Source: Octopus vulgaris
Taxonomy: Eukaryota
DNA length: 64,000 bases
Assembly (NCBI GenBank): GCA_951406725.2
Contig: OX597826.1
Location: 82,956,001-83,020,000, forward strand
Direction of reading: 5' to 3'
Shown here: piece after piece, positions 1-64,000 of the stretch
How positions within the stretch are numbered: position 1 is the first letter of the stretch
Layout: each line of letters opens with the position of its first letter
Made by a program: the position numbers and the translations under genes
Notes under the pieces: model-generated
What the model saw: only the letters and a program-made list of their open reading frames with translations
Told to the model about the DNA's origin: nothing
The model's database searches: none

Positions 1-383
1 CTTAACGGAGTTGCAAAACTCAACGTTGATGTGACCATGGAAACGATTGGGCAGTAGAGAAGAATCCATCTATTATCAACCTCGTGCTGTCCGATAGTTG
101 CTGTGAAACCGCCGTCTTCTGTCTCTGTATGATGGATACCCATCAGCACTTGTCTGAGTTTCTTGCAGGAACCTCCTTGGAAACCTTTTCGAACTTACGC
201 TGTCTTTCAAGCATGGTGAGTTTATATTGAATCCACGCCCACGTGGACCATGCACCATATTTGCATTAACTATTTCGAATAGTACTTTGTGTAAAGCTGG
301 ATCAGGAAGCTCTGCAGAGATTATCCTCTCAATGTCAGTGGATTTGATCTTCGTTGAGAGTCAAAGCAGAATATGAGCATTAT
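1..383 (-). mobile_element. Helitron RepHel fragment (Rep/HUH region), degenerate
   Basis: Minus strand reads NAHILL*...IERIISAELPDP...LFEIV..NMVHGP..N.NSPCLKD..SKRFP..F..ET....DGYPSYR. This matches the Helitron Rep motifs (HAHIL; MIHGPCG..SPCM; DGYPxYRRR). It has an in-frame stop and is cut by a SINE. Confidence 0.85.
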
Positions 384-490
384 AGGCTTACAAAGAATAA
401 GTCGTGGGGTCGATTTGCTCGACTAAAGGCGGTGATCCAGCATGGCCACAGTCAAATGTCTGAAACAAATAAAAGAGTAAAAGAGTAAAT
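384..490 (+). mobile_element. SINE 3' fragment
   Basis: GGGGTCGATTTGCTCGACTAAAGGCGGTG..CCAGCATGGCC followed by an AAAAGAGT tail; reverse complement of part of the copy at 1322-1800. Confidence 0.75.
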
Positions 491-901
491 GCAGCCAAGG
501 AAGTAGCATCACTCTTTATATTCGGTTTAAAGTTATGTATAAGTGTTAAAGATCTTTGTTTAAAGTTCATAGAGTTTATATATAACGTTCAGCCTCCTCC
601 ATTTGCCTTCTCAAGGACACGATTTTTTTTTCCTTTTCACATGTACAATATTTAGTTGTATGTTTCTGTTCGGTGGTTTAAGATTTAATGGTGTCATGAT
701 TATTTGTTATGGTGGGTGGTGTTATGTTTGAATTTGTTGTGGAATCATTTATAATAGAATTTGTATCTTATTATTATTAGAACTTTTTAAATAATCATAG
801 TAATCCTTTATATATTTATCTATTAATAAAATATTATTTATATTATGGACGTATCTCTACTGTGATTTTTATGATATAATTTTTCCTACTTTTACGTTCT
901 A

Positions 902-919
902 ATATATATATATATATAT

Positions 920-1000
<81 letters not shown>

Positions 1001-1005
1001 TATAC

Positions 1006-1036
<31 letters not shown>

Positions 1037-1239
1037 CATATATATATACATATATATATTTATATTTATATATACATATATATACATATACATATATATA
1101 CATATAAATATACATATATATATATATATTAATATTTATACATCCATATATATATAATTATAATTATATATACATATATGTATAAATATATATATATATT
1201 TATATTTATATATATATACATATTTATATATGTATATAG

Positions 1240-1299
<60 letters not shown>

Positions 1300-1322
1300 T
1301 ATACATACATATATATATATAT
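902..1322. repeat. (TA)n/(TACA)n compound microsatellite
   Basis: Direct inspection. Confidence 0.95.
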
Positions 1323-1555
1323 ACTCTTTTATCTTTTATTTGTTTCAGTCATATGACTGTGGCCATGCTAGAGCACCGCCTTTGGTCGAGCAAATCGGCC
1401 CCAGGACTTATTGTTTGTAAGCCTAGTACTTATTTTATCGGTATCTTTTGCCGAACCGCTAAGTTACGGGGACGTAAACACACCAGCGTCGGTTGTCAAG
1501 AGATGTTGGGGGACAAACACATGTACACACAACATACACAGAAACATGTACACAC

Positions 1556-1638
<83 letters not shown>

Positions 1639-1800
1639 TACGGCGGGCTTCTTTCAGTTTCCGTCTACCAAATCCACTCACAAGACTTTGGTCGGCCCGA
1701 AGCTATAATAGAAGACACTTGGCCAAGGTGCTACGCAGTGGGACTGAATCCGGAATCATGTGGTTCGTAAGCAACGTACTTACCACACAGCCACTCCTAT
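1322..1800 (-). mobile_element. tRNA-derived SINE with internal microsatellite
   Basis: Minus-strand head with A-box-like TGGCTGTGTGG and B-box-like GGATTCAGTCCC, then CCTTGGCCAAGTGTC and an AAAAGA tail. Related copies lie at ~12030-12220, ~42200-42540, ~45380-45790 and ~52610-52800. Confidence 0.8.
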
Positions 1801-3967
1801 ATGTATATATACGACGGGCTACGTTCAGTTTTCATCTTCCAAATCCGATATTGACATCGGCAACATTCGTCAGTTTCTTGAAAATGGGTTCATAAGCCCG
1901 AAATATTGAATGCAAGGTAAGTCTACATTAATTCATATACAAGTTCATTTCCGTAATATATGTATATACTGCTTTGGCATGATAACAACAAACTTACGTT
2001 AAATTGAAAGATTAACCAAAACATTTGGCAGAGCACGAATTTAGTTTTCTTAAACAAGAATAGTGTCGAGCGTGATTCCGAAGATTCAACCAGCTGATCC
2101 GTCATCAGCTGACCTGTGCAGGCCGAAACTTTGTGACGGTCAATACAATTCGTTTTCAAGAATAATACACACACGCACGCATACACACATGAGTGTATGA
2201 GTGTCCCTGTGTGTGTGTGTCAGTCTGTCTGCGCGCATATGTGTGTCTGAATGTATACTCATCTATTTGTGTCTGTTAACAATTATATGGTTCGGCCACT
2301 TAGAAGAAACAACTAAATGTGCGAAGTTAAAGTTTCCAAGTGTTTCATCCAAAACAATGTTTCCAACAAAATACCTACTTTGTTAGACACATCATTACAG
2401 ATATAACATAGATGTAGACACACACATACACACATACAGATATATACAAACACGCAAAGATATATACACACACACATATATATATATATATATACGCACA
2501 CACACACACATATGTATATATTTGAATAAAATATTAATAAATATGTCTCTCAATGCACCAAGAAAATATTACCACGAACGGTCGGCCTCAGACAAGAGAA
2601 AAGCAAAAGTTTTGCTTTTTTTTATCTGAAAGTGACATAAATCATTAACGGATATTGCAAGACTTCAACAACAAAAATACAAACATTACATTGATAAAAT
2701 GGAGGAAGATTCAAAGTAAGAAAGAGAATGCTTTTAAAATGGCGTTGGCAAAATGATTTTGACACTATGAAAAGATGAGAATTATATTTTCCGCCGTACA
2801 TTTCAGAATGCTAGTTACATTTTTTTTCATTTTTCTTTTCTTTTGTTTTTGGTACGTCAAGTCATATATATTTGTGTGTGTGTTTGTGTGGTTGTGCGGA
2901 TGGAGTTTATGTGTGTGAGTGCGTGTGTGCATGTATGCGTCCGCGCGTGCATGTGCACCTGTGTGTCTGTGTGTGTCTGAGAGAGAAACTGTGAGAGCGT
3001 GTGTGTTTACTTCTTTAGGTATATAATGTAAATATATATTTGCCGGTATATATCTATACTGTACAAACATATGTACATACACACATATATAAATGTATAT
3101 GTACACACACAGACATACACGCACACATACGCACATATATGAGGAGAGAGAGAGAGAGGGGGATACGGGGATGAATGTGAGGGAGAGACGTGGGTGAGTG
3201 AGATTTATATTTTTAATCACAGTATACTCTAAATAATTAATTGGTTGATTACTATTTTTAAACATACACACACATGTTTATGTGTATAATATATTTTATA
3301 TGTATTTATGTGAAAGTGTGTATGTGCGTGAGTGAGTGTGTATGTACATGTATGCGCACGTGTTAAAATGCATGCGCATGTGTTAAAAAGTTAGATGAAC
3401 GTGTACTGCACTTATATTTTAACACACGATCATGTTTCCTTTGAATGCTATTATCATCACCTTCGCTCGAAAAATGTTTTGCCTTTGATATCGAAAACAA
3501 TGGACATGTTTCGTGTCCTTAGCATGTCGACTGCCCAACATAATGAACGAGCAATTATCTTTTAAACCGATCGAACTGTCCGACTTGAAGAGGGTTGTGA
3601 TCGCCGAGCACTATTCTTGATGACATGTGCTCTCTTCTGGTTTTAGCTTGACGTAAAGTTATAGAACAAGCAAAGATATGAGCTGTGGAAAAGGAAGCCT
3701 AACAAACAGCGACCACAGCAGCCCAACGTAATCAAAAGCTGGAGGCGTTTCAGATGCAGAGTCTATCTGCACATCATTATCCACATCATCGTTCACTCAG
3801 TGGATGTTGATGGCAAATGGGAAGTTCTTACAATGGAACGTTGAAAGCGAAAGAGCAGACGTTCCAGTCTGTTAGGTCCTATAAAAGGGGAAAAGCACGA
3901 CTGTCAGCTGAATATCTCTCATAGAGACAGAGGGACAATGCTGGCCTCGTCATGTTGTTCCAACCTC

Positions 3968-4520
3968 TCAAGGATAGGTTTCTCTCGGCCCATTTCTTGG
4001 CGAGATTCGATAGACTGCTCGTGACATTGTCCGTTTTCTTCCCAACTTGGAAGTCTGCACTACACCAGGACCCAAACGATTTAACCGACCTATCCGTCTA
4101 GTGCTCCACGTCACTGTTACAGTGCATGAACATGCTTCTCTCGGTGGTAAACTGCGGGCCAACTGACATTTCTTGGTTGACTTTTGCCCTTGCCATTGAC
4201 GTGTTGTCCCTTAGAGCAGTGTCGGTCACACCTTTGTGCTTGGTATCCTATTCTATTAATGTGAAGTCCTTCGTATATGCAGATAAACAACTACACTCTA
4301 CTTCACACGGGATCCCTTTCAACATCATAATATCCCTCGTAATGACTCGAAATTTGATACTTACGCAAGAGTCCAGAGTAGATAACCTTGCTTGACCCAG
4401 AACATGATACTACACGCTTCCGATACATGGCCATTAAACTTGACCACTGAACAGATTTACACCATTGTGCATTGGCGGGATCCCTCTCCTGGAAACGAGA
4501 CCGAAACGGGCTGCTCTCAG
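3968..4520 (-). mobile_element. L1/Tx1-type LINE RT fragment, inverted relative to its neighbour
   Basis: Minus strand reads ICSVVKFNGHVSEACSIMFWVKQG and LSAYTKDFTL (decayed VRQG and AYADD motifs). Confidence 0.6.
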
Positions 4521-7520
4521 GACTGTGGACTCGTACTCATGATCGAAAATATCGAAAGCTTTCGATTGATTTAAACTGATTAGAACTCTAAACATTCAGG
4601 GTTCCTTACAAACTTTACTGTGAAGCTTCTCAGAAAGTGGAGGGCATCGTGAACACGGGTACCGGTCTACAACTCATCACTCGGACCATCGATGACAAAT
4701 TTCAGCATCTTAACTAACACCTTGGTCGAAATCGTCTTTTCTAGGTGATTATCACCGATCCTCGAGCTACAAGTTCGAATTCTCTAAACAAGCCCTTCAA
4801 CATCTCGCACTTGGTCTGCTAAGTTGTACTCGTGGGGATTTAATAAGGCGTTTGAAAGATTTCATAGGAACGTTCAACTCTTTACTGCCGAGGGGAAACT
4901 CCAATACCATCTTCAGTGCAAGTTTAGATTGTAATGAACTAGATGATAGCAGAGGAAGGACAAAAGCTTCTCAAACACGCATCGGATCATCCAGATTGTG
5001 TCTAGACAGAATACTTTATAGGCCAATAAATAAGATACCACTGTTAATGTAAATTTTAACATCGTCGGTTTCAAACACCCCTAATTTGCCATCAGTGCAG
5101 TCGACTAGGATTAATTTCATTGGCAGTAATGCAGTTACTGAAGGCTTACCGTGTCGCTCTTTGTGTTTACAGTTTAAAGATGAGTGAATTAGTTAAGCGA
5201 TCGCTGATGGGGAGCAGTCGTTCACAACGAATGATGTTTTGCCTAGAAAAATATGTTCGGGGACGAATCGATAAATTTTAGCGAGATCGTAATGATAGAG
5301 AAAATAGAATAAAGGGAGATTTAGACAGAAACTGAAAGAACGCTACATTGTCAGAGCTAAGACGCGTGTTCTAAGACAGGAGGTGACGAAAGGGGTTTGA
5401 GAGGCCAACGTGTCAAATATATATCGTGGCAACTAAGCCAGAATTCGGTCTTTGGTAAGCATTAAATTTACGCTCTTATTTGACACTCAAGATGTGTACA
5501 ACATTCTAGCTGCACTTCGATCGACTTTTCGGCACGAATGGCGGACCAGAAGGAAGGATTAAAGTCGGTGCCTACCTCGACGAACTGTCTCAACTCTCAG
5601 CAAGGGAGACGGTATGTTGTGAAACGCCTCTAACATTTTTGCGGACATATAGAGATACTGGATGTAGAAAGGTTTTGCAAATCGCCAGTTTTGGATGGTC
5701 AACTCTACGAGATTTACCAGAATTACTTGGAAACTTCTTGGTAGTTATATACAGGACCTAGCAGAAAATTCTCAGCTTTGTGAGTCGTGAAACGGCAGTG
5801 CTTCTGCGAAAGGATCGAAACATGGGGAATGAAAGAAATCATTTTCGGCCCGTAACTCTGTTAAACACAGATTTCAAAGTTTCGATCAAAGTGTTAGCAA
5901 TGAAGTTGGCGATTCGATAGTTCCGTAAGTGGTGATCAGTCTTATATCATACCGAACAGATCATTTCGTAAAAGCTCCCTTTCAGGCGAAGTATCATAAA
6001 GATGATGGGCAAGAGAGCTGGCGGGCGGAGACAGCCCCTAATTCAAATTTGTTCAGTAGGAACCTTTTGATAGCTTCGGCTACCAACAATTGACGGCTGT
6101 CTTCCTCAGGGCAACTGTCTCCCGCGGTTGCCGAAATGTGTAGCGACATCTGCTGGATGGTTAATGTGAATGGCCAAGTATCGGAGCCCTTCAACATCTC
6201 GCACTTGGTCTGCTAAGTTGTTCTCCTCTCATTCCTTTTCTATGTGCTGATTCTTGAACCATTACTATGGAAATTAGGTTTACTGAAAGTTATCTCGCCT
6301 GATATTTGCGCCTGTCAGTCATCGCTATGTTCATTCCGTGTTTCATGGCTCTGGAGTGCCTACTCTTCTACTCTCTCTGGAAAAGATGCGTTCCAATGGT
6401 CAGCTGCTCTACTTGTTGTCAATACTTGCAGAGACACGGATTGGGAATTCCGTGACTGATAATCCACTGAGTCTTCGACATGCACCAACGCTCCGGCATC
6501 TGATTGTTTCCTTTACAGTAAGCAGGTGCAGTCGCCTTTTGTGATATTCTTTTATTCGCAGGTCATCTCTTTGACAAAGCTGCAGTCCTTGATGAAACTT
6601 AGACCGAAGCAGGGTGACTGGGATCTGGAGTGTCATTAAGCGATCATGCCCCCCCCACCACCACCACACCATCATTTTTCAAGCAAAGCGGTTGGTTGAA
6701 GTTTCACGTAGGTGTTCAATTGAATACTTGTGCGAGGAGGAGCGACGACATTCATAGAATGATCCAGTCACTTTAGACCCGAAACCCACAGCAATTTTAG
6801 AGAAGTCCTTGACCTGGCATTGCCAGTGGTAGTGGGAAGAATGGACGCCGGTCGAGGATAACCTACATACATGGAAGTGCCTGGCAGCTGGGCCTGCCCG
6901 AGAGGCCCGTAAAGAAATAAAACTGTTCTGCATGCAGCCACCCAGTGTCCGAGCATTGCTGTATGATGGGATTGTATCGAGCACCTGCACACGCACCAGA
7001 ACAAATTATGGTTATCAAGTGAGGCCATTGTTAAGATCGTCCAATCGTTTTCCTTTTGGAGCGAGGTTTACAGTTTTTATCATTATTTTGGCTTTTACGA
7101 AGGAGATTGTGTGGTGGATAAAAATAAGAAGAGAAACATTTACCCGTTTGGCCAAGTCTTCGTCAACGTTTTCAACTTGAATAGAAAAATGAGGGTAGTG
7201 AGTTAAGTACTTCTTTACAGCAAATTTGTTGATAGGTGGGTGAAAGGTGAGTGAGCTCTGAGAGCATGCGCGTGTATGTGAGAAGGATAGAAAGATAGAA
7301 CTTGTCCTAGTGGTTGGAATAACGCTGATGACGGACTTTCCATCAGCGGCGCTCGGAAGTCCTCTTTCTATTGAGAATTTTTCTCAGTTGTAATTCTTTT
7401 GTTTCTTTGCTTTCATCATTTTCGCTGTTTACACGACTTTTTTCAACCTTACATGGTATTCTATCCAGTAACGTCCTTGATCTTTTCGTCAACCCTTAGT
7501 GGTTAATCAAGAAACTATTA
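4520..7520 (+). mobile_element. Tx1-like LINE ORF2 relic (APE endonuclease, RT, C-terminus, 3' UTR)
   Basis: SRLCLDRIL (~4990), LLRKD...FRPVTLLNTDFKVSIKVLA (~5800-5900), VNVNGQVSEPF..YVLILEPLL (~6160-6270) and KEIVWW (~7100); many stops and frameshifts. Confidence 0.8.
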
Positions 7521-7599
7521 TTGCTTTCAGGGTAGGATTTTTTAAATCTTGTCGGTTAAGTTCAAAAGCATATAATGTTAAAAGGACTTAATATCTCTG

Positions 7600-8250
7600 T
7601 TAATGAGCAGGATAACATAATTACGCCTGAATATGTGCTGTATATGTCTCATGTTGATTCTCTAATCTTTCAGTATTTCTGTTACGTGTGTTACGTATTT
7701 TATATGTGTGCGTGCATTTTTATTGGGATGTTTATGCCTAGCAGCGACCGGAAGTTCCTTGAAGTAGTCGAAGATATCTTCATGTATGAATAATTATTCC
7801 AGATAGTATTTATCTTCCAGAGTCCTGCTTAGGTTCCATGTGCTTAAGTTATTCAATAAAGCTGGTTCTTGCTAATGATATCTTACGCTGCATTTGGATT
7901 TGTATATTTCCCTTTCAAAAAAGTTATTCAATTTGTACAAAGGTGATATTTGCTTTTGCTTCGTTCTAGTATGCTATCTAGGAAATTTACGATATCTTTT
8001 GGTTCCTCGGATTAAATTATTTTAATATGCTACAGAGTGGCTTGCTTAATTTGGTTAATTCAAGCCTAAAATCAGTGTGGGAGCGGTTAGCTAATCATTC
8101 CGGCATCACATTATCTTAATTGAGAGTAATATTTATGTGTTTCTAGAATTTCTAAGCTACTTAATTCTATCGAAGATGGTCACGTGTGAGCTTTTAGGAA
8201 AATGACTCGCCTAAGACAAGATGAGCATATTTTCAAAATACAATATACAC
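7600..8250 (-). mobile_element. Possible old Penelope-like RT fragment
   Basis: Minus strand KDIVNFLDSILERSKSKY resembles the PLE VNFLDVTL..KY motif; heavily decayed. Confidence 0.35.
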
Positions 8251-9029
8251 AGGGATTAGCCGCCTTCACATCCAAAGCCAGAATTAACTCTCCATCGCTG
8301 TCATAGTAAATCTGAAAACTCAAAAGAAGAAGAATTTATAAAGCACAAACCAATGAGAATACTAAACAATCATAAAACCAAACAGTGGTAACGGATACAA
8401 TATGTATCTCATAAGAAAATTCAGTATATCAATAGCTACAAATATTTAATTAAAAGACACGAAACACTTTAGGTTATCAAACAATACAACCGAAATACAA
8501 TAGAGATGACCCAGTTTACTTAAAACTATTACAGTCACTACTCTTTTACTCTTTTACTCTTTTACTACATTAGCATCACATTAAAAAATAAACACAAATT
8601 CATTTACAATTTATCTTATTGTACTCCACCCCTCCTTTTATAAATAAAAGTTGATTAAAAAAGATAAACTTGAAGTTTGACGCAAATAATAAATGTTTTT
8701 TCTTTTATTATTATTATTTTTTTACTATTTTGACGTTTTTAACACCACATCATCTTTCAGCACTGACTATCAATGATTTTCCAGATATACCAGTTTTTAT
8801 TCCTTATTTACGGACAATATACACTCATTGTGTTCCTCTTTCTAACACATATTTATGACTTGAGGTAGATTCGGCTGTTGTTTCTTGCAGGTTCCAATGA
8901 TTCATAGTGGTTCCCTCATCATCTCGAAATTTATGAAGACGCTGAAATATAATTCTTCATTATCGATAGGAAATGCATGGCAAGAATCCGAACTTGAGGC
9001 TATGGAATGACAATGGTAGTCCCGTTTAA

Positions 9030-9205
9030 AAGCTAGCAGAATCGCCGAGCAAAATGTTTAGCGACATTTCGCCTGTCTACATACTGAGTTCCAATCCGGT
9101 CGCGGTCTACTTAGCCTTTCGGGATTGATAAAGAATCAGTTGAGCATTGGGGATCGATGTAATCGACTTAACCCCTCTCCAATAAATTGCTGGCCTTGTG
9201 GCAAA
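9030..9205 (+). mobile_element. SINE, second family
   Basis: GCTAGCAGAATCG..CTGAGTTCCAATCC..GGTCTACTTAGCCTTTC..GATGTAATCGACT. Related copies lie at ~36280-36460(-), ~46510-46680(+), ~54305-54500(+) and ~57875-58030(-). Confidence 0.7.
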
Positions 9206-10803
9206 ATGTGTTTTCAGGGATCTGCAAAGGTCATATAGCAGGATCTGCCAGCATTGTCATTATAAAGATAAATTATTCTGGAATATACAAAAGATATTGA
9301 GAAGGCGGAATGGTCACGGTTGGGAACGCTTTTAATCACAGGTCTGTTCGATCTAACATCTTACCTTGCAGTTCATCTTCACCAAGAAAATGAGAAAATG
9401 CTAAATAGATAAAATTTTGTGGAAACTGATGTTTTAAGAAAATTAGGACGTTCATTTATTTTCGTAAAACTACTATTTTAAGAATTTCTTTCACGTTAAG
9501 CGTTTCTACATATTTTATTGCTTTTCTTTCATTGCCGCCGAATTTGAAGAGTCGTACAAACACCATTTGTCATTTTGTCAGGGCAAGCTTTCTACAAGCA
9601 CACCGTTCTGTGCATGTTTTAGACTGATGCTGTTATTGTATAAGACATTATGCTTTCGTTCTTTGCCTTTTTTTAAGAAAATTAGGAAGTATCATCGCAG
9701 AGCAAGCCAACGTTTCATCAAAGCTGTCTAGATCCACTCTTCTGGTTATATATAAACACGCTTTTCTTGACATTTGGAACCGGTAATAAATGTTTTAAGA
9801 AATTGTTATAGGGGTAGGTTTACAAAATGATTTGAAGCTAGGAATTTGTTTCGATAATTCTGTGGCAACATCAAGCACAATATTTAAGGCTAATGTTTCC
9901 AAAATCCTTTTATGTTACGAATTCTGTCATTTTCAAAAATCTGATTTTATTTCTATGTTACGTGGTGACGATGAAGTTGATTCATTGAGTCAAGTAAAAA
10001 ATACGTAGCGCGGAACATTTCCCGATGCCTTTAATACTTTTCGGAATACATTTTTTCCTTAGAACTGAGATCTAACAAAAGCGGCTTGAAACTCCATTCT
10101 GATTAATATATAGCTGTTGATTGTAGAGAAGTATGGCAAAAAAGTTTCTCCATGATTCTCCCGCCATTTGTTTCAGGCATGATGTACATTGCGTATTGTT
10201 GCGTAACCTCATTAAACAAAGTATGATTAAATACAACCTTTATTAAACAACATTATAATGATTGTAATGGAAAAGGATATTTGGTTTCTATTCCAAGCAG
10301 GTTAAGGTGGAACGGAGTAGCCTCCTTATTTATTCATGTGGTCGTCACCTAGTTCCAGGTGTCAATACAAATTATATACTGCCATCAGCAGGAGCCCTAT
10401 ATAATTGCCAAGTGTTTCGTTAGCTTCCAATAACTGAACTCTAGTCAACCTATAACAGTTTATGCAGAAGCATCTGATATTGGGCGTTTCTAAGAGATTC
10501 GACTAAAAACCTACCTAAAAGATATGAATGGTTTGATATGAACGGCTCAATGGATGAATGATTGAGTAAATGAAGGAATGAAGGAATGAAGGAAGGAACG
10601 AAAGAATAATTGCAGGGCACAATGGAAGGATGAAGGACGAATGACTGAATGGATGCGTGAATTTATAATTCCTCGTAGGTTTCCGAAGACAGTGATTTCG
10701 ATTTTACGGATGCCTTGCAACACTTCATGTCCTCACAATTTTGACACTACTTAGGAATTTCTATTCACAACCCAAATAATTTTAATTGCTGCCAATGAAT
10801 CAT

Positions 10804-10899
10804 GGGCATATGGTATAGTGGTTAAGAGCGCAGGCTACTTAGTCCAAGATTCCGAGTTCGATTCCAAGCAGTGACCTGAACAACAACAATAACAACAAA

Positions 10900-10945
<46 letters not shown>

Positions 10946-11099
10946 GTAACATTGAAAAATACCTTAGGAATGAGAACCCAGGTTCGAAATTTCCCCAAGA
11001 CACCTGAAGAAGGCTGGAGAGTATATCAGCCGAAACATTGAGTTAACAATAAACAAGTTGAGGACAAATATCCGTCGAATGTAAATAATGTAAATAATG
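10804..11099 (+). mobile_element. tRNA-headed SINE with internal (AAT)n and a hammerhead-like 3' part
   Basis: A box TGGTATAGTGG 10811-10821, B box GAGTTCGATTCC 10854-10865, (AAT)n spacer, hammerhead-like core, short tandem tail AATGTAAAT x2. Confidence 0.75.
10999..11044 (+). ncRNA. Minimal type I hammerhead-like motif, probably decayed
   Basis: ACAC-CTGAAGA-A-GGCTG..CAGCC-GAAAC-ATT-GAGT. Core and stem II are intact; stems III and I have mismatches. Confidence 0.6.
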
Positions 11100-11187
11100 A
11101 TTACTAAACATTTTGACACCTCATACGTCAAAATCGGCAAATCGGTTCTCCAATCAATTAGGAAAATACGCGCACACACAAGCTGTG

Positions 11188-11248
<61 letters not shown>

Positions 11249-11393
11249 AGTAGGTGAATGAATTATCCTATGTTTATCGTCAGCATGGAAAATTCGTTTA
11301 ACCGAAACCTGGGTAGCAAGGTTATCATTATCGCTTTGTTTACCATGTAGGCAATCATCGAAACTTTTGTTTGTCTTGTTGTCGAGAGAGGAT

Positions 11394-11487
11394 CCCTTTC
11401 TTTCCTGATGAGAAGATTGCATAATGCACCCTTTATTCCTTTGGAATGAAAATATGCTGTCTTCGAAACATGTGTCGAGAGTAAAGG
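11394..11487 (+). ncRNA. Type I hammerhead ribozyme with intact core
   Basis: TTTC-CTGATGA(11405-11411)-GAAGA..GCATA....TATGC..TCTTC-GAAAC(11465-11469)-ATGT-GTC^GAGA. Stem II is GAAGA/TCTTC plus GCATA/TATGC. Stem III is the palindrome ACATGT. Predicted cut after 11476. Confidence 0.85.
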
Positions 11488-11526
11488 AATTTTGTTAACA
11501 TCTTCGTTCGACTCCATTCTTTCATT

Positions 11527-11582
<56 letters not shown>

Positions 11583-11586
<4 letters not shown>

Positions 11587-11919
11587 CGCATATTTGCCAT
11601 TTGAATATGGCTAACCCCTAAGGGTGGATGCTACTGTAGTTTGTAGCCCCAGGAAGATATCTCCTCCAGCTGGCTATAGACACACTATATGTGTCCTCTC
11701 AGTATTTGTGAAGGGAAGTCATCCTCCCCGTCTTCAACTCATGATACACACGGACTCGAGTTCAAGCGTGTGACAATCATGGTTGTAGACGAGAAGTCAG
11801 CTCCCTTCACAAATACATATACTTTATCCAGTGTCGATTGACACTGATATTGAAAAAGTGAAATCAAACAATGATAAATCTCAGAGCGAGTTATAAACAG
11901 TAGCGGTAACACATCGTGA

Positions 11920-11926
<7 letters not shown>
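11583..11926. mobile_element. Structured non-coding insert between (TA)n tracts
   Basis: Terminal direct repeat GTGACGCATAT (11583, 11916); long hairpin 11702-11816 closed by a perfect 15-bp inverted repeat. Confidence 0.55.
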
Positions 11927-11998
<72 letters not shown>

Positions 11999-12309
11999 GT
12001 ACGTATGATTACATGTATGTATATTTTATCTTTTACTTATATCGGTCATTAGACTCCTAGGACACGGCATTGAACGATTTTTACTCGAAGGAATTGATTC
12101 CAGTACTTTATTTTTTGTTTAGCCTGGTACTTATTCTATCGGTCACTTTTGCCGAATCACGAATTTACGGAGATGTAAGCATACGAAAACCGGTTGTCAA
12201 GCGGTAGTGGGGGACAACTACACACATATGTATATATATATATAGATAGATATAGATATAGATATAGATATATATATATATATATATATATAGATAGATA
12301 GATATATAA

Positions 12310-12372
<63 letters not shown>

Positions 12373-13625
12373 GATAGATACATACATACATACATACATA
12401 CATACATACATACATAGAGAAAGAGAGAGAAAGAGAGAAGAAGAGAGAGTGTGATAGATACATAGATAGAGAGAGAGAGAGGAGCAGATAGAGAGAAAGA
12501 GATAGAGAGAGAAAGATTTGTGTGTATATGAGGATTTGCAATTTTTCTTCGTGCGCTACGAATGGACGGATGATCTAAAATGTGAGTTCACTGGAAATTG
12601 AAGGGATTAACTGTTAATGCAGACAATATTTTAGATATGACAAAGCGCAACAGATGTTTTTGTCAACATTTAATGTCTCTACAAAACAGTTGCTGAACTC
12701 TCTCCTTTCAAGTGACATCATAAAAATAAATGGACAAAAAATTCAAAAACTGTCACTAATGCAGAAATGATTAATTCACATTTCGGAAAAGATTTCGCAA
12801 GCATGTTATTTATTTATTTATTTCCATTTTTCTGTGAGACGGCGATGAAGGCAGAAGCGCTGGAACATCGAACAATGTAAAAGTAAGGCTCCTGAAAAAC
12901 TGAGTTCAATACTCGCTGGCGTTAGCTGAAATTTTTCTCCTTCCGAGATAATTAAGATGAAATGCAATTGAAGTAGGTGTACAATACCACCTGTTGTTCG
13001 TCTTCGCAAGAAATTCAGGATTTCTTAGCAATTATTGTCTTAAATGTGAGTAGAAATTATTGTTGGGGTAATTTTTATCCTTTTTATGTGTTTTTATTCT
13101 ACTTAGAGCAGTAATGATTAGAAACAGAAATAAAGCAGCGCAGAAGAAGCAAGCTTTAACGAACTTTACGTTATTTTAACGCTTTCAAAAGACTGAAAGT
13201 AGTCTTGACGTTTTGGACAGTAGTACTTCATCAGAAGGAAGATAGAATAAAACTGGAGGAGAGTAAAAGATGAGGAAAAAGGATAAAAAGAAAAAAGAAA
13301 AAATGGAAACTTTGTATATTTAGGTATAAAATATATATGAAAGAGGTAGATAGTAGGAAAGAAAATGTAAAATAAAAAGGAAGAGAAAGCTAGCAGAAAA
13401 AGAGAAAAAAAGACAGAAGAACAGAGGTGGTCACGTGAGAAAATGTCCAATGCAGGGAGCAAGGAAATATATATAACAGGCGCGTGCAAGCAGTTAAAAT
13501 ACACAAGGAAAGCAATGAGCTGCAAAACGCAAAATACAGGTACCGGTTCTCTAGTCTAGGCATTCATTCACACTTTTCACACACACACATGTTCATACAC
13601 TTACATGCCCGCCGTGCACATCTAA

Positions 13626-13664
<39 letters not shown>

Positions 13665-13667
<3 letters not shown>

Positions 13668-14041
13668 TTGCGTCAGAAATTAATTAGCATTTCTCAAATT
13701 TCTACATTAAATAGGTTAAATCAATTAACCTATGAGCTGTTCAAAACGTCTTACGCGATGCGAAAACTTAGTATGGTGTGATTTCGGTCCTTGCGAAGCG
13801 CTACCTATATCTATTAAACAAAGGAAGATTTGTCTGCATCCGCACTCCAATTTGTTGCACTGCTATGTCAACATCATAAGGCTGTAGACTCTCAAACTGC
13901 TCTGCAAACAAAGTTACGTCATCGTTCTGCGTAACAGTGAACTCGCAACAAAGCAATAGTTCGAGATATGGCCACTAGGTGACAGCACATACCTTGAGTG
14001 AAGAGCAAATCAAGGGTGCTAATTAATTTCTGACGGTAGTG
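13665..14041. mobile_element. Tc1/mariner-type MITE
   Basis: 25-bp TIRs CACTTGCGTCAGAAATTAATTAGCA / TGCTAATTAATTTCTGACGGTAGTG (2 mismatches), flanked by TA within (TA)n. Confidence 0.85.
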
Positions 14042-14077
14042 TATATATATATATATATATATGAATATATATATATG

Positions 14078-14173
<96 letters not shown>

Positions 14174-14701
14174 TACACACACACATATATATGTACACAC
14201 AGGCAGACATACACATATATCTATACATATACACAGCTAGGGAGGAGAAGAATGTAGAGAATAGATAAGAGTAAAGAAATTCTCTTTACATACAATGTTT
14301 TGATCCTTCCCATAACAGTCGAACGAAAGACAGATAATAAATATGTATTTGAATAGCTACAACATCAAGTCTGTGTATTAGTGTGACTTCACAGTTTCTC
14401 ATGTGGAAATATTAAAGTTGATTTTCAAAGACACTTTAACGTCGGAAAGACACTCTTTGAAATTTTTTATTACAATTTTAATCGAATATCAAAATCCGTT
14501 TCCTTGTTTCTTCAATAACAAACAAACCAAATAAATGTACTCTGGTAAAAATATTGTATGTATAAAACATTATATGTCTAGCCAAGTGTGTAAATTCACC
14601 GATATGATTTAAATGATCAATCACACACACACACGTGTGTGTGTATGTATATACGTTTATATAGATAGATATAGATATATGTGTGTGTGTATGCATGTAT
14701 G

Positions 14702-14737
<36 letters not shown>

Positions 14738-14851
14738 CGTGTGTGTATGTGTGTGAAAGTGCGAGTACCATTGATCATTTAGATTAAATCGGTGAAGTTA
14801 CAAACTTGGCTAGACATATGATAAATCTAAGTATGCGTTTGTTGTGACTGC

Positions 14852-14890
<39 letters not shown>

Positions 14891-14899
14891 TGCATACAC

Positions 14900-14964
<65 letters not shown>

Positions 14965-15427
14965 TATGCGCCTACCTATACTATGGAATATAAATATATA
15001 ATTTATAGAATGTAAAATATAGCAAATATTATTGTATATACATAAATACACATACGCTATCTATTTTATATCCATAGTGCATATAAATATGTTTATTATT
15101 ATATATACGATTAACGTGTGTGTGTGTATCTATATCTATGTATATATGTGAGTGTATGTGTGTTGGTATATATGTGTGTGTGCATGTATTTGAGTTGTAT
15201 GTGTTTGTGCATGTGTGTGTACATGCATACACACACACGCACATACGCTCTCATACACAAGCTTTCCTTGAGGGTATTTGACTGATCGGTTGAACCTCAG
15301 TTTTGTTTTTCTATTTTACACCTGACACTTGTTGCTTTCTCTGTTGCTAACGTAAGTTATGATCAAAGAATAAAGAAATGAGCAGATACGTGTTCATTCA
15401 CCTTAGAGAATCCAAAGCACTGATGAA

Positions 15428-15453
15428 CACGCACGCACACACAAACACACACA

Positions 15454-15506
<53 letters not shown>

Positions 15507-15507
15507 A

Positions 15508-15554
<47 letters not shown>

Positions 15555-15670
15555 ACAAACACACACAAACACACACAAACACACACAAACACACACACAT
15601 ACACACAAACACACACAAACACACACAAACACACACACATACACACACACACACACACATACACACATAT
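15428..15670. repeat. (CA)n / (ACACACACAA)n microsatellite
   Basis: Direct inspection. Confidence 0.95.
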
Positions 15671-18600
15671 ATATATTTTGGTCTCCAACTATTGATATAT
15701 ATGTTACAGTAAACCAATAAGAGCGAACGTAAATTCCATTGACATGTGTAGGCTGCTGCTGCCCAATTTCTGCATCAGATACATTCAGCATCGCAGCAGA
15801 AAATGTTTGGCGAGGAGCAAGGAAAAGTAAATACTTCTAATGAAATATATTCAAAATAGATAAGCCTTGGGTCGGGGCTTTAAGAGAGAAATCTAACTGA
15901 GAAAGGATTTACAGCTCTCAATAAAGGGCGTATCAGATGTTTACAGGCAGATATACAAATTAATCCATGGGAATTCTGAGAATTCAAAAGTATAACATTA
16001 AAGATCATAAATTTAGATGAAGTTATTAAGAATATTACATGTTTGACAGTATAAAATAAAAACAGAAAGATAAAAGATTAATAAAGTAGGAAAGAAATAT
16101 ATGTATTGTGATGAGGAAATCTCATTCATCCGTTGCTATAAGCCATCCTCTGCAACTGATACAAAATTAGCCAGGTATCTACATTCTCAAATATATCTAA
16201 ATCAACGCCAATGTATTTAGACGCAGAGGCGTGCATAAATACAGGCACACTCCTCTTTACTACGAAGACCATCTTACACGTTCTGATGTATATTCGCAAC
16301 AATATACATGCCTCATATCTATAAATATAAGCTATTCGTAATTTTACACAGAAATACCTCTATAGAGAAACATGTAAATATACGCATATACATACACATA
16401 CATTCGTACATAATATATATTTATATATACGTAGACTGATGGTAAATGCTCTCCTTCAGAGTAGCAGGATATCCTTTTACCTCTTCCGAAATAATCTCAG
16501 ATTCCAACAAGCCAATCGTCTGCACAGTTTTTTGGCATAAGAATGCATCATTTCTCATGTGGATTTCCAGATTTTACAGCAACGCTGACTTCAGGATTGC
16601 AACGACTCCTGGCCTTGTGTATTCTGTTTGCAATCTGTGGTGTAAACTGAATTGTATAGCAAATATCGGAAAATCGAAATCAAATGGACGAACCATCGTT
16701 GGCCAGTCATCTCATCTCAAGTTTATAATTCAATAATAGTCTCCCACACAACAACAAAGCATATTTACAAGATGGGATGATTTGTCTTGCTTTGTTTTCT
16801 TTTTCGACGAAATAAATTTCATGAAATTTTCAAGAAACGGAAATGGCATGTTGAAACGTTTATGCCTCTCCCAAGATTACCATCAACAATTCGGAACTGC
16901 TTAGCCTAATCTTATATTGCTCATCTCAAAATGGAAATTTGTCTGTTTTGACAAATTTCAAATTTTCGGAAATAGAATGAGGTAGCTCTCATTGCAATCG
17001 CTATGAACGGCGTTAGCCAAAATATAATCCCAGAAGTAATATATTTCATTTTCTATCGTCTTTAACTGACAAGTTTGCACACCAAATAAATGAATAAATA
17101 AATAAACAAACAAATAAATAAATATTCAATTGTGCTTATGTGTGATAATTAGGTGTGAAACTCAACTGAGAAGCTCAATAAGTTCAACACATGTCCACAC
17201 TTGTCACTCGCCGCTGCGGACAGGCCGCAATTTTGAATTTAATTATTTTAAATTTGTGAATTCTCCTTCATAACTTCCTTGATAAGAATCGCTATTAAAG
17301 CCTGTGTCTTTACTTCTCATTACAAATGTAGTTTCGATTAATTAAAATTTATTTTTGTCTCACATTAAGTATATTAGGTGGCACTTAACTGTTCAAGACA
17401 CTCTGCTATAACAATGTCAGCTCTTTGCAACGACAAATTCATTATAGTTAGTTAAGCATGTAATAATATCATCTAATGTCATGTTCATTGAGAGAAATAT
17501 ATTTTCGTCTGGTGAAGGAATTTCAAATCTGTTGAAGGAAAATCAATCATGAGCGCAAACAATATTTCAGATGTGTGTCATTCAAGGTCAAGTTGGTCAC
17601 CAAAATCTAGAAATGATTCATCATATTAATTATGTTTTCTCTAGAAGTAAATTGTATTTAACTTTATTTATTTATTTATTTGGGAATTTACTTTGCCAAT
17701 CCAGCTGTTTCTTGTTTAGTTCCAAATGGATTTACAACCCCCAGACTCACGATCAATGACATTCCTGCCATGACCACCCTGTCATTTTTATTAGCCTAGT
17801 GTCGTATCCCAAATTATATTATTGAATTAGTCGTTGCTGAGATAGGAGGCGCTAAACAAAGCAGCTTCACTCTCACCAGCTAAAGAGCTTCTTTATGTTT
17901 GCCGGAACTGGTAAAACTAGCAGCCTAATACTCCTTAAATAACTCCCTACTATCTTAAATGAAATCAATAGAACACTAGAACATGTATTCCTATGCCTGC
18001 CTAAAAAAAGGGGCAAATCTTGTAATACTTCTGATCATAGATCTTCTTTTTGATCTATAGTGATTTAAGGGGTAGATAATAAGGATCAAAACCACAGGAA
18101 TGTCACGGGCTCCACCGGGTTTCCAATTAAAATTACAACTAATCTTGTCGGGCTATGAAACTGTCGATGTATTTTTTAATGAAATCAAGGTCCAGTAGTA
18201 AAACAATTGATGAGACTGCGATGTGCTTCAACTTTCTGAGATAGCGAAGACTTCACTCTAATACTGGAGTTGTGCTTTTCTTTTTGGCCTTGTAGAAATG
18301 AAAGGCGATGTCGATCTGAACTCACAACACAGAAAACTGGAACAACAATCACAGGTGTTCTCTCTGTGGCTCTTCCGATCTGTGCCAATTCACCTATATT
18401 TATTACATTATCTCTTGATGAGCCAGTGGGAGTAAGCGCTAAACGATCACACCAGTTGCTAAAAATAATAACCAAATGTCCATTAAATCACACAGTACCA
18501 TCTTCAAAATGATGTCAGTGGAAAAGTCGGGGGTCAATGTCTTTTGATCTACAGACATAGAATAACGAGAGCTGCGGGTGGAACGGTCTACCTTAAGTGA

Positions 18601-19740
18601 AGTTACAAATCTTGTTAAGTCAGGGTTCATCTGAGGTTATGTAACATCTTTCTCTCTCTCTGTCTATATATCTCTCTCTGTCTCTCCCTCTCAATCTCAT
18701 CTCTCTTTCTCTTTCCTCTACACCGAGGATACCAGGAGCGATATGCAATTAAGAACCAGCTGGAGGTGAATCTGATCAATGCAGAGGAAAATAAGGAATT
18801 ATTTGCAAATGCATAAATACCTCCTTGCATTAGGCAATTAGTTGGCAGATCTCCAGAAGTCGAACAGAATTTAAATGCAATTCCTTCCTTCTGCTGCGTT
18901 CTAGGTTCATTACCATAGAGGTCAACCTTTTTATTCCTTTCGGTGTCAACAAATAGATTACTGAGAAGAACAAACGACTCCTAATCCGCAAAGAGTCATT
19001 TCTTTTCAGTTTCCTTTTCACGATTGAAGCAATGGCTGTGGTCAGTCCTGGAGAAAGAAGAGCTTCACAAGTTTGAATGTACCGTGTTTCAGTGTAGCAT
19101 TTCTGTGAATTCAAACGGAGCTGAGGGCACATGAAATAAAGGGCCTATATTAAATTCCTGCTTCGTTTCAACCATAATTTTTTTATTATTTTTCGTATGA
19201 GATTTTAGACCCTCAGTACACGGTTTTACATTTGAATTCAAGCGAAATTTCTCCATCGTCTGAGATAACCCTACCCCGCTTCTATGTGACCGATTAATTT
19301 GCTAAATGTAACAAATTTTTCTCAGATATACCCTATCTCTTAACTGAAGACGAGATTCTTGCAATTAGAATATCTTTGATCATAGGTCAAGTCCCCTAGA
19401 TCAAAACTGGTAGGTGTATTGAAAAACAACAAGAACAAATACAACAATAATAACTGAGAGATAAGCTCATAAGGGACTCTACGTGGTGGTCACTCGACCT
19501 ACAAGAAACAGCTGTCAGATCCTTCTCAAATCACAACAGATTATCTTACAATGTATGATATATTTGTATATAATGTCTGGGCAAAGGCGTGGAACGTCTT
19601 TAAAATAGTAGTAAATAGCACGGGAAGAAATTATTTGGGGCTTATCCACAATTATATTTTCACTAAGTTGCAAAATTGCAACCTTAGCAAACCGTGTCTT
19701 TAGAAAATGTTCATTCTTTACTTCATTTTCAAGACAAATA

Positions 19741-20987
19741 TTAGGTTGTCCCAAAAATAATGGCCGCTCTAAGTGTAGTGATTTCAAACGCAATTTTATC
19801 ATAGCATTTTAATGATATTTTGGGTGAATTCCTACATACTTAATAATTGATGTATGCTCTTTAATAATTTTCTACTTATTTCAGACAGAAAACATTCTTG
19901 AAGCAGAGGCGCCTTTAATTATAAACATGACCAAAAAAGATCTTCGCTTACTTTTCTTGCATGGGTCCGATCTTGGGCACAATGCCTCCCAAACTGCTGC
20001 CAATATCAACAGAGCATGGGGTGAGGGGTCCACAAGTGATCGCACAGTACGATGGTGGTTTCAGAAATTCCGTAGAGGTGAGGAGAGCCTTGAACATGAG
20101 AATGGTCATGAAGTCTTGACAATGAACAATTGAAAGCAATTATTGAACAAAACCCACGTCAAAATGTCAGAGAAATGTCTCCGGCACTTGATGTTGCTAT
20201 TTGCAACAGTCTCACGCAATCTGCAGGTGTTTAGTAAGGTGAAAAATCTCGATATAAATGGGTACCGCATGAGTTCAATGAAAATCAAAATGTTCAACGT
20301 TTTGAAGTGTGCTCGATGCTCTTTCTGCGAAACACTAATGATCCTTTTCTTCAACGAATAGTCACTTGTAACGAAAAGTGAATCCTTTATGATAACCGTA
20401 AACGATCAGGTCAATGGCTTGATCGTGATGAGTCCCCCAAACATTTCCCAAGACCAAAGTTGCATTAGCAAAAGATTGTGGTGACTGTCTGCAATTGGTG
20501 TTGTCCATCATTGCTTTCCGGAAGCCAATCAGAGCATTACAGCAGAGGTTTATTGCAATCGACTCGCTGAAATGAGAGCTGCATTAGTGAATCGGCGTGG
20601 CCCAATTCTGCTCCATGATAATGCACAGTCACATGTTGAAAGAATGACGCTGCAGAAACTTACAGACTTGGGATACGAGACTTTACCACATCCTCCATAT
20701 TCTCCTGATTTTTCACCCACTGACTACCATTTTTCAAGCATTTAAACACGTTTTTAAGTGATAAAACTTTCAGATCCAAACGAGAGAGGGAATCAGATTT
20801 CAAAAATTTCTTAGCAGCAAAGCCAATACGTTTTTATCAACGAGGCATAAATAATCTCGTTGACCGATGACAAAAATGCATTGATGTTCACGGCTCATAC
20901 TTTGACTAATAAAAACATTTCTATTGTTAATTTTTCCAGAATAAAATTATAGTTCTGAAATCGGCCATTATTTTCGGAACAACCTAA
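19741..20987 (+). mobile_element. Full-length mariner transposon (cecropia/Hsmar1-like), inactive
   Basis: TA-flanked TIRs TTAGGTTGTCCCAAAAATAATGGCCG / CGGCCATTATTTTCGGAACAACCTAA, length 1247 bp. Confidence 0.92.
19927..20908 (+). pseudogene. mariner transposase, frameshifted
   Basis: MTKKDLR..TAANINRAWGEG..RTVRWWFQKF; WVPHE; VTCNEK*ILYDN; LLHDNA; HPPYSPDFSPTDYH. Confidence 0.9.
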
Positions 20988-22429
20988 TATTATGTAAAAA
21001 ACAAAGTACGCAAATGGAAAATGTATCAAGAAGGGATCGAAATCAAATGACAATCGCCACGCATTTTAGGATTACATGACAACTCAAATTGCTAGAAACA
21101 GCAGCATTATTTCAATCGGATCACATATTGTGATATTAAAAATAGAGGATTCATTGCAAAAGAGAAAACGACAGGGTGGCGACAGCCTAAGGCATCTGAC
21201 CTGAGTCTGTTCGGTTAGAGATGGAAAATAACAATGGATGCGTTAGATAATGCTGTCCCAGACAACAAAAAATAATAAATAAATGAAATTGTTACAAATT
21301 TGAAAACAGTAAACAAAGTCAACTTGGTCAAGCGAATCATAAAATTACAAATTATGAAAATAAAATAATGAAAAATCCTAAAATAGGTTGAATGGTGAAA
21401 GATATTTGATTCGCTACGTTTCTTACAATCCTACATTAAAACTCTCTGTATAAACCACTTATTAATAACTTCTACTCGAGTGGGTCACTTAATGAGTAAT
21501 TAAAATAGAATTTGATAACCTAAAGTCATAGACGTATGTGTGTGTGTGTGTTTGTTTAGAAATGTGCGTGAGTATCTGAACGCGTGCATACATATGTGCG
21601 TGTGTGTGTGTGTGTACTTATCTGCATGCATATACATATACACACTCAAATGTGTGTGTGTGAACAAAATAATAATGACAATGCACAACTCAGCTGAAAG
21701 AATTGTATCATTTTTTGATATTTTAAATAGAAAATCAAAATTGTCAAATCGTTTTAGAATGTAATAATTATTTTTCCATTCAGCTGCAACTGTTTACAAA
21801 CTCAGAACGATTCAAGATGAAGGAGTTGCTTGCTTTTTAAGTAGATTTCAATAACAGTCTGCATCGTTTCGCTTTGTATAAAAGTATTTCTTGTAGCAAA
21901 TCATGATATTCACAGTTATTATCAAATCCACCATTTAAGTACTTTTTTATATTTCGTAATAAATTATTTTTCATTATTCTCAATACATTCGAGCCGATTT
22001 GAACGTGAACATGCTGATCGTTTTAGTATTTTGTTACCTGAAAATATCTCCTCTTTTTGGATGATGTATGTTTATAAGAGATGCGATTCCCTGACGTAAG
22101 TAAACGTTGACTCATGCTAATGTAAACCAACTAAACAAGAGCCAGTATGCACGTGAGATTCATTAATCGAGGTCATTTAAGTGAAAAGGGACACAATACG
22201 ATCGAACACCATGCTGTCTCAAAATCCCTAGATGTCAGTGAACCGCGGACATTACGCAAACACATCTCCTAATCGGAGATGTTCAACGACGACGAAATAT
22301 AACAACGATCAGCGTATTTACATTCGAAACCGCCACACGGTGTATTAAGAATGCATAGAAAACATATTTCTTTCTACATCCAGTGTTACTCAGTCGGCGA
22401 ACGAGAGTAATTGTAAATTGTAAATTATT

Positions 22430-22940
22430 TTAAAATTAGGTGAGTTCGTTCCTGATCCTTTCACAGCTTATCGGATTTTTTTCAACTGGCTAATTAGTGG
22501 TTTGTTGTGTTTCGATTCTGTAATAAAATTCCGGTTTGCCGCCATAATTTTCCAAACATCTTCATGTTCACATAGCAAAAGTCTCTTTTATATTAAATGT
22601 TTGCCTGAGCTTTCTCTTAAATACAGACATACAATTTCGTATTTCGTGGTTTTGCAAAATTTCGATTGGAAACATGTCTATTAATTGTTGACCGACTTAC
22701 CATATTTTCCAATGTCTCTGACTGCCTTTTGCATTCGATGCTTCGTCGATTTCTAAGAGTTCTTTTAATGATTTTTCGATTTTCATATAAAATAAGTTTT
22801 TATGTGATCAAATATTCCAACAGTTCTACAATTGGAATTTACCTGGTTTTTTCTTCTTTATCACTTATTACATCTTAATATTTATATTTTTCTTTTCTAT
22901 TCGGTTTGTAAGAAAAATTTGACTAACATTGGAAAAAGTT
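22430..22940 (-). mobile_element. Penelope-like (Neptune-type) GIY-YIG region, decayed
   Basis: Minus strand across frameshifts: IECKRQSETLENM, TFNIKETF, CLENY.G/QTGILLQNR. Resembles the KRQPKNL and C.E.YIGQTG..L..R motifs. Confidence 0.45.
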
Positions 22941-24339
22941 CTAAGAAAAGGATTTAGTGGATAGTAAAGTTCTATATTCAATGTGGGAAAATATGATAGA
23001 ATGGTCCCCACTGGAGTGTTGCTGAGCCCTACTCTGTTCAGTCATTAATCTGGGGCTCAACCGCAAGAATGCAGACTCAGGTATTCGATTACATAAATTA
23101 CAGAAGAGCAGATACACAGCTTCCACAGAAACGCGCGCACAAATACACACCAACAAACACACACATACACATATATACACACGTAAACAAACACACACAC
23201 AAGAACGCCAACTGAGCTCCTGATGTTGTAAGACTTGTGGAACATTTTTGTAGGGAGAAATATGAAGATTAAATAGACATTGTAGTTACTTCGAATTGAA
23301 TTGAACTGATAGAAGGCACGGCCATTGCAGCAGAAATGAGTTAAACGAAACAAGAACTTGGAGTATTGATTCTTTGGTAATTGAGAGGAACTTTGAACAT
23401 CATTTGGAAAAATTAAATTATGGACATCTTCTCAGGGTGAGCTAAAATGGGAGGCAAATAAGTGTGCGTGCGCGCGTGCGTGTTTGTTTGGTTATCCGTC
23501 AGTTTCCACAAGACTGATTTTGTTGTTGGATCATCGGAACCAGCCGTTTATAGAATTAACGCTTTGGCGACCGGGACATATATCGTTAATGATAATCTCG
23601 GGCAGAATCAGCGTGACACAGAATATGCCAAAACCGTTCTTCTGGAACGCAAATATAATCCGTCCAACTGACTACTTACATTATTTTCCGTCTCCTTATT
23701 TATAGTTAGAAGGTAATGTCGAGCCACAGCTATAGGAAATGACGTTTACACAAGATTGAACTCGGTACTATATATATAGTCGATAGTATGCCTATATGTG
23801 TGTATGTTCATGAATGTGTGTATATGTGTCTGTGTCCTGAGTATGACATTGAACTGTGTACCTCGCCCTGAAGCCCTGGGTTCAAAGGCCCCAGTCAGAA
23901 AATTCCAGGGTTTGAGGAGTGTGAAACTACCTATCAACCACTATTGTTCCCAGACCTGCTCTGACCCAAAGTAGTAGCAACAGCTTGGCTCCTGGTTATG
24001 GGTTAATTAGCATGTCTCGGATTTGAGTCCAGAAGGAGGTCATTCCCACGCACCATCTCCAGGAGAGATGACGCTCTTCGGCTCAGATTCTGGACACAGA
24101 CTTTTCTAGACTGATGATCATTTCCCAGAGACTGTGGTCAGATGTGGATTTCGTATCCTACTGTGACAGTGTAGACATTTTTGGGTGTCACACTGCTCTC
24201 CCAATCGGGACTGAGGACTAAAAAGAAAGCTGAAACAAAGTCTTCTCCACCTGAAATTGCCAGGCAACTGTTCCTGGTTGATCATCGAATGATGTGGTCG
24301 ACGGAAGAGAATAACTTATCGGACTTGACCCAACTAAAC

Positions 24340-25060
24340 AACCTGGGAATTAATTCTCGGCTCATGGAATGTTAGAACACTGCTAGATAGTAAAGAGAGA
24401 TTAGAAGACAGAACTGCTCTAATAGCCAGAACACGCAGTAGATACAAATGAGCGAGTTGTGATTTGCCGAAGAGGCTCAGTTAGAGGAGATCAGCGTGTG
24501 CTATTCTTCTGCACTCAGAAATCCAAAAAGGAGCCCAGACAAGCAGGTGTAGGTATTGCATCAGATCTCAGCTTGATAACAAGCTCAACTCACTGTCAAA
24601 AGGTATTAATGAATGTTTCACAATATCCAGCATGAATGGATGAAGCTAAAGAAGCTTTCTGTGATGACTTCAGTAGAATAATTAAAGGAGAGCCATACAA
24701 AGACAAGATAATCCCCCTGAAGACTAAGTCCCCAGTTGGTGAGGATGACCCTACATGGAAGCAAGTACTAGGAAGGCACCGCATTGGAATGAAGAAGCTT
24801 GATGGTGGCCTACTCTTAAGCTAAGAATTACTAACGCAGTCTTCTGACAAACCATCAAAAGAGGCTGAGTGCAAGCCAGATTAAGCGAATGGCTTCTGAT
24901 TGAATATGTGATTCTATTGCAGGGAGCCCACAATGGTTTTTACATTGTACGCTTGCTAGGGGTGCGGACTGCTGGTCAGACCACCAGCTAGTCAAGAGCA
25001 TCATACCCTGAAACAACCTAGACATAGAACCAAACCTGTAAGGAGGTTCAACATATCTCC
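24340..25060 (+). mobile_element. RTE-clade LINE APE endonuclease fragment
   Basis: WNV*NTLLDS-like start, RTALIART, QLEE, GVGIA, WKQVLGRHRIG, RGADCWSDHQLVKS. Confidence 0.7.
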
Positions 25061-27029
25061 ACTCAAGGCAAAGGGAAAATGTACTGAACAAATGGACACC
25101 CCGAACAAAGCCCTGATATTGATTACTCTTTCCGACAATCAACACTAAACAGATATATATATGTGTGTGTTTGTGTATGTACGTGATGTATTTTTGTGTG
25201 TGCGTATATATGTGTGTGTAATTCACTAAGGAGAGAAGCTACCAAAAGCTAGCATGGTTGACCCCGCGTTTCTTCAAATGATTGCCTCCTTACATCAAAG
25301 AAACGTGTACTTTGCTCATATTTCGAGGGAGATTTTTATGTCACGTCTATTGCTAAGTGACAGCTTGATTCTGGTCTTGTTTCGCCATTCAAAACAGCTC
25401 ACACATTCTAAAGCCCTATTGTATTTGCTCAAAAGCCAGATCCGCTTCCGAAATGAAATGCTGCTCCTACGTTTAGATTCCTTTCTTCAATCGCCTTTTC
25501 TACTCTACGGAATGAATCGAGTCGTACTTCATTTGGAAATTATCTCTTCCCCCACCCCATTGCTAAGATGTTCCTAGTTTAACCCATTTCTTCAATGGTA
25601 ACTATCCAGAATATTGATTCCTCTCCTTATCGGAAGTCACTTGGCCAAATTTGGTGTAAGGCGTCCGTGATTCCTGAAGATTTACCGAAGTAGCGGCAGA
25701 TTACATGCACAAAGCGTTTGACTGCAGGACTGCTGAATAACGAAATAAACTTTTTCAAGTGCTTACCTCAGAACCGAACTTAATCTCATAAAATCCAGGC
25801 TTAACAATCACCTAGTTTAATGACAGCAGTTTCTTTTAATGAAATTATTTTATCAGATCTTTGACAATTATCTCATTTAATTAGCTCCTTTATTGTCACT
25901 TCAGTTACTCGATGTCACTGACATCTGTTCTCTCTGTCAGTTTTTTTTTATTACTTTATCATTATATTTTATGTATTTAATCAATTATTTTATTGCCATA
26001 TTGTACTTATTATTCTAAACGTACATAGACAGGTTTAGTGGCATTATCACCGCACCTCATTCTTCCACATTCTCTAGAAATATCATCTGTGCCTTGCAGG
26101 GAGGATTTTAAACCAAAACTTTTATATGTATGCTTGTATGGTTGTGTGTGTGTATGTGTGTACCTGAATGTGTGTATGTGTGTACCTCTCTCTTAAACAA
26201 ACAACAAAGAAAAGAAAAAACACACATGTATGTGCGTGCATATATATAAAGAGAATTTTGCATTTATAATATAAATTTAATAAAAGAAACTGAGAAAATA
26301 GAGCGACATTAAAAAAAACAACGGATATTTAAAGGTTTGAGAGACAAGGCAAGCAGTATGTCTAATTATTGAGAAAACTGTTTGTCTGAAAGAAATCGGT
26401 AAAGTAGAGTGTGATCGTCATATGATCAAAACTGTCACGTATGTAAAACAATTTTATTCTTATATTTTCTTCCATTTGGAAGAGGGAATCATTTTCATTT
26501 AATATTTTAACTTTTTGGATGCGATAAGCGGTTTAAGATATTTGAATATTCTAAATTGTTTATGCATAGAAGATACAAACACTGTAGGAAAAGAGATTGG
26601 AAAATGATTTTATAGCATTCTGAACTGCGAAACAGTTCAGGTCTGCTGGAATGGTTTGGCAAAACACATTAATCTGCTTTTAGTGATATAGTTTTGGGTT
26701 ATTAGATTTAAAATTCCAGCTAAATCTAGATCTATATTGACAAAATCGTATATGCATTTCTTAGTTGAAGACGAAAACGTCTAAAAATCTTGGTTGTCAC
26801 GATACATCGTTTCGTAACTGTTCATTTCTACCGAAGTGCAGTAAATGAATTCGTTGTATTTCTATTTACGGTCAAGCGGATATTGATTCGGGCGATTGCC
26901 GCCGCTACAAGTTTGTGACTGTTGCACCGAAGAAGACGCGATAAGTTTCATGCAAATGTTTGGACTTGAGCGGGACCGAGTGTCTAGACGACAGGTAGAG
27001 AAGTGAGTGGTGGGGTGATGCAAGAAACA

Positions 27030-27780
27030 GCTAGATGGTGAATGTTAGCGACTGAATACCATTTAGCTGAGTGGTCATTGTCTCTACGTTGGTGGAGAGG
27101 ATTTTAGAAAGTGCTCCATCAACACATGCTGCAATGAGGTGATCAGCTAGACAGCTGCTGATCCAAAGGATGAGATATGGGTAGGCCCAATGGGGAGGAC
27201 ATCTCGATAAGAAATTCACATGCCATAGGAATTTGAACACCTCGTTGGTATCTAATGCAATAACATTGTTTTACTGAATTTCTACAGCAAGATCCCTCAG
27301 GTGAGTGACATAAGAATAGACCGCCAGTGGATTTGGTTTTTAGAAGCCAGAATGGTGGAAAGAAGGATTCAAAATTTGGAGAACGTTATGGCCAAGGACT
27401 GAGATGTTAGAGTTGAAAGCAAATAGGACTAAAGTTAGTTTGCTCAGAGTGGCTACTGCTATGCTTTTCAGGCATGCTTTCAAATGTCAGGATGTAACCA
27501 CACAGAAAGTGAGAGATTGAAGTACAGACGAGCAAGTACAGACGTGAGGGGTGCAAGATTGTCAGGACAAGTAGTTCTTTAAGCAACTGGGGCTATTTCT
27601 TCATCTGGGGTGCCTGTATTTGGGGCGAGCGCTTACTGACGTGAAATAGTATTATTTAGAAGGAATTGGCCAATGATTCTTAGTGTAGAGATAGATTCAA
27701 ATATGGTACCAAAGAGGGATGCTTTCTCCATGTTTTCCTTTGGCCTCTTTTGGCAGTTCTTGTGCAGATCATAATTGAAT
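27030..27780 (-). mobile_element. CR1/Jockey-group LINE RT fragment
   Basis: FKFLWHVNFL...LWISSCLADHLIAACVDGALS resembles FDxVWH..WISSFL.R.I.V.VDG..S; IAPVA*RTTCPDNLAP lies upstream. Confidence 0.6.
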
Positions 27781-28246
27781 ATGCTTCACCAGTTTTTCGA
27801 TGTTCTAATATCATTTCCTTCACAATCACTAATTGCTCGTAGACTCATATTTCCATACGTGCTTCACACTTGTTATGTGTAATGAATGACCTTCAAGTGA
27901 TTTGTGCTGATAAAAGTAAGCGGTGGTAAAGGAAACGGTTAAAGAAGTTGTGTAAAAAAAAATAGTAGTTATTATCATCATCATCATCACCATCGCCGTC
28001 GTCACCGTCGTCATCATCATCAGCAGCAGCATCATTACCATCAAATCTGTGTTCCTCTTTATTATTATATATGTACGTGCATATATATATATGGTGCTGT
28101 GTTTACTGGCACATACATATAAATATGCATATTTATAAGAGTAGGTATGTCTGTATAAGAAAGCCTTGCTTCTATGAGAGTGCTGACATATGTATGTGTA
28201 TGTATACGATAATATGAAAGAATACATTGCATATGCATAATATATG

Positions 28247-28293
<47 letters not shown>

Positions 28294-28298
28294 GTATG

Positions 28299-28334
<36 letters not shown>

Positions 28335-28736
28335 AATGTGCGTGTATATATATATATATACATATATGTATGTACATGTATATGTATGTATGTACATGTG
28401 TATGTATATGTATGTATATAGGTGTATGTGTAAATATATAAATATGTATGCACGTGTATATACACAGGCACACACACATAAACATATATATAATGACGAT
28501 GATGATTATGTAAACATTGTTTCGGAGTGAGTCATTTTGTTTATTTGTCTATTGGTTTTCTACAGTGATTTTCTTTTATTTGTTTTCGTTCTATTCTTTT
28601 TCTTTTTTTTCTTTTTTGTTCTCTGTATCGATTCTTGTGAGGATAGAAACACTGTGTATATTCATGAAAACTTGTTTTCGCTTCAGTAAACGAACTTTTA
28701 TGAAAACTATGCTAACCTTTAGCGCTGACGACAAGC

Positions 28737-29072
28737 TTCTTCTTTCTTCTTCTTCTTTCTTTCTGTCTTCCCCTTCTTCTTCTTCTTCTTCTTCTTCTTC
28801 TTCTTCTCCTCCTCCTCCTCCTCCTTCTTCTTCTTCTTTCTTTCTTTCTTCCCTTTCTTCTTCTTCTTCTTCGTCTTCCCCTTCTTCTTCTTCTTCTTCT
28901 TCTTCTTCTTCTTCTCCTCCTCCTCCTCCTTCTTCTTCTTCTTCTTTCTTTCTTTCTTCCCCTTCTTCTTCTTCTTCTTCTTCTTCGTCTTCTTCTTCCC
29001 CTTCTTCTTCCTCTTCTTCTTCTCCTCCTCCCCCTCCTCCTCCTCCTCCTCCTTCTTCTTCTTCTTCTTCTT
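28737..29072. repeat. (TCT)n/(CCT)n polypyrimidine tract with higher-order units
   Basis: Recurring TTCTTTCTTTCTTCCCCT blocks between TCT and CCT runs. Confidence 0.95.
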
Positions 29073-32000
29073 GCATCATATTCTGCTCCACTTTGCCATA
29101 CATCTATTTTATTCCCAAACCAATGTTGTTAAATCTTGAAATTTACTTCCAAATCTCTACATGTGACATTGATGTTTATTTTCACTGTCATTGAAAATAT
29201 TTATTCCTTCTCTTCTCTTCCTATCTTCTCTTCTCCTTCTCCCTCGCTAGTTCCATCTTTGCGTTACTCTGTCTTTTACGCATTTCTCCCTCCTCTCTCT
29301 CTCTCTCTCTCTCTCTCGCTCTCTCTCACTCTCTCTCCTTCTCAATCTCTTTCTAGCTCTCTCCTCTTCAACCGCTCTCCCTCTATGCTTTTCTTTATTT
29401 CAGACTCTTACTATTCCCCGCTGTCTTTCACTCGCCCCCCCCCCTCTCTCGTTCTTTTACTAATTCCCTAAGCATGTTTTTCCTCCTTTCCCTCTCTCTC
29501 TCACTCTCTCTCTCTCTCTCTCTCTCTTTCGCTCTCTTTCGCTCTCTTTCTCTTCCTCTTTCTCACTCTATAGATCTATGTCTATTTAATTCCGACAATA
29601 CAGGTGCACTGAGTCTCCTAAAACAGAATGTAAATTCTGTTTTGTCTCACCTCATTTCAGGTGTGTGCTGTTAAAACACTTCCAAATAGAATGAATGGCA
29701 CACAACACACCTATTTACCACTGGTGAATCAGTCTTAATGTCTCAATTGTTAGCAAGTTCATTCGAGGAATCACTTCAATATAATCACCATTAGCATCAT
29801 CAATGTCATCATCATCCTCTTTAGTATCATCCTTTCATCACTATGATAATCCCTACCATAATCTCTCGTAACCTATTTAGATAACATAACTCGCGAAGGA
29901 TGCGTGTGTTTGCTAAGTTATGGAATCTATATAAGCCGTTTGCTGATATTGTTTACGCAAATAGAATTCTAAGCAAGCTCTTCCCACACAAATAACACTT
30001 CACAATATTACAGTTCAATATCTCTCTGTATTTTTATTTTTTAGGAAAATTACTCCCATTACTTAACACATTGTGGTTTCAAGCGACATCACCAGATTAA
30101 GCTAGTGTTCACATATTTAATGCTTAGTTAAATTAGTGTTCACCTGTTTAAATTTTAATTAGTATTGCGTTAATCTATTCAATACAGAGAGTAATGAAAA
30201 GTTATCTCGAAATAACTAGGTAGTCGGGGGAAAATCAATATTGGTTATTGACTAATATTATTGATTCTTTCGGCAAGTACTAGAAACACCTCTGGACATA
30301 CTTCGAAATTATTAGCCCTCCTCAGTGAAATATTGACTTGGTCGTACATTCCGAGGTAATAAGTAGGGGATCAGTAAGCAAATGTTGGCATAGAAACCCA
30401 GAAAAGTTGAGATAGTAGATTACTCTCAGACACGATTCGTACACAGAAAGATACTTAAGTTAGTTTTATCATATTAATAGTTGATAGTGTAGCATACTTT
30501 GCATGAAGCATTCTCAGATATATGTTTATATATAAATGATTTTAATTACTTTTTATTCAGCCAAAATATTATAAGAAATAATACTGGGCGACGGTCTATT
30601 GTTTTACCTTGAATTCCAAAATTTTATTGCCTTGAATTTATAAAGAAAATTAATCTTAAGATCATATTTAATGTCAGAAACATCGACTAAGCAACTAATA
30701 AAATTATGCATCCAAGTAAAAGTTATTTGTTAATGATTATTAATATTTCGGTTATTTTGCAAGTAGGGGAGACAACCGTAGACATGTTTTAGACTTATTG
30801 CTCATTTCAATGTGTTTGGCAAACCACATGGGACATCTGATGTGGGTTTTAAGCAAGCTAGCTGTTATAAAACGACTACCATTTTTTTTTTATTTTTGTA
30901 AGTAATTAGATCCATGTCAACCATGATAAGAAAATATTAATTGATGTTCCATACAGGACAACCACACATTTCTTATTTTGTTTGACGTAGCATATCTACC
31001 ATTACGTTATACATAGAAATCTTCCTTTCCAAGATGTAAAAGTTTGGGATTTGTCGTAGGATTGGCTGTTATATCTTGCAGGTCCGAACAAGCTAATAGA
31101 GAATTACTTGTTACTTCAATGAGTGAACGTAACTTTTAAACTCGTTATAGTGTAAAACAACAATCGAGTGAGCACGAAACACACTAGAAAAGGCGAAAGG
31201 TTCAAACTTTCTCTATTAACTAAAAGGAAAATATTATGCTCCATCGTTATATATATATATGTAATCATATTTTTTAGGAGCCAGAAGAAACGGAAAGAAC
31301 ATCACTGCACTGGCTAAGAACACCATACTCTGGTGGTGAAAGAGGCTTTTTCTCTTAAAAGTGAAAAGATCAGTTTGGAATTCATGTTATTGTATTCAAA
31401 TGCTGAAGTCAGACAGGTTAGAATATTGTAAACGAAGGGAGATGTGGAGAGGCAAAGACAGAGGGAACGAGAGAAAGAAAGCATTAAGAGAGGGAGAGAA
31501 AGAAAGAAAGAAAACATTAAGAGGGGAGAGAAAGAAAAAACATTAAGAGAGGGAGAGAGAGAGAGGTAGGAGGACTGTATAAAGAATGAAAGATGAAGGC
31601 GCTGCAGATTTTATGGATAAAGTAAAGAAGTGAGGCTTCACGCCTTTGCAAGGTCAAGAATTCTCGTATTGCTTATTTGTCTGTTCAACCACGAACACAC
31701 CAATGTCATCTACGAACTCTATACAAGAAATCCAGGGAAGTTTCAGACGTCGGCAGACGAATACGTTGGAACGTATCTTTTAAGAATCAATGAATTCATC
31801 CTTAGATACAAAACACCCGTGTTTATTTATAAACGTATTTCCCCTGCAATACAGATATACAAGTTTTTCGGTTGACAAACGCTCGGAAATTCCTTCATTT
31901 GTAACCACAACAGGAATTCCTCTCAACACATGGTTATGACGCTCCTCTACTAGTTCTGCTCGCGATCAGAGATGCACATGTCGTTATCCACTAAGGGACA

Positions 32001-32128
32001 TGCTCAACTTGTTACAGTCAAACAACTGACAAGCAAATCTGTGGTATTGAGCAGAATATTTGCTGTAACCCATCTTTTATACCAAGACAAACTAATGTAC
32101 ATGATAGCACTTCCAATCATTATTAATA

Positions 32129-32226
<98 letters not shown>

Positions 32227-32382
32227 CTTATTCTCATCTCCTTTCAATTCTGTTTCCATTTTTGCCGAGTATCTTTGTAACACCTGGGCAGAGAATCGCA
32301 TTGTATACTTTGGTTGGCCATTAAAATAAACACACCAATTTTTTCTTCTTCTTCTTCTTCTGATTATTATTATTATTATTAA

Positions 32383-32440
<58 letters not shown>

Positions 32441-32574
32441 GTTATTATTATTATTATTATTGTTATTATTATTGTTATTATTATTATTATTATTATTGTT
32501 ATTATTTGGTGAAAACGCTCAGCTTATTTTGCTGAGAGTTTTTTTTTTGTGTTCAAGGCCCTTTTGACTTTGAA

Positions 32575-34220
32575 AACCCCGTTAAACAGTTAAAAGAGTG
32601 CAAGTTTTCATTAATTGTTGATGGAACTACTGATGTAAATACAAAAGAAAAAAGGTTTGTTCTGCTAGCAAGATTTTTATGATTGTAACACTCAAAACAA
32701 ATTATTGATAATTATTTAATTCTTTTGGAATTTTGTCCTCTATTGAAAGATTCTTCACCTTACATGATATTCCTTTTGAAAATTTGATAGGCTTTGCCAG
32801 TGACAATGCTAGAGTAATGATGGGACAGAAGGGAGGTGTGCAGGCATCACTAAAGAACAAAGTTCCCTCTCCCTTTATTCAGGGTCGCGTCAGTCACTCT
32901 ATGCATATCTATGCACATCAAAGCATGTTCAGAATTACCTTCATATTTAGAAGAACTTGCTAGAAGCATATATTCATTCCTCTCAAATAGCCCAAAGAGA
33001 CTGCAGTAACATGAAGAATTTCAGGCATTTACTCAAATAAATCTTCATAAATTATTACATATAAGTTGCAATACTAGAACTACTACTACTGCTGTTATTG
33101 AAGATAACAACAGTGCACCGTCAGATATGCTGAACTCATTAACAAATCCAATCACAGAGATGTATTATGCATTTTTAGCATATATTTTGCCAGATATTAT
33201 TAAGTTGAACTTATATTTCCAATCAGAAAGCTATAGAATGCACAAACTACACAAATCTATTACATGTACTGTTAAGGGAATACTTGGCAATTATGTTAAA
33301 AAAGAAATTGTGAACAAAATAAGAGCTACAAGAAATTAACATCAATGATGCATCAATGTATCTTCCCATAACTGAAATTTAGAGAGGAGCAAAAGTTGAA
33401 AGCATCTACAAGAAGAAAGCTTCATCTATTAATACAATTGAACTGAAAGAATTTCATGTAAAAACATTTAATGTTTATGTGCGTCTTGGGAAGGGATTTT
33501 TCAGCGTTTCTTCCGTAATCTGAAGTTTCTAGAGGTACTAGACTCAGTTAGTAATCGTGACTGCAATGGTCCGAGTTCAATTGTTCCTCTGGCATGCGAA
33601 TTTCCAAATATTGTTCAGGAGAGTCAGGATGAAACTCTTAGTAAGGAATGGAGAGAACTTAAACTTCAAGATAACAATGACATGACTGAAACTACCAAAC
33701 CAAAAGATTATTGGTATAAAATCTCTGAGGAAAAATGTGGAAATGGAGCTCTTTACCCGGTGTCATCATGCTTTATGTTTCAGCTCCTATCGTTACCACA
33801 TTCTTCCGCTGAGAGAATATTTTCAGTTCTAAATAACATCAAAGTCAAGAATAGTTCTAACTGCATACGAAAACAATTAATGCTCGGCTACATTCAAAAA
33901 GTCTTCATGATGTAAACTGCACAATTTATATACCCGACGCAGAGCTTTGTGCTAAATTAAAAGACGGACAAGGACATTGGTACAAAGAAGAACCTCACCC
34001 TGTTGACGATGCAACCTCCTGATTATAAAATAAATATATTAAATATGTGTAGGTCCCTTTAAAATAAAGCCCTGTATATTATAAATAATATATATTAAGT
34101 ATTTCACTTGATTTATAGGCGAAATATTAAAATTTTAAATTTTGGTACACTTTGAGCAAAATTTGGTACGTTTATTATGCTAAATCTGGTACTTTCATCA
34201 AAATACATTTGACAAGCCTG
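32575..34220 (+). mobile_element. hAT transposon relic, 5'-truncated
   Basis: FSLIVDGTTDV; LIGFASDNARVMMGQKGGV..SHSMH; LLSLPHSSAERIFSVLNNIK (hATC dimerisation motif); subterminal TTTGGTAC repeats; 3' end TTGACAAGCCTG. Confidence 0.85.
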
Positions 34221-34367
34221 TATCAGACCCGTGGTTTAATCAAAAAGATCCTTTTGTACATCAGGATCGTAAAAATATTTTACTTAATCTGATACGCAAG
34301 AACTAAGCGCAACTGACATGTAAAACATACAATTTATTAGGTGGGAATTTATAAGTGACACTTTGGC

Positions 34368-35238
34368 ATACATACATACTTACATACATACTTACATTCA
34401 TAAATACATACATGCATACATACATACATACATACATACATACATGCATACATACATACATACATACATACATACATACATACATACATACATACATACA
34501 TGCATACATACATAAATACATACACACATACGTACATGCATACATACATACATACATACATACATACATACATACATACATACATACATACATACATACA
34601 TACATACATACATACATTCATAAATACATACACACATACGTACATGCATACATACATACATACATACATACATACATGCATACATACATAAATACATACA
34701 TGCATACATACATACATACATACATACATACATACATACATGCATACATTCATAAATACATACATGCATACATACATACATACATACATACATACATACA
34801 TACTTACATACATACATACATACATACATACATGCATCCATACATACATTCATACATACATACATACATACATACATACATACATACATACATACATACC
34901 TACATGCATACATACATACATACATGCATACATGCATACATACATACATGCATACATGCATACATACATACATACATACATACATACTTACATTCATAAA
35001 TACATACATGCATACATACATACATACATACCTACATACATACATACATACATGCATACATACATACATGCATACATACATACATGCATACATACATACA
35101 TACATACATACATACATACATACATGCATACATACATACATACATGCATACATACATACATACATACATACATACATGCATACATACATACATGCATACA
35201 TACATACATGCACACATACATACATACATACATACATA
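34368..35238. repeat. ~870-bp (CATA)n array with CATG/CATT variants
   Basis: Direct inspection. Confidence 0.97.
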
Positions 35239-36026
35239 TACCCAGAGATGAGAGAGAGTGGAGGAGGAGGAGGAGGAGGAGCAAGAAGAGAAATAATGTA
35301 AGGCTTTCTAGTTGCTATCTGTTCCAACTTCAAGTGCGCATCTGGGATTGATTTTCCAAAATGTGCCAGTCGTTTACAAATACCGAGGTGTCATATGAGT
35401 GAGACTTTGGTCGTTACTTTCAGCAAGTCAAGCGACTACATAAAGACTTCCTCGTTGATTCGAGATAAGGTTTTATTTAGTCATAGACAGCGGGAACAAC
35501 ACTAAAAATAAATGTTCGTCTATTATTTGTCTGGCCGCTTAAATTATTAGAGGACTTAAATAAATGTATTGTTTTAGACATATATAAATGCATAGAATCT
35601 GTATTCTTTGCCAATAATATTAAATTAAAGAAATATAATAAAAAAAGCAACTATCGATGATTTGATAATGGCTCAGTAAGAATTATCAATAAAAAAAATA
35701 AGTGATGGCGAAATAAATGACAGACTCAATATTATTTATTGATTTAAGTATTTTAGGAGAGAATGGATGAGAAAGCGCGGTGGGGAGAGAGGAAGAGTGG
35801 AGAGTATGGAGTGTGAGGGAGAGATAAAGAGATTGATATAACATAAATACCTATTTACAGTTGATAAACATTCCGATATTAACCGTTCATTGTCCTTGGA
35901 TTTATACAACAAGTTGACTAATCTAGAGATAGAAATTAAGATATGAACGAAGCAAAAAAATCATCTACACGCACACGCACGCACGCACACACACACAAGC
36001 ACACACACACAAACACACAGCCACAA

Positions 36027-36066
<40 letters not shown>

Positions 36067-36519
36067 CACGTGATGTGATGTGAATGGGAATACATAATGT
36101 ACAGTTTTGATATCATTGCCAATATATATATATATATATATATAATTTTTTTGTTTAGTTTTTGAAAAGTAGCTTCATACATATTTATTTGTGTTGTATA
36201 AAAAATATTACTTTCCGTTGTTATAACCAGAACTGCATAGGTTGAAACCTAAGTATTGTATCCTTCGATTAGTTTCGAATTTTGGCACAAGGACAGAAAT
36301 TTCGGTGGGAAGGGCTAAGTCGATTACGTCGACTCCAGTGCTCAACTGGTACTTATTTTATCGACCTCGAAAGGCAAAGTTGACCTCAGCAGAATTTGAA
36401 CTCAGAACATAAAGTCGGAAGAAGCGCTGCTTGGTATATCGGCCGGCGTGGTAACCATTCTATCGCCTTGACTGTTTCTTTATATTGCCAATGTGGTCGC
36501 ACCGCGCTTGTAGACGCTT

Positions 36520-38750
36520 AGCATATTGTATTCTCGCAAATGACCATGAGGATCTAGATATTTTCGGTTCCAAATCTATGATGGAAAGTTCCTAAATTCT
36601 AAGAGGACTTCGAGCTGTGATAGTAATATCTACCATCAAAAGGAATATAAATGTAATTTTACCTGCTTCATATTCGGGGCACTCAATAAGCATACTGGGA
36701 GTAAAAACTCTAGAACACATAGGAAATGATATATACCAATAACACTGCAAGTGGTTTTGCATCAGATTTTAGCAAGTTGAAGTCCACGTAAGGAGTAGTG
36801 ATCAACATTGCTGACATAGACGGAGAAGATAGGAGGATAATATCAGATTTCTTGGATGTAGCCTGCAACGAATTACTCAAGAAGCAACGATTTATCACAC
36901 TACCGTCCGTTTACACTGGTTTGTTATACCCGACAGAATTCTTGGCTTTCAAAACTGTCTGAATGCTATCAAATCTGAATTTCCTCGAGGCCCTGTCGAT
37001 GTCGTAGTAGGCCATCTGAAACACTTGATCAAAAACATAATGGATCAGGTACAATACAATTTAACATCTTACTTGCGGAATGGCTGTGACGCGTTCTATT
37101 CTGGGACGCTGTGTACGTGCGTAAACAGGGCGATAGATTAAGACCCATCTCTGTAGGTAAAGCAGACGACTAGTAACCTAAATTCTAATTCAAAATATCA
37201 AAACTAAACTTCCGACTAAATTACTAAACCAAATCAGCTGGGCTTTGCCAGGGAATATCGGAAGTAGGCAGCCTTACACGCTGTTAGACATTGTCTGAAC
37301 GATTGACAGTAATCCGATGGAATAGTAGATACGATATATTCTGTCGATAAGATAGTATGATATCAGATATATATCACATGCCTAGATAATCATATGCTCT
37401 CCTTCGAGCCTTGTTTTATGTCAACCGTATTGTAATCATCGGCAACTGCACTTTGATAAGAGAGCACATGAAGATCACTTCAGGTTTTGTTTTTGGTATT
37501 AATGTAAAAGTTTAAATGTATACAAGTCTCTCTCAGTGATTGGAAGTTGGACGAAAGCAATATCGATAGTTTATCCTCTATCATCACTGATTGCTTGGCC
37601 GAAGCTACTCCAGCGTTAACCAAACTTCACAAAGTAGTAAAACCACACGTATCTCAACTGGTCTTCATTTTGAGTACAACAGAGGTAAAGGAAATTCAAC
37701 GTCATCTCGATCCCTTTCTGTCCGATGTCTGCATAATGCCGACAAAGTCCTTGACATTTCTTGATACCCAATGCAGTACTCTGGAGGTAGTAGCAATGTC
37801 AAAAAGAAGAAGGAATAACACGAATGACTTAGGAACTGAAATATCCGAACTCACATCCAACACAGATTCATCATCTATAGAACTTTTTTGTGATACTTCC
37901 AAATAATCTAATAACTGCATTGATTACCTCCCCTGTCACTCATCAATCGGCAGACATATTCCAATAATACTTTCAACGAGACTAAGTCCTCGTATAAATA
38001 AAAAGTAGCAAACCTAACAAACAGGAGATGCTATGACTCTCGACTGCCAGCAAATATCTCATCAAGGCAGGCGACAATTGCGTTGAGAGGATCATTTTTA
38101 ATACCTCCAGATACTCCTCGTGCGTAGACCACATTCAGTATGTTTACAAATAGTTGACAACCTGTTTTGTGTTTAAACTATAGTAGACATCGAAGAGAAG
38201 TAACGAAATTGGAATTCAGTGACATAGAGCGAGTCTTTGAAGACGTAAAAGTCAGTATAAACTTGCAAGACTGTCCCCCTGCACTTCCGCTGCGGAGTTT
38301 TCCTTGACTGAACTGCCTTCTTGCATCGAGCCAGAATTGTAGCAATGGAGACAATGTCGCAATCGCAGCTCGCGAATGGCGTTGTAAAAGTATGATGAAG
38401 AGTCGAATCTAAAAGAATATCATCGCTTACTATACTTTTTCATTTCCAGACATCACTGACACACAGGAAATGGGAAAACTCTTAGGTACGGCTCGTGTCT
38501 CTGTGGAAGAGAGGCTGGAGACACGATTCGGTGGCGACAATTTCGCTGACTATGACATCTCAGTTATTACAGGAAATCTATCAAATACGCCGATGAGGAC
38601 CAAGGATCTGAGGCGGCGAAAACATACTTTGCTGCTCCACATTTATATATTTCAGCCGGTGGAAATGGAAACAAATGGTTTTGCACACAACCCTCGGGGC
38701 ACAATATAATTTAAGTAATAGATGGAATGGCACGTACTTATTGGCTGTGG
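36520..38750 (+). mobile_element. CRE-clade non-LTR retrotransposon relic (RT + RLE)
   Basis: GLRAVIV (~36605), FQNCLNAI (~36950), KQGDRLRP (~37125), RCGVFLD..H (~38290), YDISV...RRRKH..LHIYIFQPVEMETNG (ORF 38470-38709; CRE RLE motif F.P.A.ET.G). Motif order is colinear but very decayed. Confidence 0.55.
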
Positions 38751-38986
38751 CAACGAATTGGGTTCATAGTTTGTTTGTTTTTTCCGCATCACGCCTGTTT
38801 GATAGGATAACAGTTCTAAATCAAAGCAAGAGTAAAACAGAAGTTGTCAGGCCTCTCTACCATCAGAACAATGTGATGGGTGGAAGTTTCCCGTTCGTGT
38901 TTTAAGCTTGTATTAATGGCATTCAACAATATCCCCACCATTGCTGGCTGACTTTTACCTGCTCCGGTGGATATATTTCCGTATAG

Positions 38987-39320
38987 TGAAGGCGTATGTC
39001 TTACTGGTTAGAGCGTCAGCATACCATTGTGAGGTTGTGAGTTCAATTCCTGAACCTGGTTTTGTATCGTGTTCTTCAGCAAGGCATTTTATTCCCCGTT
39101 GCTCCAGTTCAATCAGTTGCAGAAATGAGTTGCGTCGTCACTGGTGCCAATCTGTTTCAGCCTTTGGAAAACATCGGTGACGTGGGGAGAGGAGAGATTG
39201 GGGTGCATGGTCGACTGGTGGTCTTCCACAAACAAACTTGCCAGGCATGTGCCTCACAGGGGCTTTTTCTAGGGGCAAACCTATGGTCATTCGTGACCGA
39301 AGGGGGCCTAAGAGATGCTT
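38987..39320 (+). mobile_element. tRNA-derived SINE, third family
   Basis: A-box-like TACTGGTTAGAGCG, B box GAGTTCAATTCC, then CTTCAGCAAGGCATTTTATT core-like segment. Confidence 0.65.
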
Positions 39321-39427
39321 TCTCGAGAGAATACTACAATTTAGAAGGGTTTTAACGAGTATTATATACAGATTGCTAACTCTAACGATGTTACCGTCAC
39401 TCATAACAAACATATGTGTATGTGTGC

Positions 39428-39470
<43 letters not shown>

Positions 39471-39522
39471 CATACATACATACATACATACATACATACA
39501 TACACAATTATATATGCTTATG

Positions 39523-39578
<56 letters not shown>

Positions 39579-39829
39579 TACCTATATATAAACATATATT
39601 TACATACATGTGTGTGTGTGTGTGTATGTATGTATGTACATGTGAGGGGTGATGGTTCGTGTTCACTGACTGTTCGATTAATACAAAGCATTCTCTCTGG
39701 TGAAATTTTATTTCCGAAATAATAACTATTTTTATTTCCTTGTTTTTCTTTTTTTCTGTTTCGTAATATTGAACTCGAACTATTATTTTTATCATTAATG
39801 ATCTATTAATATCATTGTTGTTGTTGTTT

Positions 39830-39861
<32 letters not shown>

Positions 39862-40536
39862 AATATATCGTAGCGAAACATTAATCCGTTTTGCTCCTGA
39901 AACTTGAATGAATTTACTTAACTTCCCATTAATTTCTGAATCACAGACTTTATTAATTTTTTTTTTCTTCCTTTTTAGCTAGAAAGAAAACAATAATTAT
40001 ATTCCCTGGAGCAATGAAAACATTCGAAGAAAACTTCCTGAATTTTATGAAATATCATATCCCTCGCAACAAAGGCAAAACCGTTGGCATTTTCTTTTAA
40101 CAGTGAGGTACATTAACGGGCGCAGACATTTATATTCTTAACGATCGCGGCGCTTTGAGCCCACCAGAAATTGTTTTCGACAGAATCTTCTTTTCTTTTT
40201 TTTTTTTGAGTAAAGGAACATTCCTGCTCTTGTTGGTTTGATTTTATTCTTTGCCCAGTTTATTGCCAACAAAGAGCTTTTGGGTCTTTTTAAATATAAT
40301 CCAAATTTATGCAAGCATTCTGGTCACATCGATGGACTGAGACTAATTTCCATTCTTTCACCATCGTGGGAGTTTCTAATAATTCATGATTGCAGCTTGT
40401 TTTTGTCGGTAAACTTAATGAAATTAGTGGGAAGAAAATGACAATTTCTGCCGTCCAGGTGTTTGCTGCCTCCTTGCTTCCTAAAATATATATTCACGCA
40501 AATACTCACTTACATACACCCATATATATAGAGAGA

Positions 40537-40611
<75 letters not shown>

Positions 40612-41721
40612 AGAGGTGGGGAGAAAGAGACAGAGACGACAGCGGGAAAGCAGTCTGTACTTCCAAATGAACAGACACGTACTGTGAGAATGTCAAAACT
40701 TACGATGTTTGTATTGAGAGAGTATCTTTCATTGGTGGGTAGTGCTAAAAATCACACAAAACTATCATCAACCGTCGAAAAAATGTTAGCACTGGTGGTG
40801 CAACCGCTAGATCCATTGATTTTCACCTTAAGCTTAGAGAAATCTCATCATTAGTGATTTAAAAAATTAGTGAGTGATCACTCAATGGTATCTCAAATAG
40901 CTGGCGGACTTTATAAAATTTAGCTATCAGCTAAGCGTCGGAGAACAATGAGAAAATTATGGTGCTCAACTTCGCTCAATGTTTGCTCAAATTGACTGTG
41001 ATACGAAGGTGTGTTACAACTTCAGTGCTGTTGGAACCAATTCCATGGGCATTGATGTTAAGCAGGAGTGGGATACATCTGTACAAATGTTGTTGCCTAT
41101 ATACTTTGATTGTTTAGCATTTAAGTCAGGTGATTTTGGTGCATTGTTCCTTTTATCTACATCCGGTATCTACATCCGGTATACGGTTTTTTTCTCAACT
41201 GTTTTAAAGCTGACTCAAAATCTTTATCTCTCTTCTTTGCTAACGATTTCGTTTCTATCATTCTCTTTGAAGACAATACTCAGAAAAAAATGGACTTATC
41301 ATTTCGCGCCTCTAAGCTTTCAATAAGCTTGAAGAATCCTTAAGGGATGTTTACACATGAGCCAAGGGCAACTGTGGGAGACCAAATATACTTGTCCAAA
41401 GGACCGTACTTAATATAGTAGATTTTGTGTGTGTGTGTGAGTGTGTGTCTGCGAGCGTGCACACCCGCGCAGGTGTGTATTTTGTCACTTCTTTTTCAAG
41501 GAATGGATTTCGAAATCGAGACGACTTCGCTTACGTTGAGACCCCGAAGAAACGAGTCTGGTGCGACACAGACTTGCAGCATTCCACAGAACTTTGCATC
41601 CTATACATACATCATCATATCTTTAGTATGCTTACTAGACACGTCAACAACCTATCGACGATACAAGAAAATACTCGGAAGATTTCATAGTATTAAATAT
41701 TAATGGGAAATCTTATAACTT

Positions 41722-41790
41722 TAACCGAAACCTCCTAACCATAAGCCCTAATCTCCAACCCTAATCCTAACCCCAACGCTAACTCTAATC
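41722..41790 (+). repeat. Degenerate interstitial (TAACCC)n-like tract
   Basis: TAACCG AAACCT CCTAACC..CCCTAA TCTCCAA CCCTAA TCCTAA CCCCAA CGCTAA CTCTAA. Confidence 0.6.
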
Positions 41791-42603
41791 TTTTACATAC
41801 ATACAAACGGCACGAACAGAGCATAGCCGCCTTTCATATTCAAAATTGTGTTCATCTACAGCAGGAATGTATAACGGGCAAGAATAAGCGAAAAGGCATG
41901 AAACTACATACGGACAATTACTGCATAGACTGGACCAGATACAGAGCTGGAATCGAGGTAAACAAAAGTTGCTCACGGACAATGAACCGGTCAAGCTAAT
42001 GACAGAGGAAGGCAAAAGATGGACAGGAGGTTCTGAATGGCATCAAAGCGTTTATGCATTAATTATGCAGAATTACGTATCGAAATAATTCAGTAGAAAA
42101 AACAGGAATATCGGAAAACTTAATTATTTTTGTGATCGTTTCTGTATAATTAATGAATAAATGCTTTGATGGCCTAAACAACCACCAGGCAATCTTTTAT
42201 TATACATTGATGTGTCTTTTACCATTTCTATGTGTCAGTCATTGGGTTCCGGCCATGCTGTGCTACCAGCTTGAACGATGTAGACGGACAAATCGACACC
42301 AGCGCTTACTCTTTAGGCCCGGCACTTCTGTATGTGACTTTTCCAGAACCGCTAAGTTACCTGGACGTAAATAAAGGAACACCGGTTGCCATGCGATGGT
42401 GGAGACAAGCACAAATACACACACACACACACACACACAAGCATATATATATATATACTTGGCTACCAAATCCATTGCCCCGAGGCTATAGCAGCAGACT
42501 ACTGGCCTTGATGCCTCGCAGTGGGACTGAACTTTAGGGCCCATAGTTGGGAATCGAGATTCTTAACTGTACATCCACGACACCGCCTAATGTGTATACT
42601 ATG

Positions 42604-42681
<78 letters not shown>

Positions 42682-42757
42682 TGTATATGTGTGTATGCGT
42701 GTTGTGTGCGTGTGTGTCTATATGTATACATACATACATACATATATATATATACAA

Positions 42758-42817
<60 letters not shown>

Positions 42818-43077
42818 GTGTATGTGTGTGTGTGTATGGGTAAGCACATAAATGCAAAGCAAGTTGGACACAATAGTGCTCGAATATCGAAGATAGAGTT
42901 ATATGCTTTTATTAAAGCTGAAAATGTCTTCATAAACTGTTACTCGGATTTTCGCTTTCGCGTTCGTCGAACTTTTGTGATTATGTTGTACTCTATGATC
43001 GCAAGTGTCCGTTGAACGGTAACGTGAAACTGTGAGTAAAAGTTTGTGAGGTTTGTTTGAGATTTGATATAAGTAAA

Positions 43078-43299
43078 TATGATGGGACGCTGAAAAGCTC
43101 CTGGCTTTAAGGGTATTGTGAAAAGTCCAGTTGGTGGCCAGACCTTCCGAGTTCTTTTACAGATCTTAGAAAAACTGAAAGACCGCTGCATTAAGTGTGT
43201 GAATATGTATTGGGAGTGTGTTGAATAAAATCATAATTAACTGATCCTCCTGTATTTTCTTTTACCCAAAGCCAGAAACTTCTCAGCACCCACCTTGTC
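43078..43299. mobile_element. Short non-autonomous mariner derivative
   Basis: Imperfect TIRs GCTGAAAAGCTCCTGGCTTT / AAAGCCAGAAACTTCTCAGC; interior resembles a mariner 3' end (LEKLKDRCIKCVN...CVE*). Confidence 0.7.
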
Positions 43300-44359
43300 T
43301 CTCTCTATATATATATGTTCCTACACACGCATTGCAATGTAAACTGCGGCTGCATGGCTTCCTTGAGAACCGTGAATATTCTTGTTTCTACGGCCCTTCT
43401 TCTGGGACATCACAAGCGAGAAAACTGCATAGCTGTTATCAGTGCGTATCATGCCTCAAACACCGCAACCAAAGTTCTACTATCTGCTCGTGGCACCAGT
43501 AAAGCTTCACATAGGGTGGAAAAACAGATGAAATGGGGGTGTAAGATGTACCTAAATATAATTTTTTATTGTAAGCCTCATTGGGTTGCCATGAGTGTCA
43601 GGTTCACTATATCATAAGCCGTTGAAGCAGAAACGAGAAAAATAAAGATGACCTGTGATCACAAGCAAAACAGCTCTGAAAAAAAAATACTTAGCTTCAA
43701 GTAGGTTTACACACACATGTAAGACACACAGTCATGCAAGTAGACATATGCAAGATAATGGATGGCCATAACCTTCTCAACATTTGACAGGTTTTGTCCT
43801 CATTCAGCCAAGTCTCCGATATTGATTCTCCCCGTCAAAAGGGTCAAGTATCTTCTATATGTGCGCATGTGTTCTCTGTGTGTGTATGTGAGAAAGTTGT
43901 GTGTATATGTGTGTATTTTTGTGTGTGTGAGTGTGTCTGTGCCTGTGTCTGTGTGTGTATGTGTGTGCGTATGTCTGAGAAAGAGAGAGAGAGAGAGAGA
44001 GAGATCCTAAAGATTAACAAAAATAATAACGAAGTCTCCAATGTCATCAATGACGTGAAATTTGTTTCAATCCTGGGTGTAATCCTATTGAAAAAAACAA
44101 AGTGTCTTGTTATAACGAAATTACTTACATCGAATAATTCCGAACGTCTAAAACTACGTAACACCTAGCAACCAAATTTTTTCACTACAACAAAATAAAT
44201 TAAGTTTTAATATTTTTGAGACAACAGTCGTGTAAGGTCAGACGGACAGATAATATAGAATATCGTTTGGAGTTGGGCCAAATCGAGGGTTCCCCTTAAT
44301 AGAGAGTGAAACGATATATTAATATGCAAAGAGCGAGACGAGAAGGAAAAATGGAAAGT

Positions 44360-44505
44360 TGTCCGCCTCTGTTCTTCGCCATTTGTTGTTCGCCATTTTA
44401 TATTTTATAGTCCGAAAAAGAAATTTCAAAAAAGTCAAAACAAAACAGTTCGATTCACCTTGTTCGCTGCGCATGCGCTAAAATATGCAAATTTCATTGG
44501 TCAGG
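44360..44505 (-). promoter_or_regulatory. Candidate housekeeping-type Pol II promoter
   Basis: Two YY1-type CGCCATTT motifs (44377, 44391), NRF1 palindrome TGCGCATGCGC (44468), octamer ATGCAAAT (44485) and CCAAT (ATTGG 44496) within ~125 bp; minus-strand donor GTAAGT at 44128. Confidence 0.55.
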
Positions 44506-44810
44506 TCAGCAAGGAAACAAATTATTAATTCATAGGGACATTAATAGACTTGAAAGCATTCCAACCGTGACCAACCATTCTTTTATATTGAGATGTTTTC
44601 ACATTAGTAAACAGACAGTTGTATGTGTGTATTCGGTGTGTGTGTGTGCGTGTGCGTGTGCGTGTATCTGTGTGTGTGTGCACTCACGTCATATACATAC
44701 AGATATTTATATATGCATGTATGCATACACATATATATAAATATATATCTCATACATACATACATACATATTTTCAAATATGAATTAGAAGCAAGGCGTG
44801 TGTTGTTAAC

Positions 44811-45255
44811 ATTATCCAACACACGCACACAACGTATATGCTCTGCTTGTTCGCCGGTCGGCTGCGATTTGACGCGGTAGAGATGACTCTCACAAAGCGC
44901 CGGGTTTTAAAACAGCTGAAAGTCACAGTCATGGACAGGTTAGACGACTAACTCCAAGTCCCATTTAGGAGGGATGGGCATCGATGTTTCTCCATTTTTG
45001 TGATTTAACAACATCGCGTACATGAACCGAAGCAGAGACAAATTGCATGTGCCTCTCTATGACTATATTAAAAATGGTTTAACAGCTGTGATGCCCGAAC
45101 GATGTAGACGGGAGCGGAGTTGTTTGGCTGTCTATAAATATGAATTTTAGGTGTTTTAACGCGCGGTACTTCGAGAGAGTCATCTCCGCCGCGTCAAATC
45201 GCAGCCGACTGACGAACAAACAAAACACATAGATTGTGTACGTGTGTTGGATAAT
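44811..45255. mobile_element. MITE with ~80-bp imperfect terminal inverted repeats
   Basis: ATTATCCAACACACG..GTCGGCTGCGATTTGACGCGG.AGAGATGACTCTC and its reverse complement at ~45175-45255. Confidence 0.8.
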
Positions 45256-45276
45256 ACATACATTCGTATGTGTGTA

Positions 45277-45316
<40 letters not shown>

Positions 45317-45858
45317 CATTATCCAACACACCTATACGCACACACAACACGTACACGCACTGACACATACACACATATAAATCTTTTATCTTTTACTTGT
45401 TTCAATCATTAGACTGTGACCATACTGGGGCGCCACCTTGAAGAATTTTTTGGTCGAATCGACGACCCCAGGACTTATTGTATCGTTAAGCCTGGTACTT
45501 ATTCTATCGGTCTCTTAGGTCGAACAGCTAAGTTAAGCACACCAACACTGGTTGTCAAACGGTGGTGGCGGGGAGAAACATAGGCATGAAGACACACACA
45601 AAAGAACACACGCGCACACACATGCACACACACACACACGCACGCACACACACACTCACTCACACACACACACACACATACACACACACACACACATATA
45701 TATGTATATATGTATATATGTATATATATATACGACGCGCTTCTTTCCGTTTCCGTCTATCAAATTAACTCACAAGTATTTGGTCGGCACGAGTAGCATT
45801 AATAGCATTTACAGTAGCAGGAGCAATAGCAGCAGGAGTAGTAGTTGTTGTTGTTGTT

Positions 45859-45921
<63 letters not shown>

Positions 45922-46882
45922 ACGTTGCTCTTACTACGAGACTTGCCCCACAAGACAACCTGGTAGAACAAGCTTAGAATCAATAAAAATAAAATAGAAT
46001 AACATAAAATAAAATTTTAACAAAACCCAATCCAACCATCATTGAAGAGATTTCTATTACTGCCCAAGACATCGTTACTTCTTTTAAGAAGGCAGCTTAC
46101 GATTCGAAAGAAGACTGACTGCGATCTATCGCAGGTCAAGCCACCACGAAAAGACTTCACCTGTTGGATTGCAGGCGTTATTAATCATGGACGACGTTGG
46201 CGTAGAATAAATTGTGCGGCTTAATAAGAATGGCACCGACATTTCATTCTTCTTCTATTCCAAGCTTTAAACCTTTTATTAATGCGAACCCTGTATTCGA
46301 CGATGGACATACACTTCTATTATAAATTGACTTCCTCCTAAATTCAAATACCTAATAATTGGCTATGCCTTTCATCTTTGCTGTATAGACGCTTGCGGTA
46401 TTGGGGAAGAGGGGTAATTGATGAAATCAATTACACTCATCACCTATCTAATTTGGCGCTGTGCCTGCGGAAAAGCAATCAATAATTTAATGAGATGAAG
46501 GTATGGATTGCAAGAATCGTTAGTATCTGATAAAAGACCCTGTGGTATTTCCTCCAGCGTTTCAAGTTTCGAAGTTCGAATTCCGCTGAGTTCAGCTCCA
46601 CCGTTCATCGTCCAGGGATCGATAAAATAGGTGCAAATCAATTGCTGTGGCCGACGTAGTCACTTGATCTTTCTCTCTTCCTACATTATAAATAATTATC
46701 ATCTGCGTTTGCTGTTTGTTGAACGTATTTCGCTTTTTTTATGGATATTACTGAGGTTTAGTTAATCTAAAGAAGTCTTTCATTATCATTATCAATATTA
46801 TTATTATTTGATGAAATCTCTCAGGATTTTTTGCTGGGTATGATGAAAAATGTCAGCAGACTAGGCTATTATTATTATTATT

Positions 46883-46932
<50 letters not shown>

Positions 46933-46940
46933 TATCATTG

Positions 46941-47370
46941 GGCAGGCAAGGCAGTTTACCTTTGCCTGGTGGCTGTGGCGAAAGAGTTTGTTTGGTGGAC
47001 AACGCTGAAAGGCCTGAGGACAGATACATTCCTCTCCGGTAGAGCCCTCATTGACTTCTTCAAGTGAAACTTGAAAAGGAAACTGAAGATGGGGAAGGAA
47101 GTGCTGTCCTTGGGTGAGTTTATTGAAAGATGGGTGAAAGTTGCGAAAATGGCAAAAGTGGATGGTGTAGACATGTGAGTCCGAGAGAAGGAATTGGAGA
47201 GGGCACTTGCACCTAGGGTTTCAGAGAATTCTCGGACAGTGGGGTTTCTCAATTATCCCGAAAGGCGTTCCTGTATCAGGAGGGCCACATCGCTATCATC
47301 TTCCCCACCATTTTTCTCACCTTTGTATGCTATGCATATGTCCTTTCTTTTTCAATTTTCTGTTCCCTTT
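46941..47370 (+). mobile_element. Tx1-like LINE 3' end
   Basis: AVYLCLVAVAKEFVWWT..LIDFFK..FIERWVKVA, homologous to the C-terminal segment at ~7070-7250, followed by a pyrimidine-rich 3' UTR. Confidence 0.65.
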
Positions 47371-47374
47371 TTGA

Positions 47375-49310
47375 TCGTTTCAAGTGCTCCTACAATCACT
47401 GGTACAGTAACCGTCCTGCGATGTCACATTTTTTCGATTTCAATCAGAAAATCTTTATATTTTCTGAGCTTATGAAATTCTTTTGCTGAAATATTATGAT
47501 CACAGGGTATGCTTATGTCAATCGATAAAGAGTTTATTGTTTTGGTCTTTCACAACAATATCTGATTTATTAGCTTTGACGGTCCGCTCTGTACATACAG
47601 GAAAGTCCCAAAGAATCGATATAGTTTCTCCTTCAGTTACAGCCTCGGGATGATGCTTATAGTCAGCAATTTTTATTTTATAATGCCGACATATCCAGTG
47701 TAGATATTGGCCAGCTCTGTCATGTCTGAATTTATTCTCTACTGCTGCTAAAACCTTACACCCAGAGATTAGGTGGTCCACTGTTTCAATTTCATCGTTG
47801 CAGTATCGGCACTTTGGGTCTGCTCCATTCTTCGTCCCGTTGGCTTGATAGTTCTGGATCATTAAGCTTTGATCTTGGGCAGCCAAGATAAAGCGTTCGC
47901 TCTCAGCCAATTGTTCAAACGCTTTTTGCTTTACCATTGACTTCACCTTCTCTGCAACAACAGTTGCTGCACTTACATCATGCTGTTCAATCTGGATATT
48001 ATGCATGGACTCGTTAATAGAACTTTTGCGCTCCTTCATGACAGAATGAAGCTTCTTATGTCTCTCGTTGTTTTCAACGAGTTTTTGCATCCAGTCTTTA
48101 GATGTTTCAAAATATTTCGCCTTTCCAATTCTGGTGGTTTTGCATTTTATTGCAAAGCATTAGCTTACAGATTTTCCTGTAAATCTTAATTCGCTCATAT
48201 TCCAGTTCAATACATTGGAACTATAGATAACAACTGGAACTGCTAAAGAATTTATAGCTAACACCTTGCTACGTGCATTTAAGTCGGATTTGGGGACGGT
48301 TCGATCTCTCCTGTAACATTCCGTTCTGATCTTCTCTTACCTGTTTGCATGTTGAATGCCAGATCCCTCATTTATTTCGAGGTATTTCTAAGTTTTTTCC
48401 TGCTCCAGTTGTTTTATGATTGTGTCAACATATAACACCACTGAATGTGAGGTCTTCAATTTCAAAGACCAAATTCCATCCCGATGTCACCACTGACTGC
48501 TTTCGCAGGCAATAAACCTTCAAGCTCATTATCGCCTTTGCCATAGAGTTCTAAGTCATCCATATAAAATAGATGACTTATTCTCTTTCTTGTGGCCAAT
48601 TCTATACCCATACCTTCAGGAAGTTTGAAATCACAGGAGATATTTTGAAGATATCCAGCGATTTCAAGATCCATGAATGCGGTATGCTGTCAAAGACCAT
48701 CTTATAATGAATCCTTGCAGGAACTGAGATTTCTGCGTTTGTTATGACAGTTCTCAAAGACCAAGTGATTGATCAAGAGTTGGTTTTTGCATCTACATGA
48801 ACCTCGTCGGCACACCCTTTGTTTAGTGGCAAAAAATGGTTCTATTCCATAAATTTGTATGATTCCTCCACGAGGATGGATGTTAAAATGTTATACGTGG
48901 CAGATAGACATGTTATGGGCCGATAGTTTTGGAGAAATTTGGTTTCATTATTCTTTGGAAGTAGATGAGTAATTCCTGTTGCTAAACAATCAGGATTTCC
49001 CTTAAGATCTCTCATAATTTCATTGAATAACTGAACTAACTTTTCGCCTGCGCACGGGAACGATGCGAACCAGAAATCTGGCACTCTATCATAACCAGTG
49101 GATTTCTACTTATGAGCCTTTGTGAGTGTCATCCTTAGGTCTGCTTTTGTGATGTCTTCCCATGCCAGTTCTGGTAAATTTTGGTTGGATCCGTCTGTGC
49201 GTCGAATGCAGTCTAAATTTTTATTACATGTCTTCATCACTCCAAACAATTTTCCAAAAGTTTTCAGCTTCTTCCCTGGGAGGTTTCTCTTCTCAAATCT
49301 TCGTATTCTT
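47375..49310 (-). mobile_element. R4/Dong-clade non-LTR retrotransposon relic (RT, CCHC, RLE)
   Basis: NYRPITCLSATYNILTSI; ISHLFYMDDLELY; ILAAQDQSL; CRYCNDEIETVDHLISGC..RHD; ILWDFPV.T..TVKANKSDIVV. Confidence 0.9.
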
Positions 49311-49840
49311 GTCATTATCATTATTATCATTATAATTTTTTTATAATTATTATTATTATTTTGCTTGGAGTTGTTGTTGTTGTTCTTTGGAACCAAAGGA
49401 TTTCTGAAACTGCGGTATCTTTTCCCCATTACTTCTTGGTTAACAATATGCATTTCTTTTTGTGATTTAATTTCTTTCAATTTATATTTTTCTCGCATCT
49501 TTAAGATTCTGATAGTGTTGCAGGAGAGGCAATTGTCAAATTTTAATAGTTAGCATTGATCATACTCCCAAAGAAAAAAAAACTGGCGAAAATATCAATA
49601 TGGAATTTTTAAATTACAACAGAAAAAGCGAAATTAACCGCATTGATAAAGCAAACCTAACAAGTATTCTGACATGAAGAAACAGATTTTGTATTCTAAA
49701 TGTAAACAATATATACGCCTATATATACTTACAATGTGTACTGCAATAATATTAGTTTCACTAGCATTATTAACCAAAGGAAATCTGACTTGTTTCCAGG
49801 GCAGAAAAGACTATGGGTTTTGTATACTAACAGAATACTA

Positions 49841-51132
49841 CGAAGGACGTTCAATAAGTAATGTCTCTGACCCACTTGCTGATGTTTGATCTAGCTGAAG
49901 TTTTGCATGTGCAATCATTGATATCTCTATAGAGTAAGTGGCAAATTACAGCACTGAATTAATTGTGGTTTCTGATTTACAGGTGTTTGAACCGAGTCAA
50001 GTGTTAAATGGAGCCTGTTGAGTGTCGAGCAGTGATCCGGTTTTTGTATTTGAAAGGACGCACACCACGGGAGACTTTTGATGAAATGAAAATAACTTAT
50101 GGTGATGATGCCCCATCATATGACCTTGTAAAACGCTGGCATCGTGAATTCAAATATGGTCGGAACTCTGTGGAAACAGCTCCCAGATCTGGTCGCCATC
50201 CTACTGCCATTGATGAGGCATCTGTCCGTCAAGTTGAGGCTGCCATTTTGGAAGATCGACGCATAACTATTCGCCAAATAGCCCATGAGGTCAAGATTAG
50301 TACCGGGTCTGTGGAGACTATCATTCATGACCATTTGCATATGCAAAAGGTATCTGCCAGATGGATTCCCAGGTTGCTCACATCTTTCCAGAAGCAAGAA
50401 CGCGTCGAGTGCTCGAGGATGAATTTGGAGATGTGCCAAGAAGATTAGTCAAACTTTTTCAAAAGACTGATTACAAAGGATGAGACCTGGGTCCTTCACC
50501 ATGATCCAGAGACCAAAGCCCAGTCAATGCAGTGGAAGCACCATGACTCACCTCCTCCAAAGAAGGCAAGGGTGCAGCCCTCCGCTGGCAAGGTCATGCT
50601 CACAGTCTTCTGGGACCAGGACGGAATAGTGATGACAGATTTCCTGGCAAAGGGTACCACAATTACAGGAGCCTATCATGCTTCACTTTTGAGGAAATTA
50701 AGAGAAGTTATCAAAATCAAGAGGCGGGGCAAGATCAGCAAAGGCATCCTCCTCCTGCAGGACAACGCTCCGGTCCACAACTCGCTTGTCGCCAGATCAG
50801 AAGCACAGACGTATGGCTATGAACTCCTCCCCCATCCCCCTACTTTCCTAACCTTGCACCCTCTGATTTTCACCTCTTCCCAGACATGAAGTTGTTTTTG
50901 AAAAGAAAGCGTTTCCCAGATGATGCAGCCTTGATTTCTGAAGTCGCGTTCAGGTTGGAGGACCAAGCTGGGGTCTTCTATAAAAACGGTCTCCAGAGCT
51001 GCATCAAACAATGGGAGAAATACGTAACTCTGGGTGGTTCCTATGTAGAAAAAGACTAATAACTGTGCCAAGTTTCATTGCTCTACTGCTATGGGAAGTG
51101 GGTCAGGGGCATTACTTATTGAACGCCCCTCG
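49841..51132 (+). mobile_element. Full-length mariner transposon (irritans-like)
   Basis: TA-flanked TIRs CGAAGGACGTTCAATAAGTAATGTCTCTGACCC / GGGTCAGGGGCATTACTTATTGAACGCCCCTCG, length 1292 bp. Confidence 0.95.
50008..51059 (+). pseudogene. mariner DD34D transposase, nearly intact
   Basis: RAVIRFL..; WIPRLL; ITKDETWV; GKVMLTVFWD; LLQDNAPVH; HPP motif. One TAG at 50446 and a frameshift near 50840. Confidence 0.93.
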
Positions 51133-54100
51133 TAACACCTTGCTTCAAGAACTGGCAAGATAAGGACATTGTCATAGTTTTCCTTCGATAAATGGAATTT
51201 CGTCCTTATGCACTTGAAACAACTGGGCGTATGTCCAGTAACGAAAGTGTAGGACATCTCCTCCATCGACGGAGCAAGGACTACGATGGACTGTATGCAT
51301 ATTATTGAAAAAAAAGGATAAAGGAAAAGCAACCGACTGACACACTTGTTCGTTCCTCAATAATTGTGGCCGTGAGACACAAGCGTCACAATAAAAGATG
51401 CTGGAGAGAGTATTGATCTTTAGTACCTCGTCAATTATAGGGTACAGTATGAACTTGTGATAGTCTCAGACATAGTCGTATATATCTAATTGGGTAGGGT
51501 CACCATGAACATACCCCTTGTGAATTCAGAGCCATTTCTTAAAGTTCTACTAAAGCACTGGGGCCGATGATATAAACTAAACACCCTTCCTTCCAAATTG
51601 TTGTCCACGTTCTTGCAACAGAAACTATTCTTATTAAAGAAGTATCATTAAGAATGTTTTGAACCAATACAAAGCAATTGCATCGTTCACAGCTTGACGT
51701 GTTAACATTTTTTTTTTCAAATCTATTCAGACTTTCACAAGAAAATATCATTTTATCTGTGGAACCTTCACAACTGTTTATTGATCATCAATATTTTTAT
51801 TCTTATCCTTCAGATTCTTTGTCTAAAAACTGGTAAAGAATGAGTAGAAGCAAATTGTCGAAAATATGAAGCTCCTGCCGTACTTTTGTATTTCCCTTCG
51901 TTTTTAAAAATAAATCCAAGAACGTAACATCAATAAATCATTCACAGATTTCTCTCGATTCGTTTAGATTAAAGAATCGGCGTATTTTTTAGCGTTATCA
52001 CTTTTTGTGAAACAGACATTTAAGTATCGATTACCCGAGTTAAACTAGTTTTGAATTGGCAAAAAAATATTATTATTATTCAATGTAAGAAATCATTATG
52101 TACCACTACCTACTTGTGATCTTCCTGCATTGAGTTCAAATTCTCCTCATAGATAAATAGGAAAACATATGTAACAAGGTACAACCCGTGGTAATTACTC
52201 TTGTATTAAAATCAGGATGGAACCTTTGTCATAATCAATAGTTTAGAGAAGCACTTACTGTGTTCTCGTGTCACAGCTGGATACATTATTTTGGTGCATG
52301 ACTTATTCGCTGATCACCGGGGGCCAAAATCGTATTGACCAAGAAAGTAAAATTACGGGTAACTAAATGGCAGGAATGAAAACTTATTGAAAACTCTGCC
52401 ACGACACATTTGTCGAATGTCATCGCAACTGTAGGGCACCGCCATCTAGATCAGAATTCAACTCAACAAATATGTAAGCAAATTGTAGAATCAATGTAAT
52501 CGGTTTATTTTACCAATTTCTTCGAGTGCAGCATTGTGAAAAGTAAAGGCAACTCCGATCAAATTGGATTTGAGAGTCGAAAGTGGTATTTAAATGGGTT
52601 TTTTTTCTATCTTTAAATTATTTCAGTCTTTGGATCGTGGCCTTGCTGGAGCATCTCCTTGAAGGGCTTAGTCGAACAAATTTACCCCACTAATAATTTT
52701 TAAAACCTTAGTGCTCATTCTATCGTTCCGTTTAGCAGAACTACAAAATTAGGAGAACGTAAACAAACCAATACTGGATGTCAGGTGGAATTGGGGTTAA
52801 TACAAGTACAAAGACGTGCGCGCGTGCACACACACACAACCACACGAATACACACAAACACACACACACACACACACACACACAAAACACTACTCACGCT
52901 TACTACAACTTCATACCAAGAGCTACTCATAACCAACAGCTACTGAATTGAAACGAAGTAAATCAGTTCAGACTTGTCTATCAGCCACCGATTCCGACAC
53001 CATTTTAGGAAAGGAAAGATCCATTGGACAGTATCTAAGATATACAAAGAAGTGAGATTGGACTATAAAACCAAAAAATGGGTGAAATTATCCTGGCCGT
53101 CAAAAATCCTGCTCATTCTTCCAGCTGCAATATTTCCGTTTAAGGTTGAATGAAATGTTAAGAGGTTTCTTCTTTGTTCCTTCTGAGAATTGTTTTTTTT
53201 TTAATGCTAATGAGTTTCCGTTGGAGTTATGTTTAATTAGTTAACAATTACCTTCACTTCATTACCTCACGTTTGGAAGTTTGGTAGTCTTACTCTATTA
53301 CCGAGATAGCTTGACTAAATAGTTACAGACAGAGTCTAACAAAAGAAGTCCAAATATCAGACATGAAATTAATCTGGTTCACGTTATGGAGATACTTCAT
53401 TACCGTTAATATGGCTTCGTTGAAACTCTGGATGGTTTCTTGCTATACACAGACGCCAGATATACAAATATATTGAAAGGTCTTCTCTGTGGTCAATGTC
53501 TGTCTTGAAATAACATTGGAATGTCCTTCAAATCTTTTCCTAAATTTTTATATGAGAACTGTCCTACATTCTCCTAACAATGTGGTTTGATTTTGTATAG
53601 AAAGCATTACATTCTCGTCGTCGTCGCAATGACGCTTACACTTGCAGCGCATTGAAAATGCCAAAACGAAAGTCTTCCTTTGAAGCGCGAATTCTTCAGT
53701 TGCCCATTCCCCACTTGCCCAACCAGTTCTTGATATTTCCCATTCATTGCGTTCATTGCCTGCCACTTGATCTACGACTCTTCCAGAACTCTGCTTCTTC
53801 GAATATGGCCACAATAGTTGATGTTGTCTTTCCTCTATACGTTGTAACCCCCCATTCACTTGACCGACGGTGCCTGTGGTAGATTATGAATATGCTCAAC
53901 ACGGGCAGACACGGCTGCAACTAACAACAACGGCAAATAAATGTATGCATGTGTCTTTATATACACATATATATATACGTGTGTGAGTGCGTGTGTGTGT
54001 GTGTGTGTCTGTGTCTGTGCGTGTCGGTGTGCGTGTGCGCCGCGCGTATTTTTGTTTGCTATTGACTGCAGCTTATCTCTTGACAAATCTATCCTCCCGT

Positions 54101-55113
54101 TAATGAGGATAGTATCAGAAACTTCGTATTTCCCCGCCATCATTACAAACATTACAAAACGAATTGTGATTGAATCCACAAATATAAAGTTCACTTTGGT
54201 AAGTGGAATGAATGAAATTATTCAAACACTTTTGGAATTTCTATTGATTGCAATTCTTTCTTTAGCTTTTGTTTAGCTTTTCAGCTTTCTTTTTAAAAAG
54301 CAGAGAGCTGGCAGAAGTTTCTGCGCTTCGGGCGAAATACTTAGCAGCATTCCGTCTGATTTAAATTCTGAGTCCAAACTCCGCCGAGGTCGACTGTGCG
54401 TTTCTTGCCTTTGGGGTCGATAAAATAAGTACCAGATGAATGATAAGATCGATTTAATCGACTAAGTCCTCCCACCAAAAGTTTAAACATTCTGCCTAAA
54501 GGAAATAAGAAATCCTGTCCACTAAAAATAAAAACACTGTGTGTATATATATCTGTGTGTGTATACACACACACACACAGACGTATATATATGATAAATG
54601 CTAAAACGAATTACTGTGTCAGTGTGTCACACTTCGACTCCCTCTCCCAGTATTCAATGACACTTCTACTATTCCTCATGTTGGGGTGAGAGTAATTGTA
54701 GGCAGTGAGACGGTGACGGCGGTAGTAGACTCAGGGTTGAGATGGTAATGAGGTGTTAGTAATAGTATGAACTGTAGTTGTGATAGAGGCGGAGACGACA
54801 GTGATGATGGTGGTGGTGATGGTAGCCGTGGCAGTCAGAAATGACGGTGGTAGTAAATGATATAAAAAAAACAGTGGTGATGGTGGTGGAGGGGAAATCA
54901 AAGGTATTGAGGGTGGTGGCGTCAGAAGTCTGAATGGTGTGTGTATAGCAGTTGTGGTGGGGATGATAGTGGTACTGGTGATGGTGATGGTTGAAGACTG
55001 TCAGCAGAAAGAGAGAGAGAAAAAGAGAGGTTAGATAAAAAAAAATCTGTACTGACTCCCTAATGGGCAGACAAAAAATGTTGTTTATCATGCAGTTTTA
55101 CAATAAGCTCAAA

Positions 55114-55166
<53 letters not shown>

Positions 55167-55177
55167 CATACATATAT

Positions 55178-55210
<33 letters not shown>

Positions 55211-55491
55211 TATATAAATAGATGTGTGTATTTTTCCCTTGTTAATAATTAGCACGGAAATATATATATCTATATAATATATAATATATATACATACATA
55301 TACATACATATATCAGCCGGCCGCTGTCACTTTTTTCTGAAAAATAGGGGTAGCTTATCCTGTTCATGCTATGTTATTAGCATTATCCTGCGTTTGAGAA
55401 TTTCAAATTACTTCTTTAACTTTCTAAGATATCTCAACGCTTCTAAACCAAACTTCGTTTGTTAGTTTACGCTCATCGTAATTTGAATGAA

Positions 55492-55533
<42 letters not shown>

Positions 55534-55662
55534 CAATAATGAAGCCAAACCAAATAATAACGTTTTGAAAGCATATAATACGGGCGCTTGAGATTTTGCT
55601 TAAAATACAACAGTTCTTCGGCATTTAAACATTTCAAAATATGAAATACTTCAAATTTTCAA

Positions 55663-55741
55663 GTCTATTAACTGGAGAAGGTATTTCATAATGGGATTTC
55701 CCAGCCCATATTACTCAAGACCTGAAACGTACGAATTAGAT
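55663..55741 (+). ncRNA. Degenerate hammerhead-like motif
   Basis: CTGGAGA (one core substitution)-AGGT..ATGGG..CCCAT..ACCT-GAAAC-GTA; stem I is poor. Confidence 0.4.
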
Positions 55742-55925
55742 ACTTTCAAAATAATATTAGGTTTCAGTGCATTATTACAAATTGATGCAAAGACGAATCA
55801 ACCTGATCTGATTCCATTTACTCTATCAGACATTGTTTAGCTTCAGTCGAATTATCTGGTACCGTGCATTATTTCGAAGCAAGACATGAAATGTTGTACA
55901 CACACACACGCGTGCGCCCGCGTGC

Positions 55926-55999
<74 letters not shown>

Positions 56000-56479
56000 G
56001 TATGTATATATCGTTGCTATTATGCAAAAGTGTCGTAAGTCCAAAACGTTGCTTTTTCAGAAGAAGGAAAAGTAGTTTCCCCATTCCGTTTCTTTTCACA
56101 TTAGCAACGGTTCCAGCTTAACGATAATTCTTTGTTGGGTGTACATAAAATTGTAACTCCATGCATGTACGATATTTCCAGTCAGAAATATTTTTGCAAA
56201 ACTGTCGTATGTGGAACTTACTACACTTTTGAAAAATGCTAAACCGTTGTTCTACACTTTGACAATTTTTCATATCTTGGCTTCTGAAGCAGCTGGAGAT
56301 ACGATAGTTTGACCAAAAGGAGCTGCTACTGCAAGCAATGTTAATATTCAAAGAAAAAAACGCATTTGGCCCAATTTGGACATTCGACAGTTTAACATAA
56401 TAGCCACGATAGGTGATGCAAATAAGTGTCATCCTCCAAGTTTCACCAGTGTTTTTTCTTTTCTTTTTCTTTTCTTCAG

Positions 56480-56647
56480 GTGTTGGCTCTAGAGGCATCA
56501 GGAGTTAACTCCCCCTCAACTTTCAGCTTTATTTCAGAATTCGAGGCAAGTGCATTCGAAGCAACTGGAAACATCCTCAGAAACGTTTTGCGGCTCCGTG
56601 AGAGAATCTCCGATGCCATAATGAGGGTTGAACCGTTAGCATTCTAA
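56480..56647 (+). mobile_element. Possible CRE-type RLE C-terminal fragment
   Basis: LALEASGV..STFSFI...ATG....RLRERISDAIMR resembles A.ET.G.....F.....TG....L.QRLS.AIQRGN. Confidence 0.4.
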
Positions 56648-58029
56648 TCTACCTCAACAGCTTGTTATGTTAATCAATGCCTTCCATCATTGGTCTGTTC
56701 GAGTGAGGTTGCTTTTGGACTAACAAACACACCAACGAGATACAACATATTTTAAATACAGAATCATTTTATTCTGTATTAGACAGTATTTACGATTCCT
56801 TTTGTCATGTGACCAACACTGTATGGAGCCATCTTGTTATTGATTCACTCCATCAGATAAGTTTTTATTCTCCAAGCTATGAATTATTCAATATACTAAA
56901 ATAGTTTATGAAAACAACATCAAGTAGAAATCAGAAATACGAGTCGAATTTGAAGCCAAGAAAATAGTTCTCTAATTTCAGGAAGTTTTGGAAGAATATA
57001 CAAAACCTGTTTGTCTCTGAATCAAGCGATATCACTTTACGTTGTATATCTATTACATATATCTGTATAGTTAAAATATTCGTTTGCAACTACAAGTTTT
57101 CAGGTTCGATACCACTGCGTAATAAAATACCCTAACAAGTTGATCAACACTTTTTTTTTCTTCTTGCTTTTATGAATTTGGAAACGGAATGGAAACTATG
57201 TGAAGCCTCACGTATACTTTAAATGTCTATATCAGTAGAATATCAGAGGTAGACGAGATATCAGGAGCCAAGAAATTCTGCATATATAGAACGACGAACA
57301 TACGGTTGAAGTGTTGGGAATTCAATGCACATCGTCAGTATAAGAGACAGTTACGCTGAAGTAGGTCGAGGAAAATAAAACCAGCCAGGCTGTGTTTCTG
57401 TCCCCCGAAACTACGCAAGATGGGCATCCATAGCAGACCAACATTCATTCATGTGACTATGTGACATTAATGGTTGTCTTTGGTGTCTAGGCTATGTAAA
57501 GTTATGGGGAGCAGAACATACTCGGTAGCATAGCAAGCTGCTTGTTGGTGTACTAAACTTTTCGTACCTGTGACACGCTGGTGTTGACTGAGAATTTTCA
57601 TAAGGGTCTGCGTGTCTGAGGAATACTCAACCAGACATTCGCTAATTTATTGAGCATGGAATTCATAACAGAATCCTTAATCATAACAGAATCGTAACAG
57701 GCTCTTAACAGAATCCTTAATCCTTATCGCCCGGTATACGTATCTGTGTGTGTGTTTTTGTGTGTGTGTGTTTGTCTGTCTGTATTTGTGTGTGTGTGTG
57801 TGTGTTTGTGCGTGTGTATAAATGTATTTATATAAGTTTAGTAATAAAAATGAGAAGATAGAACTCAAAATATTGGTTTCAAATTCTGGCACAATGCCAG
57901 CAATTGTGGAAGAGGGTGCAAGCCGATAACATTGGCCCCAGGTTTCAACTAGTACTTGATTTTATCGATTCGAAAGGATGAAAGTCATAGTGAACCACGG
58001 AAGTCAGAACATAAATTCGGACGAAATGC

Positions 58030-58750
58030 CCCTGGGGCCGCAGGGAGGAGCAAGAGAAGGCGATAACAGCCGAGCGAAGTGTTTATATCGCGCCTACAAG
58101 ATGCTGTCATCAATAAAATCCAATGGGTGATGCATCAACATTGGCAGAGAAAAACTATGCTACATGGACTTTGCAGATGATATCTGCTTGACTTCTCATG
58201 CATCTAAGGAAATGGAAGAATTAGCTGGCCGATTTCCACACTAAAATCCAACTTGTCGGCTTCAACATAAACCTTAAAAAGGTTACTGCTGCCAGTAACT
58301 GTCACCATAAACAGCAAGACCGTACACGAGGTAGACAGCTACGTCTATCAGGGAATATAGTGACGGAAAATGGAATCCTCCTCCCGGAAATAAGAGAAGA
58401 AAAGCTGGGTGACCTTTAGGAAGGCAGAAAACCCCACGAGAAGTCTCAAGGCTTCGATGAAAATTAAAAGGAAGAATTTCAACGAATATATCGTGCCAAT
58501 AGTGATTTTAAGCAATGAAACATGGACTCTCAACAGTAGCATCACGAACGCCCTGATTTTAGCTCAACGGAAAAGATAACGAATCATGTCCGGTATTACA
58601 TTGTCGGACGAGAAAACTAATGCCTGGATTCGAGATCAGACGAAAGTCAATGATATTCTAGGAATCATCAAGGAGAATAAAATTTTGCTGGGCTGGCCAC
58701 ATCCTACGACCCAAGGACAACAGGGGTGCAATCAGGGTGACGGGATAGGA
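58030..58750 (+). mobile_element. RTE-clade LINE RT/C-terminal fragment
   Basis: GAREGD, MDFADDICL, YVYQG, ETWTL, GITLSDEKTNAWIRDQTKVNDIL..WAGH-like. Confidence 0.75.
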
Positions 58751-59356
58751 TACTGGATATACATATATGTGTGTGTGTGTGTGTATGTATGTGTGCATAT
58801 ATATACATACACACGTGCATATATACATACGTATATGCGTGTGTGTGTCTATGTATATGTATAGATATTGTTTATTTTTAATTGGTTGATATTACGAAGT
58901 GATCCATGGACCAAGATTTACACTCATTGGCAATTCTTAAAAGGGATCAGGGCCACTACATGAAACTCTCTGCGCTTGAATCATTTATTCAATTTGTAAC
59001 TTCTGTCGATTAAATAATATATAAAATTTGTATATTCGCACACACACACACATAGACACAACCATCATTAACTGCGTGGGTTCCTTCTCATGCTCAAGAA
59101 TTTCAATTTCCCTCTGTTGAAAGAAAGAGATATCAGCAGAAAGAAACACCAGTAGCTTGCTTTATAATTGGATTACAACGACTGAAGAATGTGACCCGCA
59201 GAAGAATATGAAAGGCGCCTAGTTAAACAGTACCCCGACCGCTTCCTACTTAGATTCATTAGACCGCGTGAACTGCCACCCCGACGAACGTACCACCATT
59301 ACATACATATTTATGTGTGTATTTATATGTGTATATATGTATTTCTGTATGTATGC

Positions 59357-59392
<36 letters not shown>

Positions 59393-59424
59393 TTATATAT
59401 ACATGTATATATACATGTATATAC

Positions 59425-59463
<39 letters not shown>

Positions 59464-59703
59464 AACATATATATATTTACATATATATATATATATATAT
59501 ACATATATACAAACACACACATATTTATATATAAACATATAATTACACATACATATATACATATATCCATGAGGTATTGTCTGATGTATACTAATGATAT
59601 AAACATTTTTTAATCCAAAATAATGTAAGTTATGAAAAAATAAACGCTACCAACCATTGAGTTGTATTGTTGATTTTTTTTTTGTTAACTTCCATTGTCT
59701 TGG

Positions 59704-59767
<64 letters not shown>

Positions 59768-59772
59768 GAAGG

Positions 59773-59823
59773 AGCTTCTACAGGACTAGAACGGTTTCAT
59801 TCAAGAGAAATCTTCAGGAAGCT
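59773..59823 (-). ncRNA. Type I hammerhead-like motif in a ~140-bp TA-flanked insert
   Basis: Minus strand AGCTTC-CTGAAGA-T-TTC-TCTT-GAA-T-GAAAC..GTA^GAAGCT. Stem I is a perfect 6 bp; the stem II closing pair is a U-U mismatch. Confidence 0.65.
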
Positions 59824-59901
59824 TATATAATAAATTAATTTTACTCTGCTATGTATTGAGTACCTTATTTACTGTGGTTAACCCCGAATCAACCTGGGAC
59901 C

Positions 59902-59945
<44 letters not shown>

Positions 59946-59948
59946 AAC

Positions 59949-59994
<46 letters not shown>

Positions 59995-60500
59995 GTTTAT
60001 ATATATGTATATATTTATAGAGTGGGTGAGAGCAAAATAATATATAACACACAGTGGTGCTCAAAAGAATGCGAACATAAATTCTAACTTCGTCATCCAT
60101 ACTCAGGTCTACGACCATAAGAGCAGTCCTAATCGAGCTATTATGGAAGTAATAAGATGGGTGTGCCAATCTGCTCTTGAAAAAGTAATCTTAACCATTT
60201 CATCTGCACTTGTCACGTATGACTCAATATATACGCCACCTGCAAATATGGCTGTTATGTAACATTGGTGCTAGAAACAGGTTTCGAGATAAAACAACAT
60301 ATTTTCATTATATATATATATATATATATAGGTTATAAAATGAGATAGGGGTTGAAAATTCAACCCACCATGGGATAATATATATCCAATATACTGCCAG
60401 ATAGGTACCCAACAAGATTAATACATAGATGTTAAAAATTGTCAAACAATCAGTTCATCAAATGTATTATATGGGTAAAGGTAATAATATTACCGTAAAT

Positions 60501-60891
60501 TAATACTACAAAATTAGAGAATGGAGAAACATACTTAAATCAATAAAACATCAACTATCCGATGATACCCAATCAATATTTTAATACACCATTACATATG
60601 AGTAGAGGCATTATACAAAAAGAGATATACATTAATAGTAAAAAGATAAAGAGATATAAGTAAAAAATTTCAAATATAATATGCAATTAATCAAAACTGA
60701 CAGCTGTTTCGGCAGTGAGGGCAGTCATACCTCATTTAACCTATAAGCCATAAAGGCAGGTATAAATGAGGCATTAACAAGGATGCCCCACGGCCTCTTC
60801 AGAGAATTAAATTAAATTTGTTATAATTGTGAAAAATATTATATAATCATATACATATAAATATAAAAATATAAAAATGTAAAATATAAAA
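60501..60891. repeat. Left arm of 391-bp inverted repeat
   Basis: Reverse complement of 63416-63806; only 2 mismatches found by eye. Confidence 0.95.
60685..60812 (-). ncRNA. Type I hammerhead ribozyme with extended stem II (sense to the GIY-YIG ORF)
   Basis: Reverse-complement copy of 63495-63622; predicted cut 3' of C at 60699 on the minus strand. Confidence 0.8.
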
Positions 60892-61139
60892 ACTTATACA
60901 TCATAATGCTACACTTATATAACATAATACACATTGGTACAATAAAGGAAGGTAAACAGAACAAAATAAAACAAAATATATATCAGTGTATATATTAATA
61001 TTAATAAGTACCGATATTATACATATTTGGCTAATATTTTTTTTAAAAAAACCTAACACATAGGGAGATGAAAAATAATAATTAAAACCATGGTTCAGTT
61101 CATAAAATTCTAAAGCTATAAAAGTTAATAAAAATTACT

Positions 61140-61212
<73 letters not shown>

Positions 61213-62905
61213 GATACAGTTAAGTTTGCACAAAGTCCATCCTTTCAAGAACGAAATAACTATGAGTTTAGAAATGCTGACCAGTAGGTAAAGAAAATTT
61301 AGATTAATTCGATTGGCTATTGGTTTGAAATTTAAATCACAAAAGAAAATTATACGGTTGGTTAGTCAAGGAACGCCAATATTCACACACGCATCTACAG
61401 ATCAATCGCACATACACACATAGTTATATGTATATACATACACTTATACGCATACATAATCACAAGCAACAACTAGCACATAGATAAACAAAAAGGGAAG
61501 CAACTATGCTACCATTTAGTCCTTCAAAATTATAACTGTGCCTCAAATACCGAAAAAGAACCATCCATGCCTTTCATAAAATATTTAATTTAGATATAAA
61601 TATATTTTTAAATATCAGTATGTTACTAAGTCAGATAATTATTTCATGGGTAACTTAAAATTTATAACACCGGTTTGTTGCATAGTAAACATACGGTTGT
61701 TAGATTTATCGTAAGTTTGTTATGATTCCAAGTACGCTAAAATATAAAATAAAAAATATAAAATATATATTAATTTATATATTATAAATAAATCACATAT
61801 TTACTTAATAAATTTAATGCCATAATATACCAGTTTAGGTATTAAAAAATAGAAGGGGAAGTACTAATGTAAACGCTTATGAGAACATCACAGAAATTTT
61901 TAAAAATTTATATTATAAATACTTAAGATAAAATGCGATAAAATAAATAAGAAGGAATAAACACGAAGGAATAAATACGGTTATACACATATTATAAGTA
62001 CAAACCAGTATATATGTATACATATATTATTAAAATTTAAATAAAAATAAATGATAGATATGTATGTATAAAACTACCCTAGTATAAGTAAATAAGTAAA
62101 AAATAAATAGATAACAAATTAGATGACTTGATATGTATGTAAACATCTACACTTAAATAGGCAAATAAATAAATAATTAGAAGACTAAATGCAGAGATTG
62201 ATAACAATACAATAAAATAAAAAATAAATAAAGTGAATATATATGTTATATTGTTGAAGGTAAATATGTATGGAAGGATAATTTAAAGTACAGATCCAGA
62301 GGACTATAGATATAAACTAAATATATAAGGCTGGTAATATTTATAAAGCCAAATGTATGTAAATGAAAAAATGAAAAAAATGAAAAAATGAAAAAGGTTT
62401 ATTAGTAAATAGCATAAGATACAAATTAAGGTGAGTACAAAGAAAGACCAAATATACAATAAAAACCTTCCAAATAAACACATACAAAAAACCTATATTC
62501 TCAACCTAAACACACCAAACTCATAAAAGGCTCTCCTATATTACATATTATACAATAACATTACATTATCTAGAGCTAGGTATCTAACCAAGATATACAT
62601 ATATACTATGCAATATACTATGCAATATTAGAAAACTTCAAAAATCACATATTACAAGGCAAATACCAAAATGAATATGTTATTTCCTGTCATATTACAT
62701 TTACCTTAAAAAACAAACAAAAACCCACATACAAAAACAAGAAACAAATAATACTAGACACATCTATTATTATTATACAAATGTAGCTATAAAAATTATA
62801 AAATTATAAATTTATAAGTTGTATACTTTAGAATTATAGAAGACCACAGGTATAGTTAGTTAAAGAAGGGAGTTAAAAAATTAATAATAGTGGAAGTGCT
62901 AAGTT

Positions 62906-63415
62906 CTATTTGAATCTAGAAAAGGTGAACGGTAGCCTATGAATGCAAAAGAAGTTTTTTTCATTAATGTTGTTAATAATTTGCCGACCCGCTTTAATAA
63001 TGAAAAAAATTTCATTAATACATAGAGAGCATTTTTTATTTTTTCCATTATACACAGGTGCTGAAGTTAGTATTTTCCAGTTTAATCTAAAATCCAAGTT
63101 CTTACTTTTAAGTTCCCAAATATATGCACTAAGCCCTGTAGAGTACATTCTATTTTTATTTCTAAAAGTATATCTGTGATAATTCAATCTTTGTTTTATG
63201 CTATTCATAGTTGCCCCGATATACACCCTACTACTCAATTGTGTATCTACAGTGCATTGGTAAACTACCTCCTTCCTGAGGCATTGATTACCAAATACAC
63301 ATTTATTTTTGTTTCTGCAATTACAAAGATTAACAGAATGAGGAAATCTAAGATTGGTCTCCACCCCTATACTACCATTCACATTATAAGTGTTACAATT
63401 GTTATCATCATCCAA
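62906..63415 (-). CDS. GIY-YIG endonuclease domain of a Penelope-like element; open frame, probably 5'-truncated
   Basis: CNCR..C.FGNQCL..EVVYQC...YIGAT..IKQRLNYH...TGLSAYIWELK...W.IL...Y....CSLCINE..I...IINN..E...CIHR. The called start is a TTG exactly at the inverted-repeat junction. Confidence 0.85.
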   Translation of the reverse strand: MDDDNNCNTYNVNGSIGVETNLRFPHSVNLCNCRNKNKCVFGNQCLRKEVVYQCTVDTQLSSRVYIGATMNSIKQRLNYHRYTFRNKNRMYSTGLSAYIWELKSKNLDFRLNWKILTSAPVYNGKNKKCSLCINEIFFIIKAGRQIINNINEKNFFCIHRLPFTFSRFK

Positions 63416-63801
63416 TTTTATATTTTACATCTTTATATTTTTATATTTATATGTATATGATTATATAATATTTTTCACAATTATAACAAATTTAATTTAA
63501 TTCTCTGAAGAGGCCGTGGGGCATCCTTGTTAATGCCTCATTTATACCTGCCTTTATGGCTTATAGGTTAAATGAGGTATGACTGCCCTCACTGCCGAAA
63601 CAGCTGTCAGTTTTGATTAATTGCATATTATATTTGAAATTTTTTACTTATATCTCTTTATCTTTTTACTATTAATGTATATCTCTTTTTGTATAATGCC
63701 TCTACTCATATGTAATGGTGTATTAAAGTATTGATTGGGTATCATCGGATAGTTGATGTTTTATTGATTTAAGTATGTTTCTCCATTCTCTAATTTTGTA
63801 G

Positions 63802-63806
<5 letters not shown>
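63416..63806. repeat. Right arm of 391-bp inverted repeat
   Basis: Reverse complement of 60501-60891. Confidence 0.95.
63495..63622 (+). ncRNA. Type I hammerhead ribozyme with extended stem II
   Basis: CT-CTGAAGA(63505-63511)-GGCCGTGGGGCA..ATGCCTCATTTA..TAAATGAGGTAT..TGCCCTCACTGCC-GAAAC(63597-63601)-AGCT-GTC^AG; palindromic ACAGCTGT stem III. Confidence 0.8.
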
Positions 63807-63848
<42 letters not shown>

Positions 63849-64000
63849 AGTTTCAGCTTACAGCTGAAAATATGTTGTTTTATCTCGAAACCTGTTTTTA
63901 GAACCAAATATATACGTTCTTATTATTATTTTGCAATTTACTTAATCATCGGTATATTATTGTTATTTTAATTTAAATATTTCTATTATATGTAATTTTC

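Follow-up and report, generated by a model that had tools for sequence, protein, structure and literature searches.

A truncated Hydra-clade Penelope-like element and small hammerhead-bearing inserts among the (TA)n tracts of an octopus locus

As judged from its sequence, the 3.5-kb insert at 60331-63804 of the octopus window (the whole 64-kb stretch of DNA that was analysed) is a Penelope-like element (PLE) of the Hydra clade, truncated at its 5' end and inserted head-to-head in (TA)n. It is a new family of a clade already described, at the target already described for that clade. The reading we prefer, to which we give a probability of roughly 0.7, couples this truncated element with the small hammerhead-bearing inserts of the same window, which would be ribozyme-carrying 3' ends of other PLE families or short non-coding derivatives of these, placed by a similar TA-nicking enzyme into tracts that already existed.

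The long, sense arm of the element (60331-63415, minus strand) consists of an endonuclease fragment, a T-rich 3' region of about 2.5 kb and a hammerhead, and its 3' end adjoins (TA)n at 60309-60330. The remainder (63416-63804, plus strand) repeats the 389 nt of 60503-60891 in inverted orientation at the terminus, with 99.5% identity; this copy carries a second hammerhead at 63505 and stops 172 nt before the true 3' end, to be followed by (TA)n at 63805-63845. The TA junctions are exact at both ends of the insert. The endonuclease lies in an open frame of 172 codons (62906-63424, minus strand) and keeps Y27, Y40, G42, R51, H55 and E110 of the GIY-YIG type. Its linker has the form CxCX5C (C6, C8, C14), a single cysteine falls between the GIY and YIG positions, C104 and C107 precede E110, and a CxH lies near the C-terminus, so that CxxC and CxH flank E and N. 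In these features, and in having no CCHH motif, it resembles the Hydra clade as represented by Hydra-1_Obim and Penelope-13_HM (PMC8557442). A Neptune-type PLE (Neptune, Nematis or Naiad) was ruled out, since both the CX2-5CxxC linker and the CCHH motif are absent. The predicted structure has a pLDDT of 94.6, and its top Foldseek fold matches are T4 EndoII, I-TevI and UvrC, GIY-YIG nucleases coming first at E values (0.15-0.8) that are not significant alone; there was no match at E<=0.001. Pfam gave no match for the window endonuclease and weak GIY-YIG/RVT_1 matches in one of six homologues, and a word-based search among longer proteins found none.

The earlier note had proposed a combined GIY-YIG and reverse transcriptase (RT) machinery, of which the endonuclease fragment, with its Hydra-type motifs and its place at TA, stands. 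The endonuclease ends at the stop of its frame, homologues have the RT upstream, and no PLE RT turned up in the window by tblastn with 150 homologues, several of which carry one. In this the copy is unlike Hydra-clade elements, and the RT is missing because the copy is 5'-truncated. The hammerhead (60699-60802, minus strand) is of type I, with CUGAAGA, an 85-nt stem II, GAAA, a palindromic stem III and a GUC site; it folds better than shuffles (z -4.79), and its proximal stem I is short, at only 2 bp. Hydra-clade elements likewise carry, close to the 3' end, a type I hammerhead whose stem III is palindromic, and they target (TA)n, and Penelope-13_HM also has an inverted 5'-truncated copy that gives two opposed hammerheads (PMC8557442). 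By contrast, stem II is about 10-30 nt in the Hydra clade, and published whole elements are mostly under 3 kb, whereas here the spacer from endonuclease stop to hammerhead is about 2.1 kb and the truncated sense arm alone 3085 nt (PMC8557442); nested 3' insertions may contribute to this length. Compared by eye with Hydra-1_Obim, both endonuclease and hammerhead differ, which points to another family.

Endonuclease homologues numbered 4258 at E<=0.001. The long ones carry an RT, and two of them (P0136 and P0140) show the DKT motif that, together with RWK, marks the Hydra-clade RT (PMC8557442); P0140 has RWR. Among 80 related loci, 52 had at least 300 nt of downstream sequence, and a hammerhead follows the endonuclease in 26 of these, at -8 to 483 nt from its stop where 1.5 kb downstream was searched, against about 2.1 kb in the octopus copy. 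A junction TA within the following 500 nt was found in 6 of 23 related loci and in none of 41 control windows (p 0.0013), in a set of 80 that includes repeated families and is thus not made up of independent loci. The initial count was 8 of 23, from which L039 and L043 were left out because their TA lies inside the element. Craig et al. 2021 give (TA)n as the target of 26 of 27 Hydra families; the targeting is known from insertion sites, and the role of the linker is a published hypothesis (PMC8557442).

In the literature, GIY-YIG nicking by PLEs provides the 3'-OH for target-primed reverse transcription. Under the preferred reading, an intact master PLE elsewhere would nick (TA)n, and reverse transcription would begin at the RNA 3' end and usually halt early, so that short ends with a hammerhead, flanked by TA left and right, would remain. 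For the 3.5-kb insert, a second cDNA may have been primed at an AT-rich site 172 nt inward from the RNA end, and the two cDNAs joined head-to-head. Long tracts of TA themselves would arise from host slippage combined with length-biased use of targets.

That five inserts lie between (TA)n tracts, as had been claimed from the sequence, was borne out, with tracts on both sides of all five. The flanking tracts measure 57 and 53 nt at insert 1 (11246-11529, plus strand), 53 and 59 nt at insert 2 (11583-11922), 36 and 61 nt at insert 3 (55532-55926, plus strand), 57 and 39 nt at insert 4 (59762-59904, minus strand) and 22 and 41 nt at the 3.5-kb insert; on the right of insert 3 a compound (CA)n/(CG) run precedes the TA. 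The list was nevertheless selective, because the window holds 20 TA-bounded segments with at least 100 unmasked nt and at most 4 kb, among them a ribozyme-free MITE at 13665-14041 (no strand assigned) that had been overlooked and that serves as a control. Its terminal inverted repeats are identical at 23 of 25 nt, its ends read CACT...AGTG, and its flanking TA tracts are 38 and 21 nt. The theme had also been made to begin at 10804, where we find instead a tRNA-headed repeat (10804-11100, plus strand) that ends about 90 nt from TA and is not bounded by it. The middle of this repeat is (AAT)n, and a minimal hammerhead lies at 11004; its head looks A/B-box-like by eye, and ARAGORN found no tRNA gene in it.

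A relaxed, unbiased scan for hammerheads on both strands of the window, with 30 shuffles as background, returned 15 matches, six of them scoring at least 6, against 1.43 per shuffled window, and five of the six lie inside the named inserts. The strongest, +11405 in insert 1, scores 14 (matches of at least 10 occur 0.03 times per shuffle), followed by +63505 and -60802 in the 3.5-kb insert (8 each), -59817 in insert 4 (6.3) and +55672 in insert 3 (6.0, with substitutions A6G and U16.1A); the sixth, -41283, is 1160 nt away from TA. Thus four inserts do carry hammerhead-like cores as the earlier note had it, two intact and two degenerate, but the degenerate pair, in inserts 3 and 4, have scores of the size that chance gives and fold no better than shuffles (z -0.42 and z +0.85). 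The scan found no core in insert 2 on either strand. Rfam listed no ribozyme family among 150 of its 193 matches for the whole window, nor in 29 matches for 10790-11935; its output consists of microsatellite-driven miRNA matches and other weak chance matches. The distance from core to TA is 56, 125 and 141 nt in the small inserts, similar to the 63-166 nt of related PLE loci.

Insert 1 offers the clearest view of a small insert. Its type I hammerhead is intact (core 11405-11411, GAAA 11465, GUC 11474-11476), with a 53-nt stem II, and the 284-nt, non-coding unit folds into a compact, self-paired form whose ends pair (z -2.49). It belongs to a high-copy family, matching 1914 contigs in run X1, in which the 3' end is fixed, with TA following 11528 in 29 contigs of X1 and 7 of X13. 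No variant among the 21 rows listed falls inside CUGAUGA or GAAA, four of six variants at paired sites preserve the base-pairing, and a further two create a pair or a palindrome. The insert is composite: two abundant segments meet near 11320-11355, in a junction that is itself rare. Half of a second hammerhead was considered at 11306 and rejected, as it is absent from the family variants, and the hammerhead pattern had no match in metagenome contigs. The compact fold and composite make-up would also fit a non-autonomous RNA.

Inserts 3 and 4 lack the intact hammerhead that is a retrozyme criterion and that insert 1 possesses. Insert 3, whose boundaries are putative, has its degenerate core at 55672 and is likely an old PLE-type end. 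The degenerate hammerhead of insert 4 (core 59817-59811, GUA site) has a 6-bp stem I and weak or broken stems II and III, and its core lies 56 nt from the end that abuts TA. No coding sequence tying inserts 1, 3 or 4 to a PLE was found, and they have no sequence in common with the window PLE (by self-BLAST) or with the 80 related loci.

Another way to view inserts 1, 3 and 4 is as complete non-autonomous ribozyme RNAs, that is, retrozyme monomers, possibly circular, moved in trans by a Hydra-type RT and endonuclease. This is possible, though we lean away from it. PLE derivation and PLE mobilisation have been proposed for metazoan non-LTR retrozymes (PMC7229834; PMC7761336; Li, Clavereau and Pollet 2026, 10.64898/2026.07.22.740005), so that passage in trans is an already published idea (PMC7761336; 10.64898/2026.07.22.740005), and for some families it overlaps with an origin as PLE ends. 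Such retrozymes are likewise short non-coding repeats with type I hammerheads and occur as monomers (PMC7229834, PMC7761336); insert 1 falls in their size range and is present in two runs presumed to be RNA. However, the definition of non-LTR retrozymes rests on tandem units, every one with its hammerhead, whereas the octopus inserts are single units in the window, and the accessible portions of the three sources do not link retrozymes to TA microsatellites. Of the joints listed for insert 1 (12, from contigs short enough to miss arrays), none is head-to-tail; one opposite-strand joint occurs in the family. The copy also looks internally rearranged, with 197 unmatched nt upstream of 11325 in one contig; a lone hammerhead needs a tandem or read-through partner to free a circle; and a PLE end with a 5' truncation, sitting in (TA)n, would look identical. 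Comparable ends have been reported since 2014, when Cervera and De la Pena ascribed thousands of dispersed single hammerheads to truncated PLEs (PMC4209133). The minimal hammerheads of PLE pseudo-LTRs share with those in the window the close opposite-strand pairs, the palindromic stem III and the long stem II, although stem II in insert 1 and the window PLE is much longer than in PMC4209133, the accessible portion of which does not mention TA targeting.

Insert 2 (340 nt, no strand assigned) is ribozyme-free and strongly structured (z -9.50), and its two ends share a direct repeat of 8 nt. A Crypton or a solo LTR would be candidate identities. By eye, and as a weak lead, one of its 9-mers recurs at the 5' end of Naiad_Ovul, another at the 3' end of Naiad_Obim, the latter differing in Naiad_Ovul. 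We infer that insert 2 and the MITE are separate TA-targeting elements. TA microsatellites might alternatively serve as a shared target to which Hydra-type PLE enzymes bring several unrelated, non-coding passengers in trans. Insert 2 would then be an undescribed passenger class that lacks a hammerhead and was copied from a template either circular or slightly longer than one unit, but we consider this unlikely.

The suggestion that the elements themselves generate or extend (TA)n tracts, through slippage of the RT or duplication of the target, is unlikely, and the evidence leans against it. The tracts beside hammerhead elements do exceed the other tracts in length (median 47 vs 25 nt, p 0.016), as element-driven extension could also produce, and the left and right flanks sum to 110, 96 and 63 nt, near or above the longest single pure tract in the window (69 nt). 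However, Hydra ends in other animals' TA-poor loci (5.7 tracts per 64 kb, against 51 in the octopus window) finish in TA runs of only 10-34 nt (9 loci), which is why we disfavour elements as makers of long tracts. Moreover, the ribozyme-free insert 2 and MITE have similar flanks, 40 of the 51 tracts flank none of these elements, and the inserts had been chosen for conspicuous TA. A literature search, with subscription journals and Repbase mostly outside its scope, returned nothing on PLE-generated TA tracts or cephalopod hammerhead mini-elements.

That dense TA tracts merely cluster with all repeats, so that hammerheads come to lie near them through chance or because both build up where the genome tolerates them, would suit the 25% of unmasked sequence found within 500 nt of a tract, the per-locus p of only 0.04-0.06 and the ribozyme-free repeats (10 of 19 end within 200 nt of TA, 4 of 19 within 10 nt), but is made very improbable by the exact junctions of the PLE, the constant junction with TA in the insert-1 family, the excess among related loci over controls and the published targeting (PMC8557442). 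Of the idea that ribozyme RNAs are moved by TA-targeting machinery, then, a TA-targeting PLE endonuclease and hammerhead cores nearer to TA than background (p 0.002-0.06, n=4-6) survive; the adjacency is not specific to ribozymes, because ribozyme-free repeats end near TA too.

The finding is mostly ordinary, because such elements are already known to insert into TA repeats, and a specialist would be unsurprised by one more family in a known clade, found at the target known for it and accompanied by hammerhead ends of a familiar kind. The role of PLE hammerheads and the mobilisation of retrozymes by PLEs are, in the accessible portions of the literature, open questions in the field. The significance of the young PLE copy, with its catalytic residues intact and its arms nearly identical, is that it could be used directly to assay nicking of (TA)n, and so may have modest value as a test-bed.

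The window is rich in microsatellites, among them 51 pure (TA)n tracts at least 12 nt long, and the tract map places TA on both sides of each of the five segments that the earlier note had named as TA-bounded. A relaxed hammerhead scan of both strands gave 15 matches, six of them scoring at least 6 as against 1.43 per shuffled window, and five of these six sit inside the named inserts. The strongest core, at 11405 in insert 1 (11246-11529), scores 14, and two cores in the large insert (60331-63804), at 63505 and 60802, score 8 each. All four inserts said to carry hammerhead-like cores were thus recovered, but those at 59817 in insert 4 (59762-59904; score 6.3) and 55672 in insert 3 (55532-55926; score 6.0) are degenerate and fold no better than shuffles. 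From the shuffle rate, a chance match inside a given 143- or 395-nt segment is rare (~0.003 and ~0.009). Rfam detected none of these hammerheads, either among the 150 of 193 matches listed for the window or in 10790-11935. At 10804-11100 lies a tRNA-headed repeat that has (AAT)n in its centre, a minimal hammerhead at 11004 in its tail and a 9-nt tandem end; it is not TA-bounded. Some repeats in the window resemble cephalopod SINEs.

Our tests drew on the window itself, public contigs and related loci. Within the window, the idea that hammerheads are no closer to TA than background is not borne out: cores lie nearer than the unmasked background predicts (p 0.002 for four strict elements; p 0.008-0.016 for the unbiased five cores), with p 0.04-0.06 when cores are clustered by locus. 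Of 19 ribozyme-free repeats, chosen from self-BLAST, ORFs and by eye, however, 10 also have an end no more than 200 nt from TA, and for four the distance is at most 10 nt. Insert 2 (11583-11922; 340 nt) has no hammerhead core by scan; it folds far beyond chance (z -9.5), an imperfect hairpin of 115 nt spans 11702-11816, and the two termini share an 8-nt direct repeat. By eye, it shows weak 9-mer matches to octopus Naiad PLE ends. One of the 19 repeats, a 377-bp MITE at 13665-14041 in which no hammerhead was found, is flanked by TA tracts of 38 and 21 nt. Its terminal inverted repeats are 25 nt long, the ends being CACT...AGTG; CACTA reads at one end, which suggests the label EnSpm/CACTA. This MITE implies, by inference, a second path into TA via a DNA transposase. 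Three members of a SINE-like family (1641, 42458, 45733), ribozyme-free by scan, start 1-9 nt from a TA tract. Imperfect long palindromes without TA bounds lie at 44811-45255 (67%, 469 columns) and 42014-42198 (70%, 195), and decayed non-LTR retrotransposon fragments at 47518-48159 (weak zf-RVT match, E 0.00017) and about 58040-58750 (judged by eye only).

The large insert is a 5'-truncated Penelope-like element (PLE) whose minus strand holds an open frame of 172 codons with 4258 homologues at E<=0.001, the longer of which have a reverse transcriptase (RT) upstream of the endonuclease. The frame has a CxCX5C linker, lacks CCHH, and has conserved E and N flanked by CxxC and CxH, which in Craig et al. 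2021 (PMC8557442) are the Hydra-clade diagnostics; judged by sequence, it is a Hydra-type endonuclease. Its predicted structure (pLDDT 94.6) has GIY-YIG nucleases as closest neighbours, none significant. The proposed GIY-YIG/RT machinery is represented by an endonuclease fragment, and a search with homologues found no PLE RT left anywhere in the window.

The sense arm of the PLE runs from 63415 to 60331 and terminates in TA. Positions 60503-60891 are copied inverted (389 nt, 99.5%) and joined to the sense arm at the truncation point, and this copy runs into TA 172 nt before the true 3' end. Craig et al. 2021 (PMC8557442) describe inverted 5' copies of PLEs and list one for Penelope-13_HM; among their 27 Hydra families, 26 have (TA)n as the listed target. 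The element is odd in having 2.1 kb from stop codon to hammerhead and an 85-nt stem II. The ~2 kb that separate the endonuclease stop from the terminal repeat (60900-62905; (AAT)n at 61140-61212) are non-coding and T-rich in the sense direction, a stretch far exceeding its counterpart in 26 relatives. Directly outside both flanking TA tracts is a 43-nt inverted repeat (95%; 60265-60307 and 63865-63907), the latter copy containing a possible decayed hammerhead; the PLE may have landed mid-way in an older palindromic element.

We also used the best 80 of at least 385 loci from other animals encoding related endonucleases. A hammerhead lies within 1.5 kb downstream of the endonuclease in 26 of the 52 having at least 300 nt downstream, and (TA)4+ within 500 nt after the hammerhead in 8 of the 23 having 250 nt beyond it. 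Two of the eight were dropped, their TA being internal to the element; the remaining 6/23 compare with 0/41 control windows (p 0.0013, with independence overstated, as several loci are one family). In related Hydra families (L039 against L042, ~65 nt after the hammerhead; L016 against L038), some copies stop at an internal TATA-like site and pass into TA where their sisters go on, a pattern reminiscent of the window PLE's short arm. A GCTC...TTGAGC motif, possibly a conserved RT-recognition hairpin, lies near the 3' end, 60-170 nt after the hammerhead, in L001, L002, L006, L016, L025, L027, L039, L059, L064 and L074; none was seen by eye at the 3' end of the window PLE.

Insert 1 is matched by 1914, 55 and 149 contigs of three public runs; the family data are contigs, the one raw-read run having contributed none. 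TA directly follows 11528 in 29 contigs of run X1 and 7 of X13, so that the family has a fixed 3' end adjoining TA. None of the 21 listed variant rows falls in CUGAUGA or GAAA, which is weak alone, about one being expected. At paired positions, variants keep pairing in 4/6 cases and break it in 2/6; two further variants replace a U-U mismatch by a pair or give stem III a palindromic sequence. Because contig depth falls about fifty-fold at 11326-11355 and the continuation differs in other copies, the window copy is composite. Among the 12 joints listed, one is opposite-strand and none is tandem. These features of insert 1 are consistent with a PLE-type end or with an internally deleted derivative; a retrozyme is not established.

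That the elements generate or extend (TA)n was also proposed. Tracts flanking hammerhead elements are longer (median 47 nt vs 25 nt elsewhere, p 0.016, the inserts having been chosen for conspicuous TA). However, flanking tracts of ribozyme-free inserts are similar in length, 40 of the 51 tracts flank none of the inserts, and junction runs in nine related loci are only 10-34 nt in a setting of 5.7 tracts per 64 kb, compared with 51 in the window. Tract length appears to follow the host.

Truncated PLEs were reported as a source of dispersed hammerheads in 2014 (PMC4209133), and retrozyme mobilisation by PLEs was proposed in a 2020 paper (PMC7761336) and argued in a 2026 one (10.64898/2026.07.22.740005), whose supplements cover 35 species and may be relevant to which families these are. 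The Hydra preference for TA and reverse transcription primed from a nick are likewise taken from the literature. Of the mechanism we propose, the endonuclease motifs, the hammerheads, the inverted arm and the TA at the junctions are what has been demonstrated. A master element would nick pre-existing (TA)n, and early termination of reverse transcription would leave ends that carry a hammerhead and are flanked by TA; internal priming of a second cDNA would account for the inverted short arm, and certain small families may be mobilised in trans.

What the first reader, a model, noticed from the sequence alone, without database searches (positions are those of the whole stretch)
11246..11528. One CUGAUGA core shared by two alternative hammerhead folds
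Seen: the core at 11405-11411 forms a clean type I hammerhead with the downstream GAAAC-ATGT-GTC (cut after 11476). It can also pair with an upstream half. GCAATCATC (11351-11359) pairs 8/9 with GAAGATTGC (11412-11420), GAAAC is at 11360 and GTC at 11381-11383, and GAGAGAGG closes stem I on CTTTCTTTC (type II topology; stem III only 2 bp). Both sites share TGTCGAGAG. A third GAAAC-CTGG-GTA half-site is at 11304. The unit lies between two long (TA)n tracts. Inference: this could be a bistable ribozyme, or two cuts could release a 93-nt RNA (11384-11476) that could circularise like a miniature retrozyme.
Basis: partly seen in the sequence, partly recalled or inferred. Interest (0 to 1): 0.8.

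Follow-up and report, generated by a model that had tools for sequence, protein, structure and literature searches.

The report
Penelope-type hammerhead with decayed upstream duplicate
This stretch holds one well-formed hammerhead (self-cutting RNA) motif of the kind left by Penelope-like jumping genes in TA repeats; the proposed second ribozyme is likely a decayed partial copy that is predicted not to cut and may instead dampen the real one.

Summary
All coordinates and pairings are right, and the upstream half-site is not chance (0 of 20,000 shuffles). The bistable two-cut reading is poorly supported. Contigs of 8 runs show a high-copy family. The downstream type I hammerhead is conserved, with a self-complementary stem III strand (dimer type). 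The upstream GAAAC is rare among copies: position 11364 reads T in 96-99% of depth in the four deepest runs. A second subfamily has lost GAAA (6 of 7 loose-end consensuses). The third half-site lies in a separate segment (11246-11319) that continues differently elsewhere; the unit is a composite. Against plain decay: the upstream stem II partner still pairs in both subfamilies, and the upstream arm is predicted to sequester the core, so a brake is possible. A type III fold that needs no upstream GAAAC could still cut at 11383 (about 7%). Cleavage and expression are untested. The scan has noted this class (Penelope-type hammerheads in TA tracts) on other pieces of this genome, though not this family.

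The parts
11189..11245 (.). Left (TA)n tract
11246..11319 (+). Segment B: separate recurring repeat segment; strong hairpin 11253-11303 followed by GAAAC-CTGG-GTA (self-complementary strand), no CUGAnGA core in front; looks like a core-less hammerhead homologue
   Evidence: loose ends behind 11319 in 4 of 4 runs; aligns to 11406-11477, 6 of 2000 shuffles; + strand z -3.3, - strand z -0.4
11325..11528 (+). Segment A: 5'-truncated piece of a high-copy hammerhead-bearing repeat; the family continues upstream of 11325 with other sequence
   Evidence: loose ends before 11325 in X1, X2, X7, X19, X3
11326..11370 (+). Likely decayed copy of the ribozyme's 3' half (offset 105): stem II partner 11348-11359 and GAAA 11360-11363; C11364 is rare in the family
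   Evidence: (28 of 45 identical, ungapped)
11372..11392 (+). Second upstream arm with TGTCGAGAG; predicted to pair over the core (anti-core hairpin with 11398-11421); also the alternative substrate strand of a possible type III fold
11395..11404 (+). Stem I 5' strand
11405..11411 (+). Catalytic core CUGAUGA
   Evidence: no variant row at 4% or more
11412..11464 (+). Long stem II (11 of 12 pairs, G10.1-C11.1, one U.U mismatch) with inner hairpin
   Evidence: variants
11465..11476 (+). GAAAC, palindromic stem III strand, GUC; predicted cut after 11476
   Evidence: self-duplex -6.0 kcal/mol; 11472 G>A majority gives a perfect palindrome
11477..11487 (+). Stem I 3' strand (5 bp, bulged U, 5 bp)
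11488..11528 (+). 3' tail of the element ending at the TA tract
   Evidence: covered to 11528 in 4 of 4 runs
11530..11582 (.). Right (TA)n tract

Best explanation
11325-11528 is a truncated copy of a high-copy repeat with one conserved type I hammerhead motif, likely the 3' end of a Penelope-like element or a passenger of one, predicted to cut only after 11476 and likely only as a dimer. The palindromic stem III strands of two copies would cross-pair to complete the fold (inferred from the anatomy and from PMC4209133, PMC7229834). The upstream region is likely one or two decayed partial repeats of the ribozyme's 3' half. It lacks a usable stem III and often GAAA, so it is predicted not to cut; its predicted effect is a competing hairpin over the core that would slow the real site. 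Segment B was joined in front during insertion (inferred). Shown: sequence, family variants, composite nature. Predicted: folds. Untested: cleavage, transcription, parent element.
For: Family: 1980 contigs laid in X1 alone. Core without a variant row at 4% or more in 4 of 4 runs. Stem III loop 11472 G>A is the majority in 4 of 4 runs (X1 160659/264033) and makes the strand perfectly palindromic. Four common stem II variants (11417 T>C, 11418 T>G, 11457 C>T, 11458 T>A) and stem I 11479 G>A each keep or improve the downstream pair when taken singly. Upstream 11364 C>T is the majority in 8 of 8 runs: 56862/58872 (X1), 5929/6148 (X2), 146101/148578 (X7), 279233/282939 (X3), 14/22.9 (X9). Loose-end consensus before 11372 lacks GAAA in 6 of the 7 runs that list it. 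One contig (X19 record 4) has GAAA lost and stem I broken at 11388. 11326-11370 aligns ungapped to 11431-11475 (70 of 5000 shuffles in the wide test; 1 of 3000 in a narrowed test). Two opposite-strand joints within A and depth rising towards the 3' end fit the truncated and inverted insertions and (TA)n bias described for PLEs (PMC8557442).
Against: No ORF or parent element could be seen; at most 30 upstream letters were visible. The duplication signal is weak outside the parts that pairing would force (linker only 1213 of 5000 shuffles; second partial copy 892 of 3000). The upstream stem II partner pairs 9 of 11 in this copy and 10 of 11 in the second subfamily, with the same A.A mismatch, which is more conservation than plain decay predicts. 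In the main subfamily GAAA and GUC survive (11383 C in 75-80% of depth in X1, X2, X7, X19, X3). Some downstream variants break pairs (11453 T>C 103369/142352, 11481 G>A 110915/589802 in X1). Variants are unlinked site frequencies from contigs at least 80% alike, and depth is no copy number. The downstream fold itself is a minor species as a monomer (P 7e-4).
Confidence: 0.62

Rival explanations
1. The upstream arm is a selected off-switch. It is transcribed first, captures the 5' arms and the CUGAUGA core, and keeps long transcripts uncut, while 5'-truncated or refolded RNA can cut at 11476.
For: The predicted best fold of 11325-11425 pairs 11373-11392 over the core; duplex -19.8 kcal/mol, 8 of 1000 shuffles (27 of 1000 with family letters). 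Upstream stem II complementarity is kept in two subfamilies while GAAA is lost. Such blocking is described for plant retrozymes and viroids, and said not to be the rule in animal retrozymes (PMC7229834 discussion).
Against: Core occlusion itself is not unusual against shuffles (103 and 193 of 1000). A duplicated 3' half pairs this way without selection. 11388 G>T and 11392 variants weaken the inner hairpin. No two-sided compensatory change is shown. The conserved helix (11348-11359) is not the one the energy model uses (P about 0.00).
Confidence: 0.2
2. One core with two substrate strands. The shared TGTCGAGAG spans exactly positions 16.3 to 1.5, so a type III fold (upstream GUC, stem I hairpin, downstream stem II and GAAAC, 3-bp stem III) could cut after 11383; with the dimer cut at 11476 this would release a 93-nt RNA that could be ligated into a circle.
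For: All pairs are legal and no upstream GAAAC is needed. The site stays NUH-compliant in both subfamilies (GUC or GUU; 11382 T>C under 5%). The 9-mer is unlikely by chance (15 of 20,000).
Against: 5.7 kcal/mol above the type I fold; predicted share 1e-5 to 1e-7 even after the downstream cut. 11383 C>T reaches 20-25% in five runs and 63-100% in X9, X11, X15, against 10-16% at 11476. 11388 G>T (11-25%) breaks stem I. The predicted best fold of the 93-nt circle keeps stems I and II but pairs the core.
Confidence: 0.07
3. One reading: upstream stem II partner, GAAAC 11360 and GUC 11383 form a second active hammerhead.
For: All parts are present and in order in this copy; beyond chance; GAAA and the stem II partner persist in the main subfamily.
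Against: About 11 kcal/mol above the type I fold; share at most 5e-8 with no competitor present; stem III of 2 pairs (A-U plus U.G in the family) round a 16-nt loop that cannot dimerise; GAAA lost in the second subfamily.
Confidence: 0.03
4. A fossil: neither site cuts in this copy, and it is not transcribed.
For: Single core at the locus with no tandem partner in the window; PLE minimal hammerheads were inactive as monomers and weak as dimers in vitro (PMC4209133).
Against: The motif is intact and family variants favour the fold, so the family's source copies were probably active; trans-dimers are possible in a high-copy family (inference).
Confidence: 0.08

Closest known systems
Type I hammerheads with short palindromic helix III in metazoan Penelope-like elements (Cervera and De la Pena 2014, PMC4209133; parts 1-2 of 4 read)
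   Same: Intact core, G10.1-C11.1 pair, long helix II, 5-bp proximal helix I, palindromic 15.2-16.2/loop 3, mostly solo truncated copies, pairs on opposite strands.
   Different: No extra nucleotide between A9 and G10.1; helix II longer (12 bp plus inner hairpin); an upstream arm complementary to both 5' arms; no ORF linked here.
Hydra-clade and other (TA)n-targeting PLEs, e.g. Hydra-1_Obim (Craig et al. 2021, PMC8557442; passages, section 11, supplement search)
   Same: Insertion in (TA)n, canonical hammerhead, 5' truncation, inverted neighbours.
   Different: Four motifs of this unit gave 0 hits in the one supplementary file held; clade cannot be assigned without the ORF.
Metazoan non-LTR retrozymes (PMC7229834, parts 2-4 of 6 read; 10.64898/2026.07.22.740005, parts 1-2 of 5 read)
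   Same: Non-coding, AT-rich, type I hammerhead, probable PLE link.
   Different: No tandem array at this locus; proposed 93-nt unit is below the 150-450 nt described in PMC7229834 (the preprint reports consensus lengths from 51 bp); circles need two hammerheads there.
Drosophila virilis Penelope hammerhead with alternative helix I (PMC4209133)
   Same: One core with two possible helix I partners.
   Different: There the choice is made by splicing and the cut site is one.
Blocked hammerheads of viroids and plant LTR retrozymes (PMC7229834 discussion; PMC3376415, two passages)
   Same: A complementary stretch competes with the active fold.
   Different: Here only predicted, and possibly a by-product of duplication.

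Membership tests
Type I hammerhead, dimer type (downstream fold) | CUGAnGA, GAAA and NUH in type I order | tested here: met
Type I hammerhead, dimer type (downstream fold) | Stems I and II formable and favoured | tested here: met
   (centroid of 11391-11492 has both, z -2.35); variants
Type I hammerhead, dimer type (downstream fold) | Short palindromic helix III | tested here: met
   -6.0 kcal/mol self-duplex; 11472 A majority
Type I hammerhead, dimer type (downstream fold) | Site-specific self-cleavage | not testable with these tools
   needs in vitro assay
Minimal PLE hammerhead (PMC4209133 consensus) | [quoted passage not shown] | tested here: not met
   (best stem II with 0 extra letters)
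   in this copy
   (+1.1 kcal/mol); 15.2 is U in the family
   kept in the main subfamily, lost in 6 of 7 loose-end consensuses of the second
   predicted share 1e-11 to 5e-8; nearest-neighbour model only
Penelope-like element 3' end / pLTR | Linked RT and GIY-YIG ORF | not testable with these tools
   no genome held; collection scans empty
Penelope-like element 3' end / pLTR | Insertion in (TA)n | tested here: met
   this copy
Penelope-like element 3' end / pLTR | 5' truncation and inverted neighbours | tested here: inconclusive
   2 of 13 joints are opposite-strand, one contig each; depth rises 3'-wards but is no copy number
Non-LTR retrozyme | Tandem units each with a full hammerhead | tested here: inconclusive
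   not at this locus; no go-back joint among 13, but the unit may be longer than the stretch laid
Non-LTR retrozyme | Abundant circular RNA | not testable with these tools
   only contigs of runs guessed to be RNA

The most novel reading that the evidence does not exclude
A natural hammerhead whose single enzyme strand cuts two substrate strands in cis, one upstream in type III form and one downstream in type I form, excising itself as a 93-nt RNA that closes into a circle: a retrozyme made with one core instead of two.
Probability: 0.07. Interest if true: 0.75.

Novelty: new member of a known kind. Interest (0 to 1): 0.3.

Why it matters
As it stands it is one more Penelope-type hammerhead family in a genome full of them. 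Two things could lift it. If the upstream arm is a selected brake, an animal PLE hammerhead would be controlled by self-pairing as viroid and plant retrozyme hammerheads are, which bears on how these ribozymes avoid cutting at the wrong time. If one core cuts both ends, circles could arise without tandem hammerheads. Both are settled by one cheap transcription assay.

Tried and rejected
No genome is held for the window, so no copy alignment or covariation model could be built. BLAST of the unit within the window: no second copy. Pattern scans: 0 in metagenome contigs, viral contigs (24), genome contigs (50). No RNA holder listed; X9, X11, X15 are only guessed RNA, so their cover is not taken as expression. 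No 11476-to-11384 joint among 13 joints in 4 contig sets and no joints: contigs show presence, not absence, so this is not counted. Rfam: nothing relevant. Segment B as the inverted sense end of the same RNA: not supported, as its hairpin is stable only on the + strand, B minus does not pair with A better than shuffles (360 of 500), and the two outer ends are not significantly alike (841 of 3000). A tail of A as a third module: 1071 of 3000. A motif shared by the loose ends of A and B: chance level in the window. Non-circular permutation (PMC10085705, abstract and outline only): no such order needed here; not examined further. Literature searches for a shared-core or bistable natural hammerhead (listings only; also 13, 40, 43, 44, 53) showed none by title or abstract start; subscription journals are largely missing. 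Look-ups of earlier findings by sequence, relatives, near place and words were empty.

Full report
Observation. Every coordinate and pairing in the finding is correct. The window is a microsatellite-rich, AT-rich animal-like sequence; earlier scan notes call the genome octopus-like, which I did not test. A relaxed scan of both strands finds one complete hammerhead in 64 kb, the downstream fold at 11405. The upstream half is beyond chance: both of its features together occurred in 0 of 20,000 shuffles.

The unit is a composite. With no genome held I used sequencing-run contigs: 24 runs were listed and I laid 8 of them, four on 11246-11528 and four on 11322-11430. In 4 of 4 runs, contigs matching 11246-11319 (segment B) go on with other letters after 11319. 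Contigs matching from 11325 (segment A) come in with other letters in X1, X2, X7, X19 and X3. Of 13 joints, 10 link a point in B (11268-11319) to a point in A (11377-11500) on the same strand, 2 join A to inverted A, 1 skips within A; each rests on one contig with sides of 22-51 letters. So B-to-A joins recur with varying inner breakpoints. The third half-site belongs to B. B folds strongly only on the + strand, aligns to the A hammerhead (6 of 2000 shuffles) and has a fully self-complementary stem III strand (-9.8 kcal/mol) (such a half-site alone arises in 820 of 20,000 shuffles), but has no core before it. I read it as a core-less hammerhead homologue; its link to A stays unexplained.

Downstream hammerhead. 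The core shows no variant row at 4% or more. The loop III variant 11472 G>A is the majority in 4 of 4 runs and makes the strand a perfect palindrome; this copy's strand self-pairs at -6.0 kcal/mol. Variants 11417 T>C, 11418 T>G, 11457 C>T, 11458 T>A and 11479 G>A singly keep or improve downstream pairs; 11453 T>C, 11460 T>C and 11481 G>A break one (40 rows shown, 6 not). These are unlinked frequencies from contigs at least 80% alike. The anatomy is that of dimer-dependent type I hammerheads of animal repeats and PLEs (PMC4209133; PMC7229834), except for the missing extra nucleotide after A9.

Upstream half. The family's GAAAT would still allow A-U plus U.G, round a 16-nt U-rich loop that cannot dimerise (+1.1 kcal/mol). 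In the main subfamily 11351-11359 has no variant row and GUC is kept in 75-80% of depth in five runs, so this subfamily alone does not exclude the fold. A second subfamily shows as loose ends before 11372 in 7 runs (2, 5, 15, 18, 25, 1 and 25 contigs); the consensus lacks GAAA in 6. One contig (X19 record 4; linked to its loose end by length, 51+106=157, and depth 5.7) carries the stem II 5' strand unchanged, an upstream partner pairing 10 of 11 by my count, no GAAA, GUU at the site and a stem I mismatch at 11388. Pairing outlives the catalytic box.

Energies. In transcripts ending at 11425 or 11450 the type II share is at most 5e-8. The best fold is a hairpin that pairs 11373-11392 over the core (8 of 1000 shuffles; 27 of 1000 with family letters; core occlusion itself 103 and 193 of 1000). 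The model ignores tertiary contacts, dimers and proteins.

Origin. 11326-11370 aligns without gaps to 11431-11475 (28 of 45; 70 of 5000 shuffles in the wide test; 1 of 3000 when narrowed), and TGTCGAGAG repeats at a different offset (93 against 105). The linker alone is not significant (1213 of 5000). By eye, the family's letters about 105 nt before the core resemble a decayed core (loose ends before 11325); not tested.

Mechanism. Most likely the parent RNA is cut after 11476 when two copies cross-pair their stem III strands, and PLE machinery inserts 5'-truncated 3' ends into (TA)n, often beside another fragment (known PLE behaviour, PMC8557442; inferred for this family, no ORF seen). The upstream arm would compete with the active fold. 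Whether that is selected (0.20) or a by-product (within 0.62) is open. PMC7229834 states that such blocking is typical of viroids and plant retrozymes and not of most animal retrozyme circles, so a selected brake would be a modest variant.

Most novel reading. The shared 9-mer covers exactly the substrate strand (16.3 to 1.5), so the downstream enzyme strand could also cut at 11383 in type III form without the upstream GAAAC. It is predicted at 1e-5 to 1e-7 even after the first cut, and the site is less conserved than 11476, so I give it 0.07. Searches (listings only) showed no natural one-core, two-cut hammerhead; the nearest case read is the splice-dependent helix I of D. virilis Penelope.

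Verdict. Observation confirmed; interpretation partly supported; new member of a known kind; interest 0.30. Papers seen: PMC7229834 parts 2-4 of 6; PMC4209133 parts 1-2 of 4; PMC8557442 passages, section 11 and a supplement search; 10.64898/2026.07.22.740005 parts 1-2 of 5; PMC3376415 two passages; PMC10085705 abstract and outline. Hammerhead numbering and the NUH rule are partly from my own knowledge.

Noticed in passing
window 60501-60891 (-) and 63416-63806 (+): 391-nt inverted repeat, 99.5% identical, each arm with a hammerhead-like motif (CTGAAGA, very long stem II, GAAAC-AGCT-GTC palindrome; fold z -5.5), flanking an A-rich stretch; TA tracts outside. Looks like a young PLE remnant with an inverted pLTR whose two ends stop at different points. 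It did not pass my stem I filter.
   Followed up: partly
window 62906-63424 (-): 172-aa frame that looks by eye like a Penelope GIY-YIG endonuclease end; Pfam 0, NCBIfam 0, weak PDB match to endonuclease II at E 0.33.
   Followed up: partly
window 11246-11319: Segment B: core-less hammerhead-like half with fixed left end at TA, repeatedly joined to fragments of A in other contigs; one CTGACGA on the - strand in the hairpin loop. Unexplained.
   Followed up: partly
window 11004-11036: CTGAAGA, one extra A, 5-bp stem, GAAAC, with no conventional NUH/stem I downstream; may be one of the rearranged hammerheads noted elsewhere in this genome.
   Followed up: no
window 59182-59215: CTGAAGA ... GAAA with a 4-bp stem II; fails the full scan.
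   Followed up: no
window 11583-11926: A further insert between TA tracts with the 11-mer GTGACGCATAT at both ends (11583 and 11916).
   Followed up: no
window 50008-50889 (+): Broken mariner-type transposase (Pfam HTH_48, E 4.5e-8 for the first piece).
   Followed up: partly
window 47518-48159 (-): Non-LTR retrotransposon-like fragment (zf-RVT, E 1.7e-4, below cut-off).
   Followed up: partly

Follow-up and report, generated by a model that had tools for sequence, protein, structure and literature searches.

A probable recent 5′-truncated and 5′-inverted insertion of a Hydra-clade Penelope-like retrotransposon in Octopus vulgaris

Architecture of the unit

The unit at positions 60331 to 63806 of the window (the whole 64,000-nucleotide stretch of Octopus vulgaris DNA analysed here) probably represents a one-off, recent event in which a Penelope-like retrotransposon (Penelope-like element, PLE) of the Hydra clade inserted in a 5′-truncated and 5′-inverted form. 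In the assembled sequence, it consisted of two copies of the element 3′ end in opposite orientation, 3085 bp and 391 bp in length (Table 1). The simplest form of the original prediction, a recent and TA-associated 5′-truncated Penelope-like insertion with an inverted pLTR, is supported. The predicted 391-bp inverted arms were confirmed with exactly two mismatches (60579/63728 and 60876/63431), corresponding to a divergence of 0.5% (95% interval, 0.06–1.8%). The remaining inverted matches longer than 150 bp within the 64-kb window were just 67–80% identical, and no second copy of the cassette was found there. The AT-rich spacer, predicted to be approximately 2 kb, was 2014 bp long with a GC content of 23%. 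When the window was searched by tblastn with 173 relative proteins, no coding match was detected in the arm, the 170-bp extension, or the spacer, and neither an RT nor another EN was credibly identified beyond the frame; eight weak rows were obtained elsewhere (E values of 0.006–0.024).

Table 1. Features of the unit and its surroundings (window positions)
Position	Strand	Feature	Remarks
60226..60235	+	Possible target-site duplication (TSD) AATATATACG of the older outer stub	Partner 63907–63916
60236..60264	-	Putative 29-bp one-sided extension of the outer stub	Resembles the 30–40 bp PLE tail (PMC3846280)
60265..60307		Left arm of the outer 43-bp inverted repeat	41/43 against the reverse complement of 63865–63907
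60309..60330		(TA)11 left flank	
60331..60500	-	Extension of 170 bp on the 3′ side of the direct copy only, putatively of element origin	8-bp hairpin at 60349–60366
60501..60891	-	Direct (sense) pLTR-like arm	Orientation shared with the ORF
60699..60802	-	Hammerhead motif of type I; stem II branched (85 nt), stem III palindromic	Predicted cut after 60699
60892..62905	-	Non-coding spacer: either captured host DNA or a long 3′ UTR	T-rich on the sense strand; (AAT)23 at 61143–61211
62906..63415	-	5′-truncated ORF: 30-residue Asn-rich linker, Hydra-type GIY-YIG endonuclease, stop	
63415..63416		Head-to-head junction of two 5′-truncated copies	
63416..63806	+	Inverted pLTR-like arm, a shorter second copy of the element 3′ end	
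63505..63608	+	Hammerhead motif mirroring the left one	Predicted cut after 63608
63805..63845		(TA)20 right flank	
63851..63869		19-bp palindrome with arms of 7 bp, at the inner stub end	
63865..63907		Right-hand counterpart of the 43-bp outer arm	
63907..63916	+	Right-hand partner of the possible 10-bp TSD	Exact 10-mer, abuts the right outer arm

Endonuclease frame and clade assignment

The predicted 169-codon GIY-YIG frame was confirmed as part of 172 codons open from stop to stop on the minus strand (63424–62909), 169 of which lay inside the junction; 169 open codons are expected by chance at the local composition at a rate of approximately 2e-7 per start. As predicted, the ORF started with TTG at 63415, exactly at the junction, and contained no ATG before YIG. 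Only TTG and GTG were present upstream of YIG (residues 65–67), the first in-frame ATG was residue 70, three residues past it, and the window ORF had no start codon yielding the whole endonuclease. It is probable that no endonuclease is made from this copy and that the copy is immobile on its own. The intactness of the frame is explained by recency but would be explained by selection as well.

The GIY-YIG and Cys motifs noticed in the original prediction were retained (C31-C33-C39, Y52, Y65-I-G67, R76, H80, C129-C132, E135, and C157-H159), and Y52, Y65, G67, R76, H80, and E135 were conserved in at least 90% of 95 aligned relatives. The ORF carried the Y, YIG, R, H, E, and N of the GIY-YIG superfamily, with the fold as given by a structure model (pLDDT, 89.4), and the Atlas neighbours of the window protein (0.96–0.97) were named GIY-YIG. 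The top Foldseek rows for this model were T4 EndoII, UvrC, and I-TevI, all with E values above 0.001, so that no match was obtained at 0.001 or better; a Pfam search of the window protein returned zero families.

The Hydra clade, whose elements carry a C-terminal EN, is marked by CxCX5C, by CxxC and CxH around E and N, by the absence of CCHH, by insertion in (TA)n, and by a 3′ hammerhead (PMC8557442). All of these were observed: CxCX5C before GIY-YIG (C31-N-C33-RNKNK-C39), CxxC (C129-C132) and CxH (C157-I-H159) around E135, only one Cys in the segment from Y52 to YIG, a (TA)n run at either end of the unit, and a sense-strand hammerhead motif 3′ of the ORF (60802–60699). The Nematis-like affiliation proposed originally was not borne out by this pattern. 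Nematis, Neptune, and Naiad elements resemble the window copy in their Cys-rich linker before GIY-YIG, and Naiads favour (TA)n and occur in octopus (PMC8557442). However, they carry CX2-5CxxC and a CCHH with two core Cys residues, in contrast to the CxCX5C and one Cys found here; Naiads furthermore lack canonical hammerheads and have an N-terminal EN, whereas the window copy has a hammerhead motif and a stop after EN, with no downstream RT match. The Nematis, Naiad, and DNA-transposon (TIR) readings were rejected because of the motifs and the hammerhead orientation. On sequence grounds, the window copy most likely belongs to the Hydra clade. Hydra elements are generally shorter than 3 kb in full, as a tendency rather than a diagnostic motif (PMC8557442), and the window remnant measured 3085 bp without RT. 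The Hydra element Penelope-13_HM offers a parallel, since it includes an inverted 5′-truncated copy and both of its strands carry a hammerhead (PMC8557442 supplement).

The best match to the window endonuclease was P0001 (56% identity; E value, 7e-34), and P0002, labelled Octopus bimaculoides, was 57% identical. Both have an Asn-rich stretch before the endonuclease, as in the window frame. Upstream of this linker, P0001 matched the RT thumb of the full-length protein P0126 (E values of 2e-6 pairwise and 0.01 against P0083); P0001 itself extends only to the thumb and lacks the RT core. By this comparison, the window frame appears to begin inside the RT-EN linker. An RT with DKT and RWK N-terminal to EN was absent from the window copy and was seen in relatives at 31–43% identity. 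YRDD was carried by 7 of the best 150 matches; among 13 RT-bearing relatives examined, DKT near the RT start was present in nine and R-x-RW[KR] in four, both being RT marks of the Hydra clade. Two profile searches, for longer and near-length relatives, gave four matches each, the matches other than P0001 being at most 43% identical; no full-length octopus master was among them, which is weak evidence against one. A word-index search with the single window protein yielded five candidates, none significant; this search was evidently insensitive here, because P0002 is in the searched collection. A metagenome scan with an octopus-type alignment gave 474 pattern matches and no relatives. Short database matches of 160–200 amino acids were not taken to indicate an EN-only family, since 25 of 55 short-start matches begin in the ordinary thumb-to-EN linker.

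Long 3′ region and hammerhead motifs

The element is most likely ordinary except for an unusually long tail region. For comparison, 79 Hydra-type loci from metagenomes, from other animals, were used. A hammerhead was found in 55 of these and none in 24, many of which are incomplete at the ends; the figures come from a relaxed pattern that does not require four stem II pairs and that detects both window copies. The distance from stop to hammerhead was 2.1 kb in the window versus less than 400 nt in 54 of the 55 comparators, and stem II was 85 nt versus 10–28 nt. In addition, the 170-bp extension, of which no second copy was present in the 64-kb window, compares with a published PLE tail of 30–40 bp (PMC3846280).

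It is conceivable, though rather unlikely, that host DNA captured uniquely by this copy or lineage, instead of a family 3′ UTR, makes up the 2-kb spacer and possibly also the 170-bp extension, an idea that is compatible with the insertion proposed above and alters the spacer alone. Pen1_Av elements carry unique captured spacers of 0.9–1.5 kb before the 3′ pLTR (PMC3846280), comparator UTRs are short, and most of the sequencing runs listed hold 0.34–0.43 of the sampled words, close to the share of EN plus arm in the stretch (approximately 0.35), which may be a coincidence. On the other hand, the plus strand held more A than T in each 200-bp bin between 60001 and 63000 and the opposite beyond; the bias thus stays the same across the arm and the spacer and switches at the ORF/junction, the pattern expected of a single T-rich transcript. 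Moreover, long Penelope families exist in O. vulgaris, given that its recently active Penelope insertions average approximately 5.5 kb (329 insertions, 1.80 Mb; PMC13282606 Table 1).

The hammerhead motif predicted in each arm was confirmed by pattern and folding, on which the call rests because Rfam gave no match at the gathering score across the whole window. Stem III was of the palindromic dimer type, the active fold was predicted to be 6.7 kcal/mol less stable than the minimum-energy fold, and pairing of the two arms across the ribozyme was predicted at −277 kcal/mol versus −47 for the local fold. The original claim of a functional self-cleavage site in read-through RNA is therefore doubtful, whereas the proposed panhandle of approximately 390 bp is indeed predicted for transcripts running through the locus. 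In such RNA, the arms would pair into a long double-stranded stem, sequestering the hammerhead and keeping it from cutting.

These features point to a young Hydra family in octopus whose linker is rich in Asn, whose 3′ region is very long, and whose hammerhead stem II is oversized. It is unlike Hydra-1_Obim, the sole octopus Hydra family listed in PMC8557442, which, compared by eye, has another hammerhead and an alignment row without an Asn-rich linker. The importance of this is modest.

Mode of insertion and (TA)n surroundings

The loss of RT and the mirror-image end likely arose during insertion. Since two 5′-truncated copies of the 3′ end were likely joined head to head, the RT part was probably never copied. 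A full-length RT-EN master elsewhere in the genome, likely at least 5 kb long, would have supplied RNA and protein, and its endonuclease would have introduced a nick into each strand of an AT-rich target. Reverse transcription may then have been primed from both nicks near the RNA 3′ end, with start points 170 nt apart; one cDNA would have halted in the linker and the other after 391 nt, and repair would have joined the ends. Copies that are 5′-truncated and inverted are common in PLEs (PMC8557442), and in vitro experiments with a PLE protein show cleavage and extension of both strands, the tail being defined by two start points on the RNA (PMC11167929). The locus may represent a clean snapshot of two-ended priming, with starts 170 nt apart, for the Hydra clade. 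Penelope families of Adineta vaga share 5′-truncated copies between inverted pLTRs, a one-sided tail, TSDs of 9–10 bp, junction palindromes, Asn-rich RT-EN inserts, and long spacers preceding the 3′ pLTR (PMC3846280). Both host and families differ, however, and the start of the ORF lies within their pLTR, unlike the window arm and extension, in which no coding match was found.

The RT core was kept upstream in 35 of the 79 comparator loci, and three had a 5′ inverted copy, each with a different junction, located in the RT N-terminus (L043), the thumb (L032), or the linker (L046); two of the three lacked the RT core. L032 reproduced the window plan in full: TA, one-sided extension, inverted hammerhead arm, ORF without RT core, direct arm, and TA. 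Inverted matches of 66–70% identity in L013 and L042 and antisense motifs in L047, L051, and L068 were not counted as inverted copies.

It is improbable that the cassette is a recurrent, RT-less, non-autonomous unit that arose once and was then copied in trans via its pLTRs by a Hydra RT-EN. DNA lying between pLTRs can be mobilised in trans (PMC3846280), the frame is intact, and part of 61215–63800 is widespread, because 20 of 24 runs among those listed (9 studies, 3 organism labels), small data sets included, hold 0.34–0.75 of its sampled words. However, such words are equally expected from an ordinary multicopy family, the TTG at the junction is a frame coincidence with no ATG before YIG, the frame starts within the linker, the comparator junctions vary, and the window holds no second copy. 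The endonuclease-only module originally offered as the alternative is likewise disfavoured by the linker start, the RT-bearing relatives, and the same comparator architecture with variable junctions. There is little likelihood, too, of an octopus Hydra lineage with a self-perpetuating RT-less unit, in which inverted hammerhead arms would flank captured DNA of 2 kb and a GIY-YIG frame that is still intact; such a unit would be copied whole in trans and could supply endonuclease (from a non-AUG start) or dsRNA against its own family. No RNA data sets were among the runs listed, which therefore have no bearing on expression. If the junction did recur genome-wide, it would define an endonuclease-only PLE class; apart from stand-alone endonucleases in Terminons, none was found in the excerpts of the literature consulted. 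Non-LTR retrozymes and non-autonomous PLE derivatives also have a hammerhead-bearing pLTR without RT, but they are tandem non-coding units, in contrast to an endonuclease remnant with inverted arms (10.64898/2026.07.22.740005).

The (TA)n outer flanks originally described hold for the whole unit, whereas the left arm itself is adjoined by 170 extra bases. Outside these flanks, a 43-bp inverted repeat overlooked in the original prediction was found, with a score of 76 versus a maximum of 30 in 500 shuffles. This repeat is likely an older fold-back PLE stub that hosts the cassette. A 10-mer was shared with the stretch abutting its right arm by 2.8% of 5000 random window stretches, giving modest support for a TSD. 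The 5-mer TTTCA was repeated at 60303–60307 and 63851–63855.

It is highly improbable that (TA)n was brought or made by the insertion, with TTTCA as a 5-bp duplication around TA-cassette-TA in the middle of a fold-back stub that was itself perfect. The sequence does contain the 5-mer repeat as well as the 19-bp palindrome, and a TA array central to such a stub would otherwise lack an explanation; however, a stub natively bearing the palindrome yields the same 5-mer, palindromes are known at PLE junctions (PMC3846280), six extra bases separate TA and the 5-mer, this is a single locus, and Hydra families are reported in (TA)n (PMC8557442 supplement). Inverted structures trouble assemblies (PMC8557442), but an assembly artefact or a DNA-level fold-back duplication is hardly credible as the source of the inverted arm, as the arms differ at two sites, the inverted arm has its own (TA)20 and unique flank, the geometry is that of L032 and published PLE insertions, and the outer stub and possible TSD bracket the whole block.

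Organization of the cassette and its clade

Two arms of 391 bp, reverse complementary with exactly 2 mismatches in the assembled sequence, enclose a spacer of 2014 bp (23% GC) and a stop-free minus-strand frame of 169 codons, whose first codon is a TTG right at the junction, in keeping with the original prediction. A frame of this length is expected to be open by chance at about 2e-7 per start. The predicted (TA)n runs are present on both outer flanks, but on the left, and there alone, 170 further bases intervene between the arm and its run. Read along the minus strand, the parts are the antisense arm, truncated ORF, spacer, sense arm with a hammerhead, 170-bp extension and TA. This order indicates that the left arm is the normal 3' end of the element, and that the right arm is a second, inverted and shorter copy of the same end. 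A exceeded T on the plus strand in all 200-bp bins of 60001-63000 and the bias flipped beyond (composition count), which is compatible with a single sense transcript rich in T, without being proof of the spacer as family sequence.

The endonuclease matched no Pfam family, and a word-index search with it returned no relatives; by exhaustive search, 4202 relatives were found at E ≤ 0.001. Its Atlas neighbours (0.96-0.97) were GIY-YIG clusters. The structure predicted from a 95-sequence alignment was confident, with a pLDDT of 89.4, and its top Foldseek rows were T4 EndoII, UvrC and I-TevI, all with E above 0.001. CxCX5C lies ahead of the core and one Cys lies within it, and CxxC and CxH flank E135 and the following Asn. 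The same Cys pattern, (TA)n insertion and canonical hammerheads form the Hydra signature in the available part of Craig et al. 2021 (PMC8557442), and these motifs assign the cassette to the Hydra clade. In contrast, the Nematis rows of the alignment there show CX2-5CxxC, and their core holds two Cys. The Nematis-like identity originally proposed is rejected on these motifs, in view of CxCX5C and the single core Cys. The family is probably absent from those catalogued in the same part of PMC8557442.

Probable truncation of a reverse transcriptase-endonuclease element

The closest two of the 4202 relatives were P0001 (56%) and P0002 (57%, labelled as a GIY-YIG protein of Octopus bimaculoides), which makes an octopus host probable. 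Both are Hydra proteins of octopus type, and their long linkers, rich in Asn, recall the Asn-rich inserts described for rotifer Penelope elements in the available part of PMC3846280. In the window frame, P0001 and P0002 alike, 7-8 of the 30 residues that precede CxC are Asn (median 3 in 110 matches). P0001 lacks an RT core; its 133-residue linker runs upstream into a segment resembling the thumb of P0126, a full-length RT-EN protein (E 2e-6), which indicates that the window frame begins within an RT-EN linker. The first ATG is residue 70, after YIG, in agreement with the prediction of none before it. A YRDD core was found in 7 of the best 150 of the 4202 relatives, one of the 7 being from Argonauta hians, and DKT near the RT start in 9 of the 13 RT-bearing relatives examined. 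A full-length master of the cassette's own family was not found among the relatives sought, by searches that were weak.

Metagenome contigs were scanned with 20 Hydra-type endonucleases, and 79 loci were kept from 492 confirmed matches. An RT core lay upstream of the endonuclease in 35 loci, and a 5' inverted copy was present in three (L043, L032 and L046), all with Hydra motifs. L032 is arranged as TA, a one-sided extension, an inverted hammerhead arm, an RT-core-less ORF, a direct arm and TA; this is the plan of the cassette in the window, with an extension of ~60 bp instead of 170 bp. The differing junctions of the three loci indicate that RT-less inverted cassettes arise in the Hydra clade with varying junctions. 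The architecture is already known, with precedents for inverted truncated copies in Penelope-13_HM (PMC8557442 supplement) and A. vaga families (PMC3846280).

The feature is real, and ordinary 5' truncation with inversion is most likely its origin. The start in the linker, the plan of L032 and the arm divergence of 0.5% (0.06-1.8%) support the recent truncated insertion with an inverted end that had been predicted; the divergence suggests a young insertion, an estimate that RT errors or arm-arm conversion can bias. A recurrent RT-less unit is improbable in view of the variable junctions of the comparators. An assembly artefact is the least credible reading, with very little probability left to it. 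In 20 of the 24 runs among those listed (9 studies, 3 organism labels), 0.34-0.75 of the words of 61215-63800 were present, which shows that part of this region is widespread, the words not telling which part.

Proposed insertion route, dimensions and predicted read-through RNA

In the available part of Frangieh et al. 2024 (PMC11167929), a Poseidon-clade protein in vitro cleaves AT-rich DNA on both strands and extends each of them, reverse transcription begins from two positions within the RNA, with the tail as the stretch between them, and hammerhead cleavage is dispensable. If such two-strand cutting and priming is carried over to Hydra, truncation with inversion would proceed from two cDNAs begun 170 nt apart on the RNA, extended 3085 and 391 nt and then joined head to head. 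The published PLE extension is 30-40 bp (PMC3846280), shorter than that of the window. A hammerhead followed the endonuclease in 55 of the 79 comparator loci, 54 of them within 400 nt (median 155); the distance in the window is 2104 nt. Stem II spans 10-28 nt in the comparator hammerheads and 85 nt here. Because long captured spacers, besides Asn-rich inserts, are known in A. vaga Penelope elements (PMC3846280), the 2-kb spacer may by analogy be host DNA. Since the direct-copy remnant already measures 3085 bp, a full-length master would likely be at least 5 kb; in O. vulgaris, the mean length of Penelope insertions with recent activity is ~5.5 kb (PMC13282606).

The predicted hammerhead on each strand was recovered as a pattern. 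Rfam did not match the region, which folds much more stably than shuffled sequence (z -5.3), chiefly by way of the long stem II. Stem III is the self-complementary ACAGCUGU, and the constrained active fold has -39.9 kcal/mol versus a minimum of -46.6 kcal/mol. Such PLE hammerheads are reported to require dimers and to cleave poorly (Cervera and de la Pena 2014, PMC4209133). In transcripts of either strand the antisense arm precedes the ribozyme, and their duplex was computed at -277 kcal/mol. Of the two outcomes proposed for read-through RNA, a panhandle is thus predicted to be more likely than self-cutting, and working self-cleavage is disfavored by the active fold and the dimer-type stem III.

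Probable outer stub and other features of the window

A 43-bp inverted repeat lies outside both TA runs. It is accompanied by an extension of 29 bp on one side only, a 19-bp inner palindrome and a possible 10-bp TSD (null 2.8%), features typical of small PLE stubs of the fold-back kind, and is likely an older stub hosting the cassette. Its arms are more diverged than those of the cassette (2/43 vs 2/391, Fisher p 0.05), so the stub is probably the older of the two, with the cassette probably inserted at its centre. The TA runs may have preceded the insertion or come with it. Read outward, the stub has by eye a stretch, CGAAAC-CT-GT-T, that resembles a hammerhead in its 3' half.

Coordinates of features (L loci on their metagenome contigs, all others in the window)
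Feature	Position	Strand	Description
Left/right arm	60501-60891 / 63416-63806
(TA)n runs	60309-60330, 63805-63845
GIY-YIG frame	63415-62906	-
Hammerhead pattern	63505-63608	+	pattern and folding
Hammerhead pattern	60802-60699	-	pattern and folding
Outer stub	60226-60307 + 63851-63916		arms, extension, possible TSD, palindrome
L043	41-1676		inverted copy joined in RT N-terminus; internal RT deletion also
L032	111-1364		inverted copy joined in thumb
L046	321-1134		inverted copy joined in linker just before CxC
TA-flanked piece	11247-11529		283 bp; full hammerhead pattern 11405-11476, 53-nt stem II span
Hammerhead-like pattern	11004-11044		CTGAAGA...CGAAAC soon after (AAT)n run
Two adjoining frames	50008-50886	+	146 + 146 codons, one stop between; resemble a mariner-type transposase
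hAT-type remnant (by eye)	33010-33912	+	resembles transposase
mariner-type remnant (by eye)	19828-20130	+	resembles transposase
Non-LTR-like frames (by eye)	47521-48159, 24858-25238	-	like C-terminal parts of retrotransposon proteins
Imperfect palindrome	44811-45255		445 bp, 67% self-complementary

The 283-bp piece, flanked by two (TA)n arrays, looks like another TA-associated PLE end or a retrozyme-like unit, and matches the outer stub weakly (E 0.014). The hammerhead-like pattern near it probably marks the terminus of a third PLE family.
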